Shown here: piece after piece, positions 1-64,000 of the stretch
Numbering within the stretch: position 1 is the first letter of the stretch
Layout of the letters: the number at the start of each line of letters is the position of its first letter
Assembly (NCBI RefSeq): GCF_026571515.1
Contig: NW_026860290.1
Span: 124,001-188,000 of the forward strand
DNA length: 64,000 nt
DNA from: Ruditapes philippinarum
Taxonomy: Eukaryota
Direction: 5' to 3'
Translations under genes and position numbers: made by a program
The notes under the pieces: model-generated
The model's input: only the letters and a program-made list of their open reading frames with translations
Told to the model about the DNA's origin: nothing
Databases searched by the model: none

Positions 1-171
1 ATATTTTTGTCTATCATTCATAAAATTGCCTTAGCTACAAATTTGGCCTTTGATTTATAGTGTTCTCTCAAGTACAATAAGATGTCTGTGATTTATATTG
101 ATGGGTCTGCTGAAAAAACATCATGCCTTTTAGTTCTATCTCTGCAAATAATGTTTTACATACTTTTTCAG

Positions 172-1218
172 TGGAGAAGAACCCGATGGTGATAGCACCC
201 AGTGCAGCACATCTAGCAACAATGGTAACGGAATTTCAAATGATAGTGTTGAAATGAGGTATGTATTTATATTTATATGTATGGTCATGATCTTGATATG
301 TGTTTGTTGTTTTTGTTATTGTTTATTTATTTATTTATTTATCTATTTATTCATATACCGACACACCTATCCATTGAACTACCCAGCCACTTACCTCTCA
401 TTTATTGATTTATTTACATTATAATAAACTTTATTATCAGTTTCACATGATAACAAAAAATAATGTTTGAAAAATATTGACAAGTTATACGTTTGAATCA
501 GTTATTTGGATCAATAACAGTAACACATAAAACATGGTTTCATCAGTCAAACAATAGATGAACATAATTCAACTTTATCAACCCTTTGAAGTGGTAACAG
601 AGATAATTTATAAAACATAGCAAGCCAAACCAAAGAAAAGCATATTAAGTTGATAAATAGATTTGTCTTCAATGAAGAAAGGCATAAAAATGTGACAATG
701 TTTATCCTCTATTTTCAACGCATTTATGAAATTTTCATAATTATAACTATTTTAGGCTTAGTAACATGATGTTTTTATAAGATGGGAAAATTGAAAATCA
801 ATTATATTGTTGGGTATATTGTTTTCCCGGTGTGAATCACTTCTGTATTTTCATGCCATATGGGCGTTTTTCCGAAGAGAAAGTTCGGGGGAAAAAGTAA
901 GACACACAAAAGGCACCGTTTGTTGTGTTTTCGCCATTCCTCATCTTGAAAATAGACAGAAAGAAGGAAAAGTGTGACTACTTAGTTTTCGTTTTTGTAC
1001 TTGCAGGGCGGAGAGTGTAAAGTAGGAAAACATGAAAATGTGAAGATTCGTTGTGTTTTCGACTTTACAACTTTTCGACCCAATAGAACTTCCTCCCTGC
1101 CTAAAAAAAAACAAACAAATGAAAACATGCTTGTTTGGCATGTCATAAATATGTCATCGTCAACTTTTGATGCATTTTTTTCCATAGCAAATAATTGTTT
1201 CGTTTTAAAGAATATGAG

Positions 1219-1260
<42 letters not shown>

Positions 1261-4200
1261 TATATGCCTCAAATCAGTTGATAACAAATTTTAATAAGAG
1301 GTTCGATTCGACGTAAGTGTTCTTACATGTATGTTTGGACTTTCAATATAAGCTCGTCGGGAATCATTTGATGCAAAACATGTGTATTCTGTATAAGAAC
1401 GTTTACTTGTGCCAAAATATTTAAACAGTGAAAAAGGTTTTATCAAATAATGTGGTGTTACTTCGTTCGTTAATTTATCGAGTACATTTTGGTTCAACCG
1501 TAATTTTATCGTTATAATTTTGTTTTCTCCCTTACTAATCATGTCATTTCAGAACTTTAAACGCAGGACTGAGTGCTCCGGTTGAGACGAGTCGTCAACC
1601 TATGGATGACTATCATGGTGCTTGCAATAAGTAAGTTACGATATAAATTGTTTATTTTCAAAATAGCTTCATTTTATAGTTTCATGGACTTTAGTTATAA
1701 TAACATGTAAGTAATTAACCCAGTATTCATTTCCATAGTCGTAGCAAATGACAGGCTCACATATAGGAGAAATACACTAAAAGTTTTTTGACTATTGTAA
1801 TATTGTTTTCTGCTAGCAATGTTATCAATTATTCACAGAGAGGTAAAAGGAGACCAACAACAAAATTTGTAGATTATTGCACAATATAAGTCACTTTTAT
1901 GGATTTATTTGAAAATAATTTCAAATGGCGAGCATGGCGATCGAAAGTGTGAGCCCTGATTTATACATGTACAAGTATTAATGATTCAGATAGAATGGCA
2001 AACATCAACATCAATATTATTTATTTTTTCTTATTATAAAATAAATTAAATGTAAAATGATACGGGCATATATAATATATACTCTAATCACCTATTAGAT
2101 TTCTTTCTACTTGTAAGATAATAAATATTTTATTAAATTAATATGTGTTACGAACTCGTCACCATTAAATAATCTTCGGTAAACATGCGTTCTCGTTACT
2201 TATACACTTCATCGTCGGAACTCACAGGTATTAATTTGAGTGATTTCGCTGAACTATCAAGTGCATAGGTAACGAATATGTATGGGTTACCAAGGATGTA
2301 GTTCAGCTAAATCAGTACTTGTGAGCTCTGACGATGCATAAAATATCCTTTATCTCCCATTAATGTCAAACCCCTCGTGGGGACGTAGACATGACTTTAG
2401 ACTAGTCACTTCAGAGAAAGATATGAGGTACAAGGGAATCCCGGAACCAGTCCCTTACTCTTATTGAATTGACCCCTTGGTTCTTTTACATGCCCAGTGT
2501 ATAGCACTGATACATGCGAGGGTTACCTTGATTTCTTAACAGTACACAGCATGTGGTCTAACCAACTGAGCTATCGCGCCACCTTGTCCACTCCTGACTT
2601 GAGTTAATCCCGGGGCTCGAAATGAAAGCTAGACTTGTATACCATTAGACCTTTAAAAATTTAATTCACTTTGAAATGCGAACGTAATATAAAGTGATTT
2701 ACAGTATCTATATGCTGTCATGACGTCAATGTTTTGATTTGTTTTCAGTGAAAACCCGTCTAGTGAAATATAGCCAAGGTAACTTGTATCGTATTATTTT
2801 AGGTTTCAACAAATTCTTATTCACCTCCCGAAAAACTATGTAATCAGTGTTTTATAAACTATGTCATAAGTTTATAAACAAAAATATACATGTATAATTA
2901 TTATTCTCGTACTTGCCAGTTTAATCACAAAGCGACTTTGTTTATATGATATACAGCTTAATTCTTGCACATACAACCTTTCAAGTCTGTTTCTTCTAAA
3001 AATAATGTCTACAATTAAATTTCAAACTCAAAAGTGTATTAATGTTTACTGTATTCAATCAGAATTATTTAAACTGATATTATTTTACTGTTGGTCGACT
3101 TGATTGGGCTACTCCAGGTACTTTTTCTGAACCTTTTTTTATCTTCTAAATTCAATAAGTTGAAATTGTAAAGCTTCTAAAAGTAAGACATTTTAGCATG
3201 CCTTAGTAAACCAGTATGTCTGTGTCCATCAATAGGTGAGCACAGTTTCAACGCGCTTTATTTAAGTTTCAAAATCATCACCTGAGCAAGTGCTGCTTAA
3301 TTCATCATAAAAAGCCAATGTATTACAACTATTATTGTCCGTGGAAACAGCTGGTTTGACTCTTATTTATTCTATTGACTGACCGGCTGTATGCAATTAA
3401 TCGGAATTATGTAATTACTATGTAATAGCCCTAAATCATACTGAAGTGTCTTCGAAATGAAGTTGCTTCATACATAAATACTCCACTGGACAACGTTAAC
3501 TGTAGAATTAAAGTGACACCATGCTCATTTTTTCATTGTCAAGTTGAGCTTAATAAACAATATACATATATATTTCAAAAGATTGACTGTTATAATGGTG
3601 ATTACCCAACAGTTGATATTTGAAAATATTTAGGATAAAATTATTATTTAAATATGCATCTGCCTAAAATACAAAAAGACTACTTTTTTACTGCATGTAA
3701 ATTTCCATGGAAATTTGTAGAGATTAGTATTTTACTTTCACCTCTTTACTCACTACATATATTTGGATGGATATATGTCACTATCAAAATAACCCCTTTT
3801 TTAAAAAAAAAAGATAAAACAGATCTGATAATAACGTCGAACATTGCTTTAACATACCTCGGTAGTATACTCATTTCAATGATTAATTTCCTCATCAAGT
3901 GTTGTTATTCAAATATAAAGTATTATATATTTCAAATAAACATGTAATATGATTTTCTCACGGGTATCAAATTAGCGTTTCTGTTCTGCTTTAATACAGT
4001 ACTAACTTGCTATCATTTAACATACACGTTATTAATCATGATTGACCTAAGATATGAAATGAGATCATGACATTGTTAATGAACATAATTATTATGTGTT
4101 CATTTGTTTATAAAAAAATTTCTAAGAATTACTGTTAGGTACAGTAATTCAAAATTTTCATTCCAAATTTCAGCATATTTGACCATGAACTTATTTTATT

Positions 4201-4664
4201 TAGCTTTTTTTATTAAAAAAAAACACTTTCATTATGGAAGGTAATAACAAACCATCAAAAAATTTGAATGGATGATTTTGTTACGTATGCGATAAATATA
4301 TACCATGATATGACATGCCTTTATATAGCAAATAGTACAATTCATATAAATATCCATTCTTAACCTCTAAATTTCAATCAACATATGTTTTCAAGAAATA
4401 CTTGATGAGAATATCCTAATGACGCCTTTATATTGTTTGTTTTAACATTTTTCTATGGAAAATGTTCCTTTTGTAGACCAATTTACTCTATCATTTATTT
4501 AATTTTTGTTTATCAACAGTCCCATTTACAAAGATGCGAGTGCTAATCCGGTGGCGTATACAGATGCGAGTGGTGCTTATATTATTTTAGAGACCAATTT
4601 AGATAAACCACCGTTATCACCACCACCAGTATACAAGAAAAATCCGAAAAATGCATGGGAATAA
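172..4664 (+). CDS. 3' (cytoplasmic-tail) exons of the inverted paralog of the minus-strand Sushi/HYR/GCC receptor; 5' part lies left of the window
   Basis: AG/GT-bounded phase-2 exons 172-258 (GEEPDGDSTQCSTSSNNGNGISNDSVEM) and 1553-1630 (TLNAGLSAPVETSRQPMDDYHGACN), and terminal exon 4520-4664 (PIYKDASANPVAYTDASGAYIILETNLDKPPLSPPPVYKKNPKNAWE*). Optional exon 2749-2778. They align in reverse complement with exons 31385-31477, 29989-30066, 24127-24262 and 29360-29386. Frames are open and exon length differences are multiples of 3. Confidence 0.8.
2345..2580 (-). mobile_element. tRNA-derived SINE, internally deleted (Meta-SINE-like core), left arm only
   Basis: Minus strand begins ggcgcgatagctcagttggttaga (tRNA/A-box head). 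Core tcttttacatgcccagtgtatagcactgatac resembles the SINE at 53005-53288. Absent at the matching right-arm site (~29537). Confidence 0.6.
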
Positions 4665-5459
4665 CATCTGTATCCGATAAACGTTTAGCAAAGTACTCAC
4701 TGTTTATTCGAGCACCTACATGATCGTACCGGAAGTACTAGAAGTCAACTTCTATATCAATTTTGAATGCATAGAAGACATTCAGTGATATTTTGATAAC
4801 TCTGTGATATTTAAATTTATGTTGTTAATGTTAAATTTTATTTTGTTATTTTACATATTCTGGACAAACGTGATACTGATTTCTTACTAGTACATACATG
4901 TACACATTTTATCATAAAAGCAGTATATAAATTAAATGTCATCACTTTTTCATAAATTGTTCGTTTACAAATGCTAATTATCATATGTTTTAAATATGTA
5001 TTTATATATTTTTATATTTTTGTTGGTATCTTAACAATATTACATGTACTAACATACTAGTAAAGTAAGTTATACTACAAGCAGAAAAATAGTGCCCCTG
5101 TTACTAAATGTGTACAATGTATATTTTACTTCTAATGCTATATTATAACATATTGGATTTTTGTGAACCAAGCTTAATATTTGACTATTTAAAGGCTGCG
5201 CATTTATTATTTGTAAAAAACATGCATGTTATCTACAAAATTTTTTTACAATTTGTATGTGTCTATATATTGTTCACTGATAGTTAGCTTGACTATACGA
5301 AGTTTTTTTAGATCACATTCAATTCAGTGTCGTCGTTCGTTAAAGATTATTTTGCATGAAACGATATCTAACTATATTGTCTTTCTTACGTAACGAATGT
5401 ACTTCAAACATAAAAGTGTGCCTCTTACCATCACAAACATCAAATACTAGAATTATCCA

Positions 5460-6870
5460 TTGAAAAATATTACTATTTTGCACATTTTATATGTGTGTAC
5501 TTTTATAATTTTAAGACTTATCTTCCCCTTGATGATAGTATATCATACAAAATTGTTATTATTTTACACAAATATACATGTGTACTGTTACGAGCCAGGC
5601 GTAACGAGAAAGAAAAGCCAGCAACAAACTTGTAACAATAACAAATTTATTACAGAAAAATTATTAAAGAAAAATTAAATAACAAATTATCTTTACAAAT
5701 ACCTGAAGTCCAAATAAAAATGTAAATTACAAATGTCTAGTCTGATCCTGGAATGATCCATTTTGAATAGCACAGTTAAATCCAAGTTAAATCCAAGAAC
5801 ACTTTAGAATAAATTCCCACAATATAATCCACAAGAATAATTTTAACTATTTTAAAATAATCCAAGCTCTAATATATCACTTTATATCCAAGTTGAATAA
5901 TACTCCAAATATATTGATGACTTAAAAAGTAACTGATGACTTAAAAGATCACTGATGACTTAAAAGGTAATACGAAAGAAAAATGTCTCCTATATATATT
6001 AAGCTAAGAAGTTTCTAGAATAGTCTTCCATTTTCTACAGTAATCATAATCTAGCAACTTCAACAATAAAGATCATTCCGGAGATTTCTATCTAATTATA
6101 ATGCATGAGTTTTCTACAACAGTTAAGAAAGTTCTAGTACAAACATGTAGTTTATGTTCTAAAAAAAGAACAATGATTATATTGGAAATACCAACTGGTC
6201 AGACATAAACTATATACATGTAATATGTTGCATACATAACAGTACTTTATGATTTTCTTGAGTTATCTACCCCTTGACGGTTGTATTTCACACAAAATTG
6301 TTATTATTTTACACAAACATGCAAGTGTACTGTTATAATTTCAAAAGTAATCTAACCCTTGAAGATAATATTTCATACAAATGGTTATTAATTTACACGT
6401 TTTACATGTATTCTATTATACCTTTAAGAGTTATCTAATCCTTGAAGTAAGCATTTCCTTAAAAAAAATATAATTTCAAGAGTTATCTACCCCTTAAATA
6501 TAGTATTTTATACAAATTGTTATTCATTTACACAAATATACATGCATTGGGTACTTTAATAATTTAAAGAGTTATTTACACCTTGAAGGTAGTATTTCAT
6601 AGAAAAGTGTTACAATTTTACATGTACTTTTATGATTTGAAGAGTTATCTATCCTTACCCTTTGAAGTTAGTATTCACTAGAAAATTGTTACTTTTTTAC
6701 ACAAATCTTACATGTATTTTTATGATTTCAAGAGTTATCTACCCTTTGAAGATAGTATTCACTAGTAAATTGTTACTTTTTACACAAATCTTACATATAC
6801 ATTTATAATTTCAAGAGTTATCTATCCATTTGAAGAAAATGTTACATACAAATTTGTTATAAATATGCGT
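5460..6870. repeat. Degenerate ~80-bp AT-rich minisatellite, interrupted by a solo LTR
   Basis: Recurring unit ataatttcaagagttatctaccccttgaagatagtatttcatacaaaattgttattattttacacaaatatacatg. Mirrored at 22680-23350. Confidence 0.85.
5586..6241 (-). mobile_element. Solo LTR (656 bp, Gypsy-like), left arm only
   Basis: Termini TGTTA...TAACA. 4-bp TSD GTAC at 5582-5585 and 6242-6245. The right arm (~23228-23245) shows the empty site. A TATA-like run (~5991) precedes AATAAA (5646-5651) on the minus strand. Confidence 0.8.
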
Positions 6871-8005
6871 GTGTATTTAAGTAATTTAAACACTAAATCA
6901 TACTTATTGTTGTCAAAATGTCACCTAATAAGGGTCATAAATCTAGCACCTGTATTTCAGGAATTATGCCTTTAGAATCTGTTGTGTCTAAAATGATTAT
7001 ATTTGATTATTGTTGTAAAGATTTTATGACTTTTAGGAATTTTCGTTTAACCTGACATAGTTGGTATTAGTCTTCTCACACACCACATATTTCATTTTCT
7101 GTTTAAAGAAACAATCCATATCAACTTTCATGTTGTGTATTATTTTTTTACTCAATGAAGAAATTTCAGTCAATGTCTAATAAACATATATTTATGCGAT
7201 TAATATAATGTGGCCAACTCAATTTTTATTTCCTGATATTAATTACATATTTCTTATATTTTTCCATATTTCTAATTTCTTTTATCATCCAGAACTAGAA
7301 TATTTGAGTATGTCTTCTCCGGCACTTTCAGTGAATTTTGATGCATGTTTGATGTCTTTAACGCATTAAAAGAAAGCATTTTATTGAAATTTTACCATGT
7401 GACGCATTGAGAGGAATCGTATGTACATGTTTTTGTTTTTTGTTGTTTATTTTTATTAAAACTAAACTATCCAACGTGTTCCTTTCGTTTTGTTTGTTTT
7501 TTCTCTTAATAGTATGTTAAAAGGTGCTCCAATGAGGTACACTAAAATCAATTATGAAAAATGAAATAAAATGTTTTCATAAATCAAATGGGGCACTCTA
7601 AACAGAAAATAGGCATAATTTGTACTCAGAATAGATTTGGCAAAACAGTCAGAGGGAAGGCGAAGTAATTTTTTTAATCTTTGGCCGACCTTTAGGTTTG
7701 AGCTTGACTTTGAAAGAAACATCCTGTTCTTTTTGCGCTGTGTGCATCATCTTTTTATGACGAACCTTTTGTTCAAAGTGCTTTTAGTGCGTCTGCGAAA
7801 GAAGAGCTCGACGCCATTTTTATCCATCGCTTTTGCTCCACCGCCGACAGTTATGGCGAATATGAAGTGTCCTTAATTAAACCGAATCAGAAATGTTCAC
7901 ATTCCTTAGTATTATTTTACACGATCGTATACAATTAGGCATTGGCAGAGTGACAAAATTATTTCTTGAAAAGGTAAACTCATTTATTATTTCAAGAAAA
8001 AAGTT

Positions 8006-11000
8006 CTATTTTACACCATATCCGATTTCACAACCACCAGTGCACATAAGTTCTGCACCAGTTGTGAAAGTGGCGTCTGCTGCTAAAAATAGACATGCCA
8101 AACCTATTTCACGTGGCTCTCCAAATCGTCCAAGTTGCTAAATAAAAATAAAATGAAAATAACCTATTAGAATTCATATTCATAATTCGATTACAATATA
8201 ACTTTTAGCAAACTAAAAAAGTTATGTTATAAAAAAACAACATACTTATCTTTAACCACTGAAATTCAGACAGTTTCAATTTTCTAGGCTTACCCTAATG
8301 TTCAAACTTTACTTGTAAAAGTTTATAAAGCATTTGAACTAAGATCAGTTTTTTTAAGTGAAAACAACCTATTTTGATAGCATCGTCGTGGACCACCTTA
8401 ATTTTTCTAATCTGACGCGATAGCACGTTGCCAATGTGGCAATTGTTCAATTAAAATAGTGCGTAGCAACCAATAAGCTGCTGAGTATGAAACTGCATTA
8501 TTTTGATTAAAGAAAAAGAAAACAAAAGGTAACAAAATATAAAGTGGCTTAGAACTTTGTTTGACACAGTTATAGTCACACGGTGACCTACTGGTGCAGG
8601 AAGACCTCATAAGCAACTTTTTGAATGCATTATTTCAGACACTCAGTGAGTACTTTGGTGAACCACCGACCTTCCGCAAATCAACCGGATAGCTTTCACA
8701 AATGAAAGGTCCTGACGAGACCTTAATCACTCCGCTACTGAGTCTTTTGTAATTTATTTGTTACGTACCGACCAATTTTTCACTAATTTCCCCTTTTCTC
8801 CTTCTTGTTCTAACCAACTTTGAAGAAGTGGTGTATTTATTGGTCCTGGACATACCCTTTACAAATTGAAAATAATTTTGTTCATCGTTATCATCATCAT
8901 CATTCCACCATTAATATTAACATCAACAATACCAACAGCAGCATCTACAGCATCATCATAATTACCATCAACATTACCATCATAATCACAATCATCACCA
9001 CTACCATCCTCCTCATCATCATCATCAACACCACCTTCGTCTCCAACATTATCAACATCAACAACACCATCATCAGCAGCACAACCATCATCATCATCAC
9101 CATCAGTATCATCATCACAACCACTATCATCATCATTATCATTAAATTTTCTATTTTTTGTTTCTCCGACCTTATATTCTCTGTAAAGCTGCCAACACAT
9201 CCACTTTATTTCTATTTCCTTTAACATAAGTTTACGAGCCTGTCCAATGACATACATGTATGTATCTAGATCAGGCATCGTCTGACTTCACTTTACATGA
9301 TGGCATGCCAAAATTCTGTTTGGATTGTCCTGTTATGCTCAAAGATTTATAAAAAAATATATATTGATCAATAACATACATATATTAGCCGTCTGGTAAG
9401 CTCGATAATTAGAGCGTTAGACTATGAATCGGGCGACCCGGGTTCGATTCGCGGACGACACAGGTCGTTGTGATTGATCATGAAATCCTTTCTACAGTCA
9501 TTCGCACTGCAGCTCCGCTTTTGCGTGTACAAAAGTTTCAGTTCATTGCGAGAGTGTAGGCAACTAGTACTGGTAAATTGCTCGACAGCCTACCAAGAAA
9601 TGATGAAGTGGCAAAACTGTGCTCTGGTTAATTCATCGTGGCTTACTGCTGTGATCCGAAGTGAAAACTGCCAACACCACCACAAATAAAATGTGTACTT
9701 ACGCATTGACTCTGACACCATTCTTGGCTTCGTCTATAGCCAACGCTTTTGACAACGAGATAATAGCACCCTTAAAAGAGAAGAAAGCAACATGAAATGG
9801 TAATGCGTTTATGAGGATGTGTCTTTAATTCACCTTGAACAAAGTACTTTTAGATTTCATGTATATAAATTTATTATGTTCTTTCTATTTGAAAGACCCT
9901 TATTTTATTAAACTTGCAAAAAGGCAACAATAGGATTATTAAATGTCTTCAATTACATTATTATATTTATCTGTCTAAACAAGTATGAACTTTACGCAAG
10001 GCACAGTTTTAAGATATTTAGAATTACTAGTGTCTCTATTAATAAATCCATTTCGTGCCATTTGAAAATGCGAACGAAAAAGCACATGGGGTAAAATCCC
10101 TGTCCATTAAAGCTTTGAAGTTTCCATTTAATTGCAGGAATAAATAAAAATTGATACAAAACTAATTATCGATATAAAGTCGATGGATACCTTTGATGAA
10201 CAATAAGTTGGTGTTTCTGCCTGTGCATTTGTCCCACTAAAACTCGACATGTTAACTATACTGCCTTTAGTCTTCCGAAGATGAGGTAGAGCATACTTAA
10301 AGACGATATCCAATGACATGTCATAGACATTGAACAATAAAAAAGTTATAGTGAAGCTAAACACGAAAATATGTTCAGATCGAGCAATAATACAAAGTAC
10401 GCATAATGTAGCGATTGGGATTATGTCAGGAAATAATCATGGTCGGTTCTAAGAAGAATTGTAAAGGATAGAATGTCTCTTTTTTCTTAACAAATATGAA
10501 TAATGAAATGTTCCGGAAGAAAATATAACGTTACTTTTTAAAGATATTTTTATCGTTTCTTTCATAAAGGTTTTTATGAAGTGTTTCTTTTAAAAAGAAA
10601 TAACTAGAGACAGCAGATATACAGCTTTACTCATTGTAATGGTCGAAGCAGGAAACAGTTGCAACATAGAATGGTTCAGTAATTTAACATGTATGAATAT
10701 TGTGCGCCTTTACCTTAACATAAAATATACAAACATTTTTCTTTTATACAGATATTTCAGAGGTATTCCTTTTTTAAAATTCACAAAATATTTTTAAACT
10801 ACAAGCAGCAGAGACATTTCTATATAATATTTTCACGACTTTTTTACAAAGCAAAATATATTTTAAAATGTAAGCTCGATGAGTATAATTGTAAGGTATT
10901 TGTAAACATTTCATTACTTACCTTACTCATTGCAAACATGCTTACGACGTTAATATTAAGGATTTGTCGGAAACTGTCAACAGTTAGGTTGTCAATCAGA

Positions 11001-14000
11001 TGACTGCCATGATCTAAAACAAGAACTATCCTTACATTTTTATTTTAGAACTTTCCTTTACATATTTTTAGAATGGCAAGAACTTTCCTTTCTACTTTAT
11101 TTTAGAATGGTCAATGCGACTGTCAGACTTCAGGTAGTAATCTTAAAATTGCCAATGAAAATTCTTCTTAAAGTTAGTTCTTCCCTGTAAATTTTACAGG
11201 AAGTAAAACTGATTTTAGATCTCTACCGCCAAAATAACAACAAATATTGCTGTTCAACCAATACAATAAATATGTCAGATTGCTACCCATATAAAAACCT
11301 TATATCAACAAAGTCTTTGAATGACCTGAAAGAAATAGTTTTATCACAACCCCGTGCCAATTTTACGACTCCGTAAATATGGTATTGCACGGATGTGCAT
11401 ATATTTTGACGTGACGTCAGTAGCGTTATACAAATAGTGTAAAGAGCGCTAAATCTTAGCGTTATACAATAGGCGCGTCAATGAAAAATGACTCATTTCA
11501 TTTTAAACGGTCTTTATTTTGGGTATATGATAAATAGAATATTAAATTCGTGTAAGTTCATAACTGAATTTATTGCACTCGTTAAATTAAATAATATCAT
11601 GCTCGCCAGAGGCTCGCATACTATAATTTTATTCAACTCGTGCAATAAATTTAGTAAGGCTAACACTCATTCAATATCTTCTATATATAATATATATTTT
11701 TGATGTTTTGATTTTTTGTTGTTCTTGTGGTTAATTAAGATAACTTGTTTGTTTGTGGATTTTTATAATTTTTTAGGGAATTTGATATACAGTATTACCA
11801 AATTGTTCAAGCACTAAATGTCATCATGAGTGTGCATTCAATATTGTAAATAGTTACATGTATATAATATTTCTTTTAATTTCTTTACCAGTTAAAATTT
11901 AAATGCAAAATTCATTGATTCATTTTTCTCAAGTATCCATAATTATATCAAATGTGTCCATGTACTCCGAAATATATCAGTCTATTATGAGTCCTGTATA
12001 ACAAGTTATTTAATTTCCGATTTACAAAATCAAAAAGCTATTTCTATGGAATGCCTGGTATTTTTCTTTTTTACCAATTTCGTTGGAAACTTAATACATG
12101 CAGTTAAAGGAAATGAACTTATTAAAAGAGTACTATAGAAAATATTTAACATACGCATTCCAACGTCGTTAATAAGGCAATCAATTTTACTGTGCTTCTC
12201 AACCGTCAATTTAATACTGTTCTGTAAAAACACAAGTACACTATACTATATATAATTGGACAGTTATTTTAAGCCATTTCTGACATGAACACATGTACAA
12301 ATTAGTCCATCATTTGTCATTTTAATGCATCTCTGAAAAATACATAATAATTTATTTACCACTTTACAAAAACCTTTTCAACATTCATGACATATTTTAA
12401 AATATGTTGTTTACAGGACATTTCCTTTAAAAGATATAATGGCATATAAATTGAAACCGTCTTAAGAAACCATGACATGCACCAGTCAATTATAAAGAAA
12501 CTTCACTGAGGTCCAAAAGCCTTAAAACGAAAATTTGAATTCTTACATAGATCAACTGCGGCACTTAAAACAGTAAAATGTTTAAAACATTTAAAAATTA
12601 TACTCTGAATAATTTGAAAATTATATTTTAGCCCGAATTCAGTGAAAAGCGTTGTAATGCTTTTCATTTTTGGATTAGAATAATCATTCTGGAAAAAACG
12701 GAGTGAGTGAAGATTACAAGTTATTGGTCTTGACCTACTCAAATGAAACATTAATCTTGAAATATAAATCCAGTCTCTTGATGTCAAAAAAAAACTCAAT
12801 GGAGTTCCTTTTAATTTACAATAATCTGTAAATTCTGTTAATAGTATGACTATATTCAGAAGACTTGTTAATGATATAGTTTTCATAAACTTACCTTTAT
12901 TTCTTCTTCGTTAGTCACATCACAGTGTATATATGAAACATTTCCAGGTCCTGGTAAACTAAGTGTATTTCCAACTTTATCTGAAATGATATTTCTCTTG
13001 ACAACTTTAAACATTTCAATGTACAACAAAAACAGTTTATGCAGTAAGTTTAATTCTTTTTACCAGAAACAGCCAAATAGAAATAAGATATTTTTGTATT
13101 TGTGTATAGAAATTTACATTTTTTTATTAAAATAAAATACGAGGACATTCTGTGAGGATAGGTTCAAAAACTTAATTCATACCAGAAACGAATTACAAAA
13201 ACAAATATGCGTTTCTTGCGAGTTTCGAACTTTTTATGCAGCAAGCAAAATAAATTTAGAAATAAAGCTTTACAAGTTGAAAATTCTATCTTTCACAAAC
13301 CAGAAATAACATCAGTTTCAGTCAAAATGCATATTTTGATTGACCCGTATGTACCGTAAATAGTTCACAGATCTGAGGGCCTCCCAGTCAGCCCTAAATA
13401 TTAAACAAAGCACGGCCTTCGGCTTTTGTCCGTAAAATGTTTGTAGACTGACTGCTCGGTCACTATATATGCTATGCAGTCCGAGATACAGTGTTCTGAT
13501 ATTATACAACCTGTACCGTCACATCAAAATATATGCCAACCAATGACATATAGTTTTAACGGAATCGCAAAAGGATTGACATATCTTATATATAAGATCG
13601 AATCTTCCTCGTGTCCTTTGATAACGACGAGGAAGATATATGCGTTTACAGCTTGGTTGATCAAATATTTATGTATGAGAATTCACATTAAAAAATTACC
13701 GTTTATATCAAACACGACCACTGTTCCTCCGTTTTCGACTGAAAGAAAAAATGAATCACTTCTTTGTTTTTAAAAAAGTCGGAAATAATAGGTAGCTTGT
13801 TATTTCTAATCATAAGGCTATTGCATTAATATATCCAACAAATCTAATTTATACCATAATAATAATAGCAAAGGATCACTTGCCTACAAATTAAACCCAT
13901 AGCAATTCAAATGTTGTTTTTTTTTTAGTTTTTTTTAAACGCCTTGGTTAATTTAGAAACAGTATTGAACTCATTATTATGAATTGATATGACTTTACAA

Positions 14001-14804
14001 TTGTAGAGGACCAGCTAAAATGATTACTATAATAAGTTTATACGCTGGTTCAGAAATCATGTGAGATGGATAACAAACCAGAAAATACTCATTTCTTCGC
14101 AAGTGACCGACTATTAAACCAGCATGATTTCCAATTTTCCCGAGGATTAAACCGGCGACCCTTGGACCAATTATCCAAAGCTGTCCCTATTGAGCTAAGC
14201 GGGCGGTCATTTGATAAATAATATCATTGAAAGAAATTGTCGATGGTGGTCCGGATCACGGCAGTAAATCATTTTGAATTATTCAGAGTACAGTTCAATC
14301 ACCGCAACGTTCCTGGGCATTCTGCAGTCAAGCTGTTTTCAAGTACTAAGTGCTTTCACTTTCGTAAGTTCTGTATATATCAGAGCATAAGTACTGTGCG
14401 AGGATTTTATGATCAATCACCACGGACGTGTTTGGCACCATCCGGCAATCGAGCCCGGCCCGTCTGTTTCCCTGTCAAACGCTCTACATATCAACCGGTC
14501 AGTTAATGCCACTCTTTCAACATATATAGTTTAATTATTCACATAAATATAAGGAAACGGTTTTCTGCTGTTGTTATAATTTGATTGAATATGCTTGTGC
14601 TTTATTAAACATCAAACACATTTTTTTGACATTAATTTGCATATCCTATAGTCGAAATGTATAGTCAAACACCCGATGCCAATGGAATAAAAACTTAAGT
14701 GAACGGTTATTCTTACCAAAAACTTCGACGCATCCTTTACCAATACCACTACATCCACCAGTTATAATAGCTACTTTATCTTTAAAACGTAATCCACTAG
14801 CCAT
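8006..14804 (-). CDS. HSD17B14: 17-beta-hydroxysteroid dehydrogenase 14-like / L-fucose dehydrogenase (classical SDR), 9 coding exons, 254 aa
   Basis: Exons 14717-14804, 13700-13738, 12895-12980, 12155-12221, 10922-11013, 10191-10295, 9703-9770, 8769-8856, 8006-8137 are all GT-AG and phase-compatible, totalling 765 nt. Protein MASGLRFKDKVAIITGGCSGIG...CDVT...DCLINDVG...YALPHLRKTKGSIVNMSS...YCSSK...SKALAIDEAKNGVRVNAVCPGPINTP...LGRFGEPREIGLACLFLAADATFTTGAELMCTGGCEIGYGVK*. Has TGxxxGxG, YxxxK and the HSD17B14-type C-terminus TGGxExGYG. Confidence 0.92.
8545..8735 (-). mobile_element. SINE fragment in HSD17B14 intron 8 (mirror copy 20690-20890, +)
   Basis: Core gaaagctatcc...ggaaggtcggtggttc...tgaaataatgca...tcttcc resembles bivalve SINE bodies (from recall, not a search). 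Confidence 0.5.
8884..9142. repeat. (CAT/CAC/CAA)n degenerate trinucleotide repeat in intron 7 (mirror 20352-20538)
   Basis: Directly visible low-complexity tract. Confidence 0.9.
9387..9683 (+). mobile_element. tRNA-derived SINE with Deu/Nin-like core (mirror 19823-20102; 3' fragment at ~56440-56595, -)
   Basis: Head with B-box gggttcgattc (~9440). Core tttctacagtcattc...cagtt...tagtactggtaa. Three copies in the window. Confidence 0.7.
11016..11285. repeat. Dispersed repeat with internal aagaactatcctttacattttattttagaatgg sub-repeats (other copies 19010-19225 inverted, 38075-38340)
   Basis: Three alignable copies sharing ccaatgaaa...ttccctgtaaattttac...aagtaaaactgat. Confidence 0.75.
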
Positions 14805-15179
14805 GGCAGATCTCTGTTTCTTGATTTAGACTATAGAAAAAAAAAGAAATACTGAATCTAAATTAACATAGATTTTTGCTTTTATTTATTATTGTACTTC
14901 CCCGCTTAAAAAAAAATTAAGCCCTTTTACATATATGTTGCGATATACAAAGATGGGAGGGGTATATCGTAATAATATTTCCGTAGTGCTTTAAGTGAGG
15001 CAAAAATACGATGGTGAAAAAATGGCGGATAATTTTTTCCATTTTTAGATGACGTCATCTGAAAAGGACTGTTCGTGTGGTCTATGTGGTAAGCGGCTGG
15101 CAACCAAGTCTCCGGTGGGCTGTCTTGCTTTTTAGACAATCTCGAACATACATTTACTAAAAAAATAGTGAAAAACACA

Positions 15180-15920
15180 ATCCTTAAAGAAAGCCCAACA
15201 CGACCAAAACTGTAAAATGTTGCAGGCTCGGTTTGATTGAGCCTGTTCATGGACGGTATTGGAAAGTGCAAGTTACCGTCCAGACCACCTAGCACCGGCT
15301 TTAGCAGATTTCAACATTTTAACACTAAAATGGTGAAATTTTGAATTTAAAAACATCCGCAGATGTGTTCATACGGGGGTTATCATGGAACCTTCAATGT
15401 GACACAGTAGTGTCATTCCATGTAAAGCGGCGTCTGGTCCCCAAATAAAAGAATGCGTGTGCCCTAAACGAGAAATCAATGGGCGGAACTAAATAAAATG
15501 GAATTTTGAAAGGGGGTCTGAGGTTATGAAGTTATGTCACAGATAAGACGTCAACAGACAAATTTAAGAAGCAGGCAACATATCGTAAGGGTGATTATAC
15601 AGTATTCAAGTAGGAATACTGGAACCACCAAAATTGAAAACGCCAAATACAAGTAACTAAAAATACCATGTAAAATGTATACACAACAATAATGTCGTGC
15701 TGAACGATCTTCAAGGATCGAAAATATAACATCATTGATTAAATGTACGGGGAGATTTTTTACAGCCGCCACACGGCACAAATAACACGGATGTGACAAT
15801 GAAATGTGAAAAATTAAATCCCAAAAGAAAGCCCAACACGGCAAAACTGTCAAATGTTGCAGGCTCGGTTTGATTTAGCCTGTTCATGGACGGTATTGGA
15901 AAGTGCAAGTTACCGTCCAC
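15180..15920. repeat. ~110-bp direct repeat pair (~15180-15292 and ~15818-15920), probable DNA-transposon remnants
   Basis: aaagaaagcccaacacg...tgttgcaggctcggtttgatt...ggaaagtgcaagttaccgtcca occurs twice. Confidence 0.8.
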
Positions 15921-16707
15921 GCTCCCTAAAACTATATAAGAAAAACGAATGACAAATATACATTAACAACACATATTATGATATTGTGTCAATACACTAG
16001 CAGTAAGCAAAACAATGTTTTGCTTGTAAAGACATTATTGATTATTATCTAAATTAAACATTCAAAGAAACCTTTGCAACTTAGTAAACTTTCAATCTTT
16101 ACAAAGGGAGAATATCTATTAACTTGAGAGAATCTCAGGGTAAGATGTTAAGGTTTACGTTGATCATCAGAAGCTTAAAGCTACTTAACTTAAACAAGGC
16201 ACTAAAGCCTGCTTTAAGAGGTTATTTTTAATCAAAACACACGATGCTCTTGAAAACTGATATGTAAAAATGTATGTTGCAATGAACTATATACCATAAT
16301 ATTTTGAATACAATGCAAAACCTTAACTCAAAGCCATTGATACTGTTTAAATTATAAATTTCCGTTTAAGTATTACTGTGCCTACATATCAACTGACATT
16401 CATTATCTTCGTGGGGCAAAGAAATAACTCAATAGAGTAGACGGTCAAAAAAAATTCCCATAATTCTTGATATATTGCATTATCTTTATTTGGGTAAAGT
16501 CTACAACCCTCTCGTTCTATTGAGAAACATGTACGTAAAATGTTTTGGGAAAAGGGTCAGCATTTAAAATTACGGCATGAATGGAAAGTGAAACCGTGTA
16601 TTTGAAAAATGGCGCGATTTTAAATCTACGACAAACGACTGTATTGGTTCCCCTCTATAATGAGCGTCCTTTGCATCCCGTAAAATGATTAAAGATTAAT
16701 GAAATAT

Positions 16708-18767
16708 ACAATCCTATTTTCTGATGCACAGTAAGTACGTCAATATATTTTTCTCTTTCGAAAACTATTGTAAATTTAGCGGGCACAGCGAGAGAAAATT
16801 CGTCTTTTAAAAAAAATAATACTTAATTGTCAAAATGAAGCTACCAAAATGAATATATGTATCACAAAAATCCGCCATTTTTACACGAGTAAAATTATGC
16901 CTCACTTAAAACAGACAAGAAATAATTTATCCTCTATCCTCTGGCCCTCTCCCCCACTCCTTAGTAGAAAACTATTTACTTATAGAGCAGGATATGTAGA
17001 AGTGTAACACACAAGGTAACTCAACTGGCAATCTCCGGAGCAGATTCCTGATGGCCCTTGTGGGCATTTTCTTACCCTCTCACAGATAGCCTCTTACATG
17101 GACAGCAAAACATTTAAACGGGAACAAATACCATACAAGAATAAATATAGAATTAGAAACTGACTTTAGCTTTCATAATAATCTTTCATTTGATGATCTA
17201 AAGAGTATAAATAATGCAAAACAATTCATTACTCCGTTGACCCATTTGGCAACTTATACAACCTTTATGTGTATAACAAAGTGCTTACCTGTATTCAAGT
17301 AGTTTACCTCACACTTTAATCAGTATATCAGTTAATAACTGCTTATGTGCGCCGACGTCCTATCTATGTAAATACAGTGGGTTTAAAAATAGCAAAATAT
17401 CGACATGTTGGCCTAGTTAGCAGTATCATACATGTTAAGATTGCTTGCAAGTTTGTATAGATGATATGTCTGTGTCAATGAAATAGTTCGCTCGATCATT
17501 GCAAATCCAAATTTTGAGTGTTTTTACCATGTACCGTTAGGGCAATGCGTTTCAAACAGAACTCAAAACAACTTAAAGACGAAATTCGGATGGTGAAAGG
17601 TCGAAGGTACGATGGTTTAAAGTCGAAATAAAGAAAACCACGATGAAGAAATCTAGATATAATTTCGTGTTTTCTCCATCTTACTTTCTCTATCGTGGTT
17701 TAGTTCTACTATCGTGGATTTCGTAGTGTCAACTTTTCATCATCGTAGTTTCAACTTTTCATCGTCGTGATTTTCACAATTGTACATAAGACTTTTCATA
17801 CAGGTTTTACATCTGTATTTCGGTAAACCTTACGGCACAATGCGAGAACCATGAACAGGTTGATTAATACGGTAAATGCTAATTGTCAGACACTTAAAAT
17901 AACAGCTAAAATGCATAAACATGATACCATATGTGTTACATATTGTATAATAAAAACTGCTTTATAAAAGTCAAAAAGGAAACATTGAAGACCGTCAATC
18001 ATGATATGCGTGAATATTCTGCAGGTCTAGTTTAATTTAGCCTTGTCACAGTCAGTAAGCTTAATGTAAGCTACCGTGACTCTCCCTAGCACCGGTTTTA
18101 CTTTAATAAATCAACATTACTTACAGTACAAAAAAATTATAACATTGTAGGCGCTGGTGTTATGCGTTATTGTACAACAGCTTTGGCTCTCACACTACTT
18201 TAACATATCATATGCATACATACTGACACCAGTTAAGCTCATATCTGGTTATTATGCAACATTACCTTATTAGTACCATAGATCAAGATTTATGAACTCA
18301 TTTATAAATCTAATGTCTAAATTAACTTGAATAAAGTCTTTGACGTTACATGTTTTCAAATATGTGTTTTTGCAAAAATGCTTTCTAATTATGTTTATGT
18401 GAATATTGTAAAAGAAGTAACGGATTTATCATTCTGTACTAATGCACATATTTCACGAATTCAACAGTGCTAAACATGGAATGTACATTTTGCAAAAATA
18501 TTTCCCTACTTAGAAGTGCGGAAGGGGGAGAGGGCCAGAGGATAGAGGAGATGGTTAAATTAATTCTGGTGTGTTTTAAGTGAGGTAAAATTTTACTAGT
18601 GTAAAAATGGCGGTTTTTGTGATACATTAACTCATTTTGGTCGCATTAGTTTGACAAGTAAGTATTTTTTAAAGACGAATTTTCTTTTGCTGTGCCCGCT
18701 AAATTTCCAATAGCTTTCGAAAGAGAAAAATATTCTTACGCACTGTGCATGCAAAAAATAGGATTGT
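16708..18767. repeat. ~2.06-kb segment bounded by ~270-bp inverted repeats (16708-16977 and 18496-18767)
   Basis: acaatcctatttt...tttcgaaa...aaatttagcgggcacagc...ccgccatttttacac...ctctatcctctggccctctcccc matches the reverse complement of 18496-18767 at roughly 80% by eye. No TSD or transposase seen. Confidence 0.85.
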
Positions 18768-19734
18768 TCATGTACACCAAGACTTTCTTTCGATGAATTA
18801 TGCATTGAGATTTTAATTGTAATAGAAACAAAAACTTTGCTATCAACTATTTACACTTTTTAATGCACACTTTTGATTAAATGAAGTGCTTGAACAATTT
18901 GGTAATATATCAAGTTCACTTAAAAGTTATAAAAATCCACAATCAAGCTATCTTAATTAACCACAAGCCATTCAAAGATTTTATAGATATAAGGTTGATA
19001 TACGGTTAACAATCGGACCTATTTATTGTATTGGTTGAACATCAATATGTGTTGTTTTTGGGCCGGAAGCCATCTAAATCAGTTTGACTTCCTTTAAAAT
19101 TTACAGGTAAAAACTTAATGTAAGAAAATTTTTCATTGGTCATTTTAGTACTTAGTGGAATCTGAGAGTCGCGTTGACCATTCTAAAATAAAGTAGAAAT
19201 TGCTGGATCTTTTAAAATAAACTCACACTGCAAAGATCATATAGAAACTTCCCAGCTTTATTGGTTGGCAAATACCTCATGTGCTTTTTTGTTCGTATTT
19301 TTACGACAGGGATTCATTAATAGAACAGAACAGAACATATCGTTTATTAGATTTTATATTTAAGCATACTAAATTAGTTTATCATCTTTACATGCATTAC
19401 TTTGAATATAAATATCATGTCATATAAATAAAAAAATTAACATGAATATAAATATAAATATACGTCTATTTACTTATAGAGACACCAGTTATTCTAAATA
19501 TTTTAAAACAGTACCCTGGGTAAAGTTCATACTTGCTTAGACAGATAAATATAATAATGTAATGATAGACAAAATGATCATATTGTTGCCTTTTTTGCAA
19601 GTTTAATAAAATAGAAAGAACCTTATAAAATATATACATGTACATTTAATCTAAAAGTACTTAGCTCAAGTTAAACAAGAGACGCATTCTTATAAACACA
19701 ATACAATTTCATGTTGCTTTCTCCTTGTTTTAAG

Positions 19735-21449
19735 GGTGCTATTATCTCGTTGTCAAAAGCGTTGGCTATAGACGAAGCCAAGAATGGTGTCAGAGTCAAT
19801 ACGTAAGTACATATTTTATTTGTGGTGGGGTTGGCAGTTTTAACTTCGGATCATAGCAGTAAGCCACGATGAATTTACCATAGCACAGTTCAGCCACTGC
19901 ATCGTTCCTGGCAGGCTGTCGAGCAGTTTACCAGTACTAGTTGCCTTCACTCCCGGAATGAACTGAAACTTCTGTACACACAAGAGCAGAGGTACGGTGC
20001 GAATGACTGTAGAAAGGATTTCATGATCAACAACGAAAGTAACCTGCGTCGTCCGGGTCGACGGATTTATAATCCAACGCTCTACTTATTGACCGGACGG
20101 CTAATACATGTATGTTACTGATCAATATGATTTTTTTATAAATCTTTGAGTATCACAGGACTATGTTAACAAAATGTAGGCATGACATCCTGCAAAGTGA
20201 AGTCAGGCAATTGCCTAATCCAGATACATATGTCATAGATAAGGGAGACAGATTTGTACGGCATGTTAATTGAAATAAGAATGAAGTGAATGTTGCAGGC
20301 AACATTGAAGTATATTTAAGGTCAGATAAATAATTATAGAATACAAAATTTAATGATGACGATGGTTGTGATGACGGTACTGATAGTGATCATGATGATG
20401 ATTATGGTGATGGTGGTAGTGGTGATGATGATTATGGTTATGGTGGTAGTAGTGGTGGTGATGATGCTGGTGCTGTTGCTGCTGCTGGTGATCATGTTGA
20501 TGGTAATATCAATAGTAGAATGATGATGATGATGATGAACACAATTTTTTTTTCAATTTGTAAAGGGTATGCCCAGGACCAATAAATACGCAATTGCTTC
20601 AAAGTTGGTTAGAACGAGGAGGAGAAAAGAGGGAATTAGTATAAAAAAATGGTCGGTACGTAACATACTGATTAATATAGCCTCCGTGATTAAGGCCCCG
20701 TCAGAAACTTTAGGAATCTTTCATGTGAGAAAGCTATCCAGTTAATTTAGGAAGGTCGGTGGTTCACCAAAGGGCTCGCTGAGTGTCTGAAATAATGCAT
20801 TCACAAAGGTGCACCTGACATCTTCCTCCAACAGTAGGTCACCGTGAGACTATTACTGTGTTCTTGCGTTTAAAAACAAAACAACAAACAAAGCCACTCG
20901 ATATTTTGTTATCTTTTGCTTCCTTTTTTCTATAATCAAAATAATGCAGTTTCATTCTCAGTAGCTCCTTAGTTGCTACGCACTCATCAAATTGAACGCT
21001 TGCCACCTTGGCACCGTGCTATGACGTCAGATAAGGAAAAATAGGGTAATTGTTAGTCCTCAAAATTGATAGGACGATACTATCTAAATAGGTTTTCATA
21101 TAAGAAAATAACTGATCTTAGTTCAAATGCTTTACAATTCTTTAGAGTTTTTACTTTAAAGTATGCCGAGAAAAGTGAAATTGTGTATTTCAGTGGTTTA
21201 AGTTAAGTATGTTGTTTTTTATATCATAACTTTTCAGTTAGCTAAAAGTATTATTGTAATCGAATAATGATTATGAATTCTAATTCATTTGGTTATTTTC
21301 TTTTTATTTATATTTAGCAACTTGGACAATTTGAAGAGCCACATGAAATAGGTTCGGCATGTCTATTTTTAGCAACAGACGCCAATTTCACAACTGATGC
21401 AGAACTTATGTGCACCGGTGGATGTGAAATCGGATATGGTGTTAAATAT
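19735..21449 (+). pseudogene. Partial HSD17B14 pseudogene (exons 7-9 only)
   Basis: Exon copies 19735-19802, 20566-20655 and 21318-21449 keep AG/GT sites. Exon 8 copy has an in-frame TAA (20642-20644) and a net +2 nt. Exon 9 copy has LGRFG->LGQFE, TTG->TTD and stop TAG->TAT. Exons 1-6 are absent. Confidence 0.9.
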
Positions 21450-22679
21450 AACTTTTTTTGAGTTTACCTTTTCAAGATTATTTTGTCACTCTCCCAATGC
21501 CTAATTGTATACCATCGTGTAAAATAATACTAAGGAATGTGCATATTTCTGATTCGGTTTAATTAAGGAAACTTCACGTTGGCCATAGCAGTCGGCGGTG
21601 GAGCAAAAGCGATGGATAAAAATGGCGTCGAGCTCTTCTTTCGCAGAATCACTAAAAGCACTTTGAACAAATGATCGTCATTATAAGATGATGCACACAA
21701 CGCAAAAAAAACAGGATGTTTCTTACAAAATCAAGGTCAAACCTAAGGATCGGCCAAAGGTTAAAAAATTACTTCGTCTTCCTTCCGACTGTTTTGTCAA
21801 CTTTATTCTGAGCTATAACTTTTTTATATAAATTTTGCCTATTTTCTGTTAAGAGAGCCCCAGTTGATTTATGTAAACATTTTATTTTATTTTTCATATT
21901 TGATTTTATCGTACCTCATTGGAGCACCTTTAAAAATACTATAAAGGCAGAAAAATAAAACAAAACGAAAAGAACACCTTTGATAGTTTTGTTGTAATAA
22001 AATAAACAATAAAACCATGTACATACGATTTCTCTCAATGCGTCTCATAGTAAAAATTCAATAAAAATGCTTTCTTCAAATGCGATAAAGACATCAAACA
22101 TGCATCAAAATTCACTAAAAGTGCCGGAGAAGACACACTCAAATATTTAATTCTGGATGATAAAGAAAGACTTAACCAAATTAGAAATATGGTAAAATAT
22201 AAGAAATATGTAATTAATATCAGGAAATTAAAATTGAGTTGTCCACTTATTGTTAATCGCATAAATATATGCCTGAAATTTCTTAATTGAAAACAAAAAA
22301 AAGTTTCTGTTATAATTTATACTTAACATGAACGTTCTGAGGGATTGATTCTTGAAACAGACTGAGATGACTTACTATGTTAGATAAAATGAAAAGTCCT
22401 TTAAGTGATAAAAGAACTTGAGAAGAATAATCATTAAACTATTGATGCCAGTGTTACAGACCTTGACATATGTGATATGAGTGATTCGAAGTAACATCAA
22501 TTACAAAAATAATGAAAAAGTTCTTTTTAAAATATAATCCTTTTAATATGACATTATAGATTCTAAAGGCATAAATACAGGTGCTAAATTCATGATCCTT
22601 GTTAGGTGCAATTTTGACGACAATAAGTATGATTTAGTGTTTAATTTTTTAAAATACAAATGTATATTTGTGCAATTAA

Positions 22680-23350
22680 TAACAAATGTGTATGTAATAT
22701 TTTCTTCAAAGGGATAGATAACTCTTGAAATTATAAAAGTAAACATGAAGATTTGTGTAAATTAGTAACAACTTGTATGAAACACTATTTTTAAGTTGTA
22801 GATAAATATTGAAATTATAAAAGTACATGTGATAATAACAGTTTGTATGAAATACTATATTCAAGGAGAAAATAACTCTTGAAATCATAACAGTACCCAT
22901 GTATATTTATATGAATTAATGACAATTTGTATAAATACTATTTTTAAGGGGTAGATAACTCTTTAAATAATAAAAGTACACGTTAATATTTTTGTAAAAT
23001 AATAACCATTTTGTATAAAATACTATCTTCAACGGCTAGATTACTCTTTAAGTTATAAAAGTATACATGTAAAACGTGTAAAATAATAACCATTTTGTAT
23101 GAAGTATTATTTGCAAGGAGTAAATAACTCTTGAAATTATAATAGTACACATGCATGTTTGTGTAAAATAATAACAATTTTGTGTGAAATTCCACCTTCA
23201 AGGGATAGATAACCCATGTAATCATAAAAGTATACATGTATATTTGTGTAAAATAATAACAAATTTGTATGATATACTATCTTCAAGGGGAGATAACTCT
23301 TAAAATTATAAAAGTACACATATAAAATGTGCAAAATACTAATAATTTTC
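22680..23350. repeat. ~80-bp minisatellite, right-arm copy
   Basis: Reverse complement of the 5460-6870 array without the LTR. Confidence 0.85.
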
Positions 23351-24126
23351 AATGGATAATTCTAGTATTTGATGTTTGTGATGGTAAGAGGCACAAATTC
23401 GTCACGTAAGAAAGACATTATAGTTTAAGATCGTTTTATGCAAAATAATCTTTAACGAACGACGACACTGAATTGAATGTGATCTCAAAAAACTTCGTAT
23501 AGCTAACTATAAGTGAACAATATATAAAAAAAATACAAATTGTAAATAATTTCATAGATAACATGCCTGTCATTAACAAATAATTAATGCGCAGTCTTTA
23601 AATATTCAAATATTAAGCTTGGTTCACAAAAATCCCTCATGTTATAACATATCATTAGAAGTAAAATATACATTGAATACATTTAGTAACAGGGGCACTA
23701 TTTTTCTGCTTGAAGTTTAACTTACTTAACAAGTATGTTAGTACATGTAATATTGTTAAGATACCAACAAAAAATATAACAATATATAAATACATTTTTA
23801 AAACATATGATAATTAGCATTAGTAAACGAACAATTTATGAAGAAGTGATGACATTTAATGTATATACTGCTATTCATGATAAAATGTGTACATGTATTT
23901 ACTTGTGAGCAATTAGTAGCACATTGTCTAGAATATATAAAACAACAAAATAAAATTTAACAATTAAAACACAAATTTGAATATCACAGATTTATCAAAA
24001 TATCACTGAATGTCTTCTATGCATTCAAAATTGATACTGAAGTTGACTTCTAGCACTTCCGGTACAATCATGTTGGCGCTCGAATAAAAAGTGAGTACTT
24101 TGTCTGACGTTTATCGGATACCGATT

Positions 24127-27100
24127 TTATTCCCATGCATTTTTCTTGTATACTGTTTGTGGTGATAACGGTGGTTTATCTAAATTGGTCTCTAAAATAA
24201 TATAAGCACCACTTGCATCTGTATACGCCACCGGATCAGCACGCGCATTTGTGTAAATTGGACTGTTGATAAACAAAAATAAATAAATGATAGACTAAAT
24301 TGGTCTACAAAAGGAACATTTTCCATGGAAAAATGTTAAAACAAACAATATAAAGGCGACATTAGGATATTTTCATCAAGTATGTCTTGAAAGAAAAATG
24401 TTGATTGAATTTTAAGTGGTTAAGAATGGATATTTATATGAATTTGTTATTACGTATGATACTCAATACTGTCACGGATGTAATATAAATCCGTAATACT
24501 GTCAACATAATTATTATATGAAATACCTTCCATAATGAAAGTGTCTGTTTTAAAAGCTGAAATTTGGAATGAAAACGTTGAATGACTGTGCCTAACAGTA
24601 ATTCTAAGTTTATATTTTATAAACATATTTTCATGTTCATTAACAATGTCATGATCTCATTTCATATCTTAGTTCAATCGTGATTAATTAGGTAATAGTT
24701 ATAGTATATAAAACGAGTTAGTTACAGGGTATAACACTGGCTGGGGCGACATCAAGGGGTGTTTCTGCTAAAAAATGGCGAGGCCGTCAGGCCGAGACAA
24801 TTTTTTTGCAGAAACATCCCGATTTTATGTTGTTTTTTTTTGCTACTGGGAATGGTCGTTACCACTGCCCCATTGGAGCCTCTATGAAAAAACTGTATTG
24901 ATATATACAAGGTGCGAAAAAAACTCGACCGATATATAACAGTCGAGTTTTTTTCCTATATGAATCAATGAAAAAACTGTACTGTTATATATCAATACAG
25001 TTTTGAAATGCTCATTGAAGTGTACTGAGTATAATGGGTTAGAAAGAACAAAGAAAAAGCTCACAGCCATGCGATAAATGCATGTTATATGATAGCATTA
25101 AGCTGTGTAGTTAGTAGTCACTTTTATTCTACAGTTGACATTGTCCAGTGGAGTAAGTTTATGTAAGAAGCAACTTCATTTCGAAGACAATTCAGTAAGA
25201 TTTAGGAGCAAACTGAAATGGGCTACTACATAGTAATTATATAATTCCGATAACTTGGCTCAAGCCGGTCAGTGAATAAAATAAATTAATGACTTATTCA
25301 TAAATAGTGGCGCCGGATGTAAAGTGTACCAGTGTTTGGATAGTAATTGGGTTGTGGATAGTTATGATATTTCTCCAGTTTCTTTTGGTAATCTAACGCT
25401 TTACTCCAATTTCATAAATCTTAACAACAGTGCAGCCGAGAGGAAGTCACAATCAGTATATTCAATTAATAATAGAAACAGTTTCCTGTCCATTTGTTTG
25501 CTACTGTGTGGGGATGTTCACCCTTGTCCAGGTCATGAAAATTGTAAGTGATTCAAAACTCTTGACAACCAGTACAACGTTTTTAATAATCGTGGACTCC
25601 TTTTTATACATGTGAATGTAAGAAGTTTACTTCCTTAGTTAGAGGATATTCGTATTCTAGCACATAAATCCAGTGCAGCATGCATAGGTATATCGGAATC
25701 ATGGCTAGATGTATCTGTTTTTGATTCGAAAATTCAAATCCAGAATTATAGTATCATTCGTCGTGACCGAGACAGGCATGGTGACGGAGTTTGCCTTTAC
25801 ATTCGTAGTGACTTAACTTTTAACACTAGAAGCGATCTACAACACGAGAAGCTAGAAGCGACGTGGGCGGAAATCCTTCTTCCTAAAGCTAGACCGATTC
25901 TTGTGGGCATTATTTATCGACCTCCAAAACAGTTGGACTTTATTGGCATTCTTGAAGACTTGTGCAATAGTTCTCCTCATTTTATTGAACATGAAACACT
26001 TATTTTAGGTGATTTTAACATTGATGTTTATAAACAAAGAAATAGGCCAGTGTGTGTTTTATCTTCTGCTTTTAGTACTTTTCTTAATATGTTTCATTTT
26101 AAACATTTATTTAATAAACACACCAGGGTGTGTCATACATCGTCTTCTACTATAGATCTTATTATTGTGTCTGACATAGACAAAATTTCTCAGTCAGGAG
26201 TCTTAAGTACATGTTTTAATGATCATTTTACTATCTATTGTACAGGAAAAGTTACTAAAAATTATGTTGGCAAGCATAACACTATCAAAGCACGTTCAAT
26301 GAAAAATTATAATAATAAGGATGATTTCCAGAAATCTTTACTTGCAGTTGACTGGTCTCCTGTATTATTATGTGACTGTGTATCTGAAGCTTGGAAACTT
26401 TTTAAATCTATTTTTCTAGCTAACTGTTGTTGATTACATTGCTCCTGTTAGGGAAATGCGTATTAAACAACGTACTGAAACATGGATTAGTCCAGAAATT
26501 TTTCAATGTTTAAATGATAGAGATAAAGCTTTTCATTTGTATAGAAAGAATAAAACTGATGAAAATTTTGAGAATTTTAAAACATATAGAAATAGAGCTA
26601 ATGAACTTATTTTTATGGCGAAAAAGAACCATTTTAATAATTCATGTGACAATCATAAAAATGATTCAAAGACCTTATGGAAATCCCTTAAGGAGCTTGG
26701 TCTACCATCTTAAAAGGATAATTCATCTTCTAAGAATAATATTGGATTAAAAATATGTGATGAAATTTGTTTTGATAAACAAAAGGTTGCTGAAGAATTC
26801 AACAATTTTTACTGTAATGTTGCATCAAATCTTACTCCAAAACTATCTCCAGCATTAAACATTTTTGGTAAACAGTTTGTATCTTCTTTTTATTTATCAA
26901 AAAGAATTATAATAATTTTTCTTTTTCATTGATGTCTGAAAAAAGTGTAATAAAGTATTTGAATAACAAATCCACTGGTCTGGATGGTATTCCTTCACGT
27001 TTTGTAAGAGATAGTGCATCTATTATTGCCTTTCCTTTAACAAACATTATAAATTTGTCATTGATACAAGGCACAGTACCAGATGATTTGAAGGCAGCAA

Positions 27101-30100
27101 GAATTGTTCCTCTTTTCAAAAAGAATGATAAAACTGAAGTTGGCAACTACAGGCCTGTTTCCATAGTAAGCATTGTTTCTAAAATTTTTGAAAGGGTTGT
27201 TTATGATCAGATTTATTCCTATCTTAAAGAAATGGACATATTATATAAATTTCAATCAGGATTTAGAGGTGGTTTTTCCACTGACACTTGTCTTACACAT
27301 CTATCTGATTTTATTAGGCTACATATGGATAAAGGTAATCTTGTAGGCATGATTTTAATGGATCTTCAAAAAGCATTTGATACAGTGTACCACTCAATCC
27401 TTTTAATGAAATTAGAAGCCATTGGACTAAGTACTGATGATTTACAATGGTTTAGGTCATATCTGTCTGATAGGCAACAACTTGTTGATGTATCTGGTAC
27501 TTTTTCCTCACATGAAAGGGTTACTTGTGGTGTTCCCAAAGGGTCTATCTTGGGACCATTATTATTTTTAATTTATGTAAATGATATGCAGGCTGTTGTT
27601 AAAAATAAACTTCTTCTTTATGCAGATGATTCTGCTATTCTTGTTACAGGTAAAAATAGGTCATCTATTGAAAAAGAACTGACAGATGAACTACATTCTG
27701 TCAGTCAATGGTTAATTGACAATAAACTTTCCCTTCACTTAGGCAAAACAGAGACAACATTATTTGGTTCTAAACATAGGTAAAAAACAGGTTCATCACT
27801 TCATGTCAGTTGTAAAGGGACTGATATACAGTCAATTTCTAATGTCAAATATCTAGGTGCAACACTTGATCAGTCTCTCTCCTGTGAAGCAATGGCAAGT
27901 TCTATTATTAAAAAGGCCAATGCAAGGTTAAAGTTTCTGTATAGAAAACGTGATCATCTCACATTTCACACTAAAAAACTTCTGGTTATCGCCCTCATCC
28001 AATGTCATTTTGATTATGCATGTTGTTTCTGGTTTCCCGGGGTTACTAAATACTGGAAGGATAAACTCCAAGTCACACAAAATAGATTAATAAGATTTGT
28101 TCTAAATCTTGGTTATAAGTCACATATTGATAATGAACACTTTAAAATTTTAAATTGGCTACCTGTCCAGAAAAGAGTTGATCAAATCATCCTATGTCAT
28201 GTTTTTAAAATAAAACATGGACTTGCCCCGGAATATATGGAGAAAACTTTATTCCATTAGATTCTGTTCATACTTACAGGACCAGGTCAAGTGAAAGTTG
28301 GTGTTATATGCTACCTAAGGTCAAAGGTTTCGGATCAAAGTCTTTTGTTTACAATGGATGTGTATTGTGGAATAAACTACCCTCTTCTATTAGGATGGAA
28401 TCAAAATTGTACAATTTTAAATTATCTGTTAAAAAACATTTACTAAATGGGTAATTTTCTCTTTTAAAGGTGTCTATCCTCTAGTCTTAATATTTATTAT
28501 TTTTATTAATTTATTTTAATTTGAAACTTTTATGTATACTATTGTCTTTCTTCAATTTAAAACTGTGATAAGTCATTTTCATGCATCTCTTTGTCAAAAC
28601 CATCAGTATCTAAGGACCACAATGGAAATAAGAGATTAAGTTCTCTTTCTTGTGTTATCCTTGGTATGATGTTTTTGTTATGGTGCATTTCTTTTACATT
28701 GATATTTGTTTTTATTGTTTTATCATGTATTGGATATGTTTTTACCATGTTATTACTGAATACTGAAATAAATCTATCTATCTATCTAGAGTAAACCAGC
28801 TGTTTCCACGTACGAAAATAGTTGTAATCCATTGCCTTTTTACGATGAATCTAGCAGCACTTGTTCAGATGGTGATTTTGAAACTTTAATAAAGCGCGTT
28901 GAAACTGTGCTCACCTATTGATGGACACAGACATACTTGTTTACTAAGGCATGCTAAAATGTCTTACTTGTAGTAGCTTTACAATTTCAACTTATTGAAT
29001 TTAGAAGATAAAAAAAATTCAGAAAAAAGTACCTGGAGTAGCCCAATCAAGTTCGACCAACAGTAAAAATTTATCAGTTTGAATAATTCTGATTGAATAT
29101 AATAAACATTAATACACTTTTGAGTATGGAATTTAATTATAGACATTATTTTTAGAAGTAACAGGCTTGAAAGGTTGTATATGTAAGAATATAGCTGTAT
29201 AACATATAAACAAAGTCAATGGGTGATTAAACTGGCAAGTATGATAATTATATTCCTTGTTTATAAGCTTATTGCATAGATTATCAAACACTGATTACAT
29301 AGTTTTTCGGGAGGGGAATAAGAATTTGGTGAAACCTAAAATGATAAGTTACAAGTTACTTTGGCTATATTTCAAACATATTTTCACTGAAAACAAATCA
29401 AAACATTGACGTCACATTATATAGATATGTGATTTCAAAGTGAATTAAACTTGTTAAGGTCGTTCATCATAGGTCTATTAGTATACACGTCTAGCTTTCA
29501 ATTCGAGCCCCGGGATTTAATCAAGTCGGGTGAGGACATTTTATGATGGAACTCACGAGTAAAATATTCATTATCTTGTTGGTGGAAGGAAATATAACAG
29601 TACGTTAGTGTATATATTTCATATGCTCTTTTCATTTTACATTTCAGTTATTTTATTATATACTTAAATATAAATACTGTTGATGTTGACGTGTCGCAAT
29701 AGTCGTCATTGTAAATCATTTTGTAAAACTGGCAAATATTGTGCAATTAACTACAAATTTTGTTGTTGTGGTTTTCCTGTTTGTGAATATTTGATAATAT
29801 TGCCAGTGGAAAACAATATAAAAATATTCAAAACACTTTTAGTGTATTTCTCCTATGTGAGCCCTGTCATATGCTACGACTATGGAAATGACAACTGGGT
29901 TAATTACTTACAATTTATTATTACTAAAGTACATGAAATCACAAAATGAAGCTATTTTGTATTTAAAACAATTTATATGTAAACTTACTTATTGTAAGCA
30001 CCATGATAGTCATCCAAATGTTGACGCCTCCTCTCAACCGAGGCATTTAGTTCTTCTTCAAAAGTTCTGAAATGGCATGATTAGTAAGGGAGAAAACAAT

Positions 30101-33100
30101 ATTATGACGAAAAATCACGGTTTAACCAAAAACGGTATGGGTATTTGATAAACTTAGAAACGACGTAATGTGCATCTTATATGATAAAACTTTTTTCATT
30201 AAATTGTACATACAGTAAAGTTAAAATATTTAAGCGCAATTAAACGTGTCTAGACTTGTGTTCTTATACAGCTCAAATATGTTTTGAATTACATAATTCC
30301 CGACGAGCTTATATTTTAAGTTAATACATTAATGTAAGAATACTTACGTCGGACGAAACTTTTTATTGGCATTAGTAACCGCATTGTCGTGATGTGTGTT
30401 GTACATGGTGTTATAAGCATAGGCTGGCTCCACGTTACTGCGGAAAACAAGTGTTACAATTTTTTTCTATTGCTGTGTTATTTCGAGGCATATACAGGGC
30501 TTTTTTTTGTTTTAACTCTCATTTTCTTTAATACGAAACAATTATTAGCTTTGGAAAATACTGCATCGAAAGTTGATGATGGCATACTTATGGCATGTCA
30601 AATGAGCGTGGTTTTCATTTTTGTGTTTGTTTTTTAAGCAGGGAGGTAGTTGGTCGAAAAGTTGTAAGGTCGAAAACACAACAAGTTTTTTTTACCTTTT
30701 TCTGTTTCCGTACTTTCAACTCTTATAGTAATAAATTTCAAGAAGTGAAAGGGCGAAAACACAACAAACAGTGCTTTTGGTATGTTTATCCCCCCCGCCC
30801 AATTTCGCCCATGTGGCACGAATATACTACTATGGAAGTTATTCACATTTGGAAAACAATATATCCTAGAATATAATTAAGTGATTTGGCCTTGTTTTTA
30901 ATATTCCCATATATTCATATAAATTAACGTTCACAATTTACGAAAGTAAGCCTAAATTTACTATTATGAAATATTATAAATGCGTTGAATATAGGAAAAT
31001 AAAATATTGTCACATTTTTATGCCTTTCTTTATTGAATACAGATCTACCTATTAACTAAAAACATTCAGGTACGCTTTTTTTGGTTTTGCTTCCTATGTC
31101 TTCTACGTTATATTTCTCTGTTACCACCAAAGTTTGATAAAGATGAAATATGTACAACTATGCTTTGACTGATGAAAACATATTTGTTGTTGTTTAAAAT
31201 AACAGATACAAATGTTTGGCAAACACTATTTTTTGATAAGATTAAGTTTAATAATGTAAATAAATAAAAAAATAAATAAATGAGTGGATGGGTGGCTGGG
31301 TAATAAATAAGTAAATAAATAAATAAATCAAACACAAAACAACAAACATATTGTAAGATCATGACAGTACATATAAAAGCATACCTCATTTGAAACCTTT
31401 CATTTGAATTTACGTTACCAATGTTGTTAGATGTGTTATACTGGTTGTTATGACCATCGGGTTGTACTCCACTCCCCCTGGAAAATATTTAGATTATTAT
31501 TTGTCGAAATAGCACTCAAAGACAAGATGTTTTTAGCAGACCCAGCAAAATAAATCTAAGACATCATATTGAACTTGAGAAAACACTATAAATCAAAGAC
31601 AATATTTGTAGCAAAGGCAATATTATGAATGAAAGACAAAGCTATTATACCAGAAACTACACGTTTAATCAAAAAGCAACATTACTGTACCAACAAGATA
31701 TTGTACCAGAGGAAACACTATAAATAAAAAACAACATGTTGTAGCAAAAACTACACTACTATAAATCAAAGAAAATATATTGTATTAGCATCATATTATA
31801 AAAAGGCAAAATTATAAAACCAATGCAGCATATTGTACCTAGGACAACACTGTTATTATCGAAGGTTACATCTGAAGCAGGAAAAGCAATATTGTAAATC
31901 AAAGATAACATAATGTACCAGAAACAACACTACAAAACAAATAAAACATATTGTACCAGAGACATTTCTATAAATGAAAAACACGTTGCACAAGAAACAG
32001 CGCCATGAATGAAAGGCGACAAATTGAAGATAAGACAGCACTATTAAACAAAGGCAACATATCTTAGCAGAGACTACAGTTAAACTCAAAGGGAACATTA
32101 TTGTACCAGACACATCACTATGGATAAAAAGTAACATACTGTACCAGAGACAACACAAGAAATGAAAGGCAACATATTGAGGATGTGACAACACTATTTA
32201 TCAAAGGCAACATATTGTACTAGAGAAAACACCATAATGTATAAAGCAAAGGCAACACATTGAACCAGAGGCAACACTATGAATATTGAAGACAGTATAC
32301 AGTAGAAAAGACAACACTATCAATCGAAGGCAAAATATTTAATCAAAGGCAACATATTGTACGAGAGAAAACATTTTTCATCAAAGCAACATATAGTGAC
32401 AAACACTATAAATCAGAGGCAGCATATTGTATCAGAAACAGCACTTTAAATAAAAGGCAACATATTGTATCAGAAACAACACTTTAAATAAAATGCAACA
32501 TATTGTATCAGAAACAGCCCTTTAAATAAAAGGCAACATATTGTATCAGAAACAACACTTTAAATAAAAGGCAATATATTGTACAAGAGACAAAACTATA
32601 AATCAAAGGCAACACATTGTACCAAATACAACATCATTTAATCAAAGACACCATATTGAAACAGAGACAACGCTATCAGTTGAAGCGTAAATATTAAATC
32701 AAAAGCATCATATTGTACTAGACACAACACTATATTTTAAAGGCATACTATTGTGAAAGGGACAACAGTTTAAATTGAAGGATACATATATTAGAGGAGA
32801 CAGAACTATAAATAAAAGGCAACAAATAAAATAAAATGATTTAAAAAGTTTAAGTTCCACAATAGCTATTTGGCATGTCATCTCGTTATTTGCATACTTT
32901 ACATTAGCTTAAATGCTTTGAATAATTAAGTCTTATTGAAATTACATGGTAGACAATGGAACATTTTGTCTTAGCTTCTAACATTACCCCAAATATTTTA
33001 TATTACATTGCTTTTATTTCTTAAAAGCTTTATATTTTGGTACCTTGTTACAGTTTCCTAACAGTTACTGATTAACTATATCGCTGAACCATTATCTGTT

Positions 33101-36100
33101 TCTTTTGCATTTAGGAAATAAATACAATAATAGTGATTTAGTATTTCACATGTAAGTATAAAATCAACACTTTATTAACGTTTGTCTTCTTTTACGAGAC
33201 ATTATTTCACATTCATCAATAGTTTCATTAAACGATATTCGTTAAATATGATCTAAATGCATAATCCATACTGCCCTTCCTTATGAAATAAAAAAATCGT
33301 GAGTGTAAATGTGCCTTTGATGGCACAGGCTTTTAAGGCCTAGACAATTCTAAAATTATACACTACCTTTTCTTTAACCGGTAAACAATTCCTACAACTG
33401 CCAGAATTATAAAGAAAGTTCCAACCACAATAATGATTATGTACAGAATCAAATTTATTGTGGTGTCTTCCTCGGGTTTCTCAACTGTAAACACAATTAT
33501 AAGACAGTATATATACTTACAATAACTTATAACTAATCAAACTTATTTTCATAGTGAAATTGTACTACATGTATAAAACGTTTCATGACTAACCGATTCG
33601 TCATTCCCATAGTTAGCATTATGGTTCATGTACATCATAATAGGTTCACTGTGTACATTATAAATGGTTCGAGATGTGTATCATAAAAGACCAATTGTGT
33701 ACATCATAAATGTTCATGGTGTACATCATAAATGGTTCGAGGTGTATATCATAAAAGATCCATGATGTACATCATAAAAGATTCATAGTATGTATCATAA
33801 AAGGTTCATTGTGTACATAATTAAAGATACATGGTGTAAATCATAAATGTTCAGTGTGAACATCGTTATACACGTAACAACATAAAATATTTTCATTTGA
33901 AAGAGCTTGATTTGTAAGAATATATGAAAATTGAAATAGCAGCTTATGCATCTTGACCAGCTGTCCGATAATTCATAGTCTTCATGGATTTTTTTGACAT
34001 GATCGTGTTATGCAATAATCTATAAAAATAGTTATTTTAAAAATGCCGGACTAACAACCACAGACAGGGGGCGCAGCTTAGTCTTGACTGATAGACACAC
34101 GTCTAGGTGGTGGGTGATGGCACACACACACCCATGACTTTTTTATTTTTGGATATGTTAAATGCAATAAACACGGTCAGGTGATTATTAGAAATTAATA
34201 TAGACATAAATTTATTTTTACTTTATTAGAAAAAAGTGTTGACCGTGGCTTGCGCGGCTTTTTAGGAAACTAGGCTTCTCTCTTCTAGGACAAGTTGTAG
34301 CTGTATTATCATCTTTATTTTTGTCATTGTCGATATAATTATTATATTATTATCCAATCTTGTCTGTTACATAGCATAAAATAGAATACAAATCTTTGAG
34401 CCCCTTGTCCCTTTTCAACCATTAGTTTACTTTATAAAAACATACATATACTGTATATACAAGCTATAAGGAAGACCGTCAGTTTTGGCAATTTCATCAT
34501 TGAACTTACCATTGCAATGTATGCTGTCTCTAGACATAAGTCCGGCAGTGGTCCAGCCATCAGGACATTTCTTGCACGAGGGCTGTGCTTCCTCGTCCTG
34601 GTAGTAGCCTCGAGGGCAGCTCTCACAGTAGTCGTTAGTGGCATATGTTCCCTTACCACACGATACTAGAGGTCAACAAGTGTAAAAATAAAATCTCAGT
34701 TAAAATCTTTTCTTTTTTTGTAGAAATGAAAAGTTCTTTACCATTTGGCTTACTTGGGTAACCCATGCAGAGCAACCCTCTGAGGAGAAATAATCTGTTT
34801 TGAAAAAATATTATAAATTATCAATGAATTAAATCTTCTGGAGCCTCTCAGAAACAAGCAAAATCTGTGTCTTTCAATCAAGGGAAATTGGTAAGTAGAA
34901 GTTGTATATTTATTTTAATCAAATATGTTAAAATTACGACATATCTATATATTTATCACGATGTTTTTGTCAATTGTTCATGTCTGATTTATTCACCATG
35001 CCTAAGTCTAAATGGAAATGATCTATTTGTGAAAATTTGTGATTAGCTCTAATCATCTATACAATGTGTTCATTTCTAAATGTGAATACCCAAGTTATCA
35101 CATAATTTTGAAGTAGACCTAGGCCTAAAATAAAATAGTTTGTTTCCACTCTCCAACCCCCCCCCCCGACACCTACCCATAAAAATCACTGCTACCTTTT
35201 TATTGCCAAACAAAACAAATTCTTTTATTTTATTATCATGCAAGTAAAGCCAACCTGTCAATATTATTCACATCTTTATATCTGTCTCATGTTGTTGTTG
35301 TTTTTTTTCATTTTAAATATTGCAGACTTATATTGAATACAACTTTGAAACTTTGGTTTTATACTTTTAATAAGTAAATGCTATTAAGCATTCATATTCT
35401 TAAAAAAAAGATATATATCTAATTCAGATATAGATCTAAGTACAATTTGGTTCAATACAAAAAAAATAGTTCGGACAATGCACATACCTACCTACCCTAC
35501 TAAAACTGGAATGCATGCGTCGCGGATAATTTTAAATATGGCCCTATCGTCAAATCGTTCTATTTAAAAATGTTCTTACCACAATACTGCCAGACGGATG
35601 CATATCCAGGCTCGCACTCAGCCAAACCGTCCAGGTACGTACTGTTTACACCAACGTCGTAGTCAACGCCACCATATTGTATAGTGAACGCTAGATTTTC
35701 TACTAATGTGTTAAAAATAGTCACTATCTCAGCCAGGTGGTCATAGCAATTGTCTTTTCCTGAGAGAAAACAAAATTATTTCGTCATTATAACGTCATTA
35801 TACGGAAGCATCCTGGTGCCAAATTAACATGTTCTATAAAAGAGATAACTCCTACGTAGGAAATAAAGAAGTTTTATTAGGAGTTTAAAACTCCTACGTC
35901 ATGTGTAGGTGATACAAACTACTTATTAGGCTTTTTTTATTTCGTATAGGAGTAGAACATGTTAAATGGCACAAGGACGCTTCGGTATCATTACTACATT
36001 ATGTTGAAACTAGGTTCAGAAATATTTCAACAAAGAAGTCCCACACATTTATCTAAAAGGTAGATAGCTGTTATAATCGCGTGTCAAAATCAGACGTATA

Positions 36101-37420
36101 CAGTAATATAAACACCAAGACTGGTAGACTTTTGTGACAACTAAGCATTGACAACAAACAATAAAATTAGTTTTGAGATTCTTTGGTTAACAGGTAAATA
36201 ATGAAGTTCTAAGACAAGATGGCAGGAAACATGACATAAATACAGTTGCTTTCCAAATAGGAATTTCTCAATTACAGGCAGTGATATTTATTTCTATACA
36301 CGTTTGTATCATATGCGAACCACAATTTTTATTGACATTGAAAAACACATGAATTTTTGTAAAATACTGTCTGCTTTGATAAAGCATTTGATTTTACTCG
36401 TACAAGTCAAAACGTTTTTTTTTTCAGTTTGTAAGAATGGAAAATCTGCAGGAATATTGTCTTAAGTAATATATCCTATTTTGAACTGTGTCTTATTGCC
36501 AAATTTATTACATATCTTCCTGTATTTCTAAAATGTAATGTTTTTCAGGTATGGACCACATTAACGAAATCATACAAACTTGTTTAATACTTTCAAACAT
36601 ATTTAAACTTTGCAATACATGTAATAGTAATATTATATTTTCTTGTTTCACCAACAAACGCCAATAACAAATTTAAAAAATAAATAAATTTAAAATTGAA
36701 CAAATATCACCTATAGTATTGTCACATGTTAGCTCTATAGTAAATGATACAAAGCTTGTCTCCCTTCGTTTCCTCTCTTCTGATTGGTCAGTTGAAGACG
36801 AAATGTGAACGCCCTTTAATTCGCATGTTCCGTTGGCAACACAACCAGCTGTTTTCAGTTTGTCGCCTTACAGTCGACTTTATGGTGTTTTCAACATCAG
36901 AAGTTTCAGTACTCAACGTATTGTACACACCTGTTTGATTTACCGACAGTTTTGGAGCCAGGTGCTTTGCTACAAGTATAAAATTATGTATATTGCCCCT
37001 ATTTGTCTTTATAATGAATTTCCAAAAGCAATTGTTACTTCGACAAGAAGGGAATGAGTATATCGTTTGTTTGTTTTTGTATTATTTTTTTTTTTGAAAA
37101 AGGGAAGGAAAAAGAAAAGAAAAGAATCTATGAATTTCTATACCAATATTACTTTGTGTGCCAATTCGTTTCGTTGATTTCAAGGATTAACCTTTTTTAT
37201 TGTGCAAAATGACCTATAAATAGTAACCGTTTAAGACACGCACTAGTTTATTTCTGTTTTTTTTCTTTAACTGTTCCATATCTTAAGTTATGCAATATTT
37301 CCAATTTTCAGACCTATGTCTTTAGACTTTGGACTTCATAGGAACCCTGCTTAGCATAGTTCATACATTTTGAATTTTATAATATCAATTATGTCTGTGC
37401 ATACTCATTAATTAATTAAT

Positions 37421-37471
<51 letters not shown>

Positions 37472-40400
37472 TTGTTATCAAATTTCTATATTTTAAATAG
37501 ATGCAAACATATGTTTGGAACTAAGTCAACAGTATAGAATTGATTACTGTCCAAGTTTTCTTAAGTTTCGAACTTATTATATAATAATAATATTAATAAG
37601 TGAATTGGTCTATAATGGATCGTCTTTTATACATTAGATAATTACGCTGATAATTTTTAGTATTAGACATAACAAGAAACCATAAACAATTAATATGTGC
37701 GTTGTTGAAAAATATGAGAGAAAGAACTGTCTTCAAAGGATAAGGCGTATGATATATAATGTTATAACGTTAATGCAACCGAAATTATAAATAACAAGAA
37801 GTATCTTTAAACGGAAGTAAAGCTGGTTTACATGCAAAATTATGTTATTTATAAGTGTTCAATACATAAAGAAATGCTTGCATAATAATGACATAATAAT
37901 CATTTCTTGTAGCACACAAATAACCATTTTGTAAACATTGAAATGAAATTATAGCATATTGATATTGATGATTTTTCAAAGTAGGACAACTTCTATTTAA
38001 GGTGTCCCTTTTACTTGTTTTACGTTTGACTTAATAAATTTTGTAATCATTTACAAATTAACCTAAAAGTTAAAGAACTATACTCATTCCTGTACATTTT
38101 ATTTTAGAACTATCCTTTACATTTCAATTTTATAGTGGCAAAACTATCCCTCACATTTTATCTTAGAATGGTAAGAACTATCCTTTACATTTTATTTTAG
38201 GATAACCAATGTGATTCACCGACTTCAATTTGTAATTTTAAAATGACCAATGGAAATCCTTCTCATATTCAGTCCTTCCCTGTTAATTTTACTCGAAGTC
38301 AAACTGATAACAGATGGACTTCGTCCGAAAATATATTAGTAAACGTTGACAAGAAGGAATCTGTGATTTGGGATTATCCTCGTTATTTATATTCCAAACA
38401 TATCCGGTGTCTGGCCCGCAGACGATACCGGAAGAGTTAATATAGAGGTCGCTGTCAAATTCGTAACCATCGTTGCACGTGGGCCTGCAAACACGTTTCT
38501 CGTCATTTTCTGATACACAGTTCATGTTTCCATTATCTAGTGTCGTTGGGTCCTTTCCACATTCTTAAAATATAAATTTTTAAGGGCATTTATTTCTTTA
38601 ATTTGTTAGATAATATAAACAAAATCTAAAATAATTGTTTTCCAACATCTTACCCACGACAGAAAATATTAAAATTAATATATTCAATAAAATATAGTAT
38701 TACATATCCACACAACTTAAATATGTTTTTTAGTCCGCCTGATAAATTCTGTAGGTTTCATAGGTTGAGCACATGACCCTTGTCAGGACACGTGATTTTC
38801 TGTGTCAATTTCATTGACAGAATTTCTACTACCACAGATTGATGTGGTGAAGTCGGTACTGGTAGTGAGGCCGAGATAACTCGTTATGTTTGCCTTCTTT
38901 ATATGATCCTAGATTATATACTAGTAATCAAAACATCGATGTCTAATTCATTGTATCCATTGTTGATTGTATGTTCCACTTTACAATTATTTTATAGAAC
39001 CTTAAATTATGTTGTATAACGAACGAACAAACGAACGATCGAGCAAACGCACAGACGGACAAACGAATGAACGAGAAAAAAGGAAGTTAACTCCGAATGA
39101 AACAATTCAAATTGTATTACCATTTATGCAAACAACGTTGGTTTCGCAGGGGACTGTTTTTGTACTATCGCCTTCACACTGTTTCCCGCCATTTATTGGG
39201 ATGGGGTTTTCACAGACACGTGACATCTGCTGCGTTCCAGATCCACATGTGACGGAACATTCACCACTTATCTCATAATCTGTCCAACCACCGTCAACTG
39301 AAAACAGTTACTAAAGCATAAAAATGTAAAAGACTGACAAACACGTGTCGTCTGCTATATTTCAGTCAACTGGACCATGTATTTTGAATATTTGTTAATA
39401 AAATAAATCAGCGTACCATACTCGCACTATGTAAAGAGTAAAAATAAATTTAAACCTCTAAATAGATTGGTGTTTGTGAAGTCAGCATTTATTTCATTGC
39501 TGAGCGGACACACCACCTCAGAGACAGTCAAACCTTGAAAAAAGACCACCGAAAAGAGAGGCCGAACAATGTCTTTTTAGACAAATGGTCTTATTTATGG
39601 TGGTATTTATTTGGAAGTGGTCTTTAACACTGGTTTCTGGATTTATTTTATTAATGTTGACTAACAACCATTTATATATGCATAACAATTGAACAAGTGC
39701 AATCTTTGATAGATCGGTAAACAAACTATTCAAAGGAATGTTACTTTTTATACAATTAACATATTCACATTTCTTTTTTATATCTAAGTAAAGCAAATAG
39801 ATATTCGATGTCCTATCTTTTCTAACTCATTACAAACACAAGAGAAAGCTGAATACTAACCAAAGTGGGTTTCACATAAGTCACCCTTAAAGCCAGCCGG
39901 ACAAACACAACTATATTTATCCTGTCCATCAATGCATGTAGCGTTGTTATCACACGCGTTGTCAAGGCAGTCATCGATATTGATCTCACAGAAACTTCCG
40001 GTAAAACCTCTTGCGCATGCGCATGAAAAGCCTCCAATAGAATCACTGCAGGAACCTCCGTTATGGCATGATGTATTATCACAGTTGTTGTCGACTTAAA
40101 GAAGAACATAGAGCTAAATCATGGATGCTATGTTCAAAGCTAAATATGTTATTGGTGTTTAGTTTTTTAAAAAGCAGGAAATAAAAATCGTTACGTACGT
40201 AATGTGACGTAAGATACAAAAAATGTCAGTATGGTTATGAGAAAAAATAATAATAACGAAAATTCTAATGTCAAAGAATTTGACTCCGTTCATAGACCGA
40301 TTAATCTAACTATTGGCTTCAAGACATGCAGTACAGAAAAAAATACAGTAGAAAATGTGAAAACCGGACCCTTTTCGGGTTCGTCCACAATCCTGTTTTC

Positions 40401-43400
40401 AGAGAATATTTAATACATGCTAAGCAAATACAGCCGTAGTGGTTCCGGTATTTAAAGGATGTTTTTTTCCGATGAATGTATTAAGGAAAATATGGGACTT
40501 CTAAACTATCGTCCGATTTTCAAAGAATTTCGGTTTTCATATGATCCGATTTACATAGGTTTTACAGTACTTCTCATTATACTCGGATATGCTATGATGA
40601 CATAAACAAAAAGGATATCGATTGTAACCTTACCATCACATTTGCTTTTTGTTATGATAAAGGATCCTTCAGTATCAGAGAACTGTTTCCAACTTATCAA
40701 ATCACCCTGACCTGTGTTAAAACACGTATCTGTTACAACTGGTGTAAATGATGTGACATCTGACCATATGTTCAACTGTGAAAATGAACCGATAAACCCT
40801 TCACCTGGAAAAAAAATATCTCTATATATATATATATATATAATTTTATTAAGTTAAAATTCGTCATGACAAAAAAAAACAACAAAACAAACATATTAAG
40901 TTTTCATAGTTTTCATTGAAAAATTTTGTAGTTGTTTTGTGACATCAAGTTGAACAATTTTTCAGTTATATGGTAACAGCTTGGAACTAACCGTCGGGTA
41001 ACCCTTTTACCTACTAACAGCAATTGAATCTATCCGTACGACCAGTGCAGACTAAGATAACCCGTGATATCTGATCATGGTCTGCACTGTTCAATATTCT
41101 TCCAATATATATATTTTCATTAAACATTTTGAAAATTTCCCTAACAGGATGAATGATATTGTCCGGCAAGTCAATTTAAGTCTACGCCTAACCTGGGTTA
41201 CACAAATCTAAAGTACAATTCAAAAGTTGCAGGAACTCGCAAAATTCCCTTATTACATTGCAGAAAAATTTAGCGAATCTATTTTTCGTGATATTCATTG
41301 CACGCGAATATAGCGAAGATTGATACCAGCGAAAATACCTGATATACGGTATTTAGTATGGTGGAGGTAAACATTTTTATAATATACTTATAAATGAAAT
41401 ATTGAAAAATATTGATGAAATAAAATGCCTTTTTCATCATCCGTATTTTGATATTCACTGTAAAAAAAGTATTTTTCACTGCAGTGAAACATTATTTTCC
41501 GTATTTTCACTTGTGCCTTGCCGGACTACTTTCTTCTAAATTCAGCCAATACATAAAATTAAAAGGGTATTCCTCCTTTTCATGAGATGAAAAAAGAGAA
41601 AACGTAAATAGAATATTCAAGTTGTTTTCTGTTAATACAGGATTTATTTTCATCTTATGGCTACTGCCACTCGTGAACTATTTATTTTCATACCACACGA
41701 TAAAAATAAATCCTGTATTTATAGAAGAAACTTCAGTATCCTCTACTTATTTTCACACATGTGTACATACTTGTTTGTGCACTATCCTTACCTCCTATTG
41801 TCACAGTGATATTCACAGGTGTTTCTGTGGACCTTTTTCTTCTTTGAGGAGACACTTGCTCTCTGAGAACTTCTGTACTGTCCAGGTATGTAATTATCTC
41901 AGTGCCAGAATACATGACTGTAATCTGCTTCCACATCATTGACCCGACTATACTCTCTCCAGTCGTGAACTGCTGTCTTTATTTCCAGAATATGAAAGTA
42001 TATTTAAAGTCCTATTAAAGGGTAATGAAATATTTAACGAAACGTTAAAGACCCATTATGTGTTCATTTTAATTTCTCTAAATCCTTTATATTTTTGCGC
42101 GATTTGTAAACCGTTTGATTATGGTCTGAACCAATAAATTGTGTGCAAATTTCCAGAGCTCGCCCAGGTTGTCCAGAATAATCATTTTTATTGTGAAAAA
42201 GATCCCAAAATGAAAAGCGTTGCAACGCTTATCATTACAGTCAGAGAAAAAAATGTACTATCAATCTAAATTTAATTTGAGTATATTTCTTTATGGTGTT
42301 TTGCAGTTTTTTCCCATTGCAATTAAAAAAAAATATTTTTTTGGTTCTTGCTCTTTTGGCTTTTTGACCTCTGTGGAGTTCCTTTAAGTCAGACTGTTGT
42401 TTAACATGAATTGCCGGCAAATGAGTGAAATAATATACTTATCCTACTGAGACAGCAGCTTTACTTTGCTAGGGAACACTTAATTTTGTTACCTTATATA
42501 AAAAACTTGTTAAAATTTTCTCCAAGTATGTGAAGCACAATGCTTTGAAAACCATGTGAATTTGCATTGTTTGAATCTTTTTTACTATAAATTTCGCAGG
42601 TTGTATACCAAATCAATTGTATTTTACGTTCAGAAAAGGATCGAATCAAATGTTATAAAACATCACTTTTTGCCTCCTCTGACTATGTTAAAACCGATAT
42701 AAAAATAAATAACTCACCCATTATAACCGACAACTATCATGTCGGAGTGGCTGATAGAAAGGTCTGTACTATCAGTGTCTGCTAGGGTTATCAAAGTGTC
42801 ACATTGAGTACACTTTACAAAGAATGTCAAGGTGAATTTACTAAGACTATCAACTTGTGTTTCGAGGGAACCCGGCGCTAGTTCTTCAGACTCGTTCAGT
42901 TGAGTGTACGTAATATCGAACTCTGAAATACAATATAATAATGTTAAATGGGAAGAAATTTTACCATTTCCCCTTGTTTGTTTCGTAATGAAAGCCTAAA
43001 TTTTATTTCTTTTAATCTTTTTCGTTGCTTTGGTACTAAGAAATACAAGTTTTCTTTATATATTCTGAGGATATAAAACAACATTATAGAAGCACATAAA
43101 TCACGTGTTTCTCCAGATGTTTTAGGCTAGTTGAATCTTTTATCGTAAAGAAGTGAAACAAGTTCCAACAGCCCTAGCGGATTGATTTTAAGAAACATCA
43201 TTTATAGAACTTTAATTCTATTACAGCAGCTGACATCATTTAAAAAAAATTCATCCTTTATTCTTAAAGTTACCCGGAAGTCACTTCATACCTTTGCATT
43301 GAGACCCGGATATTGACCCAGATTTAAGTGTAATTTGTGATCCCTGGCACTCTGTACATCCTACGCTTCCATAGTTTTCATTGTAGGATCCAAGGTCGCA

Positions 43401-46400
43401 AGCTGAGCAGGGCGGGGTACCAGTTGCAGAGTAGAAGCCAGGTTCACAAGCGTCTGAAAAAGTGGTAGCATTTTAGTCACGTTTTCTGATGATGTATTTA
43501 CAAAAGATATATTATATATATGCAAAAATTGTGAAAGTAGTTCCTCATACAAATTGATATTTTGACAAATGTGTTGACATTTCAGCTCCTTATTCTACCA
43601 GTGTTAGATACAGAAGATACAAAAGTACATGTATGTACAGTTTTGAATACTTGTTCGCGAATAATATAGCTGAAAACATTCAGGTAAATAAAAAAATATG
43701 TTCTTACATATTCCCGAGTTAAACCTTAAGTTTTATCCCCCAAAACGATATTTTATTTCTTAAAAGCTTTATATTTTCGTTGTTCTGTAACAGTGTTAGT
43801 AACAATATTCATTGACCGTTTAGCTGAACCATTATCATTTAATATTTTGTTTGGTTTGTCTTACTTTGCTTACGTTTTGCTACTTTTATTATGAAATATT
43901 TATCATTTCGCCTTCGCTTCGTTCACATGATAAGCATATAACATGCTCTAAATTCATTATAATTATAATCTTATGAATCAGAGTTGCCTTTTTCTTCAAT
44001 TTAAAAGTCCTTTTAGAAACAAATCATTACTTGAAGGTAAAATTCTGACATAGTCAGCAAATACACTACCTTCACACTGAGCTGCAGAGTTAGCTCCCGT
44101 AGTTTTGGTGGTTTTGCCGGTAGGACATTGCTTGCACGTGCTTTGTTTAGGCTCATCTTGATAGAAACCACGTGCGCATGCGCTGCAGGTGTTACCATCT
44201 ATGTCGTGGAAATATCCGACGCTACACTTAACTGAAAAAATGCACAGCATCAATTACTGGTAAACAATAAAAAAACACTTTTTGGCCGTATTTACAAAAT
44301 GACAAATTATAGAATAAGAATACCTATGAAGTCTTTTGGCGAAATAATGAGTATCTTTCATTACAGGCACACTAAGTCTCGGAAATAATTATGTTTATGT
44401 TCGTATCAAGAGAAAACATATGTTTATTTGTGTGCTAGTATTTAGGACATGTTCGGAGCTGATATAGCACCTAATGTCAATCAATTATTATAAACATAAC
44501 AGAATGCAAACAAATTGATATTTTGACTTCCATACAAAATATTTAGTCTATATTACTGCTCTGATTTCCAATACACAAAAGAATCTAAATTGAATTGGGC
44601 TACATGGCCAATTAGTACATATGTTTTGCTAAATTGTAACATAACACGAAAGTTAAAAAGACGAAAGGTCATTTACCACACTGCATTGTTGCTCTGTCAT
44701 AAGCACTTCCGGTTGAACATTCGCCCTCGATATGAGAAACGCTGGTTGTCGGGGACTCGGCCGAGAAGCCATCAATTTCCAAATTGTAGTCACCGTTCTC
44801 GGTAGCCTTAGAAACGGAATTCTTAATAGAATTTCTAGTAATTGCCTTTTCCGTCGCTGACAAGTCGTTTGAGAGTTCTACTGTCACTGTGAACGTAATT
44901 GTCGGGTCAGTGCTTTTTCGTTTTCTGCTTGAATCCCCAATTCTGTTTCCGCAAATGATCTGTCATTGATAATTTCATTAATTTAATAATGATTATGTTA
45001 ACGTAATTGACATTTTACGTTAAATTTATGCATTTTTCTTAACTTGTTTGAAAATTGGAAATGATTAAGTCAAGGATTTAACAAAAGCTGTCACAGGAGA
45101 AGTGCGCCCCATTTTTTCACACCTTTCTTTGTGGTGGAATAAATAAATAAATTAATAAATATATAAATAAATAAATAAATAAATAAATAAAATAAAACTT
45201 AAAATAAATAAATAAATAAATAAAAGTAAAGCTAAAATTAATAATTAGATAAAAAAATAAATAAAACTTTAATAAATAAATTAATAAANNNNNNNNNNNN
45301 NNNNNNNNNNNNNNNNNNNNNNNNNNNNNNNNNNNNNNNNNNNNNNNNNNNNNNNNNNNNNNNNNNNNNNNNNNNNNNNNNNNNNNNNNNNNNNNNNNNN
45401 NNNNNNNNNNNNNNNNNNNNNNNNNNNNNNNNNNNNNNNNNNNNNNNNNNNNNNNNNNNNNNNNNNNNNNGACAGAGCATTTTGGTTTACAGTCTTGTCC
45501 AGTGCCTTTATTGAACGCTTCAATGAACTTATTTTTTATATCTTCTCTAGCCTCGTCACAAGGTCCATCATAGTAATAGTACTCAAACTCGAGTTTTAAG
45601 ATAGTCAATAATCTTTCATTATCAACCTCTGTTTAAATAAATACAAAAATTTGTTTATAATGAGACTATTTTTGTTATGTTATACGGCTTCATCAAAGTG
45701 TATCATCTCAAGAAATGTACAATGTCATGATTTTGAATACTCAGCCATGCTTTTTCAGCATATCAGAAAAGTCTACAGGGTACTCAAAGGTTTTAGCTAA
45801 TTTATACAACAATATCAAAATTTATTGATTGTTATTGTGGTTAATGCAACATTTTTGTGTATAAACACATTCAGAAGCATGAGAACGCATCTAAAGCCTT
45901 TAAATGCGTTCTGATGCTTTTGCGGATATTTATTCAAAAAAATAATGTGCATTTAAACTGTTCTTGTAAATAAAAATGTCCTTCTGGCGAAAGCACTGTA
46001 TCTAGAAAGCACTGTTTGTGCTCCACGTGCTAGTGCGATGCCATTTGACAGGTATGTTTAAAAAATGAACTGAATTGGCCGTCATTGCATCGAAGCTGTT
46101 ACAACATCGCGCAATGGATCAAGAAAATCAATAACGGTGCAATTACGGCGCGTGACGCGCCACGAGAATCTTTCGGTTCATGCATGTTTTCTTTTCCGTA
46201 AATAAGTTGTCATGACCGCATTACTTCAGTATCTTAAAAAAGGAGTTCTTACTGACTAAATATACGTTTATCATAATCATACAATTAAACTCTAACTCGG
46301 TCTTGACGAAATCTTTTTCTATGTAACAATAAGAGCATCGAAATACGAGGCTATCTGATTTGTACGAGTGCTTTGATGTTCTTTCTCTTTTGTATTATAG

Positions 46401-49400
46401 GCAAAAAATTACAAAAAAACAACAACAACAAAGTCATATTGAGGTACACGTACGTACAGTGGTTACTTTTTTATAGGGTTTAGCATTGTCACGGCAGGGA
46501 ACGTGTTTTTTTTATCGTGAATCCCTTATTTGTCACACGTTTTTCCTCACCATTCCCCTTAACATGCATTCAAGATTCAAAAAGATGCTTCATCCGTCCA
46601 CGGATTTAAATTACATGTAATATAAATCCGTGATCCGTCAAACATTTTTTCTCGTCATTCACCTCAAATATTTCTTATCCGTTATACTTTTTTATTACCA
46701 TTCACCTCAAAACACATACATGATCCGTCACATTTCCCCCTTCACCATTTACTTCAAACACACCTATCTCTCACACATTTGTCCTCATCGTTTTCACTTC
46801 ACCTAAACAACAGCTTATTCGTACTTTTCCCCTCGACATTCACCTAGAGAACAAATCTTCCTATCACATATTGTTCCTTACTATCACTTCAAAAACCTAC
46901 CTTACCCCTCGTGCGTTTTCCCTCATCATTTACAATAATAACATACCGTCTCTGTCATATGCTATTTGTTACCATTAACATAAAAAACAAACTTTATACC
47001 GTAAACGTTATTTGTCACCATTTTAATACCTTGACTAACATACCTTGACAATTTGGAATCGTTGCAGATAGGTACCAATTACCAGAATCTCCGCACACAA
47101 GTAGGTTCTTTTGCAGACCTCTGTCATCCCTCTGTGTATTTTGATCGTTAGTAACCACGTACCCATCCTCACATAAAATTTGACAGAACTTTCCTTGCAG
47201 CCACGTGTCACAAGCCAACGCGCCATTATCTGGTGGGCGAAGTGCTGGACACTTGTTAATATCTACGAAAAATGTGATACAATATTAAAAGTTGATCTGC
47301 GCATAAAAATTTCCTCATGCATGAATCTTGAACACAGAGGATATTTTGTTTGCGTTTTTTTATTAATTTGGGACTGTTATAAAGTAATAGAAGCGGTGGC
47401 CTATGGGTTAAGTTGTCTGCATCTCGACCTTTGTGTAGTAGGTTCCAGTCTGCAAAAGGGTAACACTGATGTATAGATACCGGTCCTAGTTAGTTTCAGG
47501 GAAAGGATTTTTGAATGGTTAAAATAAGCTGTAAACATTCTTCTTTAATATTAGATAAACCATTCATTTTTATAGAACACAATACATGTTTGTTGCAAAA
47601 TACAAAATTGTATAATAAGCCAATTTTGGTACAAAATACCCAATACCTCGATTTCACATTAGGAAGTATTACCCATGCTTCAAAATGATTCTTCAAAATA
47701 GGACGATTACTTGAACATTTTTGTAATCATCTTAGGCTTTTAAAAACTTTATTATTTCTTATGTCTAAAAACTGCGTACTTTCACAGTATGGCTGGTTGT
47801 TCATGAATGTCCATCTACCGTACGGAACAATTTCGCCCGTTTTCTCACACTGCGCATGCGCAGGGCCATTCAACGCAGTACCATTGTCACAAATGAACTC
47901 ACAAGACGATCCAAATATTCTTCCTGTCGGGCAAACGACGCCAGTGTAAGGTAGAGGGTAAATCATATGACACTTTATCTCTGAAAAAAAATCAATTAGC
48001 CTGTGTACTTTTGTAGATTTTCCTGTTTTAAGTAGTGCAAAATTTAGCTCTACCTTTCGAACTCATTGCTATGATAAACGACGCAATTGAAACAGTCAGC
48101 CAATTTGCATAAAACTGTAAACACTGCAAAGGTTCATCAACTGATCAAAGTATAATTTGCGTTTTGCTTACATACATGTTTGAATAAATTTCGTATAATA
48201 CATATGTATTTATACATGATTGTATACATTTGTATTTATACATGAATGCATTTAGTTTGCTAATTTGCTAAGATCTCACTATATATAATATATTTGTTGA
48301 ATTAACAGTTATTATATCAGTTGCATATTACTGCGTGGGTTACCTCCCTTTGACCATTTCAGTAGACATCATCTTTTTTACGACATATTTTACGGTATAT
48401 GTAACGACAAATCTTACGTTTTACGACAACATTGAATTTGCAGATGGCAGTGTTATTTGCAGCATCAGAAGCCATGTATGTGACGGTATGCTCGCCAACG
48501 TCAAACACAGTTCCAGATTCAGGACCTGATATTCGAATCGTATTAACGATTTCACTGTTGTCCGTGGCTGTAATTATAATAGTTATTATATTAGTATATG
48601 TTATTAGAACGAGTAAAAAGTCATCGTTATGACGTCGTGTCAGTGGAGGATAATCCAGAACAACATCGAGTATCTAAATATAAGACTTTGTTTATCCTTT
48701 TTTTAAAATTTCATTTCAAAATAATATTATTTTGTTTTTATTTTTCAAAGATTAATGTGTGAGCATTTAACTTGATTTTATTAGTGTTTCATCATAAATT
48801 ATCTATGATTAATTAACCATTAACGTTAAATAAATGGTTGATTAAGCAATGATGTACTATCTATACAGAGCACATGCCTCTCTATGCACCAAAAATAGTT
48901 CCTGTCTATGCTCCAAAAATAGTTTCTGTGAACCTCTCAATACTCTTACGGAAAAATAGCGAAAATGGAAATAAAAGATTTTCATCTGTTAGATGGGTAG
49001 GAGGGTGAAAATTCCGCTATATCGTTCCTGTAACCGACAGACATAATTATATGGATACATTATTTGAAAATTGTACAACAGTTGTAATCACGAAGAGCCA
49101 GCTTTAAGCATTAGCCTTAAAGTTCATCGCACAGCTTTATGGTTGCTATTTCATTTTGAGATCGGTCCATATTTGTTTTGTTTTTTTTTCTTCAAATTTT
49201 GAACAAAAGAAAAGTTTGTTTATAAAATCTGCAGCAATAATTTGCAGTAATCTAAAATGACCAATGAAACTTCTTCTATTCAGTTTTTTTTCTGTAAGTG
49301 TTACAGGAAGTGCATCTGATTTTAGATGGCCTCCGACCAAAAGGAAACATATATCGCTAAATAGTTGTTATGTTTTGAAAAGTATTTTTTCCACTTACCA

Positions 49401-52400
49401 AGAGGTTCGTTCCACCAGGCTTTTCCGGAAGTTTTCGATCGCTCGGCGTACCCAACCTTTACATACGGGCAATTTTGAAACACTGGCGGCGATGTATCTG
49501 GTGAAAACATAAGCTTAGTGTTTAATTTTTTTTTTCATTAGCGAAAAAAAAATAAATACGTACCAGAAACAAAGTTTTGTTGCTTTTAACTGATGTGGAT
49601 TGTGTGAGAAAGAGAGATTGCATTGAATACATCTCCTTGTTTTGTATGTATGTCTAAGCTAGACTTACTTTTATAAACAGGTACTTGTTAGATCGTCGAA
49701 TCTTTACATAATTTATTAATTGATGAACTCATTTAAAGGCACATTAAGCCTCAAAATTGAACATATTTTCCTTCTGGGCAAACAAGTGTTTTATAATGCT
49801 GTAATGCAATAATTGGATTTAGAACATGCAAGATTCTTATCAACTGATAAAATAACGTCAAAAAGCGCAAAAGAAGCGAAAAATGGCTAAGGCATATGGC
49901 TAATGTGCATTTTAAGTGATCATTTGAGTGCTTTAGAAAAAGAAATGACAGCATATATGGGCCTTGAAAGATGGGCCTTAAAGAAGTTAAGTAAGGAATC
50001 CACAAGGCGGCGTTTTCCGGAACATTTTTTTTCAAAGAAGTGCATTATTAGCATGACACCTTAAAGTGTTAAGATTTAACAAAAATTGTTGATGTAACTT
50101 TTTTGTATGTGCGGTAAACAAAAGTTCTATTTATATATTTAAAATATATACAGCTGTATGTAGATTTTTTTTTTCGTATTATTTTTTATATTAGATGAAA
50201 CCCATTCGCTGACTTACGGTCATTTTACAGTCAACTACACAATCGCAAAGCACAGCTAACTGTTATTCTTCACACAAGCTAACTGTTATTCTTCACACAA
50301 GTAAATGCAAATCCATCAACACATATACACACCTTCACATATAGGCATCCTGCCCCTCCAATTGCCATACTCGTTGCAGACTCGAACCTTGCTGTGCCCG
50401 GGAAGTATGCTGTAACCATCTTTGCAGTTATATGAACACTTGCTTCGGTAATAGTTATTATCGGTGCAGGAAATATCAACGACGCCATATTGGCCGGTAG
50501 AAGGGAGAAGCTCGCTGCATTGAAGTTCTTGATGAAATAAAACATAAAGGTAATGTTTGACTGCTTTCTCAATTTATTCAGTTAATAAATACGTTATAAG
50601 TAAAATAGTAAATAGTACAAACCGACAGAACACAGGTAATATTCTTTGGCATGATTTCAACAGTGTAAGTATAAACTACAATTGTTGCATATTTTGGCAG
50701 GCTTTGCAATCACTTAGTCATTGGAATTTATTTTGTTTAGCTTGAGTAATGGATGAAATGTACATGTGCTAAACAATGCATTGGCGTAGACAGTGTAGAT
50801 CTGGGCGGACATTGATGATTCTAGATCGAACTGCCTATCTGTCGCTGTTTATCTGACAGACGAATGTTTACTTCCGTTTTAAAAACCGCTTGTTTACAGC
50901 CAAAATGCATATTACTACCATAGAAACATATATATAAATAGCAAGGAAAATACATAAACGTTATGGGAAAATCGCTATATTTTTAGAATAAAAAGATCGA
51001 ACAAATATCAATAAAATCGAAAAAAAATCCCTTCTCGTACATGTTCAAGGGAAGTAACCTGGCGGTAGTAGGAGTTGTCTCTCTTGTCCTGCCAATATGG
51101 CCGACTTAGAGTGTCTTTGAGCCAGTAACCTAAACGTTTGTACTTACATGTATATACGGTATATACATATCAAGGAAGTAACAGTAAATTTTTGTACATA
51201 CTTCGACAGTAAGGTTGAGTTGCCGTGTCCCATTGTTCCGAGTCCAAACATGTAGTTTTTGATGGACCAACTAGCTCGTGACCGCCATAGCAACCAAACC
51301 TACACACACTTCCACGTCGCATTTGGGAACTCACATGACAAATCTTCCAGCCATCTTGAATTTCACCCCATGTGGGACATACCAAAACTATGGTAGAAAA
51401 TACATATTTTCTTTATACATTTGTTATCTAGATTTTATTTCATGATTTAATGTGAATGTAGATGCTGGTTCATGGACAGTTTTTACAATTAATTAACACA
51501 TTACAAGAGAGTTGTGATGTGTATGGGTTCTTGTCAAAAGCCGCGAAAATAGTTTTCTTTCAAGATATATACCGAACCATAAAAGTAACTAACATACATT
51601 TTTTATAGTTATTGTAACTGTCGATATCCAGCTTTTCGATACGTTACTTTTTTATTCTTAAACATCATGGATGTCAGATATTGCCGAACCCGAATGCTTC
51701 GGAGGAACAATTAACTTAAGTGTAATGTTATGTGACTAACTTGACTAAATTGCTCTAAAATTTTACAGAAAACCCCCCAAACAAACAAAACATAAACATA
51801 CTTTTTACAATGACATAGAATGAGCACGAAGCGTAGTTGCCTGCCTTGTCCTTTGCAGTATATGTTATTTTCGTAGTCCTCGAAAACAGTTTTCCAGGTG
51901 CTTTTCCAGATCGTACGGGTCTGAAACAGGTGAACAATGATATTTGATTTAAATAGATATTGTTTACAATGAAAATCAAAGAGTGAAAAAAGAAGAAATA
52001 AGCAACAACAACAATAAATAATTAACATGTACAGACTCAATGAAACCTAATCTGCAATTTTTATGTAATTTTGTGGATATTCATGCTTCTGAGAGATCAG
52101 TCTTTTTCCAGTTTTTTTATACGTATTGCAACGGAGCTCTTGCTTACCATTTAATATATATTTGCGAAGATTATATCTTACGTAATTGGGCCATCTCGAT
52201 CGTCGTTGGCTGAGATAGTTCTTTCGTCCCACCATACTTTTGTGTTTATCTGGAAAGGATCTGCAACTGCTTCTATATTTGGCGGACATTTTATAGTTGG
52301 TCTGGTCGTATCCCTCGGTGGGCAACTACGGCCACTTCCTCCTCTGCCGCAACCCAAAACCACGGAGTTACATACCAACCATAACAATAGTATAGCAACA

Positions 52401-52414
52401 AGGTTGTAACTCAT
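24127..52414 (-). CDS. SVEP1/Uninflatable-like type-I membrane protein (~1,490 aa): SP-HYR-CCP-CCP-HYR-CCP-CCP-linker-GCC x2-pentraxin/LamG-EGF x2-TSP1-CCP-linker-GCC-TM-NPxY tail; one apparent frameshift
   Basis: GT-AG exons: 52182-52414 (signal peptide, HYR), 51802-51920, 51202-51387, 50333-50527, 49399-49497, 48418-48567, 47780-47980, 47044-47262, 45471-45628 (enters gap), 44677-44959, 44070-44231, 43292-43453, 42718-42922, 41792-41976, 40634-40804 (FIGSFSQLNIW), 39861-40094 (2 EGF), 39121-39297 (VDGGW..CSVTCG), 38345-38563, 36711-36969 (+1 nt), 35580-35759, 34510-34665, 33367-33484 (TM), 31385-31477, 30348-30437, 29989-30066, 24127-24262 (stop). All junctions that could be checked are phase-compatible. 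Confidence 0.85.
25287..28787 (+). mobile_element. Decayed non-LTR retrotransposon, CR1/L2 group (Crack-like), APE endonuclease plus RT
   Basis: EN motifs HVNVRSL, ISESWL, IYRPP, LGDFN, TIDLI, NDH. RT motifs NYRPVS, QSGFR, DLQKAFDTV, GVPKGSILGPLLFLIYVND, YADD. Broken by stops and frameshifts (fragments 25903-26433, 26456-26713, 26929-27783, 27892-28260). 3' end aataa(atct)4. Empty site in left arm at ~3363. Confidence 0.95.
31560..32830. repeat. 38-bp tandem repeat array with degenerate flanks, in the intron after the TM exon
   Basis: catattgtatcagaaac starts at 32423, 32461, 32499 and 32537 (period 38). Confidence 0.9.
33367..33484 (-). CDS. Transmembrane exon of the receptor
   Basis: VEKPEEDTTINLILYIIIIVVGTFFIILAVVGIVYRLKKR: hydrophobic stretch followed by a basic stop-transfer cluster. 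Phase 1 in and phase 2 out match its neighbours. Confidence 0.88.
33620..33860. repeat. ~23-bp minisatellite
   Basis: About 10 copies of a unit like gtacatcataaaaggttcatggt. Confidence 0.85.
35803..35985. mobile_element. MITE with ~33-bp TIRs and TA flanks (Tc1/mariner-type signature)
   Basis: ta|cggaagcatcctggtgccaaattaacatgttcta ... tagaacatgttaaatggcacaaggacgcttcgg|ta. Confidence 0.7.
45289..45470. other. Assembly gap (182 N) next to a (TAAA)n tract; hides the 3' end of a receptor exon
   Basis: Run of N. The reading frame CKPKCSV enters the gap. Confidence 0.99.
46500..46960. repeat. Degenerate pyrimidine-rich tandem repeat
   Basis: Recurring tttcccctcaccattcacctcaaa-like units. Confidence 0.6.
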
Positions 52415-53004
52415 CTTCTATCAGCTTAAAAACAATATGAATTTATCATTTATTTTGTGTGTTTTATCTAGACATTCAATAAACAGAGATAATTTCCAAT
52501 TTACGCTTCAATACATTATTAACATACAAATGTATTATGTAGGAACATTACATGTCGATGACAATGAGATTTTTATAAACACCACTTTATGACATTTTTT
52601 ACATGTTTAAGTAATTGCAAGACCAAGCTTGTTTTTTTTTAATCTTCATGTAATGTAAGCACACTTGGCTATTCAAATTGTCTTCTTATTCTTGATCTTT
52701 TAATAGTAATTTAATAACTCAGATATTTCTTAAATACCCATCATTCTTTAGATTGTAGTCCAATATTCCTATATGACAAGCAAGATTTCTTTTTTTTTTA
52801 TTAAAAATTGATCCTATTCAAACTTTTAAAAAGTACGTAAAACTTGAGTTTATGCCAGGTTATGATACAAAAGTCTCATTTTTTCTTTTAAGGCTAGATT
52901 GGGAAAAAACATGACTTGTGCCGATGAACACTCGCTGAACGGTAGACTTAATCGGAACACCTTGGCTATAATCGAAAGTTTTGACAGAAAGGGTCAAGAC
53001 TTGT

Positions 53005-53288
53005 ATTTAAGTTTATTTATACTCGCCACCGGTTACCCATATGGGCGAAACTTCCAGAAGAGTTTTAGTCATTTTAGATTTTGGAGGATAGTGCAAGACA
53101 CAGATACAGAAAGATGCCCCATTTCCAGAAGCTTCTCCTGGTTCTTTAGTGTGCCGAGTGTTTAAGCACTCATACACGGGACCTCGATCCGAAAGACTGA
53201 TTAGTAAATTTAGTTTGCTAGCCCTAGAATCGAACCCATAATGTCGAGATTATAAGTCACGCGCTTTAACCGATTGGGCTATTCGGGC
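53005..53288 (-). mobile_element. tRNA-derived SINE (Meta-SINE-like core)
   Basis: Minus strand gcccgaatagcccaatcggttaaagcg...gggttcgattc (A and B boxes), then cgaggtcccgtgt...ggcacactaaagaacc core and an A-rich end. Confidence 0.7.
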
Positions 53289-53922
53289 TCAGGCCAAGAC
53301 GATGCGATGTCGGTAGACTAAATATCGCATTTAAGCCCCGACTTCTATTATTAACAAATTAAGACTCGGGCCACCCTTAACGACCGTTCCGCCTACATTT
53401 AAAAAACAAGTTATAAAACCATATCAAAAGCATGTATATCACTCAGTCTTATCAAATTTCAAAACAAAATAAAATATATTTCTATTTTCTTTTTTTTCGT
53501 TTTGCAAAAATATGTGTTATTTTTAAGCAAATGGTTAACCACATCATATTTTCTTTTCAATATTTCTTTGCTAAAGAACAGGTAATATTTATGGTATTTT
53601 GCGAGACTGTATTGCATTACACATTGAAACTTAATACTTTGCTGGAAACCCAGTTCATGTAATAGCGAAAATACCCTAAAATAGTACAAGAAATGTATAG
53701 CCACTTCTTTAATACAGTTACTTTAATCGATATTTTATCAGGGGAGTTAACAACAAAACGTTGGCCTTTATTTTACAAAGTTTTGTGGATTTCGGTTCTT
53801 AACAGAAATACTGCCTACCTTACTTGTCTAAATACAATATTTATCCATATCATTCATAACACTATTAAAGCATGTTCAATCAAACAATAACTTAAATACA
53901 TTTTCTGACAAAATCTGCCTAC

Positions 53923-54024
53923 CTTGAAAACGTCCAGTACAGGGGTGGAGGTGGATGCGATGCTGTATACCTAAATCCAAGGGCTAAATCCGGTAAAATA
54001 TATCACATAAAATTGACTTTTATA
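53923..54024 (-). promoter_or_regulatory. Candidate TATA box and non-coding first exon of the receptor gene
   Basis: TATAAAA on minus at 54024-54018. Donor AAG|GTAGG at 53923/53922. The ATG exon has an acceptor at 52426-52425. Confidence 0.45.
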
Positions 54025-54603
54025 CACTTTATCTCATAAAATGCTTCGTGTATGATTATTTAAGGCCAACTATACGCCAAGAAATGCTTTGAGTTTTATT
54101 CCAAAAGATACTCGTTGGCCTATTATTGAACTGTTGTTGGTAATTAGTATTGTACATTGATTTCAATTAGTATTTTGTACGGAAGTCAAAATACTATTAA
54201 TTGTTTACATTTTGCTACTTTTATGACAAATAATTTCCCTTTCAGTGCTATTTTCTTCCGAAAATAAGCATCAAAAATGATCTTAAAAGTTAATATATTA
54301 TTCAGCCTCATGTTTTTCCCTTTAGAAGAAGAAAAATAATGACTTTCTGAGGCATTTTGTACCTTTCAAATAATGAGAGAATAATGGCGATCACGGTGGT
54401 TTTTGTTTAGAAATTTATGTTATCAAATAGTATATCTATTTTTATATTATTCGGAACCATTTGGAACACTCTTAAACACTTAGATGGCGAATATTTTTGT
54501 GTATCTTTGGGCGTTTAGAAATCATTATTATTCACAGTAGCAAAATTTGTTTCATAACATGGAAGCGCTTCAGAGACTCCTTTTTATGAACGCATTGCAA
54601 GTA

Positions 54604-55760
54604 CACGGTGCATATCCATATCGGTACCCTCTTTGCGAAATCTGCTGAAACGACACCCTCTTTGTACATGCACAGGCCACTCTCTGCTCAAAACAAACCA
54701 GCGATGAATAACAAGCCAGTAAAAATTCATTGTAATAAGGAAAGGAGGTATGACACGTGGAAAAGATGTATACCACGGAACACTAGAATGTTTTATCTAT
54801 GTGCTGATTTGTCATGTGCCCGTTTTTTATGTACTGCAACTTCACAATAAGCTACAAAAAATCGACATGTCTTACCTCGCCCATCACCTCGACATACTTT
54901 TCGGGCTGAAATGAACATGTGGCTTGATTATATATGCATCATACATATTTAATATGTTCATATACATATCATCTTGTGACAAATGGCAGTACATTGTCCA
55001 AAATAAATGTAAAATTCATAAAACACCCTACTTTCGATTTTTGCAGCGGCACGGGCTACCTCTCTTCATTTGAATTTTTATATCACAGGTACCCTCTCAT
55101 TTTAAAACACACATAGGTACACTCAATGCACGACATATGCTTTTATTTGCGTTAATCGTTAAGTATGTTATATTTACATAAAAGTAAGAAATATTACATA
55201 CTTAACGATTAACGGAAATAAAAGCATATGTCGTGCCTTGAGGGTACCTATGTGTGTTTAAATATGAGAGGGTACCTGTGATATAAAAATTCAAATGAAG
55301 AGAGGTAGCCCGTGCCGCTGCAAAACCGAAAGTAGGGTGTTTGTATGAATTTTACATTTATTTTTGACAATGTACTGCCATTTGTCCGAAGATGATATGT
55401 AAATGAACATATTGAATATGTATGATGCATATATAATCAAGCCACATGTTCATTTCAGCCCAAAAAATATGTCGAGGTGATGGGCGAAGCAAGACATGTC
55501 GATTTTTTGTAGCTTATAGTGAATTTGTAGTACATGAAAAACGGGCACATGACAAATCAGCACATAGATAAAACATGCTAGTGTTCCGTGGTATACATCT
55601 TTTCTACGTGTCATACCTTCTTTCCTTATTATATTGAAATTTTACTGTATGGTTATCCATCGCAGGTTTGTTTTTAGCAGAGAGTGGCCTGTGCATGTGC
55701 AAAGAGGGTACAGTTTCAGCAGATTTCGCAAAGAGGGTACCGATATGGATATGCACCGTG
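54604..55760. mobile_element. Non-autonomous fold-back DNA transposon with Transib/RAG-like ends
   Basis: Arms 54604-55175 and 55189-55760 are reverse complements (>90% by eye) around a 13-nt loop. Termini CACGGTG...CACCGTG. 5-bp direct repeat AAGTA at 54599-54603 and 55761-55765. Confidence 0.85.
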
Positions 55761-58309
55761 AAGTATTCTATTTTAATTTTATCATTGTGCATACAAACAG
55801 ATTTTTCTCTCTTTATTTTGCAATGAAAGATAGATGTGTACATGTACATTTATTTGTAGTCGACTTGTTCTATTTAATATTTGAACACGTGCACTTTCTG
55901 TTTGTGATAATAAAATGATGTATAAATGCAGGTTATCTTATTCTTATGAGTATATAAAATGAAACCCAACCCAGAATCAATCCCATATTCTTTGCCCTTT
56001 CCGTCAACAATTTCGGATACGATAGTAAGAATTCACGGAACGGATACAGTATTTCGGTCTTACACCACTATGCTAAAACGAATTGTAATTTATTACTGAG
56101 AATTGTTGACCTCATTTGTTCCAATACATAAGGTAAAATCCCACTAAATTAATTAAATTTTCAGACAGAAAAGAAAACAACAGTACATTATTAATATACA
56201 TATAATTATGGTTTAGTTTAGGAAACCGGAAGTACAAAGTGTCTGCCTTATAACATTAATTAAGATTGTATATCATTGTGCATTTTTAAATTAATTATGA
56301 TTGTTAGACATATTTTTAACCATATTATTACAGATATCGTCCTTTGGATGTGAAATGTATAAATTCGTTATATATTATCAAATATTACACCCTTTGTTTA
56401 AGTTTACATTTTAAACCAAGTGGCAAAACTTCTTTTAATTGGGTGGTGGTGGTTTTTTTGGTAGCCACAATAAATTTACCAGAGCAAAGTTCAGCCACTG
56501 CATCGTTCCTTGGTAAGCTGTCAAGCCGGTTACCAGTACTAGTTGCCTTCACTTTTGCATGGAACTAATAACTTTTGTACATGATAGAGCAGAGGTTTCA
56601 CAGTCCTATTGGATTAACCGATGGCTTACTTTCAATCCGAGGTTTTTATGAATACTAGTCGAGGAGTTCCGGTTGGAAATACATTTATCAAAAACAGGAT
56701 ATAGTGGTGATTTTATTATTACAATGTATGCATTCGGCATATATCAGCTACTTCAAGAAAACATATCCATTTATACTCATATTTACTTGAAATGTGTACA
56801 TATAATCATAGTCATACGGTTTTTTTGTTTTTGTTTTATTTTTTTTTTTTTTTTTTTTGATATTTTGATTAAATAAAGAACACATGTTTAGTTTTAAACG
56901 CAGGTAAAAATATTATAACTAATCCGACTGAAAAAGGTAAATAAATGGGGCACTTGAACAGAATAAAAAGAAATATGCTCAGTACATGTATTGTCTTTAT
57001 GAGCCCGATTTGAGTTAAAAAGCATTTAAAAGCTATTCATTTTTATGTCATTATACAAAATAAAATAAAATGTTTTGTAAAAAACTGGGTGAGTGAATAA
57101 TCTGAAATTTAGCGCACAAGTTATGTGCTATATAATACATCAAATTGAATAAATAAATATCAAAAAAATAAATTGCAGTCCCGTCAGTGGATTCTCTTTA
57201 AAATGCATAAGATAACAGTAACCACATCCGTGAAGATAACAATTTCTTATGACAATCCATTGATATATTATGTTGCATATCTTGTCATTTTTAAGAGAAT
57301 ACAAAACATAATCTTGTGCAGTATCTTGTAACACAATGCGTGCTATTACAAATTTTGCTGGTTTTATTATGTAAACCTAAACCAAATGTACATGATAGTG
57401 TTTACCTACTTAACATAAACATGCAAAAAAAACGTTGACAAGCAGCAATAGTTTCAAGTTTAACTGTTTTTTATCCAGTAACATCCTGAATACGAGTTTT
57501 TTCTGTTGTTGTAATTGTTGAAGTTTTAAAGCGGCCTTCATGCTTTATTTTCTGTTTGGGTAAACTATTCTGTGTTGTTTCAAACTAAGTGTTTCATTAA
57601 TTTTATCTATTAATTAATTTGGAAAAGTTCATCATATCACTGTTAAGCCCGATAATCCGTCGTCCCTAAAGCTATTTTTAACGCGAAAGAGACGTTCGGA
57701 AAGAAAATCGTCTGCTTTACTTTTTTGAATATAGAGAGTCGATCGGTAGATTAGAGGTATCGATGGGTTTCCTCAGCAATTTTCTTTTTCTACCTTTTGA
57801 TTTAACAATTATATGAAATGATTTTTCTAAAGATAACATAATCAACCTTAAAAAAAGTTTAAGTCTGCTTTAAGTAACACCGACACTGTTACAGAAATAT
57901 ATATGTCGACTTTCCAACATTACTGCTTGCTTGTGACCTTCTTTGTTCGTCATTTCATTATTTCAGGCAAGATTGTTTGTACGAATAAAACCGCCGAACC
58001 TTGCATGAAAGTAGCAGCAGGGAAACGAGCCCACAGTAATGAGGTGTAAGCAAACAAACGTTAAGGCCATGATAACCCAGGTACTATATTAAATTTTGTT
58101 TCATGCTAACCTACAAAATTGACATATTAACGTTTTTCTCCATTATTTTAATATGTCACTCACATCTGCAGACGTTCAAACATTAAGATATACACATGTT
58201 GTTATATTTATTTGTTACCATAACATATAATTTGACAGTTTATAAGTGCTAAAATACTGTTTGAAATACTTCGATAAAATCGTAATTATAATTTATGTTA
58301 ATATTATTG

Positions 58310-59156
58310 GCAAATCATATTCATGGTTATTATTGATAATTATCATTTTGATGACAAACTCATTGTTATTTCTCTCATCATCACCTTAGTTACCATAATT
58401 ATCAATATTTACACATTTATTTAGGCATGATAATAATATGCATTTCTTTCAAATCTGATTTTTATCATTGGAATGGTTATCATTGTCATTGATAAAAATA
58501 ATAATGAGCATTTTTTTTCTATTATTATCATTTCTTTAATTATCAAAAATGATAATACCATCATAATGATTATTATCTTTTTACATATTTATGTATGCTC
58601 CTGTTATCATTATCAGCATAATCATCATTATCATCATTATGTTATTTAATGATGATAATTTTATGTTATTTCTATTATCGTTTCTATAATATATCTCAAC
58701 TATATTTATGTCGATGATGATAATCAAGGTTATCATGCTCATATCATGTTATTTCCATGATGATGATGATGATGATGTTGATTATCATCATTATCATCAT
58801 CAACAGCAACAATAAAACCACAACAACAACAACGACATAAACAACAACAACATCATCATCATCATCATCAACAACAACAGCAACAATTAAACCACAACAA
58901 CAACGACAACATTTACAACTACATCATGATCATCATTTACTATTTCGTTGCAAAATCCAAATACATACCAGTTATCATTTATTTTTTCATTATCTTTATC
59001 CACATTATTATCAATGTTACAGTTTTCATTGTATTTTTCAATAATCTATTTTAATTACAGTACAGTTCATTTTGCGTTGTTGTAATGTTTAAAGCAAATA
59101 AACTGTATTATAATTGGTAGCATTATCGTAACAAACATTTTCATTTATTCACGCAT

Positions 59157-59201
<45 letters not shown>
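58310..59201. repeat. Low-complexity (ATC/ATT/AAC)n region and poly-T
   Basis: Directly visible. Confidence 0.85.
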
Positions 59202-59202
<1 letters not shown>

Positions 59203-59559
59203 TTAATATTGCCAATATGAAGGGATATTATCAAAGATTTAAATATTTACTTTGTTATTTGACATAAGTGAGTGCTTCAATTCCACAAAACTTTTAGTAT
59301 TTTACTGCACATTGTTATTAACATTGCCCATAAGATTAATGATCGATTTATTTAGTTTTGATATCGTTTATTAAATTATTTTTATCGAAAAAAAAGAAGA
59401 ACGGCACAAGAAGGAACAAGCGAGAAAAACATGAATTAATCATAAATTGTTATAATATTATGATAATAATAATATAATAGAATAAAATAAAAATAATGCT
59501 TACATTATACACGATCCGTCCATAACAAAAAAAGTCAGTTGTTAAGAAGTAGATTATTC

Positions 59560-59723
59560 AAATCCGCTCTGGCGTATATCTACTTCCGCCTTCCCGCGCG
59601 TATTCACCGATAAAAATATACAGCCATTATGAAGTTTGGGTTACATTGAATAAATTTTAAAACCTTAATGCGGTAGTCTTTTTCATTTGGAAGGCTTGTA
59701 AATTTTAATCACCGTCTTATTTG
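59560..59723 (+). promoter_or_regulatory. Candidate promoter and non-coding first exon of the plus-strand TSP1-EGF-Sushi gene
   Basis: Local CpG cluster acttccgccttcccgcgcg (ETS-like and E2F-like words, 59582-59600). Strong donor TTG|GTAAGT at 59723/59724. Next acceptor at 62433-62434 lies upstream of the ATG. Confidence 0.45.
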
Positions 59724-60119
59724 GTAAGTCATGTTTTTTTCTTTTGATATGTTTGAATTAAATTACCCTTCTTTATCTTAATTCTTATCTTTTTGTTGTT
59801 CATATAATTTTCATGTTTCAAAACTTAAGTAGTTGTTTTTCATTATTTTTTTTATTTCAAATTCAGTCACATCTCAGTTGTTGCTGTAATGTCTCAACCA
59901 ACGAAAATAAAATAATCAAATATTCAGGAACACATTTGTTTAACTCCAACAACACACATGTTACTTGTATCTGGCGTTATTCTATATTGTTACATAAAAA
60001 CTAAGGCAAATATTGTTATACATGAAGAAATAGCTGTAACGCGATGGCTGATAAGCAAGTATGTTACAATTTACAATATTACAAGAAAAGTGTGTGAATT
60101 TGGCAAAGAAGTCGACATT

Positions 60120-61550
60120 AGACATTCTGTACTACTTTCGTTTTCTCAATGTCGAGCTGAAATGTTGTGTTAGCAAATAGTTTAAACTTATAAGGAATGT
60201 TGAGCTGAGATGTGTCGACGGAACGACATTCAGCACAACACCCAACATAACATAAGAAAATAAATTAATATGAAGCTGACACAACATCTGGCACAACATT
60301 TGGGAAAAAATGCTTAATGTAAAGAGTGTGGAACTGACTTTTGAAGCTTGTACGAAAGTTAACACAACATGTAGAACGTTATTCATAACTTAATGAATGT
60401 CGACCTGAGATGTGAAGCTGAAAACTGCAATACATTCACGGTCTACCTCTAGCACAAAGTTCAAATTGTATCAAGATAATGTCATTACTGCAAATATGAT
60501 GCCAAATTTATTGATAACAAAACAGCTTGCAATTCTAAACTTGCCGTTGATTACATGGAACTCTACCCTATGTTATCACTCATGATATCTTTTTACAAAT
60601 TTAATTTTTATGTTTCCTGCATATCTGACTGGTTTTTGTAATACGGAATCTTGTTTTCGCCATCGACTTTCTTACTTAAGATTTATACAAAACTGGAAAT
60701 TATGCACGTGTTTTTAGTTACAAAAAATCGCAAAACTTGACTTTTTTCACACGATAATTTTCAGAATAATTTCGAGTTTTCGATCCAAATTTTGTATCGA
60801 AAAGAAAATAGATATTGAAAATGCGGGAGATAATATATTTACTTGAAATGTTTTAGTATTCTTTTGACACTTGTTATGCACACTTCAATTTAACGACACA
60901 CAGTGAAGTCGGTAGAAATTAGTAATACCATATGGTAGATATTAGTAATAACATACGGTAGAGGTTAGTAACAACATACGGTAGAGCTATAAACAACATA
61001 CGGTAGAGATTAGTTATAACATACAGTATATATTAATAACAACATACGGTAGAAATTAGTAATAACATACTGTAAAGATTAGTTATAACATAGGTAGAGA
61101 TAAGTAATAACATAGGTTGATATTAGTAATAACATAGGTAAGAATATTTATAACATACGGTATGGATAAGTAATAACATACGGTAGAGATAAGTACATGT
61201 AATAACATACGATAAAGATTAGTAATAACATACGGGAGAGATTAGTTATAACATACGATAATTCTTTATACGAGTGTATTTTGAAACAGTTGAGCCGGAT
61301 TTTATGCTGAATGTCGTCAAGCTTTGCATGTTGGCTCGACATTCAATTTAACATATTTTGCTGGATGTTGTGCCAGTTCGACACATAGTAAACAGTTTCT
61401 ATGTTGTGTTAAATTTTGAGCAAAATATCGTGCAAACTTTACCTCTCAGCTCAACGTTCATTGAAGTTTGAATGTTGTGCTGATCTGGTTTGCTTACACA
61501 ACATTTCATCTCGACAAGTCACATAGAGAAATCGAAAGTCATGCCGAATG
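60120..61550. mobile_element. Old inverted-repeat element with an internal 23-bp tandem array (60910-61260)
   Basis: tgtcgagctgaaatgttgtgttagcaaa (60150) matches the reverse complement of 61489-61516. Internal unit cggtagagattagtaataacata. Confidence 0.6.
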
Positions 61551-62453
61551 CTTTTGACGAATTCCGTACAAAATTAAGATATTTAAATTGCAAAAATAGG
61601 CTTTTAATGACCACTGATAAAAAAACAGACGAAAGCCTTGTGCCGTCTGTTTCTTTTCTCTGAGAATGCTTAACATTAATAGGCGAGTTTCTGTTTATAT
61701 ATGCACTTTTCTTACTCGAGCAAATAACTCAGTAAAGCAATCTTATCCGGTTCATTTCATAAATAAGTTGACGCCCCTGACATGATTCAAACCAACGTGA
61801 TTTAGCCAGCCATTCAATGAAAATAAAAGATAATTTTCGTTGCATGTAGAGATATACTTAGCTCTGGTTTTTTATGAGATGATGACCATTTTTGCGGCTA
61901 CATGATGAAGTTAACAATTGTATAGTAAAAGTGTGGTTTATGATAGATAAAAGAGAAGTTTATTTCACGTAGCTGTACAAAATAGCATTTGTACTGTCCC
62001 GGGGTATCATTCATAGTTTTAATGGGGAAAGTTACCTTAATGTAAGGTGTCTGACTTAAACTAGGGATCGTGGGTTCGAGACCTATTCAGGTCAGGAACG
62101 TATTTACCAATATGCCACCAGTACTGGTTAGTTTCGAAACTGTTTCATATAACATGCAAGAACGTTTTTTCACAATCAAGCTGAAATAGATACATGTATG
62201 TTTAAACTAAGTGTCTTTTTGTATCATAAATAGGTACTAAATCAGAAAAAAATATTATATTTTTATGTACGCTTTTACAAAACATTGATATAAAATGTGT
62301 CAGTTAGGCTGTGTTCCTATAAACATTAGAATTCAAAATACGTCTTTTCATTCCTTTTAATTTTTCGTTCATATTTGACCGTCAATTTTATAGCCATATT
62401 TATCTTTATAAATATTCATGTGTCTTTTTTTCAGGTTCAATCAAACGTTTCCA

Positions 62454-64000
62454 ATGTTTGGCTATATAGCACTGACCTTGACCTCGCTGCCCCTTTTATT
62501 GTTTTATGGAAGGAGCACAGAGGCGGTTCTTGCAGACACATGGACTTACTGCGAATGCTACTGGGCAGACTGGGAAGCCTGGAGTGAGTGCAACAATGAT
62601 TGTTTTGGACAGAGGTAACAATATACTTAAAAATTATAAATTATGAAATAAGTTTATATTTACACATGAAATCATAATAATGTTTTTAAACACATGTCAG
62701 ACATCATTTCTTTGATATTCTAACATATATTTAAATTGGTATACAAATTAAAAATTTCACTTACAAATACAATATAATTACACTAATAAAAATAAAACGT
62801 TACACTTATACGACTTAAAAGTCACACTAATACAAAACATAGTTACGCTTATACAAATAAAAATTTACACTCATACAAACGATAAATGATAAAGTACCAA
62901 TTAGCAAAATACAAACAAATTACAATCATACGTAACAGAACATGTTGAACCATTACTATTGTCTCAAATAGTAAAAGTATTTTAGTTGAGAAGAATAATG
63001 GTTTTGAAATACCTGTATTGTAGAGTTCAATGTTGAATAAACTGTGTTTGACTTCCAAACATCTAATACGAATAATTACGAAAAATAAAAGGTTGTATAG
63101 AAATGACAATAAATAATAAATAAATAATTTGAAAACACCAACAAAAACCTTTTATTAACAAAGGGTTCGTACTCGTTCCGTCTGGCTGACAGAGAATCCC
63201 GGATGTGATGAGTTCACAGATTGTGCGTCAAATGACGAAGGTTCTAACTGGCAGGACTGTAACAATGTTTGCTATAATGGAGGTGTGGCCTCAGGATCCC
63301 TCTGGTCACCGTGCACGTGTCAGGCCGGATACACGAGCAAATGTTGTACTGATAGTAAGGAATTTGTCTTATTATTTGTTTTCATTATGCTTTTCACATT
63401 CCATAACATAACATAACATACATTACATGTATAATATAATACTGTAAATATTCTCTAAGAACAAATATATTATTTTATGTTATATATTTCGTTATAGACC
63501 AGTTAATTGATGAGTTAATTTAAGGCACATTTAACCTGAAAATGCTATAATTATTTTTTTTCCCAAAAGCTTAATTGTTGGTGTACTGATATAGTTTCAA
63601 GACAAGTATAATCATCTGCCAGAAACCTGGGGCATAGTTTGCTTCTTAAACGTTTTGGCAATAAATTCAGTTACAGTTTTTTAGTACTTAAAATGACAAG
63701 CTTTTTAACAAATGGACCGAGGTTTACTTTCCTTGCCATACATAAATAGCTCATTTGCATTAAGTGCATCTTTCTTAAGTGTCGCAAATACATGTAGGAG
63801 ACATATACGGAGAAAAAAGCAAAAATATTTGACTTTCAGGGAACAAACTGATGTGAATATATATGTTGTATAATTATCTAAAACAATATTGATAAAAAAA
63901 CATGATGGTTTATTGTTTTACAGTTGTGAACTGTGGTACCCCTAGTTCTATATCTGACGGGTCGTTATCTGTGACGTCAACAAACTATGGCGGCAGAGCG
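62454..64000 (+). CDS. 5' part of a secreted or membrane protein: signal peptide-TSP1-EGF-Sushi (continues beyond window)
   Basis: Exons 62454-62614 (MFGYIALTLTSLPLLLF...CYWADWEAWSECNNDCFGQR), 63164-63354 (VRTRSV...CNNVCYNGG...CTCQAGYTSKCC) and 63924-64000 (VNCGTPSSISDG...). GT-AG, with phases 2 and 1 compatible. Confidence 0.85.

Follow-up and report, generated by a model that had tools for sequence, protein, structure and literature searches.

Results

Genes at the locus

The window, a stretch of 64,000 nucleotides from contig NW_026860290.1 of Ruditapes philippinarum, holds two related receptor genes, one of them running off its left edge, together with an intact and a broken copy of a dehydrogenase gene; the exons in the window are identical to RefSeq proteins of the species. 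Receptor B was delineated on the minus strand at 24127..52414 by Pfam hits and protein comparison, with about 26 coding exons for about 1480 amino acids, and its C-terminal part is identical to XP_060607329.1. Its domains are a hydrophobic N-terminus, HYR, sushi, GCC2/3 (ephrin-receptor-like), a weak LamG, two EGF modules, TSP1, a transmembrane segment (33367-33484) and a tail with an NPxY motif, from which a type I membrane protein is predicted. Two defects mar it in the window, a 1-nt frameshift in exon 36711-36969 and, at 45289-45470, a gap that is the only run of N in the window and lies outside both arms of the duplication described below. The receptors belong to an unnamed mollusc family, whose members match the query region at 60% in Mercenaria, 32% in Solemya, 28% in Babylonia and 27% in Physella. 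In open-access full text, supplements aside, we found no publication on the locus and, judged by title among the matches listed, none on the receptor family.

Receptor A is represented in the window by the exons of its tail, all on the plus strand. Tail exon 1 (172..258) is bounded by AG/GT, is in frame and is 30/30 identical to XP_060607327.1, tail exon 2 (1553..1630) has its splice sites and matches the same model, and the last exon (4520..4664) completes the NPxY motif across the splice and then reaches the stop codon. A 90-nt tyrosine-rich tail exon, intact in B at 30348-30437 and also kept in a third copy, C, on a 60,247-bp contig, has been lost from A; a remnant at 1255..1312 (plus strand) is without the acceptor and most of the exon. 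In addition, a cassette exon of 30 nt that contains an in-frame stop is predicted at 2749..2778 on the plus strand (27 nt in B, 29360-29386), which would cut the tail short ahead of NPxY and is absent from both RefSeq models. Both tails are in frame with one NPxY each. A pattern scan found no ITIM, no ITAM and no charged residue in the best transmembrane window of either A or B, and the hydropathy of this window is 3.1 in both.

The 600-residue model XP_060607327.1 contains the three tail exons of A exactly and then runs upstream through the transmembrane segment, GCC2/3, TSP1 and EGF into LamG. The first-pass annotation had placed a second full receptor gene left of the window. Receptor exons do continue there, and from LamG to the stop codon about 600 of about 1480 residues are seen; the N-terminal 60% lies beyond the data seen. 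At the start of the model, in the LamG exon, the reading frame switches at least four times with respect to B and the following exon is skipped, but between the switches no substitutions were seen by eye and the next 550 residues are open. We infer that the frameshifts in the receptors are consensus sequencing errors; decay is possible. RefSeq breaks both receptor genes into fragments, B as well as A. The models of the two receptors and of the dehydrogenase are all listed on the same 362,345-bp contig and are unlikely to be independent of the assembly of the window.

Comparison of the tails of A and B gave no sign of purifying selection at the amino-acid level (dN/dS 1.9, 33 nonsynonymous and 5 synonymous changes; p=0.21, not significant). 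Positive selection on the tail was considered for exons 1-2 and is not supported (dN/dS 2.46, p=0.20). When the decay of a neutral copy was simulated 20,000 times, the three tail exons and their splice sites survived in 0.7% of cases at the intron indel rate, in 4% at the pseudogene rate and in 20% without indels, an outcome that hinges on the indel rate. A search with the last exon of A retained 3 proteins among 9 candidates, and none of the three is transcript-derived. HMMER with XP_060607327.1 against 1.84 billion representatives returned an excess of proteins with EGF and TSP1 repeats and yielded nothing further. The RNA runs X21 and X23, of which about 4 and 6 parts in 100 were read, are unstranded, and their depth outside repeats is flat at about 1 or below; among the 15 joints listed of 460, none was a spliced joint for any gene, whether for receptor A or B with the cassette exon or for the pseudogene.

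The dehydrogenase gene and its broken copy

The intact dehydrogenase gene occupies 8006..14804 on the minus strand and encodes 254 amino acids identical in sequence to XP_060607317.1 of R. philippinarum. It has nine exons, at 14804-14717, 13738-13700, 12980-12895, 12221-12155, 11013-10922, 10295-10191, 9770-9703, 8856-8769 and 8137-8006, and nine is also the number of exons in the human HSD17B14 gene. The best match of the protein in the PDB is human HSD17B14, over the full length, with an E value of 9e-62 and well ahead of other short-chain dehydrogenases/reductases (SDRs), and the Ser-Tyr-Lys triad is aligned. The clam protein differs from the human enzyme in having NDVG where the latter has NNAG and in being one among several HSD17B14-like paralogs of the clam. 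It is an HSD17B14-like SDR with putative L-fucose or steroid dehydrogenase activity; the human protein is now described as an L-fucose dehydrogenase (PMC11293516).

The broken copy lies on the plus strand at 19735..21450 and comprises exons 7-9 only (exon 7 at 19735-19802, exon 8 at 20566-20655, exon 9 from 21318). It is frameshifted by two additional nucleotides in exon 8, together with a stop, and by two more in exon 9 at the stop codon. Over the three exons it differs from the intact gene by 13 amino acids, 8 of which are found in the pseudogene only, at residues common to all four comparison sequences; of the remaining five, 2 agree with other intact-gene alleles and 3 are ambiguous. Exon 7 differs by a single base among 68 (p=0.0008 against its flanks; 0.026 when selection on one copy is allowed for), which we count among the signs of gene conversion discussed below. 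Exons 1-6 are ancestral, with matching residues in the human and Mercenaria proteins, and the right-hand copy likely began as a whole gene that has since lost them. Deletions are the likely explanation of the missing exons; the junctions could instead date from the duplication itself, by template switching.

Extent of the inverted duplication

Self-BLAST and alignments showed that 1-10137 is the reverse complement of 19228-31646, with a minus-strand chain from 6/31640 to 10127/19241. This bears out the reverse-complement arms proposed by the first-pass annotation at 1-10093 and 19272-31650, including the match up to base 1 of the window. Over nine aligned blocks the arms differ at 1032 of 8320 columns, i.e. 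by 12.4% (87.6% identity), and by 8-16% in individual blocks; these totals come from block-wise alignments, those of a global alignment having been discarded since it spread bases of A over a LINE. At the protein level the homology of B to A reaches at least to 41972, and the outer limit near 31650 is a mere effect of where the left edge of the window falls. Both arms contain an 84-bp tandem repeat array (6242..6860, and 22634-23349 in B).

Further inward, three inverted blocks lie on the same diagonal, at 11089-11323/19199-18969, 11724-11918/18967-18790 and 16708-16977/18767-18496. They follow each other in the same order on both sides, separated by 28, 1 and 22 nt in the right arm and by 951, 400 and 4789 nt in the left, where the 951-nt gap contains exons 5-6 of the HSD17B14-like gene and the 4789-nt gap exons 1-4; the 400-nt gap, which overlaps with a high-copy element, may have arisen by insertion into A. 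In the right arm, the counterpart of 10138-11088 (exons 5-6) is thus absent at the junction 19200..19227, as seen in the alignment, and that of 11919-16707 (exons 1-4) at the junction 18768..18789, as seen in the alignment and in contigs of other samples. The divergence of the inner blocks (93/666) does not differ from that of the adjoining arm (331/2532; Fisher p=0.56). The innermost pair scored 313, whereas none of 30 shuffles exceeded 37, and it is low-copy at 93% likeness, with summed bin depths of 57.5 and 23 in run X5 and of 0.59 and 6.0 in run X9, against depths of 10^4-10^5 over transposons in the DNA-type runs. The block at 11089-11323 also matches two dispersed copies at 68-77%, compared with 82% across the arms.

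Because these collinear blocks carry the arms inward to 16977 and 18496, the unique centre shrinks to about 1.5 kb (16978..18495), in which no gene was found and no self-match scored above 23. Arm A then spans 1..16977 on the plus strand and continues left of base 1, its upstream exons being deduced from XP_060607327.1; arm B, in the portion mirrored within the window and judged also by protein comparison, spans 18496..31646 on the minus strand. The spacer of about 9.2 kb holding the 5' half of HSD17B14, as originally described, is accordingly for the most part left arm. The pairing of HSD17B14 with a pseudogene stands, in identity and in orientation, but the 5' part of the gene belongs to the left arm, with no counterpart on the right, and not to a unique spacer.

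Each arm has insertions of its own. A solo-LTR-like element of 656 bp, bounded by TG...CA, is present in A only (5586..6241) with a 4-bp GTAC target duplication, and it is of very high copy in both DNA-type runs (depth 10^4-10^5). B alone carries a LINE of about 3.5 kb (25290..28790, plus strand) in the last intron of its receptor gene, with Pfam hits to endonuclease and reverse transcriptase, frameshifts and a TCTA tail. A second A-only insertion, of about 450 bp (2133..2584, minus strand), is SINE-like in having a tRNA-like A-box recognised by eye; Rfam returned nothing for it, and two hits below threshold were taken as chance. The LTR-type element and the LINE of the first annotation are hence confirmed, as is the restriction of the SINE-like piece to arm A. 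The earlier view of an old, real duplication, drawn from these private insertions, is supported.

Contigs from other samples

Four of 24 runs were read over 4400-24399, the DNA-type runs X5 and X9 and the RNA runs X21 and X23; X1-X4 were omitted as a possible source sample. X5 and X9 are two samples from two studies. In X5 a 568-nt contig covers 18533-19099 (9 other letters, 1 gap), and in X9 a 766-nt contig covers 18209-18974 (4 other letters, no gap) and links the centre to the right arm. Both bridge the junction 18768-18789, where exons 1-4 are absent, with flanks of 235 and 310 nt in X5 and of 559 and 185 nt in X9. Contigs of both samples also cover the HSD17B14-like pseudogene, and each sample has the left-arm sequence of the intact gene as well. 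Among the 16 pieces listed of 62,477, none bridged the joint of left arm and centre and none the exon 5-6 junction at 19200-19227; cover in X9 at 16406-17072 is almost nil. Contig depth in X5 was 21.3 for a piece confined to the left arm, 19 for one of the right arm and 9-14 for the six others listed, a weak hint at two copies each; contig depth is not copy number, and the runs could be pools. Since contigs from two other samples span junctions specific to the right arm, we consider a mis-join of haplotigs an unlikely source of the mirror layout.

Patchy identity between the arms

Divergence of the non-coding sequence is uneven along the arms, with 273/1709 at 1-2132, 166/2000 at 2585-5586 and 331/2532 at 7004-10047. 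The middle block is less divergent than either flank (p=6e-13 and p=3e-7, respectively), in a comparison of blocks that were picked after inspection of the data, for which the block permutation alone corrects. In that permutation the best low tract, at 2612..8288 (9.8% against 15.0% elsewhere), was matched or beaten in 0 of 100 cases; we take it as a candidate gene-conversion tract. Its minimum, 2585-5586, lies between the two A-only insertions, as would fit conversion tracts halting at large heterologies. The introns within the tract are as similar as the UTR. The tract includes two 3' UTRs, where selection could reduce divergence.

At the protein level, A and B are identical at 215 of 217 residues over three ectodomain exons that share 127 of 216 with Mercenaria. 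The EGF exon has 71/78 (Fisher p=0.0016 against the 215/217 block), the three exons next to it have 139/150, and tail exons 1-2 have 29/56; these blocks, too, were picked after inspection of the data. The ectodomains were compared as protein only, the sequence of A coming from a gene model of the same contig, and the assembly may have homogenised them. Over the ectodomain block the Mercenaria receptor pair is identical at 203/217 (p=0.0036). From the patchy identity, i.e. the 215/217 block, the tail exons at 29/56 and the low-divergence tract in the DNA, partial gene conversion appears likely to have swapped sequence between the receptor copies in patches. The first-pass annotation had suggested a paralog pair able to exchange sequence or to invert; signs of exchange are thus present, and inversion by recombination between the arms visible in the window is unlikely at 88% identity.

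Relatives in Mercenaria and other molluscs

In Mercenaria mercenaria the receptor is present at two loci (1235/1320 identical) and the HSD gene in two close, intact copies (236/257), all listed on one contig of 74,526,284 bp, and each pair is closer to itself than to Ruditapes. In trees of 7 and 14 rows, all rows kept, the Ruditapes receptors A, B and C form one clade at 100/100, with the bootstrap not settled and with only the Ruditapes clade starred, and the Mercenaria HSD pair forms its own clade at 98/96. Against copy C, tail exons 1-2 are identical at 21/47 residues in A and at 33/48 in B, and the tails of B and C, like those of the two Mercenaria receptors, are divergent as well. The HSD17B14-like family is multi-copy, with several others on the Mercenaria chromosome and five on one chromosome of Mya, and independent duplication in Ruditapes and Mercenaria is therefore the simplest account. 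Proximity of accession numbers in Mercenaria was rejected as evidence of synteny, being unreliable, and counts of B against Mercenaria for the transmembrane segment and tail were left out since these parts do not align.

Discussion

A long collinear reverse-complement match of unique sequence that includes genes, with both arms recovered in contigs of X5 and X9, makes it very probable that the locus is a real inverted segmental duplication. In kind it is an ordinary ageing one, a common outcome of gene duplication. We favour, with a probability of roughly 0.65, the reading that a block of receptor and HSD17B14-like gene was duplicated in inverse orientation, that the right-hand enzyme copy decayed and that the receptor pair was converted in patches. 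The block of the clam, a transmembrane HYR/sushi/EGF receptor gene with its HSD17B14-like neighbour, would have been duplicated likely after the split from Mercenaria and likely with the whole enzyme gene. Private transposon insertions would have come next, and deletions in the enzyme copy after them. In this course of events the right-hand enzyme copy would have lost exons 1-6 and gained frameshifts, the receptor tails would have stayed in frame, and these tails were likely homogenised in patches, with conversion as the presumed cause. The duplication may have been kept because the receptor copies were retained, the enzyme copy being presumably a dispensable passenger.

The duplication could also be real with receptor A decaying or truncated at its 5' end, and the patchiness could reflect selection, the local mutation rate or polishing of the assembly. 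The skipped exon and frame switches at the start of XP_060607327.1 would fit such a decay, as would the lost tail exon, the greater distance of A than of B from copy C, a tail dN/dS above 1 and the want of a transcript-derived protein among the three matches to the last exon of A. The frame switches, with no substitutions visible between them, nevertheless resemble long-read consensus error; B shows the same kind of break and is split by RefSeq too, 550 residues of A follow in an open frame, and divergent tails also set B apart from C and the two Mercenaria receptors from each other. Similarity of introns and UTR in the low tract speaks against selection there, and overall we hold this alternative to be rather unlikely. 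Less credence still is due to an assembler having joined two haplotypes of one locus, or unlinked copies, in inverse orientation, which we judge very unlikely. The species is highly heterozygous (3.7-4% by k-mers; PMC9803972), the joint of left arm and centre is unbridged among the pieces listed, with X9 near-empty there, and the RefSeq contig is unlikely to be independent of the window. On the other side, the arms differ by 8-16% according to block, and by far more in tail exons 1-2, whereas alleles of the HSD17B14-like gene differ at 2 and 7 of 254 residues; there is no N between the arms, the X9 contig joins the centre and the right arm, both samples hold right-arm junctions next to left-arm HSD sequence, and the X5 depths point faintly to two copies of each.

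Another possibility is that the mirror block predates the split of Ruditapes and Mercenaria and has evolved in concert within each lineage, conversion having slowed in Ruditapes and one enzyme copy having died. The two receptor loci and two HSD copies on one contig of Mercenaria would be expected in that case, and pairs closer within than between species are also what primate palindromes show (PMC8327919). Yet the Mercenaria genes are placed to the level of the contig, the HSD17B14-like family duplicates readily, independent duplication would yield the same trees, and the clam arms are far below 99% identity, all of which renders this history improbable. Its boldest form, an invertebrate paired-receptor system on an autosomal inverted repeat, a venerid receptor-HSD palindrome older than the split, has in our estimate only a slim chance of being true. 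Conversion would there keep the ectodomains alike, and the tails would be driven apart by the loss of exons, by cassette exons that carry a stop and by rapid substitution, giving the same ligand a different signal or trafficking.

On our preferred reading, that of a younger block with a decayed enzyme copy and patchily converted receptors, the locus exemplifies an ageing inverted duplicate in a transposon-rich bivalve genome, with central deletions, private insertions and conversion patches. It also illustrates how arm sequence absent from the opposite side can pass for a spacer. Should Mercenaria share the mirror layout, the locus would be of greater importance, as a mollusc palindrome that has long persisted under concerted evolution.

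Three known systems resemble parts of the locus. RefSeq names copy A SVEP1-like, and SVEP1/Polydom likewise has sushi, EGF and a pentraxin/LamG-type module (a weak hit in the clam). As described, SVEP1 is a secreted protein of 3555 residues with a vWA domain and no transmembrane segment (PMC5389596). The clam receptor differs in its length of about 1480 residues and in having TSP1, a transmembrane segment and a tail, and neither the exon ORFs scanned nor the full-length Mercenaria receptor gave a hit to vWA; with the transmembrane segment present and vWA absent, the name is a domain label only. The palindromes of the primate X chromosome, as set out in PMC8327919, are like the clam locus in their inverted gene-bearing arms, short spacer, rearrangement or deletion at the centre, and arms closer within a species than between species. 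That account defines the arms of a chromosome palindrome as at least 99% identical, whereas those of the clam are 87.6% identical, carry private transposons and are homogenised in patches, and nothing ties them to a sex chromosome. Finally, SIGLEC11 and SIGLEC16 are described as head-to-head genes with opposite signalling, through an ITIM in one and adaptor coupling in the other (PMC5701461), whereas the clam receptors are tail-to-tail and, in the known part of A, combine near-identical ectodomains and divergent tails without opposite signalling motifs. What the two pairs have in common is the arrangement as inverted neighbours, with homogenised ectodomain exons and divergent cytoplasmic ends.

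Repeats in and around the HSD17B14-like gene

Intron 7 of the HSD17B14-like gene carries a SINE-like element that is common to both arms of the inverted duplication (9380-9690 in the left arm and 19800-20110 in the right arm). Because it is present in both arms, this element predates the duplication; relatives of it were found at 14401-14492 and 56463-56596. The same intron also holds a long (CAT)n-type microsatellite in both arms, at 8880-9142 and 20340-20540, the lengths of which differ. Upstream of the intact gene copy, the stretch 15072-16405 consists of one or more repeats of very high copy number, includes a direct repeat of 120 nt (15163-15282/15802-15919) and is abundant in the RNA run X21 too. 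At the centre of the duplication, 16406-17072, the DNA-type run X9 gave nearly no cover (0.59, versus 57.5 in X5, a run of the same type from another sample and study). A deletion or a divergent haplotype may be at the origin of this low cover, as may an effect of filtering.

Surroundings and possible further copies of the receptors

A foldback of 1.16 kb, at 54604-55760, lies about 2.2 kb upstream of the receptor B start codon. Its arms, which measure 420 nt (93%) and 137 nt (96%), flank a 13-nt centre, and it is probably a foldback or MITE-type element. The intron following the transmembrane exon of receptor B is filled by a 38-bp tandem array (31550-32830), and the mirror position of the end of this array coincides with the left edge of the window. 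Further to the right, at 62430-64000, the plus strand carries pieces that resemble exons and are rich in cysteine codons (approximately 62436-62615, 63180-63355 and from 63924). They belong to a separate gene extending past the right edge; the single ORF scanned there gave no Pfam match.

Over 4520-4700, which holds the last exon of receptor A, a single X5 contig had a depth of about 55, roughly five times that of the low-depth contigs. Across this exon it mixes B-like letters with novel ones, which hints at additional family copies besides A, B and the third Ruditapes copy, C.

Predicted micro-exon in the receptor tails

A micro-exon with conserved AG/GT limits is predicted in the tails of both receptors, at 2749-2778 (A) and 29360-29386 (B). 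In both copies alike, an in-frame stop codon stands 5 nt from its 3' limit. Inclusion of the micro-exon would result in a short receptor tail without the NPxY motif; shortened tails likewise occur in the Mercenaria RefSeq isoforms X2.

Follow-up and report, generated by a model that had tools for sequence, protein, structure and literature searches.

Results

Genes and tail exons at the locus

The stretch of DNA analyzed here (the window, 64,000 nucleotides of the clam Ruditapes philippinarum) contains two of three copies of a gene, designated A, B and C. The three genes are young duplicates, and their products are SVEP1-like type I membrane proteins. Copies A and B form an inverted duplicate pair within the window, copy C is located on a separate contig (C2130), and aligned intron blocks of the three copies are about 65-95% identical. 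The last exon matches three NCBI proteins, XP_060607327.1 (copy A), XP_060607329.1 (copy B) and XP_060580688.1 (copy C), and we rebuilt the exon chains for all three copies. The copy B gene runs from ~52414 to 24127 on the minus strand and corresponds, exon for exon, to a Mercenaria protein of 1,460 aa. Pfam searches with the exon ORFs identified HYR, sushi, Ephrin_rec_like, weak LamG, EGF and TSP1 domains in the ectodomain, which is followed by a transmembrane helix and a tail; the same searches gave no match to a vWA domain in the proteins of the copies. The features of the two copies in the window are as follows:

172..258, + strand: first cytoplasmic-tail exon of copy A, 87 nt, phase 2-2 (exon chain of XP_060607327.1; joint 258->1553 in one contig of RNA run X1)
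1296..1327, + strand: copy A remnant of a 90-nt tail exon kept by B and C, reduced to the 3' end and donor; it aligns only with the last ~30 nt of the B exon 30437-30348
1553..1630, + strand: tail exon upstream of the cassette in copy A; it ends AAT AA, where the final AA opens the N codon of NPIY (RNA joint 1630->4520)
4520..4664, + strand: coding part of the last exon of copy A, PIY...KNAWE-stop (exon chain, NCBI protein, RNA depth and joint)
24127..24262, - strand: coding part of the last exon of copy B (exon chain; XP_060607329.1)
29989..30066, - strand: tail exon upstream of the cassette in copy B, ...YHGAYN (exon chain)
30348..30437, - strand: 90-nt in-frame tail exon of copy B, lost in A (exon chain; A/B alignment)
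31385..31477, - strand: first tail exon of copy B (exon chain)
33367..33484, - strand: transmembrane exon of copy B (exon chain; hydrophobic stretch in the protein)
34510..52414, - strand: ectodomain exons of copy B, with a likely signal peptide, HYR, sushi, Ephrin_rec_like, weak LamG, EGF and TSP1 (Pfam; match to the Mercenaria orthologue)

Comparison of copy A (1211-1327, + strand) with copy B (30437-30348, - strand) shows that the acceptor and most of the 90-nt in-frame tail exon are gone in copy A. The loss lies beside a long poly(A) run and only the donor end is left; in copy B the exon is Tyr-rich. The RNA joint 258->1553 bypasses the remnant.

Many 1-bp indels are present in mid-ectodomain exons of copy A, which lie upstream of the window (C8777, about 110300-113900), and copy B shows frame breaks of a single base and a 4-bp loss at a donor (window positions 36853, 51900 and 38349). 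These ectodomain indels are likely due to unpolished assembly, and the NCBI models of 600 and 286 aa would for this reason be fragments of a protein of ~1,450 aa. We rejected the view that A and B are pseudogenes: the indels are single-base or fall in one poorly polished-looking stretch, and the tail of copy A is spliced. Identity between A and B is mostly 89-99% in the intact ectodomain exons and 82-89% in the tail exons, which can be read either as tails that diverge faster or as gene conversion across the ectodomain.

Several other features accompany the duplicated genes. The last intron of copy B carries an insertion of ~3.5 kb (about 25290-28790) that is absent from A and C and that, judged by eye, looks like a plus-strand LINE-type retroelement. 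Degenerate tandem repeat arrays with units of ~35-85 bp, common to the duplicated blocks, occur at 5460-7000, 22530-23350, 31520-32830 and 60910-61260. A Cys-rich exon-like ORF of another gene, with no Pfam match, lies head to head with copy B (63159-63416, + strand).

A stop-containing candidate exon in the last intron

An acceptor and a donor that enclose an in-frame stop are present in the last intron of all three copies:

2719..2748, + strand: pyrimidine tract and acceptor of the cassette in copy A (27 of 28 aligned positions identical in A, B and C; score 12.1)
2749..2778, + strand: candidate stop-containing cassette exon of copy A, 30 nt, ENPSSEI-stop, with TAG at 2771-2773 (splice-signal and pattern analyses)
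2779..2787, + strand: cassette donor of copy A, AAG/GTAACT (score 6.3)
29360..29386, - strand: candidate stop-containing cassette exon of copy B, 27 nt, ENMFEI-stop, with a weaker donor, AAA/GTAACT (score 2.6)
C2130:49484-49510: candidate cassette of copy C, which reads EQNSEL-stop (frame read by hand from the exon ends)

The original prediction, which concerned the two paralogs in the window, was accurate about the element itself. Both keep ttttcAG-(30 or 27 nt)-GTAAC as described (A, 2749-2778; B, 29386-29360 on the minus strand), with TAG 5 nt before the donor (2771-2773 in A; 29367-29365 on the minus strand in B). Spliced to the upstream exon (1553-1630 in A; 30066-29989 in B), the cassette reads ...NNENPSSEI-stop or ...NNENMFEI-stop, and its skipping joins AA/T to give N-P-I-Y, followed by the remainder of a last exon that encodes 47 aa (A) or 44 aa (B). 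A tight form of the pattern occurs exactly three times genome-wide, and a reversed control pattern zero times. The predicted C-terminal ends are SEI (A), FEI (B) and SEL (C), the last codons being Glu and Ile, Ile or Leu. The cassette had also been said to sit exactly where the NPxY motif is spliced together. The intron does indeed split the motif, but there is nothing special about the position: three of the four motif residues are encoded by the last exon, so that any stop cassette in the last intron would remove the motif.

Three other interpretations of the element were considered and set aside. A recursive splice site was rejected, as the AG is followed by TG and not by GT. Stop read-through was considered in view of the exon length, which is divisible by 3, and would restore PNPIY in copy B; copies A and C would instead yield PSPIY. 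Moreover, the CCAAG after the stop needs no read-through, because the donor consensus accounts for it. Neural microexons of the SRRM4/eMIC type are at most 27 nt long, preserve the frame, contain no stop and have UGC just upstream of the acceptor. The cassette is 27-30 nt long with a stop inside, the 30 nt upstream contain no TGC in A, B or C and no TGCATG occurs nearby, and this type was therefore rejected; the missing mark also counts against a used exon.

Splice signals and conservation

The most serious alternative to a functional exon is that the element is silent, i.e., a strong-looking pseudoexon, or an exon once used, that was inherited from one ancestor and is included rarely or never, in which case the protein would always end in the NPIY tail. 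Conservation by itself says little on this point, because the copies are young and their introns are about 65-95% identical; for the same reason, and given their one shared ancestor, the three sightings of the cassette are not independent. We therefore built a weight matrix from the splice sites of these genes, a small and related set of 14 unique donors and 23 acceptors, and scored splice signals with it. The cassette acceptor scores 12.1 versus -0.4 to 8.3 for true acceptors left out of the training, and the donor 6.3 (A and C) or 2.6 (B) versus 2.8-9.4 for left-out true donors. The cassette of copy A ranks first among the 1,765 AG..GT pairs with a spacing of 9-60 nt in the introns of this copy (13.7 kb), a rank that has to be read with the fact that the site was initially picked for its exon-like look. 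In this single-copy scoring the runner-up is close (18.0 versus 18.4), a point in favour of a silent exon. However, when all three copies are scored together, the cassette reaches 14.7 versus 8.9 for the next pair, i.e., 5.8 score units above it; AG and GT are both kept in all three copies in 289 of 680 aligned pairs, among which the cassette is the sole pair that scores like an exon in every copy.

The pattern of conservation within the element points in the same direction. Its acceptor flank is identical in the three copies at 27 of 28 positions (28 of 29 for the best true acceptor), which places it in the top 0.4% of 1,394 windows drawn from the introns on either side. Gene-wide it is only in the top 4%, 220 of 5,419 intron windows being equally conserved, and this suits a silent exon. 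The window that covers the stop and the donor is in the top 0.6% locally, i.e., in the flanking introns. The coding middle of the cassette, on the other hand, is variable (58% three-way identity), and its sole indel is 3 nt long and keeps the frame, whereas among intronic indels 8 of 62 and 13 of 92 have a length divisible by 3. Invariant ends around a variable, frame-preserving middle argue against a silent exon, and give the element what may be the look of a selected cassette exon.

RNA and annotated isoforms

RNA from four of 24 listed runs (X1, X2, X21 and X23) was aligned to window positions 1-5450, which cover copy A only. The skip joint 1630->4520 (GT..AG) was found in three of the four runs: it is supported by four reads in X23, by two contigs with a depth of 25.6 in X1, and by one unbroken 308-nt contig in X2 (0 and 1 mismatches, depth 11). 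Extra letters between joined segments occur in three alignment rows, none of which lies at 1630/4520. A spliced RNA that makes NPIY thus exists, which excludes the case, raised with the original prediction, of 100% inclusion with NPxY never made. The other half of the proposed junction comparison came out differently: none of the 12 joints listed in these four shallow runs touches 2749 or 2778. RNA depth in the bin 2731-2912 is 0 in X1, X2 and X23. In X21 it is 0.26 (about 47-48 letters), an ambiguous signal that could come from a single read that stops at the cassette donor or from a pair of mates of the copy B intron that stop where the copies diverge. Neither this signal nor the small word shares (0.12-0.18) of the remaining runs were counted as evidence. 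As for annotation, the NCBI models of A, B and C are each a one-member cluster without the cassette exon, and a search with the juxtamembrane region found no annotated isoform that contains it.

The lack of inclusion from the RNA of copy A and from the annotated proteins is what a silent exon would predict, and so is the absence of the cassette from the tail introns of a distant paralogue (see below). The RNA test was, however, shallow: joints were listed from 3 reads up, 4-6% of the raw runs were used, and contigs lose rare forms. Weighing this against the three-copy scores and the frame-keeping middle, we consider a silent or vestigial exon unlikely, though with a real chance of being correct.

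In X1, one further contig (depth 15) is 12 nt short in the last exon, at 4586, and matches no assembled copy; it probably derives from another allele or paralogue.

Lineage of the tail and the cassette

The NPxY tail was examined in related proteins. Among 149 of these, 55 have a transmembrane helix after the last Ephrin-like repeat; seven were dropped for tail length and 48 were kept. NPx[YF] is present in one of these 48 family tails. Mercenaria mercenaria has two orthologues, LOC128546131 and LOC123554676, whose ectodomains are 60% identical to those of the clam copies. Their tails are unrelated in sequence to those of the Ruditapes copies, none of their four isoforms contains NPxY, and one of the two genes ends in S-I-L; their annotated tail isoforms X1 and X2 differ by an in-frame deletion, with no stop switch. 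A distant paralogue (C13058:141900-149281) has the same ectodomain and also lacks NPxY. Its tail is unrelated save for the end HNAWKE-stop, which echoes KNAWE-stop of copies A and B, and its tail introns contain no similar cassette (the best unannotated candidate scores 12.0 and has no similarity). Conservation in orthologues, which had been proposed as a check, is thus not found for NPxY. From these comparisons, NPxY and the cassette appear to be recent and restricted to this lineage; tails in the family turn over fast.

A C-terminal NAW, present in 2 of 48 tails, was rejected as a family-wide motif. The last exon and its 3' flank also occur as an orphan copy, 92% identical, at C8777:224973-225911, downstream of a different EGF/TSP1/Ephrin-like gene (about 210-216 kb); it has an internal TAA and a 630-bp insertion. 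We rejected it as a fourth copy (C8777:225035), given this internal stop and insertion and the absence of upstream exons and cassette.

Discussion

A candidate switch of the C-terminus

We regard the cassette as a credible unannotated exon, and we give a probability of roughly one half to the view that the last intron of these young SVEP1-like genes holds a genuine exon, of minor use or limited to certain tissues, which would swap the C-terminus of the protein. A real exon is also favoured by the splicing of tails in this family, as is evident from the X1/X2 tail isoforms of Mercenaria and from the in-frame tail exon lost by copy A. Skipping yields the mRNA observed for copy A, with its NPIY-bearing tail. 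Inclusion, presumably confined to certain cells or stages, would place the end of the protein 7-8 residues past the junction, at S/F-E-I/L. NPIY and the AWE end would then be lost, together with a proline-rich stretch and two more tyrosines. The included mRNA would be expected to escape decay, with its stop 5 nt from the last junction and its 3'UTR longer by ~150 nt.

What the two ends would do can be read only from how well they fit known motifs. The ideal NPxY sorting consensus, a PTB/FERM ligand in a cytosolic tail, is [FY]xNPx[YF]. The context YNNPIY in copies B and C fits it, and copy A has C at the [FY] position; on this motif fit, the NPxY may act as a PTB/FERM sorting signal. PDZ ligands of class I or II end in S/T-x-hydrophobic or hydrophobic-x-hydrophobic, respectively, at a free C-terminus, so that the new end may, again by its fit to the pattern, be a PDZ ligand. 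SEI, FEI and SEL do match class I or II as predicted, but the match is a weak one, since 24% of 630 random intron-encoded C-termini match too (5.4% match class I, and 40% end in V, I, L or F). PDZ anchoring is a possibility rather than a finding, because random ends often fit and the copies share one ancestor. Most likely, then, the main effect of inclusion would be the loss of the NPxY tail, with PDZ binding as a possible extra.

A more specific proposal is that of a recent trafficking switch in the clam lineage of this adhesion-type family, in which an exon of 27-30 nt, included in some tissue or stage, trades an endocytic/recycling NPxY tail for a PDZ anchor. The paralogues would since have varied the ligand so as to engage different scaffolds, with SEI and SEL in class I and FEI in class II, and kept their splice signals fixed. 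We hold this full version to be quite unlikely.

Another proposal concerns dose. Poison-type exons have an in-frame stop, conserved flanks and a scarce included form, a class with which the cassette would be compatible. The included mRNA would then be degraded, or the truncated protein inactive, and inclusion would merely tune dosage; the included form would be scarce at steady state and PDZ binding would play no part. The stop of a poison exon is expected to lie over 50 nt before the last junction, or the 3'UTR to become much longer, but the distance here is 5 nt and the 3'UTR is longer by only about 150 nt, so that neither route of NMD is clearly triggered. It should be noted that invertebrate NMD is described as mainly EJC-independent (PMC7072976), and hence the 50-nt rule cannot be assumed in the clam. 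The Glu and the hydrophobic last residue kept in the three copies also speak against a poison cassette, which we consider very unlikely.

Finally, it is highly improbable that only the acceptor is used, as an alternative last exon in which the transcript runs into the intron and is polyadenylated there, giving the same protein end. In favour of this reading, the acceptor is far stronger than the donor, above all in B, A and B are 88-95% identical over 2931-3330, and there is an ATTAAA at 3014. Against it, A, B and C all retain the donor, identity to copy C is just 59-79% over the stretch conserved between A and B, and the depth at 2731-3458 is zero in the contigs of X1 and X2 and likewise in X23.

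Comparison with known systems

The NCBI name of these genes derives from vertebrate SVEP1/polydom, with which the clam proteins share HYR, sushi, Ephrin_rec_like and EGF domains and a weak LamG match. However, vertebrate SVEP1 is described as a secreted matrix protein, whereas the clam proteins have a transmembrane helix, a tail and TSP1, and no vWA match; the presence of a transmembrane exon and tail and the absence of a vWA match led us to reject membership of SVEP1/polydom. The reach of the present observations is limited by the fact that the protein family has no known function. Full-text searches of openly available papers found no literature on the clam gene, on the exon or on such a switch in this mollusc family.

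The switch proposed for the clam is of a known kind and not a new mechanism. In CD46, exon 13 carries the stop. This penultimate exon (13 of 14) is included or skipped to give two tails, CYT1 and CYT2, and the inclusion tail ends in FTSL, a PDZ ligand that binds DLG4 and GOPC (PMC7972933). CD46 resembles the clam proteins in being a type I membrane protein with sushi/CCP domains. The two are not homologous, however; both isoforms and the binding have been shown for CD46, while only skipping is seen in the clam RNA examined, and the clam exon is 27-30 nt long and its skip tail carries NPxY. In L1CAM, a tiny tail exon (exon 27, the RSLE micro-exon) determines the presence of a tyrosine-based endocytic motif, as outlined in PMC3081839; inclusion is in frame and creates the motif there, whereas in the clam it would stop translation and remove the motif. 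More generally, PDZ-, PTB-, SH2- and WW-binding motifs, NPxY included, are reported to be enriched in alternative exons (PMC3424572), and Latrophilin-3 appears to be a further case of functional splicing (PMC10830413). The suggestion that the locus holds an undescribed regulatory system is therefore not supported, in view of the accounts of CD46 exon 13 (PMC7972933), L1CAM exon 27 (PMC3081839) and general motif enrichment (PMC3424572) just cited.

If inclusion is confirmed, the gene models that lack the exon would need to be corrected, and three paralogues with fixed splice signals and a varying ligand could show how such switches arise and diversify. The clam genes would then be an example, of recent and independent origin in a mollusc, of a tail switch like that of CD46.

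What the first reader, a model, noticed from the sequence alone, without database searches (positions are those of the whole stretch)
54599..55765. 1.16-kb fold-back element with RSS-heptamer-like ends and 5-bp TSD (Transib/RAG-like)
Seen: two 572-bp arms around a 13-nt loop, ends CACGGTG/CACCGTG, flanked by AAGTA on both sides. Known: CAC-initiated heptamer-like termini (RSS heptamer CACAGTG) with 5-bp TSDs characterise Transib and RAG-like transposons; Chapaev gives 4 bp and CACTA 2-3 bp. No RSS nonamer is seen at 12 or 23 spacing and there is no transposase. Inference: a possibly undescribed non-autonomous family made entirely of one end duplicated head-to-head, implying a Transib or RAG-like transposase in this genome. 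It lies ~580 bp upstream of the candidate receptor TATA box and could form a cruciform or long dsRNA.
Basis: partly seen in the sequence, partly recalled or inferred. Interest (0 to 1): 0.75.

Follow-up and report, generated by a model that had tools for sequence, protein, structure and literature searches.

The report
Palindromic Transib-type transposon in a clam
This is a real, gene-less, 1.16-kb mirror-image piece of DNA from a many-copy family in a clam genome, missing at this spot in one of four sequenced samples; it is likely a jumping element moved by a Transib-type enzyme, but that enzyme was not found and a specific link to the RAG antibody recombinase is not supported.

Summary
Observation confirmed. 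Window 54604-55760 is a 1157-bp fold-back: two 572-bp arms, 93% alike, a 13-nt loop, CACGGTG ends and AAGTA on both sides. It is one copy of a repeat family: depth over it is orders of magnitude above the flanks in 4 of 4 public runs, and one run holds an empty allele with AAGTA once (2 bases shorter than a clean empty site). At 4 of 5 listed sites the family letter equals the opposite arm, so the family itself is likely palindromic. No coding relic (0 of 12 frames in Pfam). The host is most likely the Manila clam. CAC ends plus a 5-bp duplication fit Transib/RAGL best, and bivalve hAT5 ends (CAG) do not fit. The end fails the published protostome RAG-like consensus (7 of 17), a bivalve Chapaev-3 end is as heptamer-like, and target duplications of other copies and the parent transposase were not obtained. 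Verdict: a new non-autonomous family of a known kind, probably Transib-mobilised (about 0.55); an undescribed P-like/zinc-finger lineage is the open rival. Interest 0.3.

The parts
54599..54603 (+). left target-site copy AAGTA
   Evidence: retained once in the empty allele (X5 record 19 aligns to 54603)
54604..55175 (+). left arm (572 bp), starts CACGGTG
54623..54661 (+). outer pair of the repeated GGTACCCTCT motif (arm positions 20 and 49), candidate protein-binding sites (inferred)
54638..54642 (+). AAATC, partial match to the Transib nonamer at a 23-bp spacer; weak
55088..55125 (+). inner pair of the GGTACCCTCT motif (arm positions 485 and 513)
55176..55188 (.). 13-nt non-palindromic loop; a one-base-longer variant stands in one high-depth contig in 4 of 4 runs
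   Evidence: (table 4, place 55179)
55189..55760 (-). right arm (572 bp), same end and the same four motifs (55239-55248, 55267-55276, 55703-55712, 55732-55741)
55761..55765 (+). right target-site copy AAGTA
   Evidence: absent from the empty allele
54018..54024 (-). context: TATA-like box 580 bp from the element, upstream of an SVEP1-like sushi/HYR/EGF gene whose start codon is at 52414; promoter role untested

Best explanation
This is one gene-less, palindromic copy of a many-copy repeat family in a clam, likely a non-autonomous cut-and-paste DNA transposon that was likely moved by a Transib-type transposase made elsewhere in the genome. Shown: the anatomy, the repeat family, an empty allele and the lack of coding sequence. 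Inferred mechanism: the borrowed transposase binds both identical ends (terminal CAC heptamer, helped perhaps by the repeated GGTACCCTCT motif), cuts the element out by the nick-and-hairpin route described for Transib and RAG, and joins it to target DNA with a 5-bp stagger, which duplicated AAGTA here. Inferred origin: a parent with long ends lost its interior down to a 13-nt spacer, or one end was copied back on itself at a short inner stem; the two routes are not told apart. The master copy would have had near-identical arms, and this copy has since drifted about 3% per arm, so it is an old insertion that is still polymorphic.
For: Only a 5-bp flank repeat fits. X5 record 19 joins 54603 to 55771 with 3 letters between; a 5-bp duplication predicts 5 letters, no duplication predicts 10. 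Depth over the element in X5 is 85,000-390,000 against 66-78 for flank contigs, and similarly raised in 4 of 4 runs; one contig with a loop variant has depth 425, 13,150, 4,506 and 985 against flank contigs of about 2.6-4.6, 173-213, 66-78 and 18-34, which suggests tens of copies or more of that variant alone (my inference, the tool gives no copy number). A different copy (X7 record 27, 15 other letters in 155) begins exactly at 54604. Family letter equals the opposite arm at 4 of 5 listed sites. Internal deletion derivatives, one shared by 4 of 4 runs (55246 to 55316), as expected of a MITE-like family. Motif repeat exceeds 200 of 200 and 199 of 200 shuffles at 1 mismatch. Literature passages: Transib has CAC ends, 5-bp duplications and non-autonomous families (PMC1131882); CA..TG ends with 2-5-bp duplications mark the CMCT clade (PMC12730594); CMC elements give 2-4 bp (10.64898/2026.08.26.747230); HzTransib has long TIRs and a 5-bp duplication (PMC1852546) and little or no nonamer likeness (PMC4840297). 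Bivalve hAT5 consensuses begin CAG in 9 of 9 shown, of 16.
Against: No parent transposase and no second full-length copy was seen; duplication length rests on one locus. The empty allele is 2 bases shorter than a clean empty site and its 3 letters were not shown, so a repair footprint after excision is not excluded. The end has 2 mismatches to the Transib heptamer consensus CACAATG and G instead of A at consensus position 34. The target AAGTA is AT-rich, whereas Transib and RAG favour GC-rich targets. Transib ORFs are nearly absent from molluscs in one survey (1 of 14,275 DDE elements; PMC10294476). End sequence and duplication length vary within Transib and should not override transposase homology. 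The motif excess vanishes at 2 mismatches (28 and 34 of 200 shuffles reach it). The filled-allele junction contigs carry only 25-28 element letters, below the tool's 31-letter rule for bridging, and no listed contig spans the loop with both arms. One of 5 family letters (54992) does not follow the opposite arm.
Confidence: 0.55

Rival explanations
1. The element is the shrunken derivative of a P-like or otherwise undescribed transposon lineage with CAC ends, a 5-bp duplication and a separate zinc-finger helper gene; the GGTACCCTCT repeats would be the zinc-finger sites.
For: Unchecked earlier notes only: another CAC/5-bp fold-back with a zinc-finger relic (e1-9599724, e1-9534187) and a fold-back traced to a P-like transposase (e1-9181860) in this genome, and a Transib-ended element with a P-like fragment elsewhere (e1-7275726). 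Here: a spaced internal motif, an AT-rich target and a poor nonamer. P-superfamily Galileo is a known fold-back element (listing and abstract start only, PMC4168063).
Against: No zinc-finger or transposase relic in this element (0 of 12 frames); no sequence likeness to those other findings; described P elements give 7-8-bp duplications (recalled).
Confidence: 0.2
2. It belongs to Chapaev, Chapaev-3 or EnSpm/CACTA, with an atypical or chance 5-bp repeat.
For: These share CAC..GTG ends. The 2 curated bivalve CMC consensuses begin CACTGG and CACCGTG, the second as close to the RSS heptamer as this end. CMC types are reported across mollusc genomes.
Against: 2-, 3- and 4-bp duplications all fail at this site; the empty allele fits 5 bp better than any shorter length.
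Confidence: 0.1
3. It is a non-autonomous derivative of a RAG1L-RAG2L (RAGL/ProtoRAG) transposon.
For: CAC plus 5-bp duplication; RAGL transposons and a few non-autonomous forms occur in oysters and pearl oyster (PMC7204232).
Against: 7 of 17 positions of the protostome consensus match, and the conserved AAA at 8-10 is absent. Described RAGL ends are short and, in RAGL-A, ProtoRAG and AanRAGL, asymmetric, not 572-bp mirror arms.
Confidence: 0.07
4. The palindrome is an assembly or library artefact, or a local inverted duplication that is not mobile.
For: No listed contig spans both arms; junction contigs fall short of the 31-letter rule.
Against: Arms differ at 38 columns, which a copied read would not; a flanking 5-bp repeat, an empty allele, family-wide depth and a multi-copy loop variant in 4 of 4 runs.
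Confidence: 0.02

Closest known systems
Transib superfamily and its non-autonomous families (TransibN1-3_AG, Transib-N in sea urchin, Hopper/Kodama; PMC1131882 passages; 10.64898/2026.08.26.747230 passages)
   Same: CAC-initiated heptamer-like ends, 5-bp duplication, no coding capacity, many copies
   Different: Heptamer has 2 mismatches to CACAATG; nonamer only half matched; AT-rich target; 572-bp arms leave only a 13-nt spacer, whereas Kodama is a central deletion with 37-bp TIRs; host is a clam
HzTransib of Helicoverpa zea (PMC1852546 and PMC4840297 passages)
   Same: long TIRs, 5-bp duplication, heptamer likeness without nonamer. I recall that its end begins with the same seven bases as this element; recalled only, not found in the texts searched
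   Different: autonomous, 3518 bp, insect host, GC-rich target; no sequence comparison could be run
Protostome RAGL transposons of oysters and ribbon worm (PMC7204232 passages and supplements)
   Same: CAC start, 5-bp duplication, bivalve host
   Different: consensus CACTWMCAAACKTYKBB matched at 7 of 17; no RAG1L/RAG2L relic
Bivalve Chapaev-3 and hAT5 consensuses (PMC10294476 supplement file 24)
   Same: Chapaev-3: CAC ends, one equally heptamer-like; hAT5: 5-bp duplication (PMC12730594)
   Different: Chapaev-type duplications are 2-4 bp; hAT5 ends begin CAG in 9 of 9 shown
Fold-back elements such as Galileo (P superfamily; PMC4168063, listing and abstract start only)
   Same: long inverted arms, internal repeats, many deletion derivatives
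   Different: different duplication length (7 bp, recalled); parent enzyme known there, unknown here

Membership tests
Non-autonomous TIR DNA transposon | terminal inverted repeats with a flanking duplication | tested here: met
Non-autonomous TIR DNA transposon | many copies and an empty site | tested here: met
   raised depth in 4 of 4 runs; empty allele in 1 of 4
Non-autonomous TIR DNA transposon | no transposase gene | tested here: met
   0 of 12 frames hit Pfam at E up to 1
Transib | 5'-CAC terminus | tested here: met
   one other copy starts at the same base
Transib | 5-bp target duplication across the family | tested here: inconclusive
   met at this locus; other copies not obtained
Transib | CACAATG-like heptamer plus AAAAAAATC-like nonamer at 22-23 bp | tested here: inconclusive
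   5 of 7 and 5 of 9 letters; chance 27% for the nonamer count; HzTransib also lacks the nonamer
Transib | GC-rich target preference | tested here: inconclusive
   single site, AAGTA, AT-rich
Transib | autonomous partner with a Transib/RAG1-core transposase and the same ends | not testable with these tools
   no genome held; 0 matches in four collection scans
Transib | Repbase rule: same duplication length and positions 1-11 within one mismatch of a classified member (PMC4455052) | not testable with these tools
   Repbase and Dfam are not held; published end alignments are figures, not text
RAGL (protostome) | consensus CACTWMCAAACKTYKBB with AAA at 8-10 | tested here: not met
   7 of 17
RAGL (protostome) | RAG1L/RAG2L genes or relics | tested here: not met
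Chapaev / Chapaev-3 / EnSpm (CMC) | 2-4-bp duplication | tested here: not met
Chapaev / Chapaev-3 / EnSpm (CMC) | CAC..GTG ends | tested here: met
hAT5 | CAG-type terminus | tested here: not met
   third base is C here; 9 of 9 shown bivalve hAT5 begin CAG; hAT third base is G
P superfamily / Galileo-like | 7-8-bp duplication (recalled) | tested here: not met
P superfamily / Galileo-like | P-type transposase in a long relative | not testable with these tools

The most novel reading that the evidence does not exclude
Clams carry an undescribed cut-and-paste lineage with RSS-like CAC ends and 5-bp duplications whose enzyme is not Transib (P-like, with a zinc-finger helper that binds spaced internal repeats such as GGTACCCTCT) and which repeatedly spawns near-perfect fold-back families. 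That would break the rule that CAC ends plus 5 bp mean Transib/RAG, and would force many 'Transib-N' calls in invertebrates to be rechecked.
Probability: 0.2. Interest if true: 0.6.

Novelty: new member of a known kind. Interest (0 to 1): 0.3.

Why it matters
As it stands it is an ordinary kind of object: a gene-less, high-copy TIR family. It matters modestly because Transib ORFs are almost unreported in molluscs (1 of 14,275 DDE elements in one survey), so an abundant CAC/5-bp family in the Manila clam points to a transposase still to be found there, and its ends are a ready probe for it. The presence/absence polymorphism 2.2 kb upstream of an SVEP1-like gene gives a simple test of a regulatory effect. 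If the parent proves not to be Transib, the end-based classification rule fails, which would interest transposon and RAG-evolution specialists.

Tried and rejected
No whole genome is held. Exact scans for end patterns found 0 matches in metagenome contigs, prokaryote genomes and viral contigs. No look-alike among earlier scan windows. No second copy in the window; a scan for CAC..GTG pairs with 14-bp ends at up to 2 mismatches gave only this element with a 5-bp repeat. Pfam on 12 read-through frames: 0 hits; PDB sequence search of the longest open stretch: nothing under E 0.6; Rfam on 53500-58500: 0. Double insertion of two elements rejected: no end sequence at the centre. hAT5 rejected on the third base. 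A special conservation of the outer 48 bp rejected (P about 0.04, longer clean run inside). No A-to-G or CpG bias between arms (14 transitions, 22 transversions). RNA: two runs guessed to be RNA hold 0.35-0.38 of the words and four RNA runs hold 0.05-0.06; none was laid, so they are no evidence of transcription. The HzTransib end sequence was not found as text (PMC6872938 is not held). Literature searches: searches showed no description of this family. Supplements searched for its motifs without a relevant hit: PMC10294476 (first 12 files, then files 24-27 and 33; long sequence runs are cut in storage, so mainly the first few hundred letters of each entry were searchable), PMC7204232 (9 files, file 9 cut; only internal chance hits in the 4 places shown of 12), PMC9435367 (1 file), PMC4840297 (5 of 6 files). 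Repbase, Dfam, figure-only end alignments and the closed bioRxiv supplements (Table S2 of the Nozomi preprint) could hold a matching family.

Full report
Observation. The element runs from 54604 to 55760 (1157 bp), with arms 54604-55175 and 55189-55760 around a 13-nt loop. The arms differ at 38 of 573 columns. Both ends read CACGGTG inward. AAGTA stands at 54599-54603 and 55761-55765; of flank lengths 2 to 11 only 5 matches, with a chance of about 0.002-0.003. Folded as RNA, the element is one hairpin of -914.8 kcal/mol, which follows from the palindrome and shows no function.

Host and neighbourhood. No genome is held. Sixteen runs of one coded organism hold 0.35-0.51 of the words of 53400-57000. 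The minus-strand exons from 52414 downward hit HYR, sushi, ephrin-receptor-like and EGF families. Its first coding exon finds a Ruditapes philippinarum protein at 86%, and a member of that cluster named SVEP1-like (P0009) matches 11 of 19 listed exon pieces at 100% and the rest at 74-98%. The host is therefore most likely the Manila clam; the organism name of that one row was cut off. The element lies 2190 bp upstream of the start codon and 580 bp from a TATA-like box on the minus strand. Whether that box is the promoter was not tested.

A repeat family with an empty site. Contigs of 4 of 4 runs, from four samples and four studies, were laid on 53800-56600. Summed depth over the element is orders of magnitude above the flanks in every run (X5: 85,000-390,000 against 66-78 for flank contigs). 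The sum is no copy number. A cleaner lower bound is one contig carrying a one-base-longer loop, with depth 425, 13,150, 4,506 and 985 in the four runs against flank contigs of about 2.6-4.6, 173-213, 66-78 and 18-34; I read this as tens of copies or more of that variant alone. X5 record 19 (depth 70.6, like the other flank contigs) aligns to 54231-54603 and 55771-56048 with 3 letters between. It lacks the element and the second AAGTA. A clean 5-bp duplication predicts 5 letters there and no duplication predicts 10, so 5 bp fits best, with a 2-bp shortfall. That haplotype differs from the window at 26 letters and 24 gap positions over 373 bp of left flank, so a small indel is plausible, but an excision footprint is not excluded, and the 3 letters were not shown. 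X1 and X7 hold contigs that run from flank into the element end, but with only 25-28 element letters, below the tool's 31-letter rule. One other copy (X7 record 27) begins exactly at 54604. The tables were cut (103 joints and 2182 loose ends not shown), and duplication lengths at other copies were not obtained.

The palindrome belongs to the family. At 4 of the 5 element positions listed in table 3, the family's letter is the one the opposite arm carries; the fifth (54992) is not. The master copy therefore likely had near-identical arms, and this copy has drifted about 3% per arm (Jukes-Cantor 0.066 between arms). Deletion derivatives are common, one shared by 4 of 4 runs, and several joints go back 22-44 bp near the end, which suggests local expansion of a subterminal unit. 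A motif GGTACCCTCT occurs four times per arm, at positions 20, 49, 485 and 513. At one mismatch this exceeds 200 of 200 (left) and 199 of 200 (right) dinucleotide shuffles; at two mismatches it does not stand out (28 and 34 of 200). Five contigs in X5 leave the right arm 13 bases after the loop and continue in sequence that is not in the window, and two listed contigs have unaligned letters before the loop. These may be a non-palindromic parent or an insertion; they are the lead for deciding between one-end duplication and internal deletion. No frame of the element hits Pfam (0 of 12) and Rfam finds nothing.

Which enzyme. From passages read: Transib has CAC ends, a CACAATG heptamer, an AAAAAAATC nonamer, 5-bp duplications with a GC-rich preference and non-autonomous families (PMC1131882). 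CA..TG ends with 2-5-bp duplications mark the wider CMCT clade (PMC12730594), and CMC elements give 2-4 bp, although both traits vary within Transib and should not override transposase homology (10.64898/2026.08.26.747230). This end matches the RSS heptamer at 6 of 7, the Transib heptamer at 5 of 7, the Transib nonamer at 5 of 9 (23-bp spacer; chance 27%) and the protostome RAGL consensus of PMC7204232 at 7 of 17 without its AAA block. HzTransib has long TIRs and a 5-bp duplication (PMC1852546) and little or no nonamer likeness (PMC4840297), so a missing nonamer does not count against Transib; that its end starts with the same seven bases is my recollection and was not confirmed. In the curated bivalve library of PMC10294476, hAT5 entries begin CAG (9 of 9 shown, of 16) and the two Chapaev-3 entries begin CAC, one as close to the RSS heptamer as this end. 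The heptamer is thus not diagnostic; the 5-bp duplication carries the Transib call. Against it stand the AT-rich target and the rarity of Transib ORFs in molluscs (1 of 14,275; the word does not occur in the hard-clam genome paper PMC8905726, listing and one passage). PMC9435367 (whole main text), PMC4411706, PMC8289069, PMC4455052, PMC6004678 and 10.1101/2023.08.20.553239 (passages) were used for definitions only.

Earlier notes. Unchecked notes report a second CAC/5-bp fold-back with a zinc-finger relic and a fold-back traced to a P-like transposase in this genome, and many Transib-ended gene-less elements in other invertebrates judged ordinary. I could not test them; they raise the P-like rival and lower the surprise.

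Mechanism, committed. Shown: anatomy, family, empty allele, no gene. Inferred, about 0.55: a Transib-type transposase acting in trans binds the two identical ends, excises by nick and hairpin, and integrates with a 5-bp stagger. Rivals: undescribed P-like/zinc-finger lineage 0.2, CMC 0.1, RAGL 0.07, artefact 0.02, the rest other groups. Cruciform formation, double-stranded RNA and an effect on the SVEP1-like gene are possible and untested.

Verdict. Real; a new non-autonomous family of a known kind, not found in the searches named under Tried and rejected, with Repbase and Dfam unchecked. Interest 0.3; 0.6 if the parent proves not to be Transib.

Noticed in passing
window 6-10047 versus 19468-31640: Large inverted segmental duplication in pieces, 70-84% alike; a short-chain dehydrogenase exon lies beside it at 10131-10436 minus (Pfam E 2.9e-6).
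   Followed up: partly
window 25639-28260: Broken LINE (endonuclease-like and reverse transcriptase frames; RVT_1 E 1.4e-29) inside one side of the inverted duplication.
   Followed up: partly
window 54165-54258 and 56432-56600: Two other high-copy repeat fragments flank the element; the second has three copies in the window (9513-9643, 19862-19993, 56463-56596).
   Followed up: no
window 54427-55534: One contig of run X3 (depth 280) joins left flank 54427 to 55534 with 6 letters between: a possible deletion allele that removes the left arm and loop, as hairpin instability would.
   Followed up: no
window 55760 to 55464: One X3 contig runs from the element end into internal position 55464: possible insertion of one copy into another, whose partner junction would give a second duplication length (table 5c).
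   Followed up: no
window 62454-62615 and 63165-63356, plus strand: Exons of a second secreted-type gene (signal-like start, weak TSP1 hit E 0.13, EGF-like cysteines by eye) that points away from the SVEP1-like gene; the element lies between the two.
   Followed up: partly
window 6260-6840, 22666-23349, 31895-32671, 33629-33864, 60910-61257: Minisatellite arrays with periods of about 84, 38 and 23 bp.
   Followed up: no
window about 45290-45470: Assembly gap of Ns (182 N in the window) inside an intron of the SVEP1-like gene.
   Followed up: no
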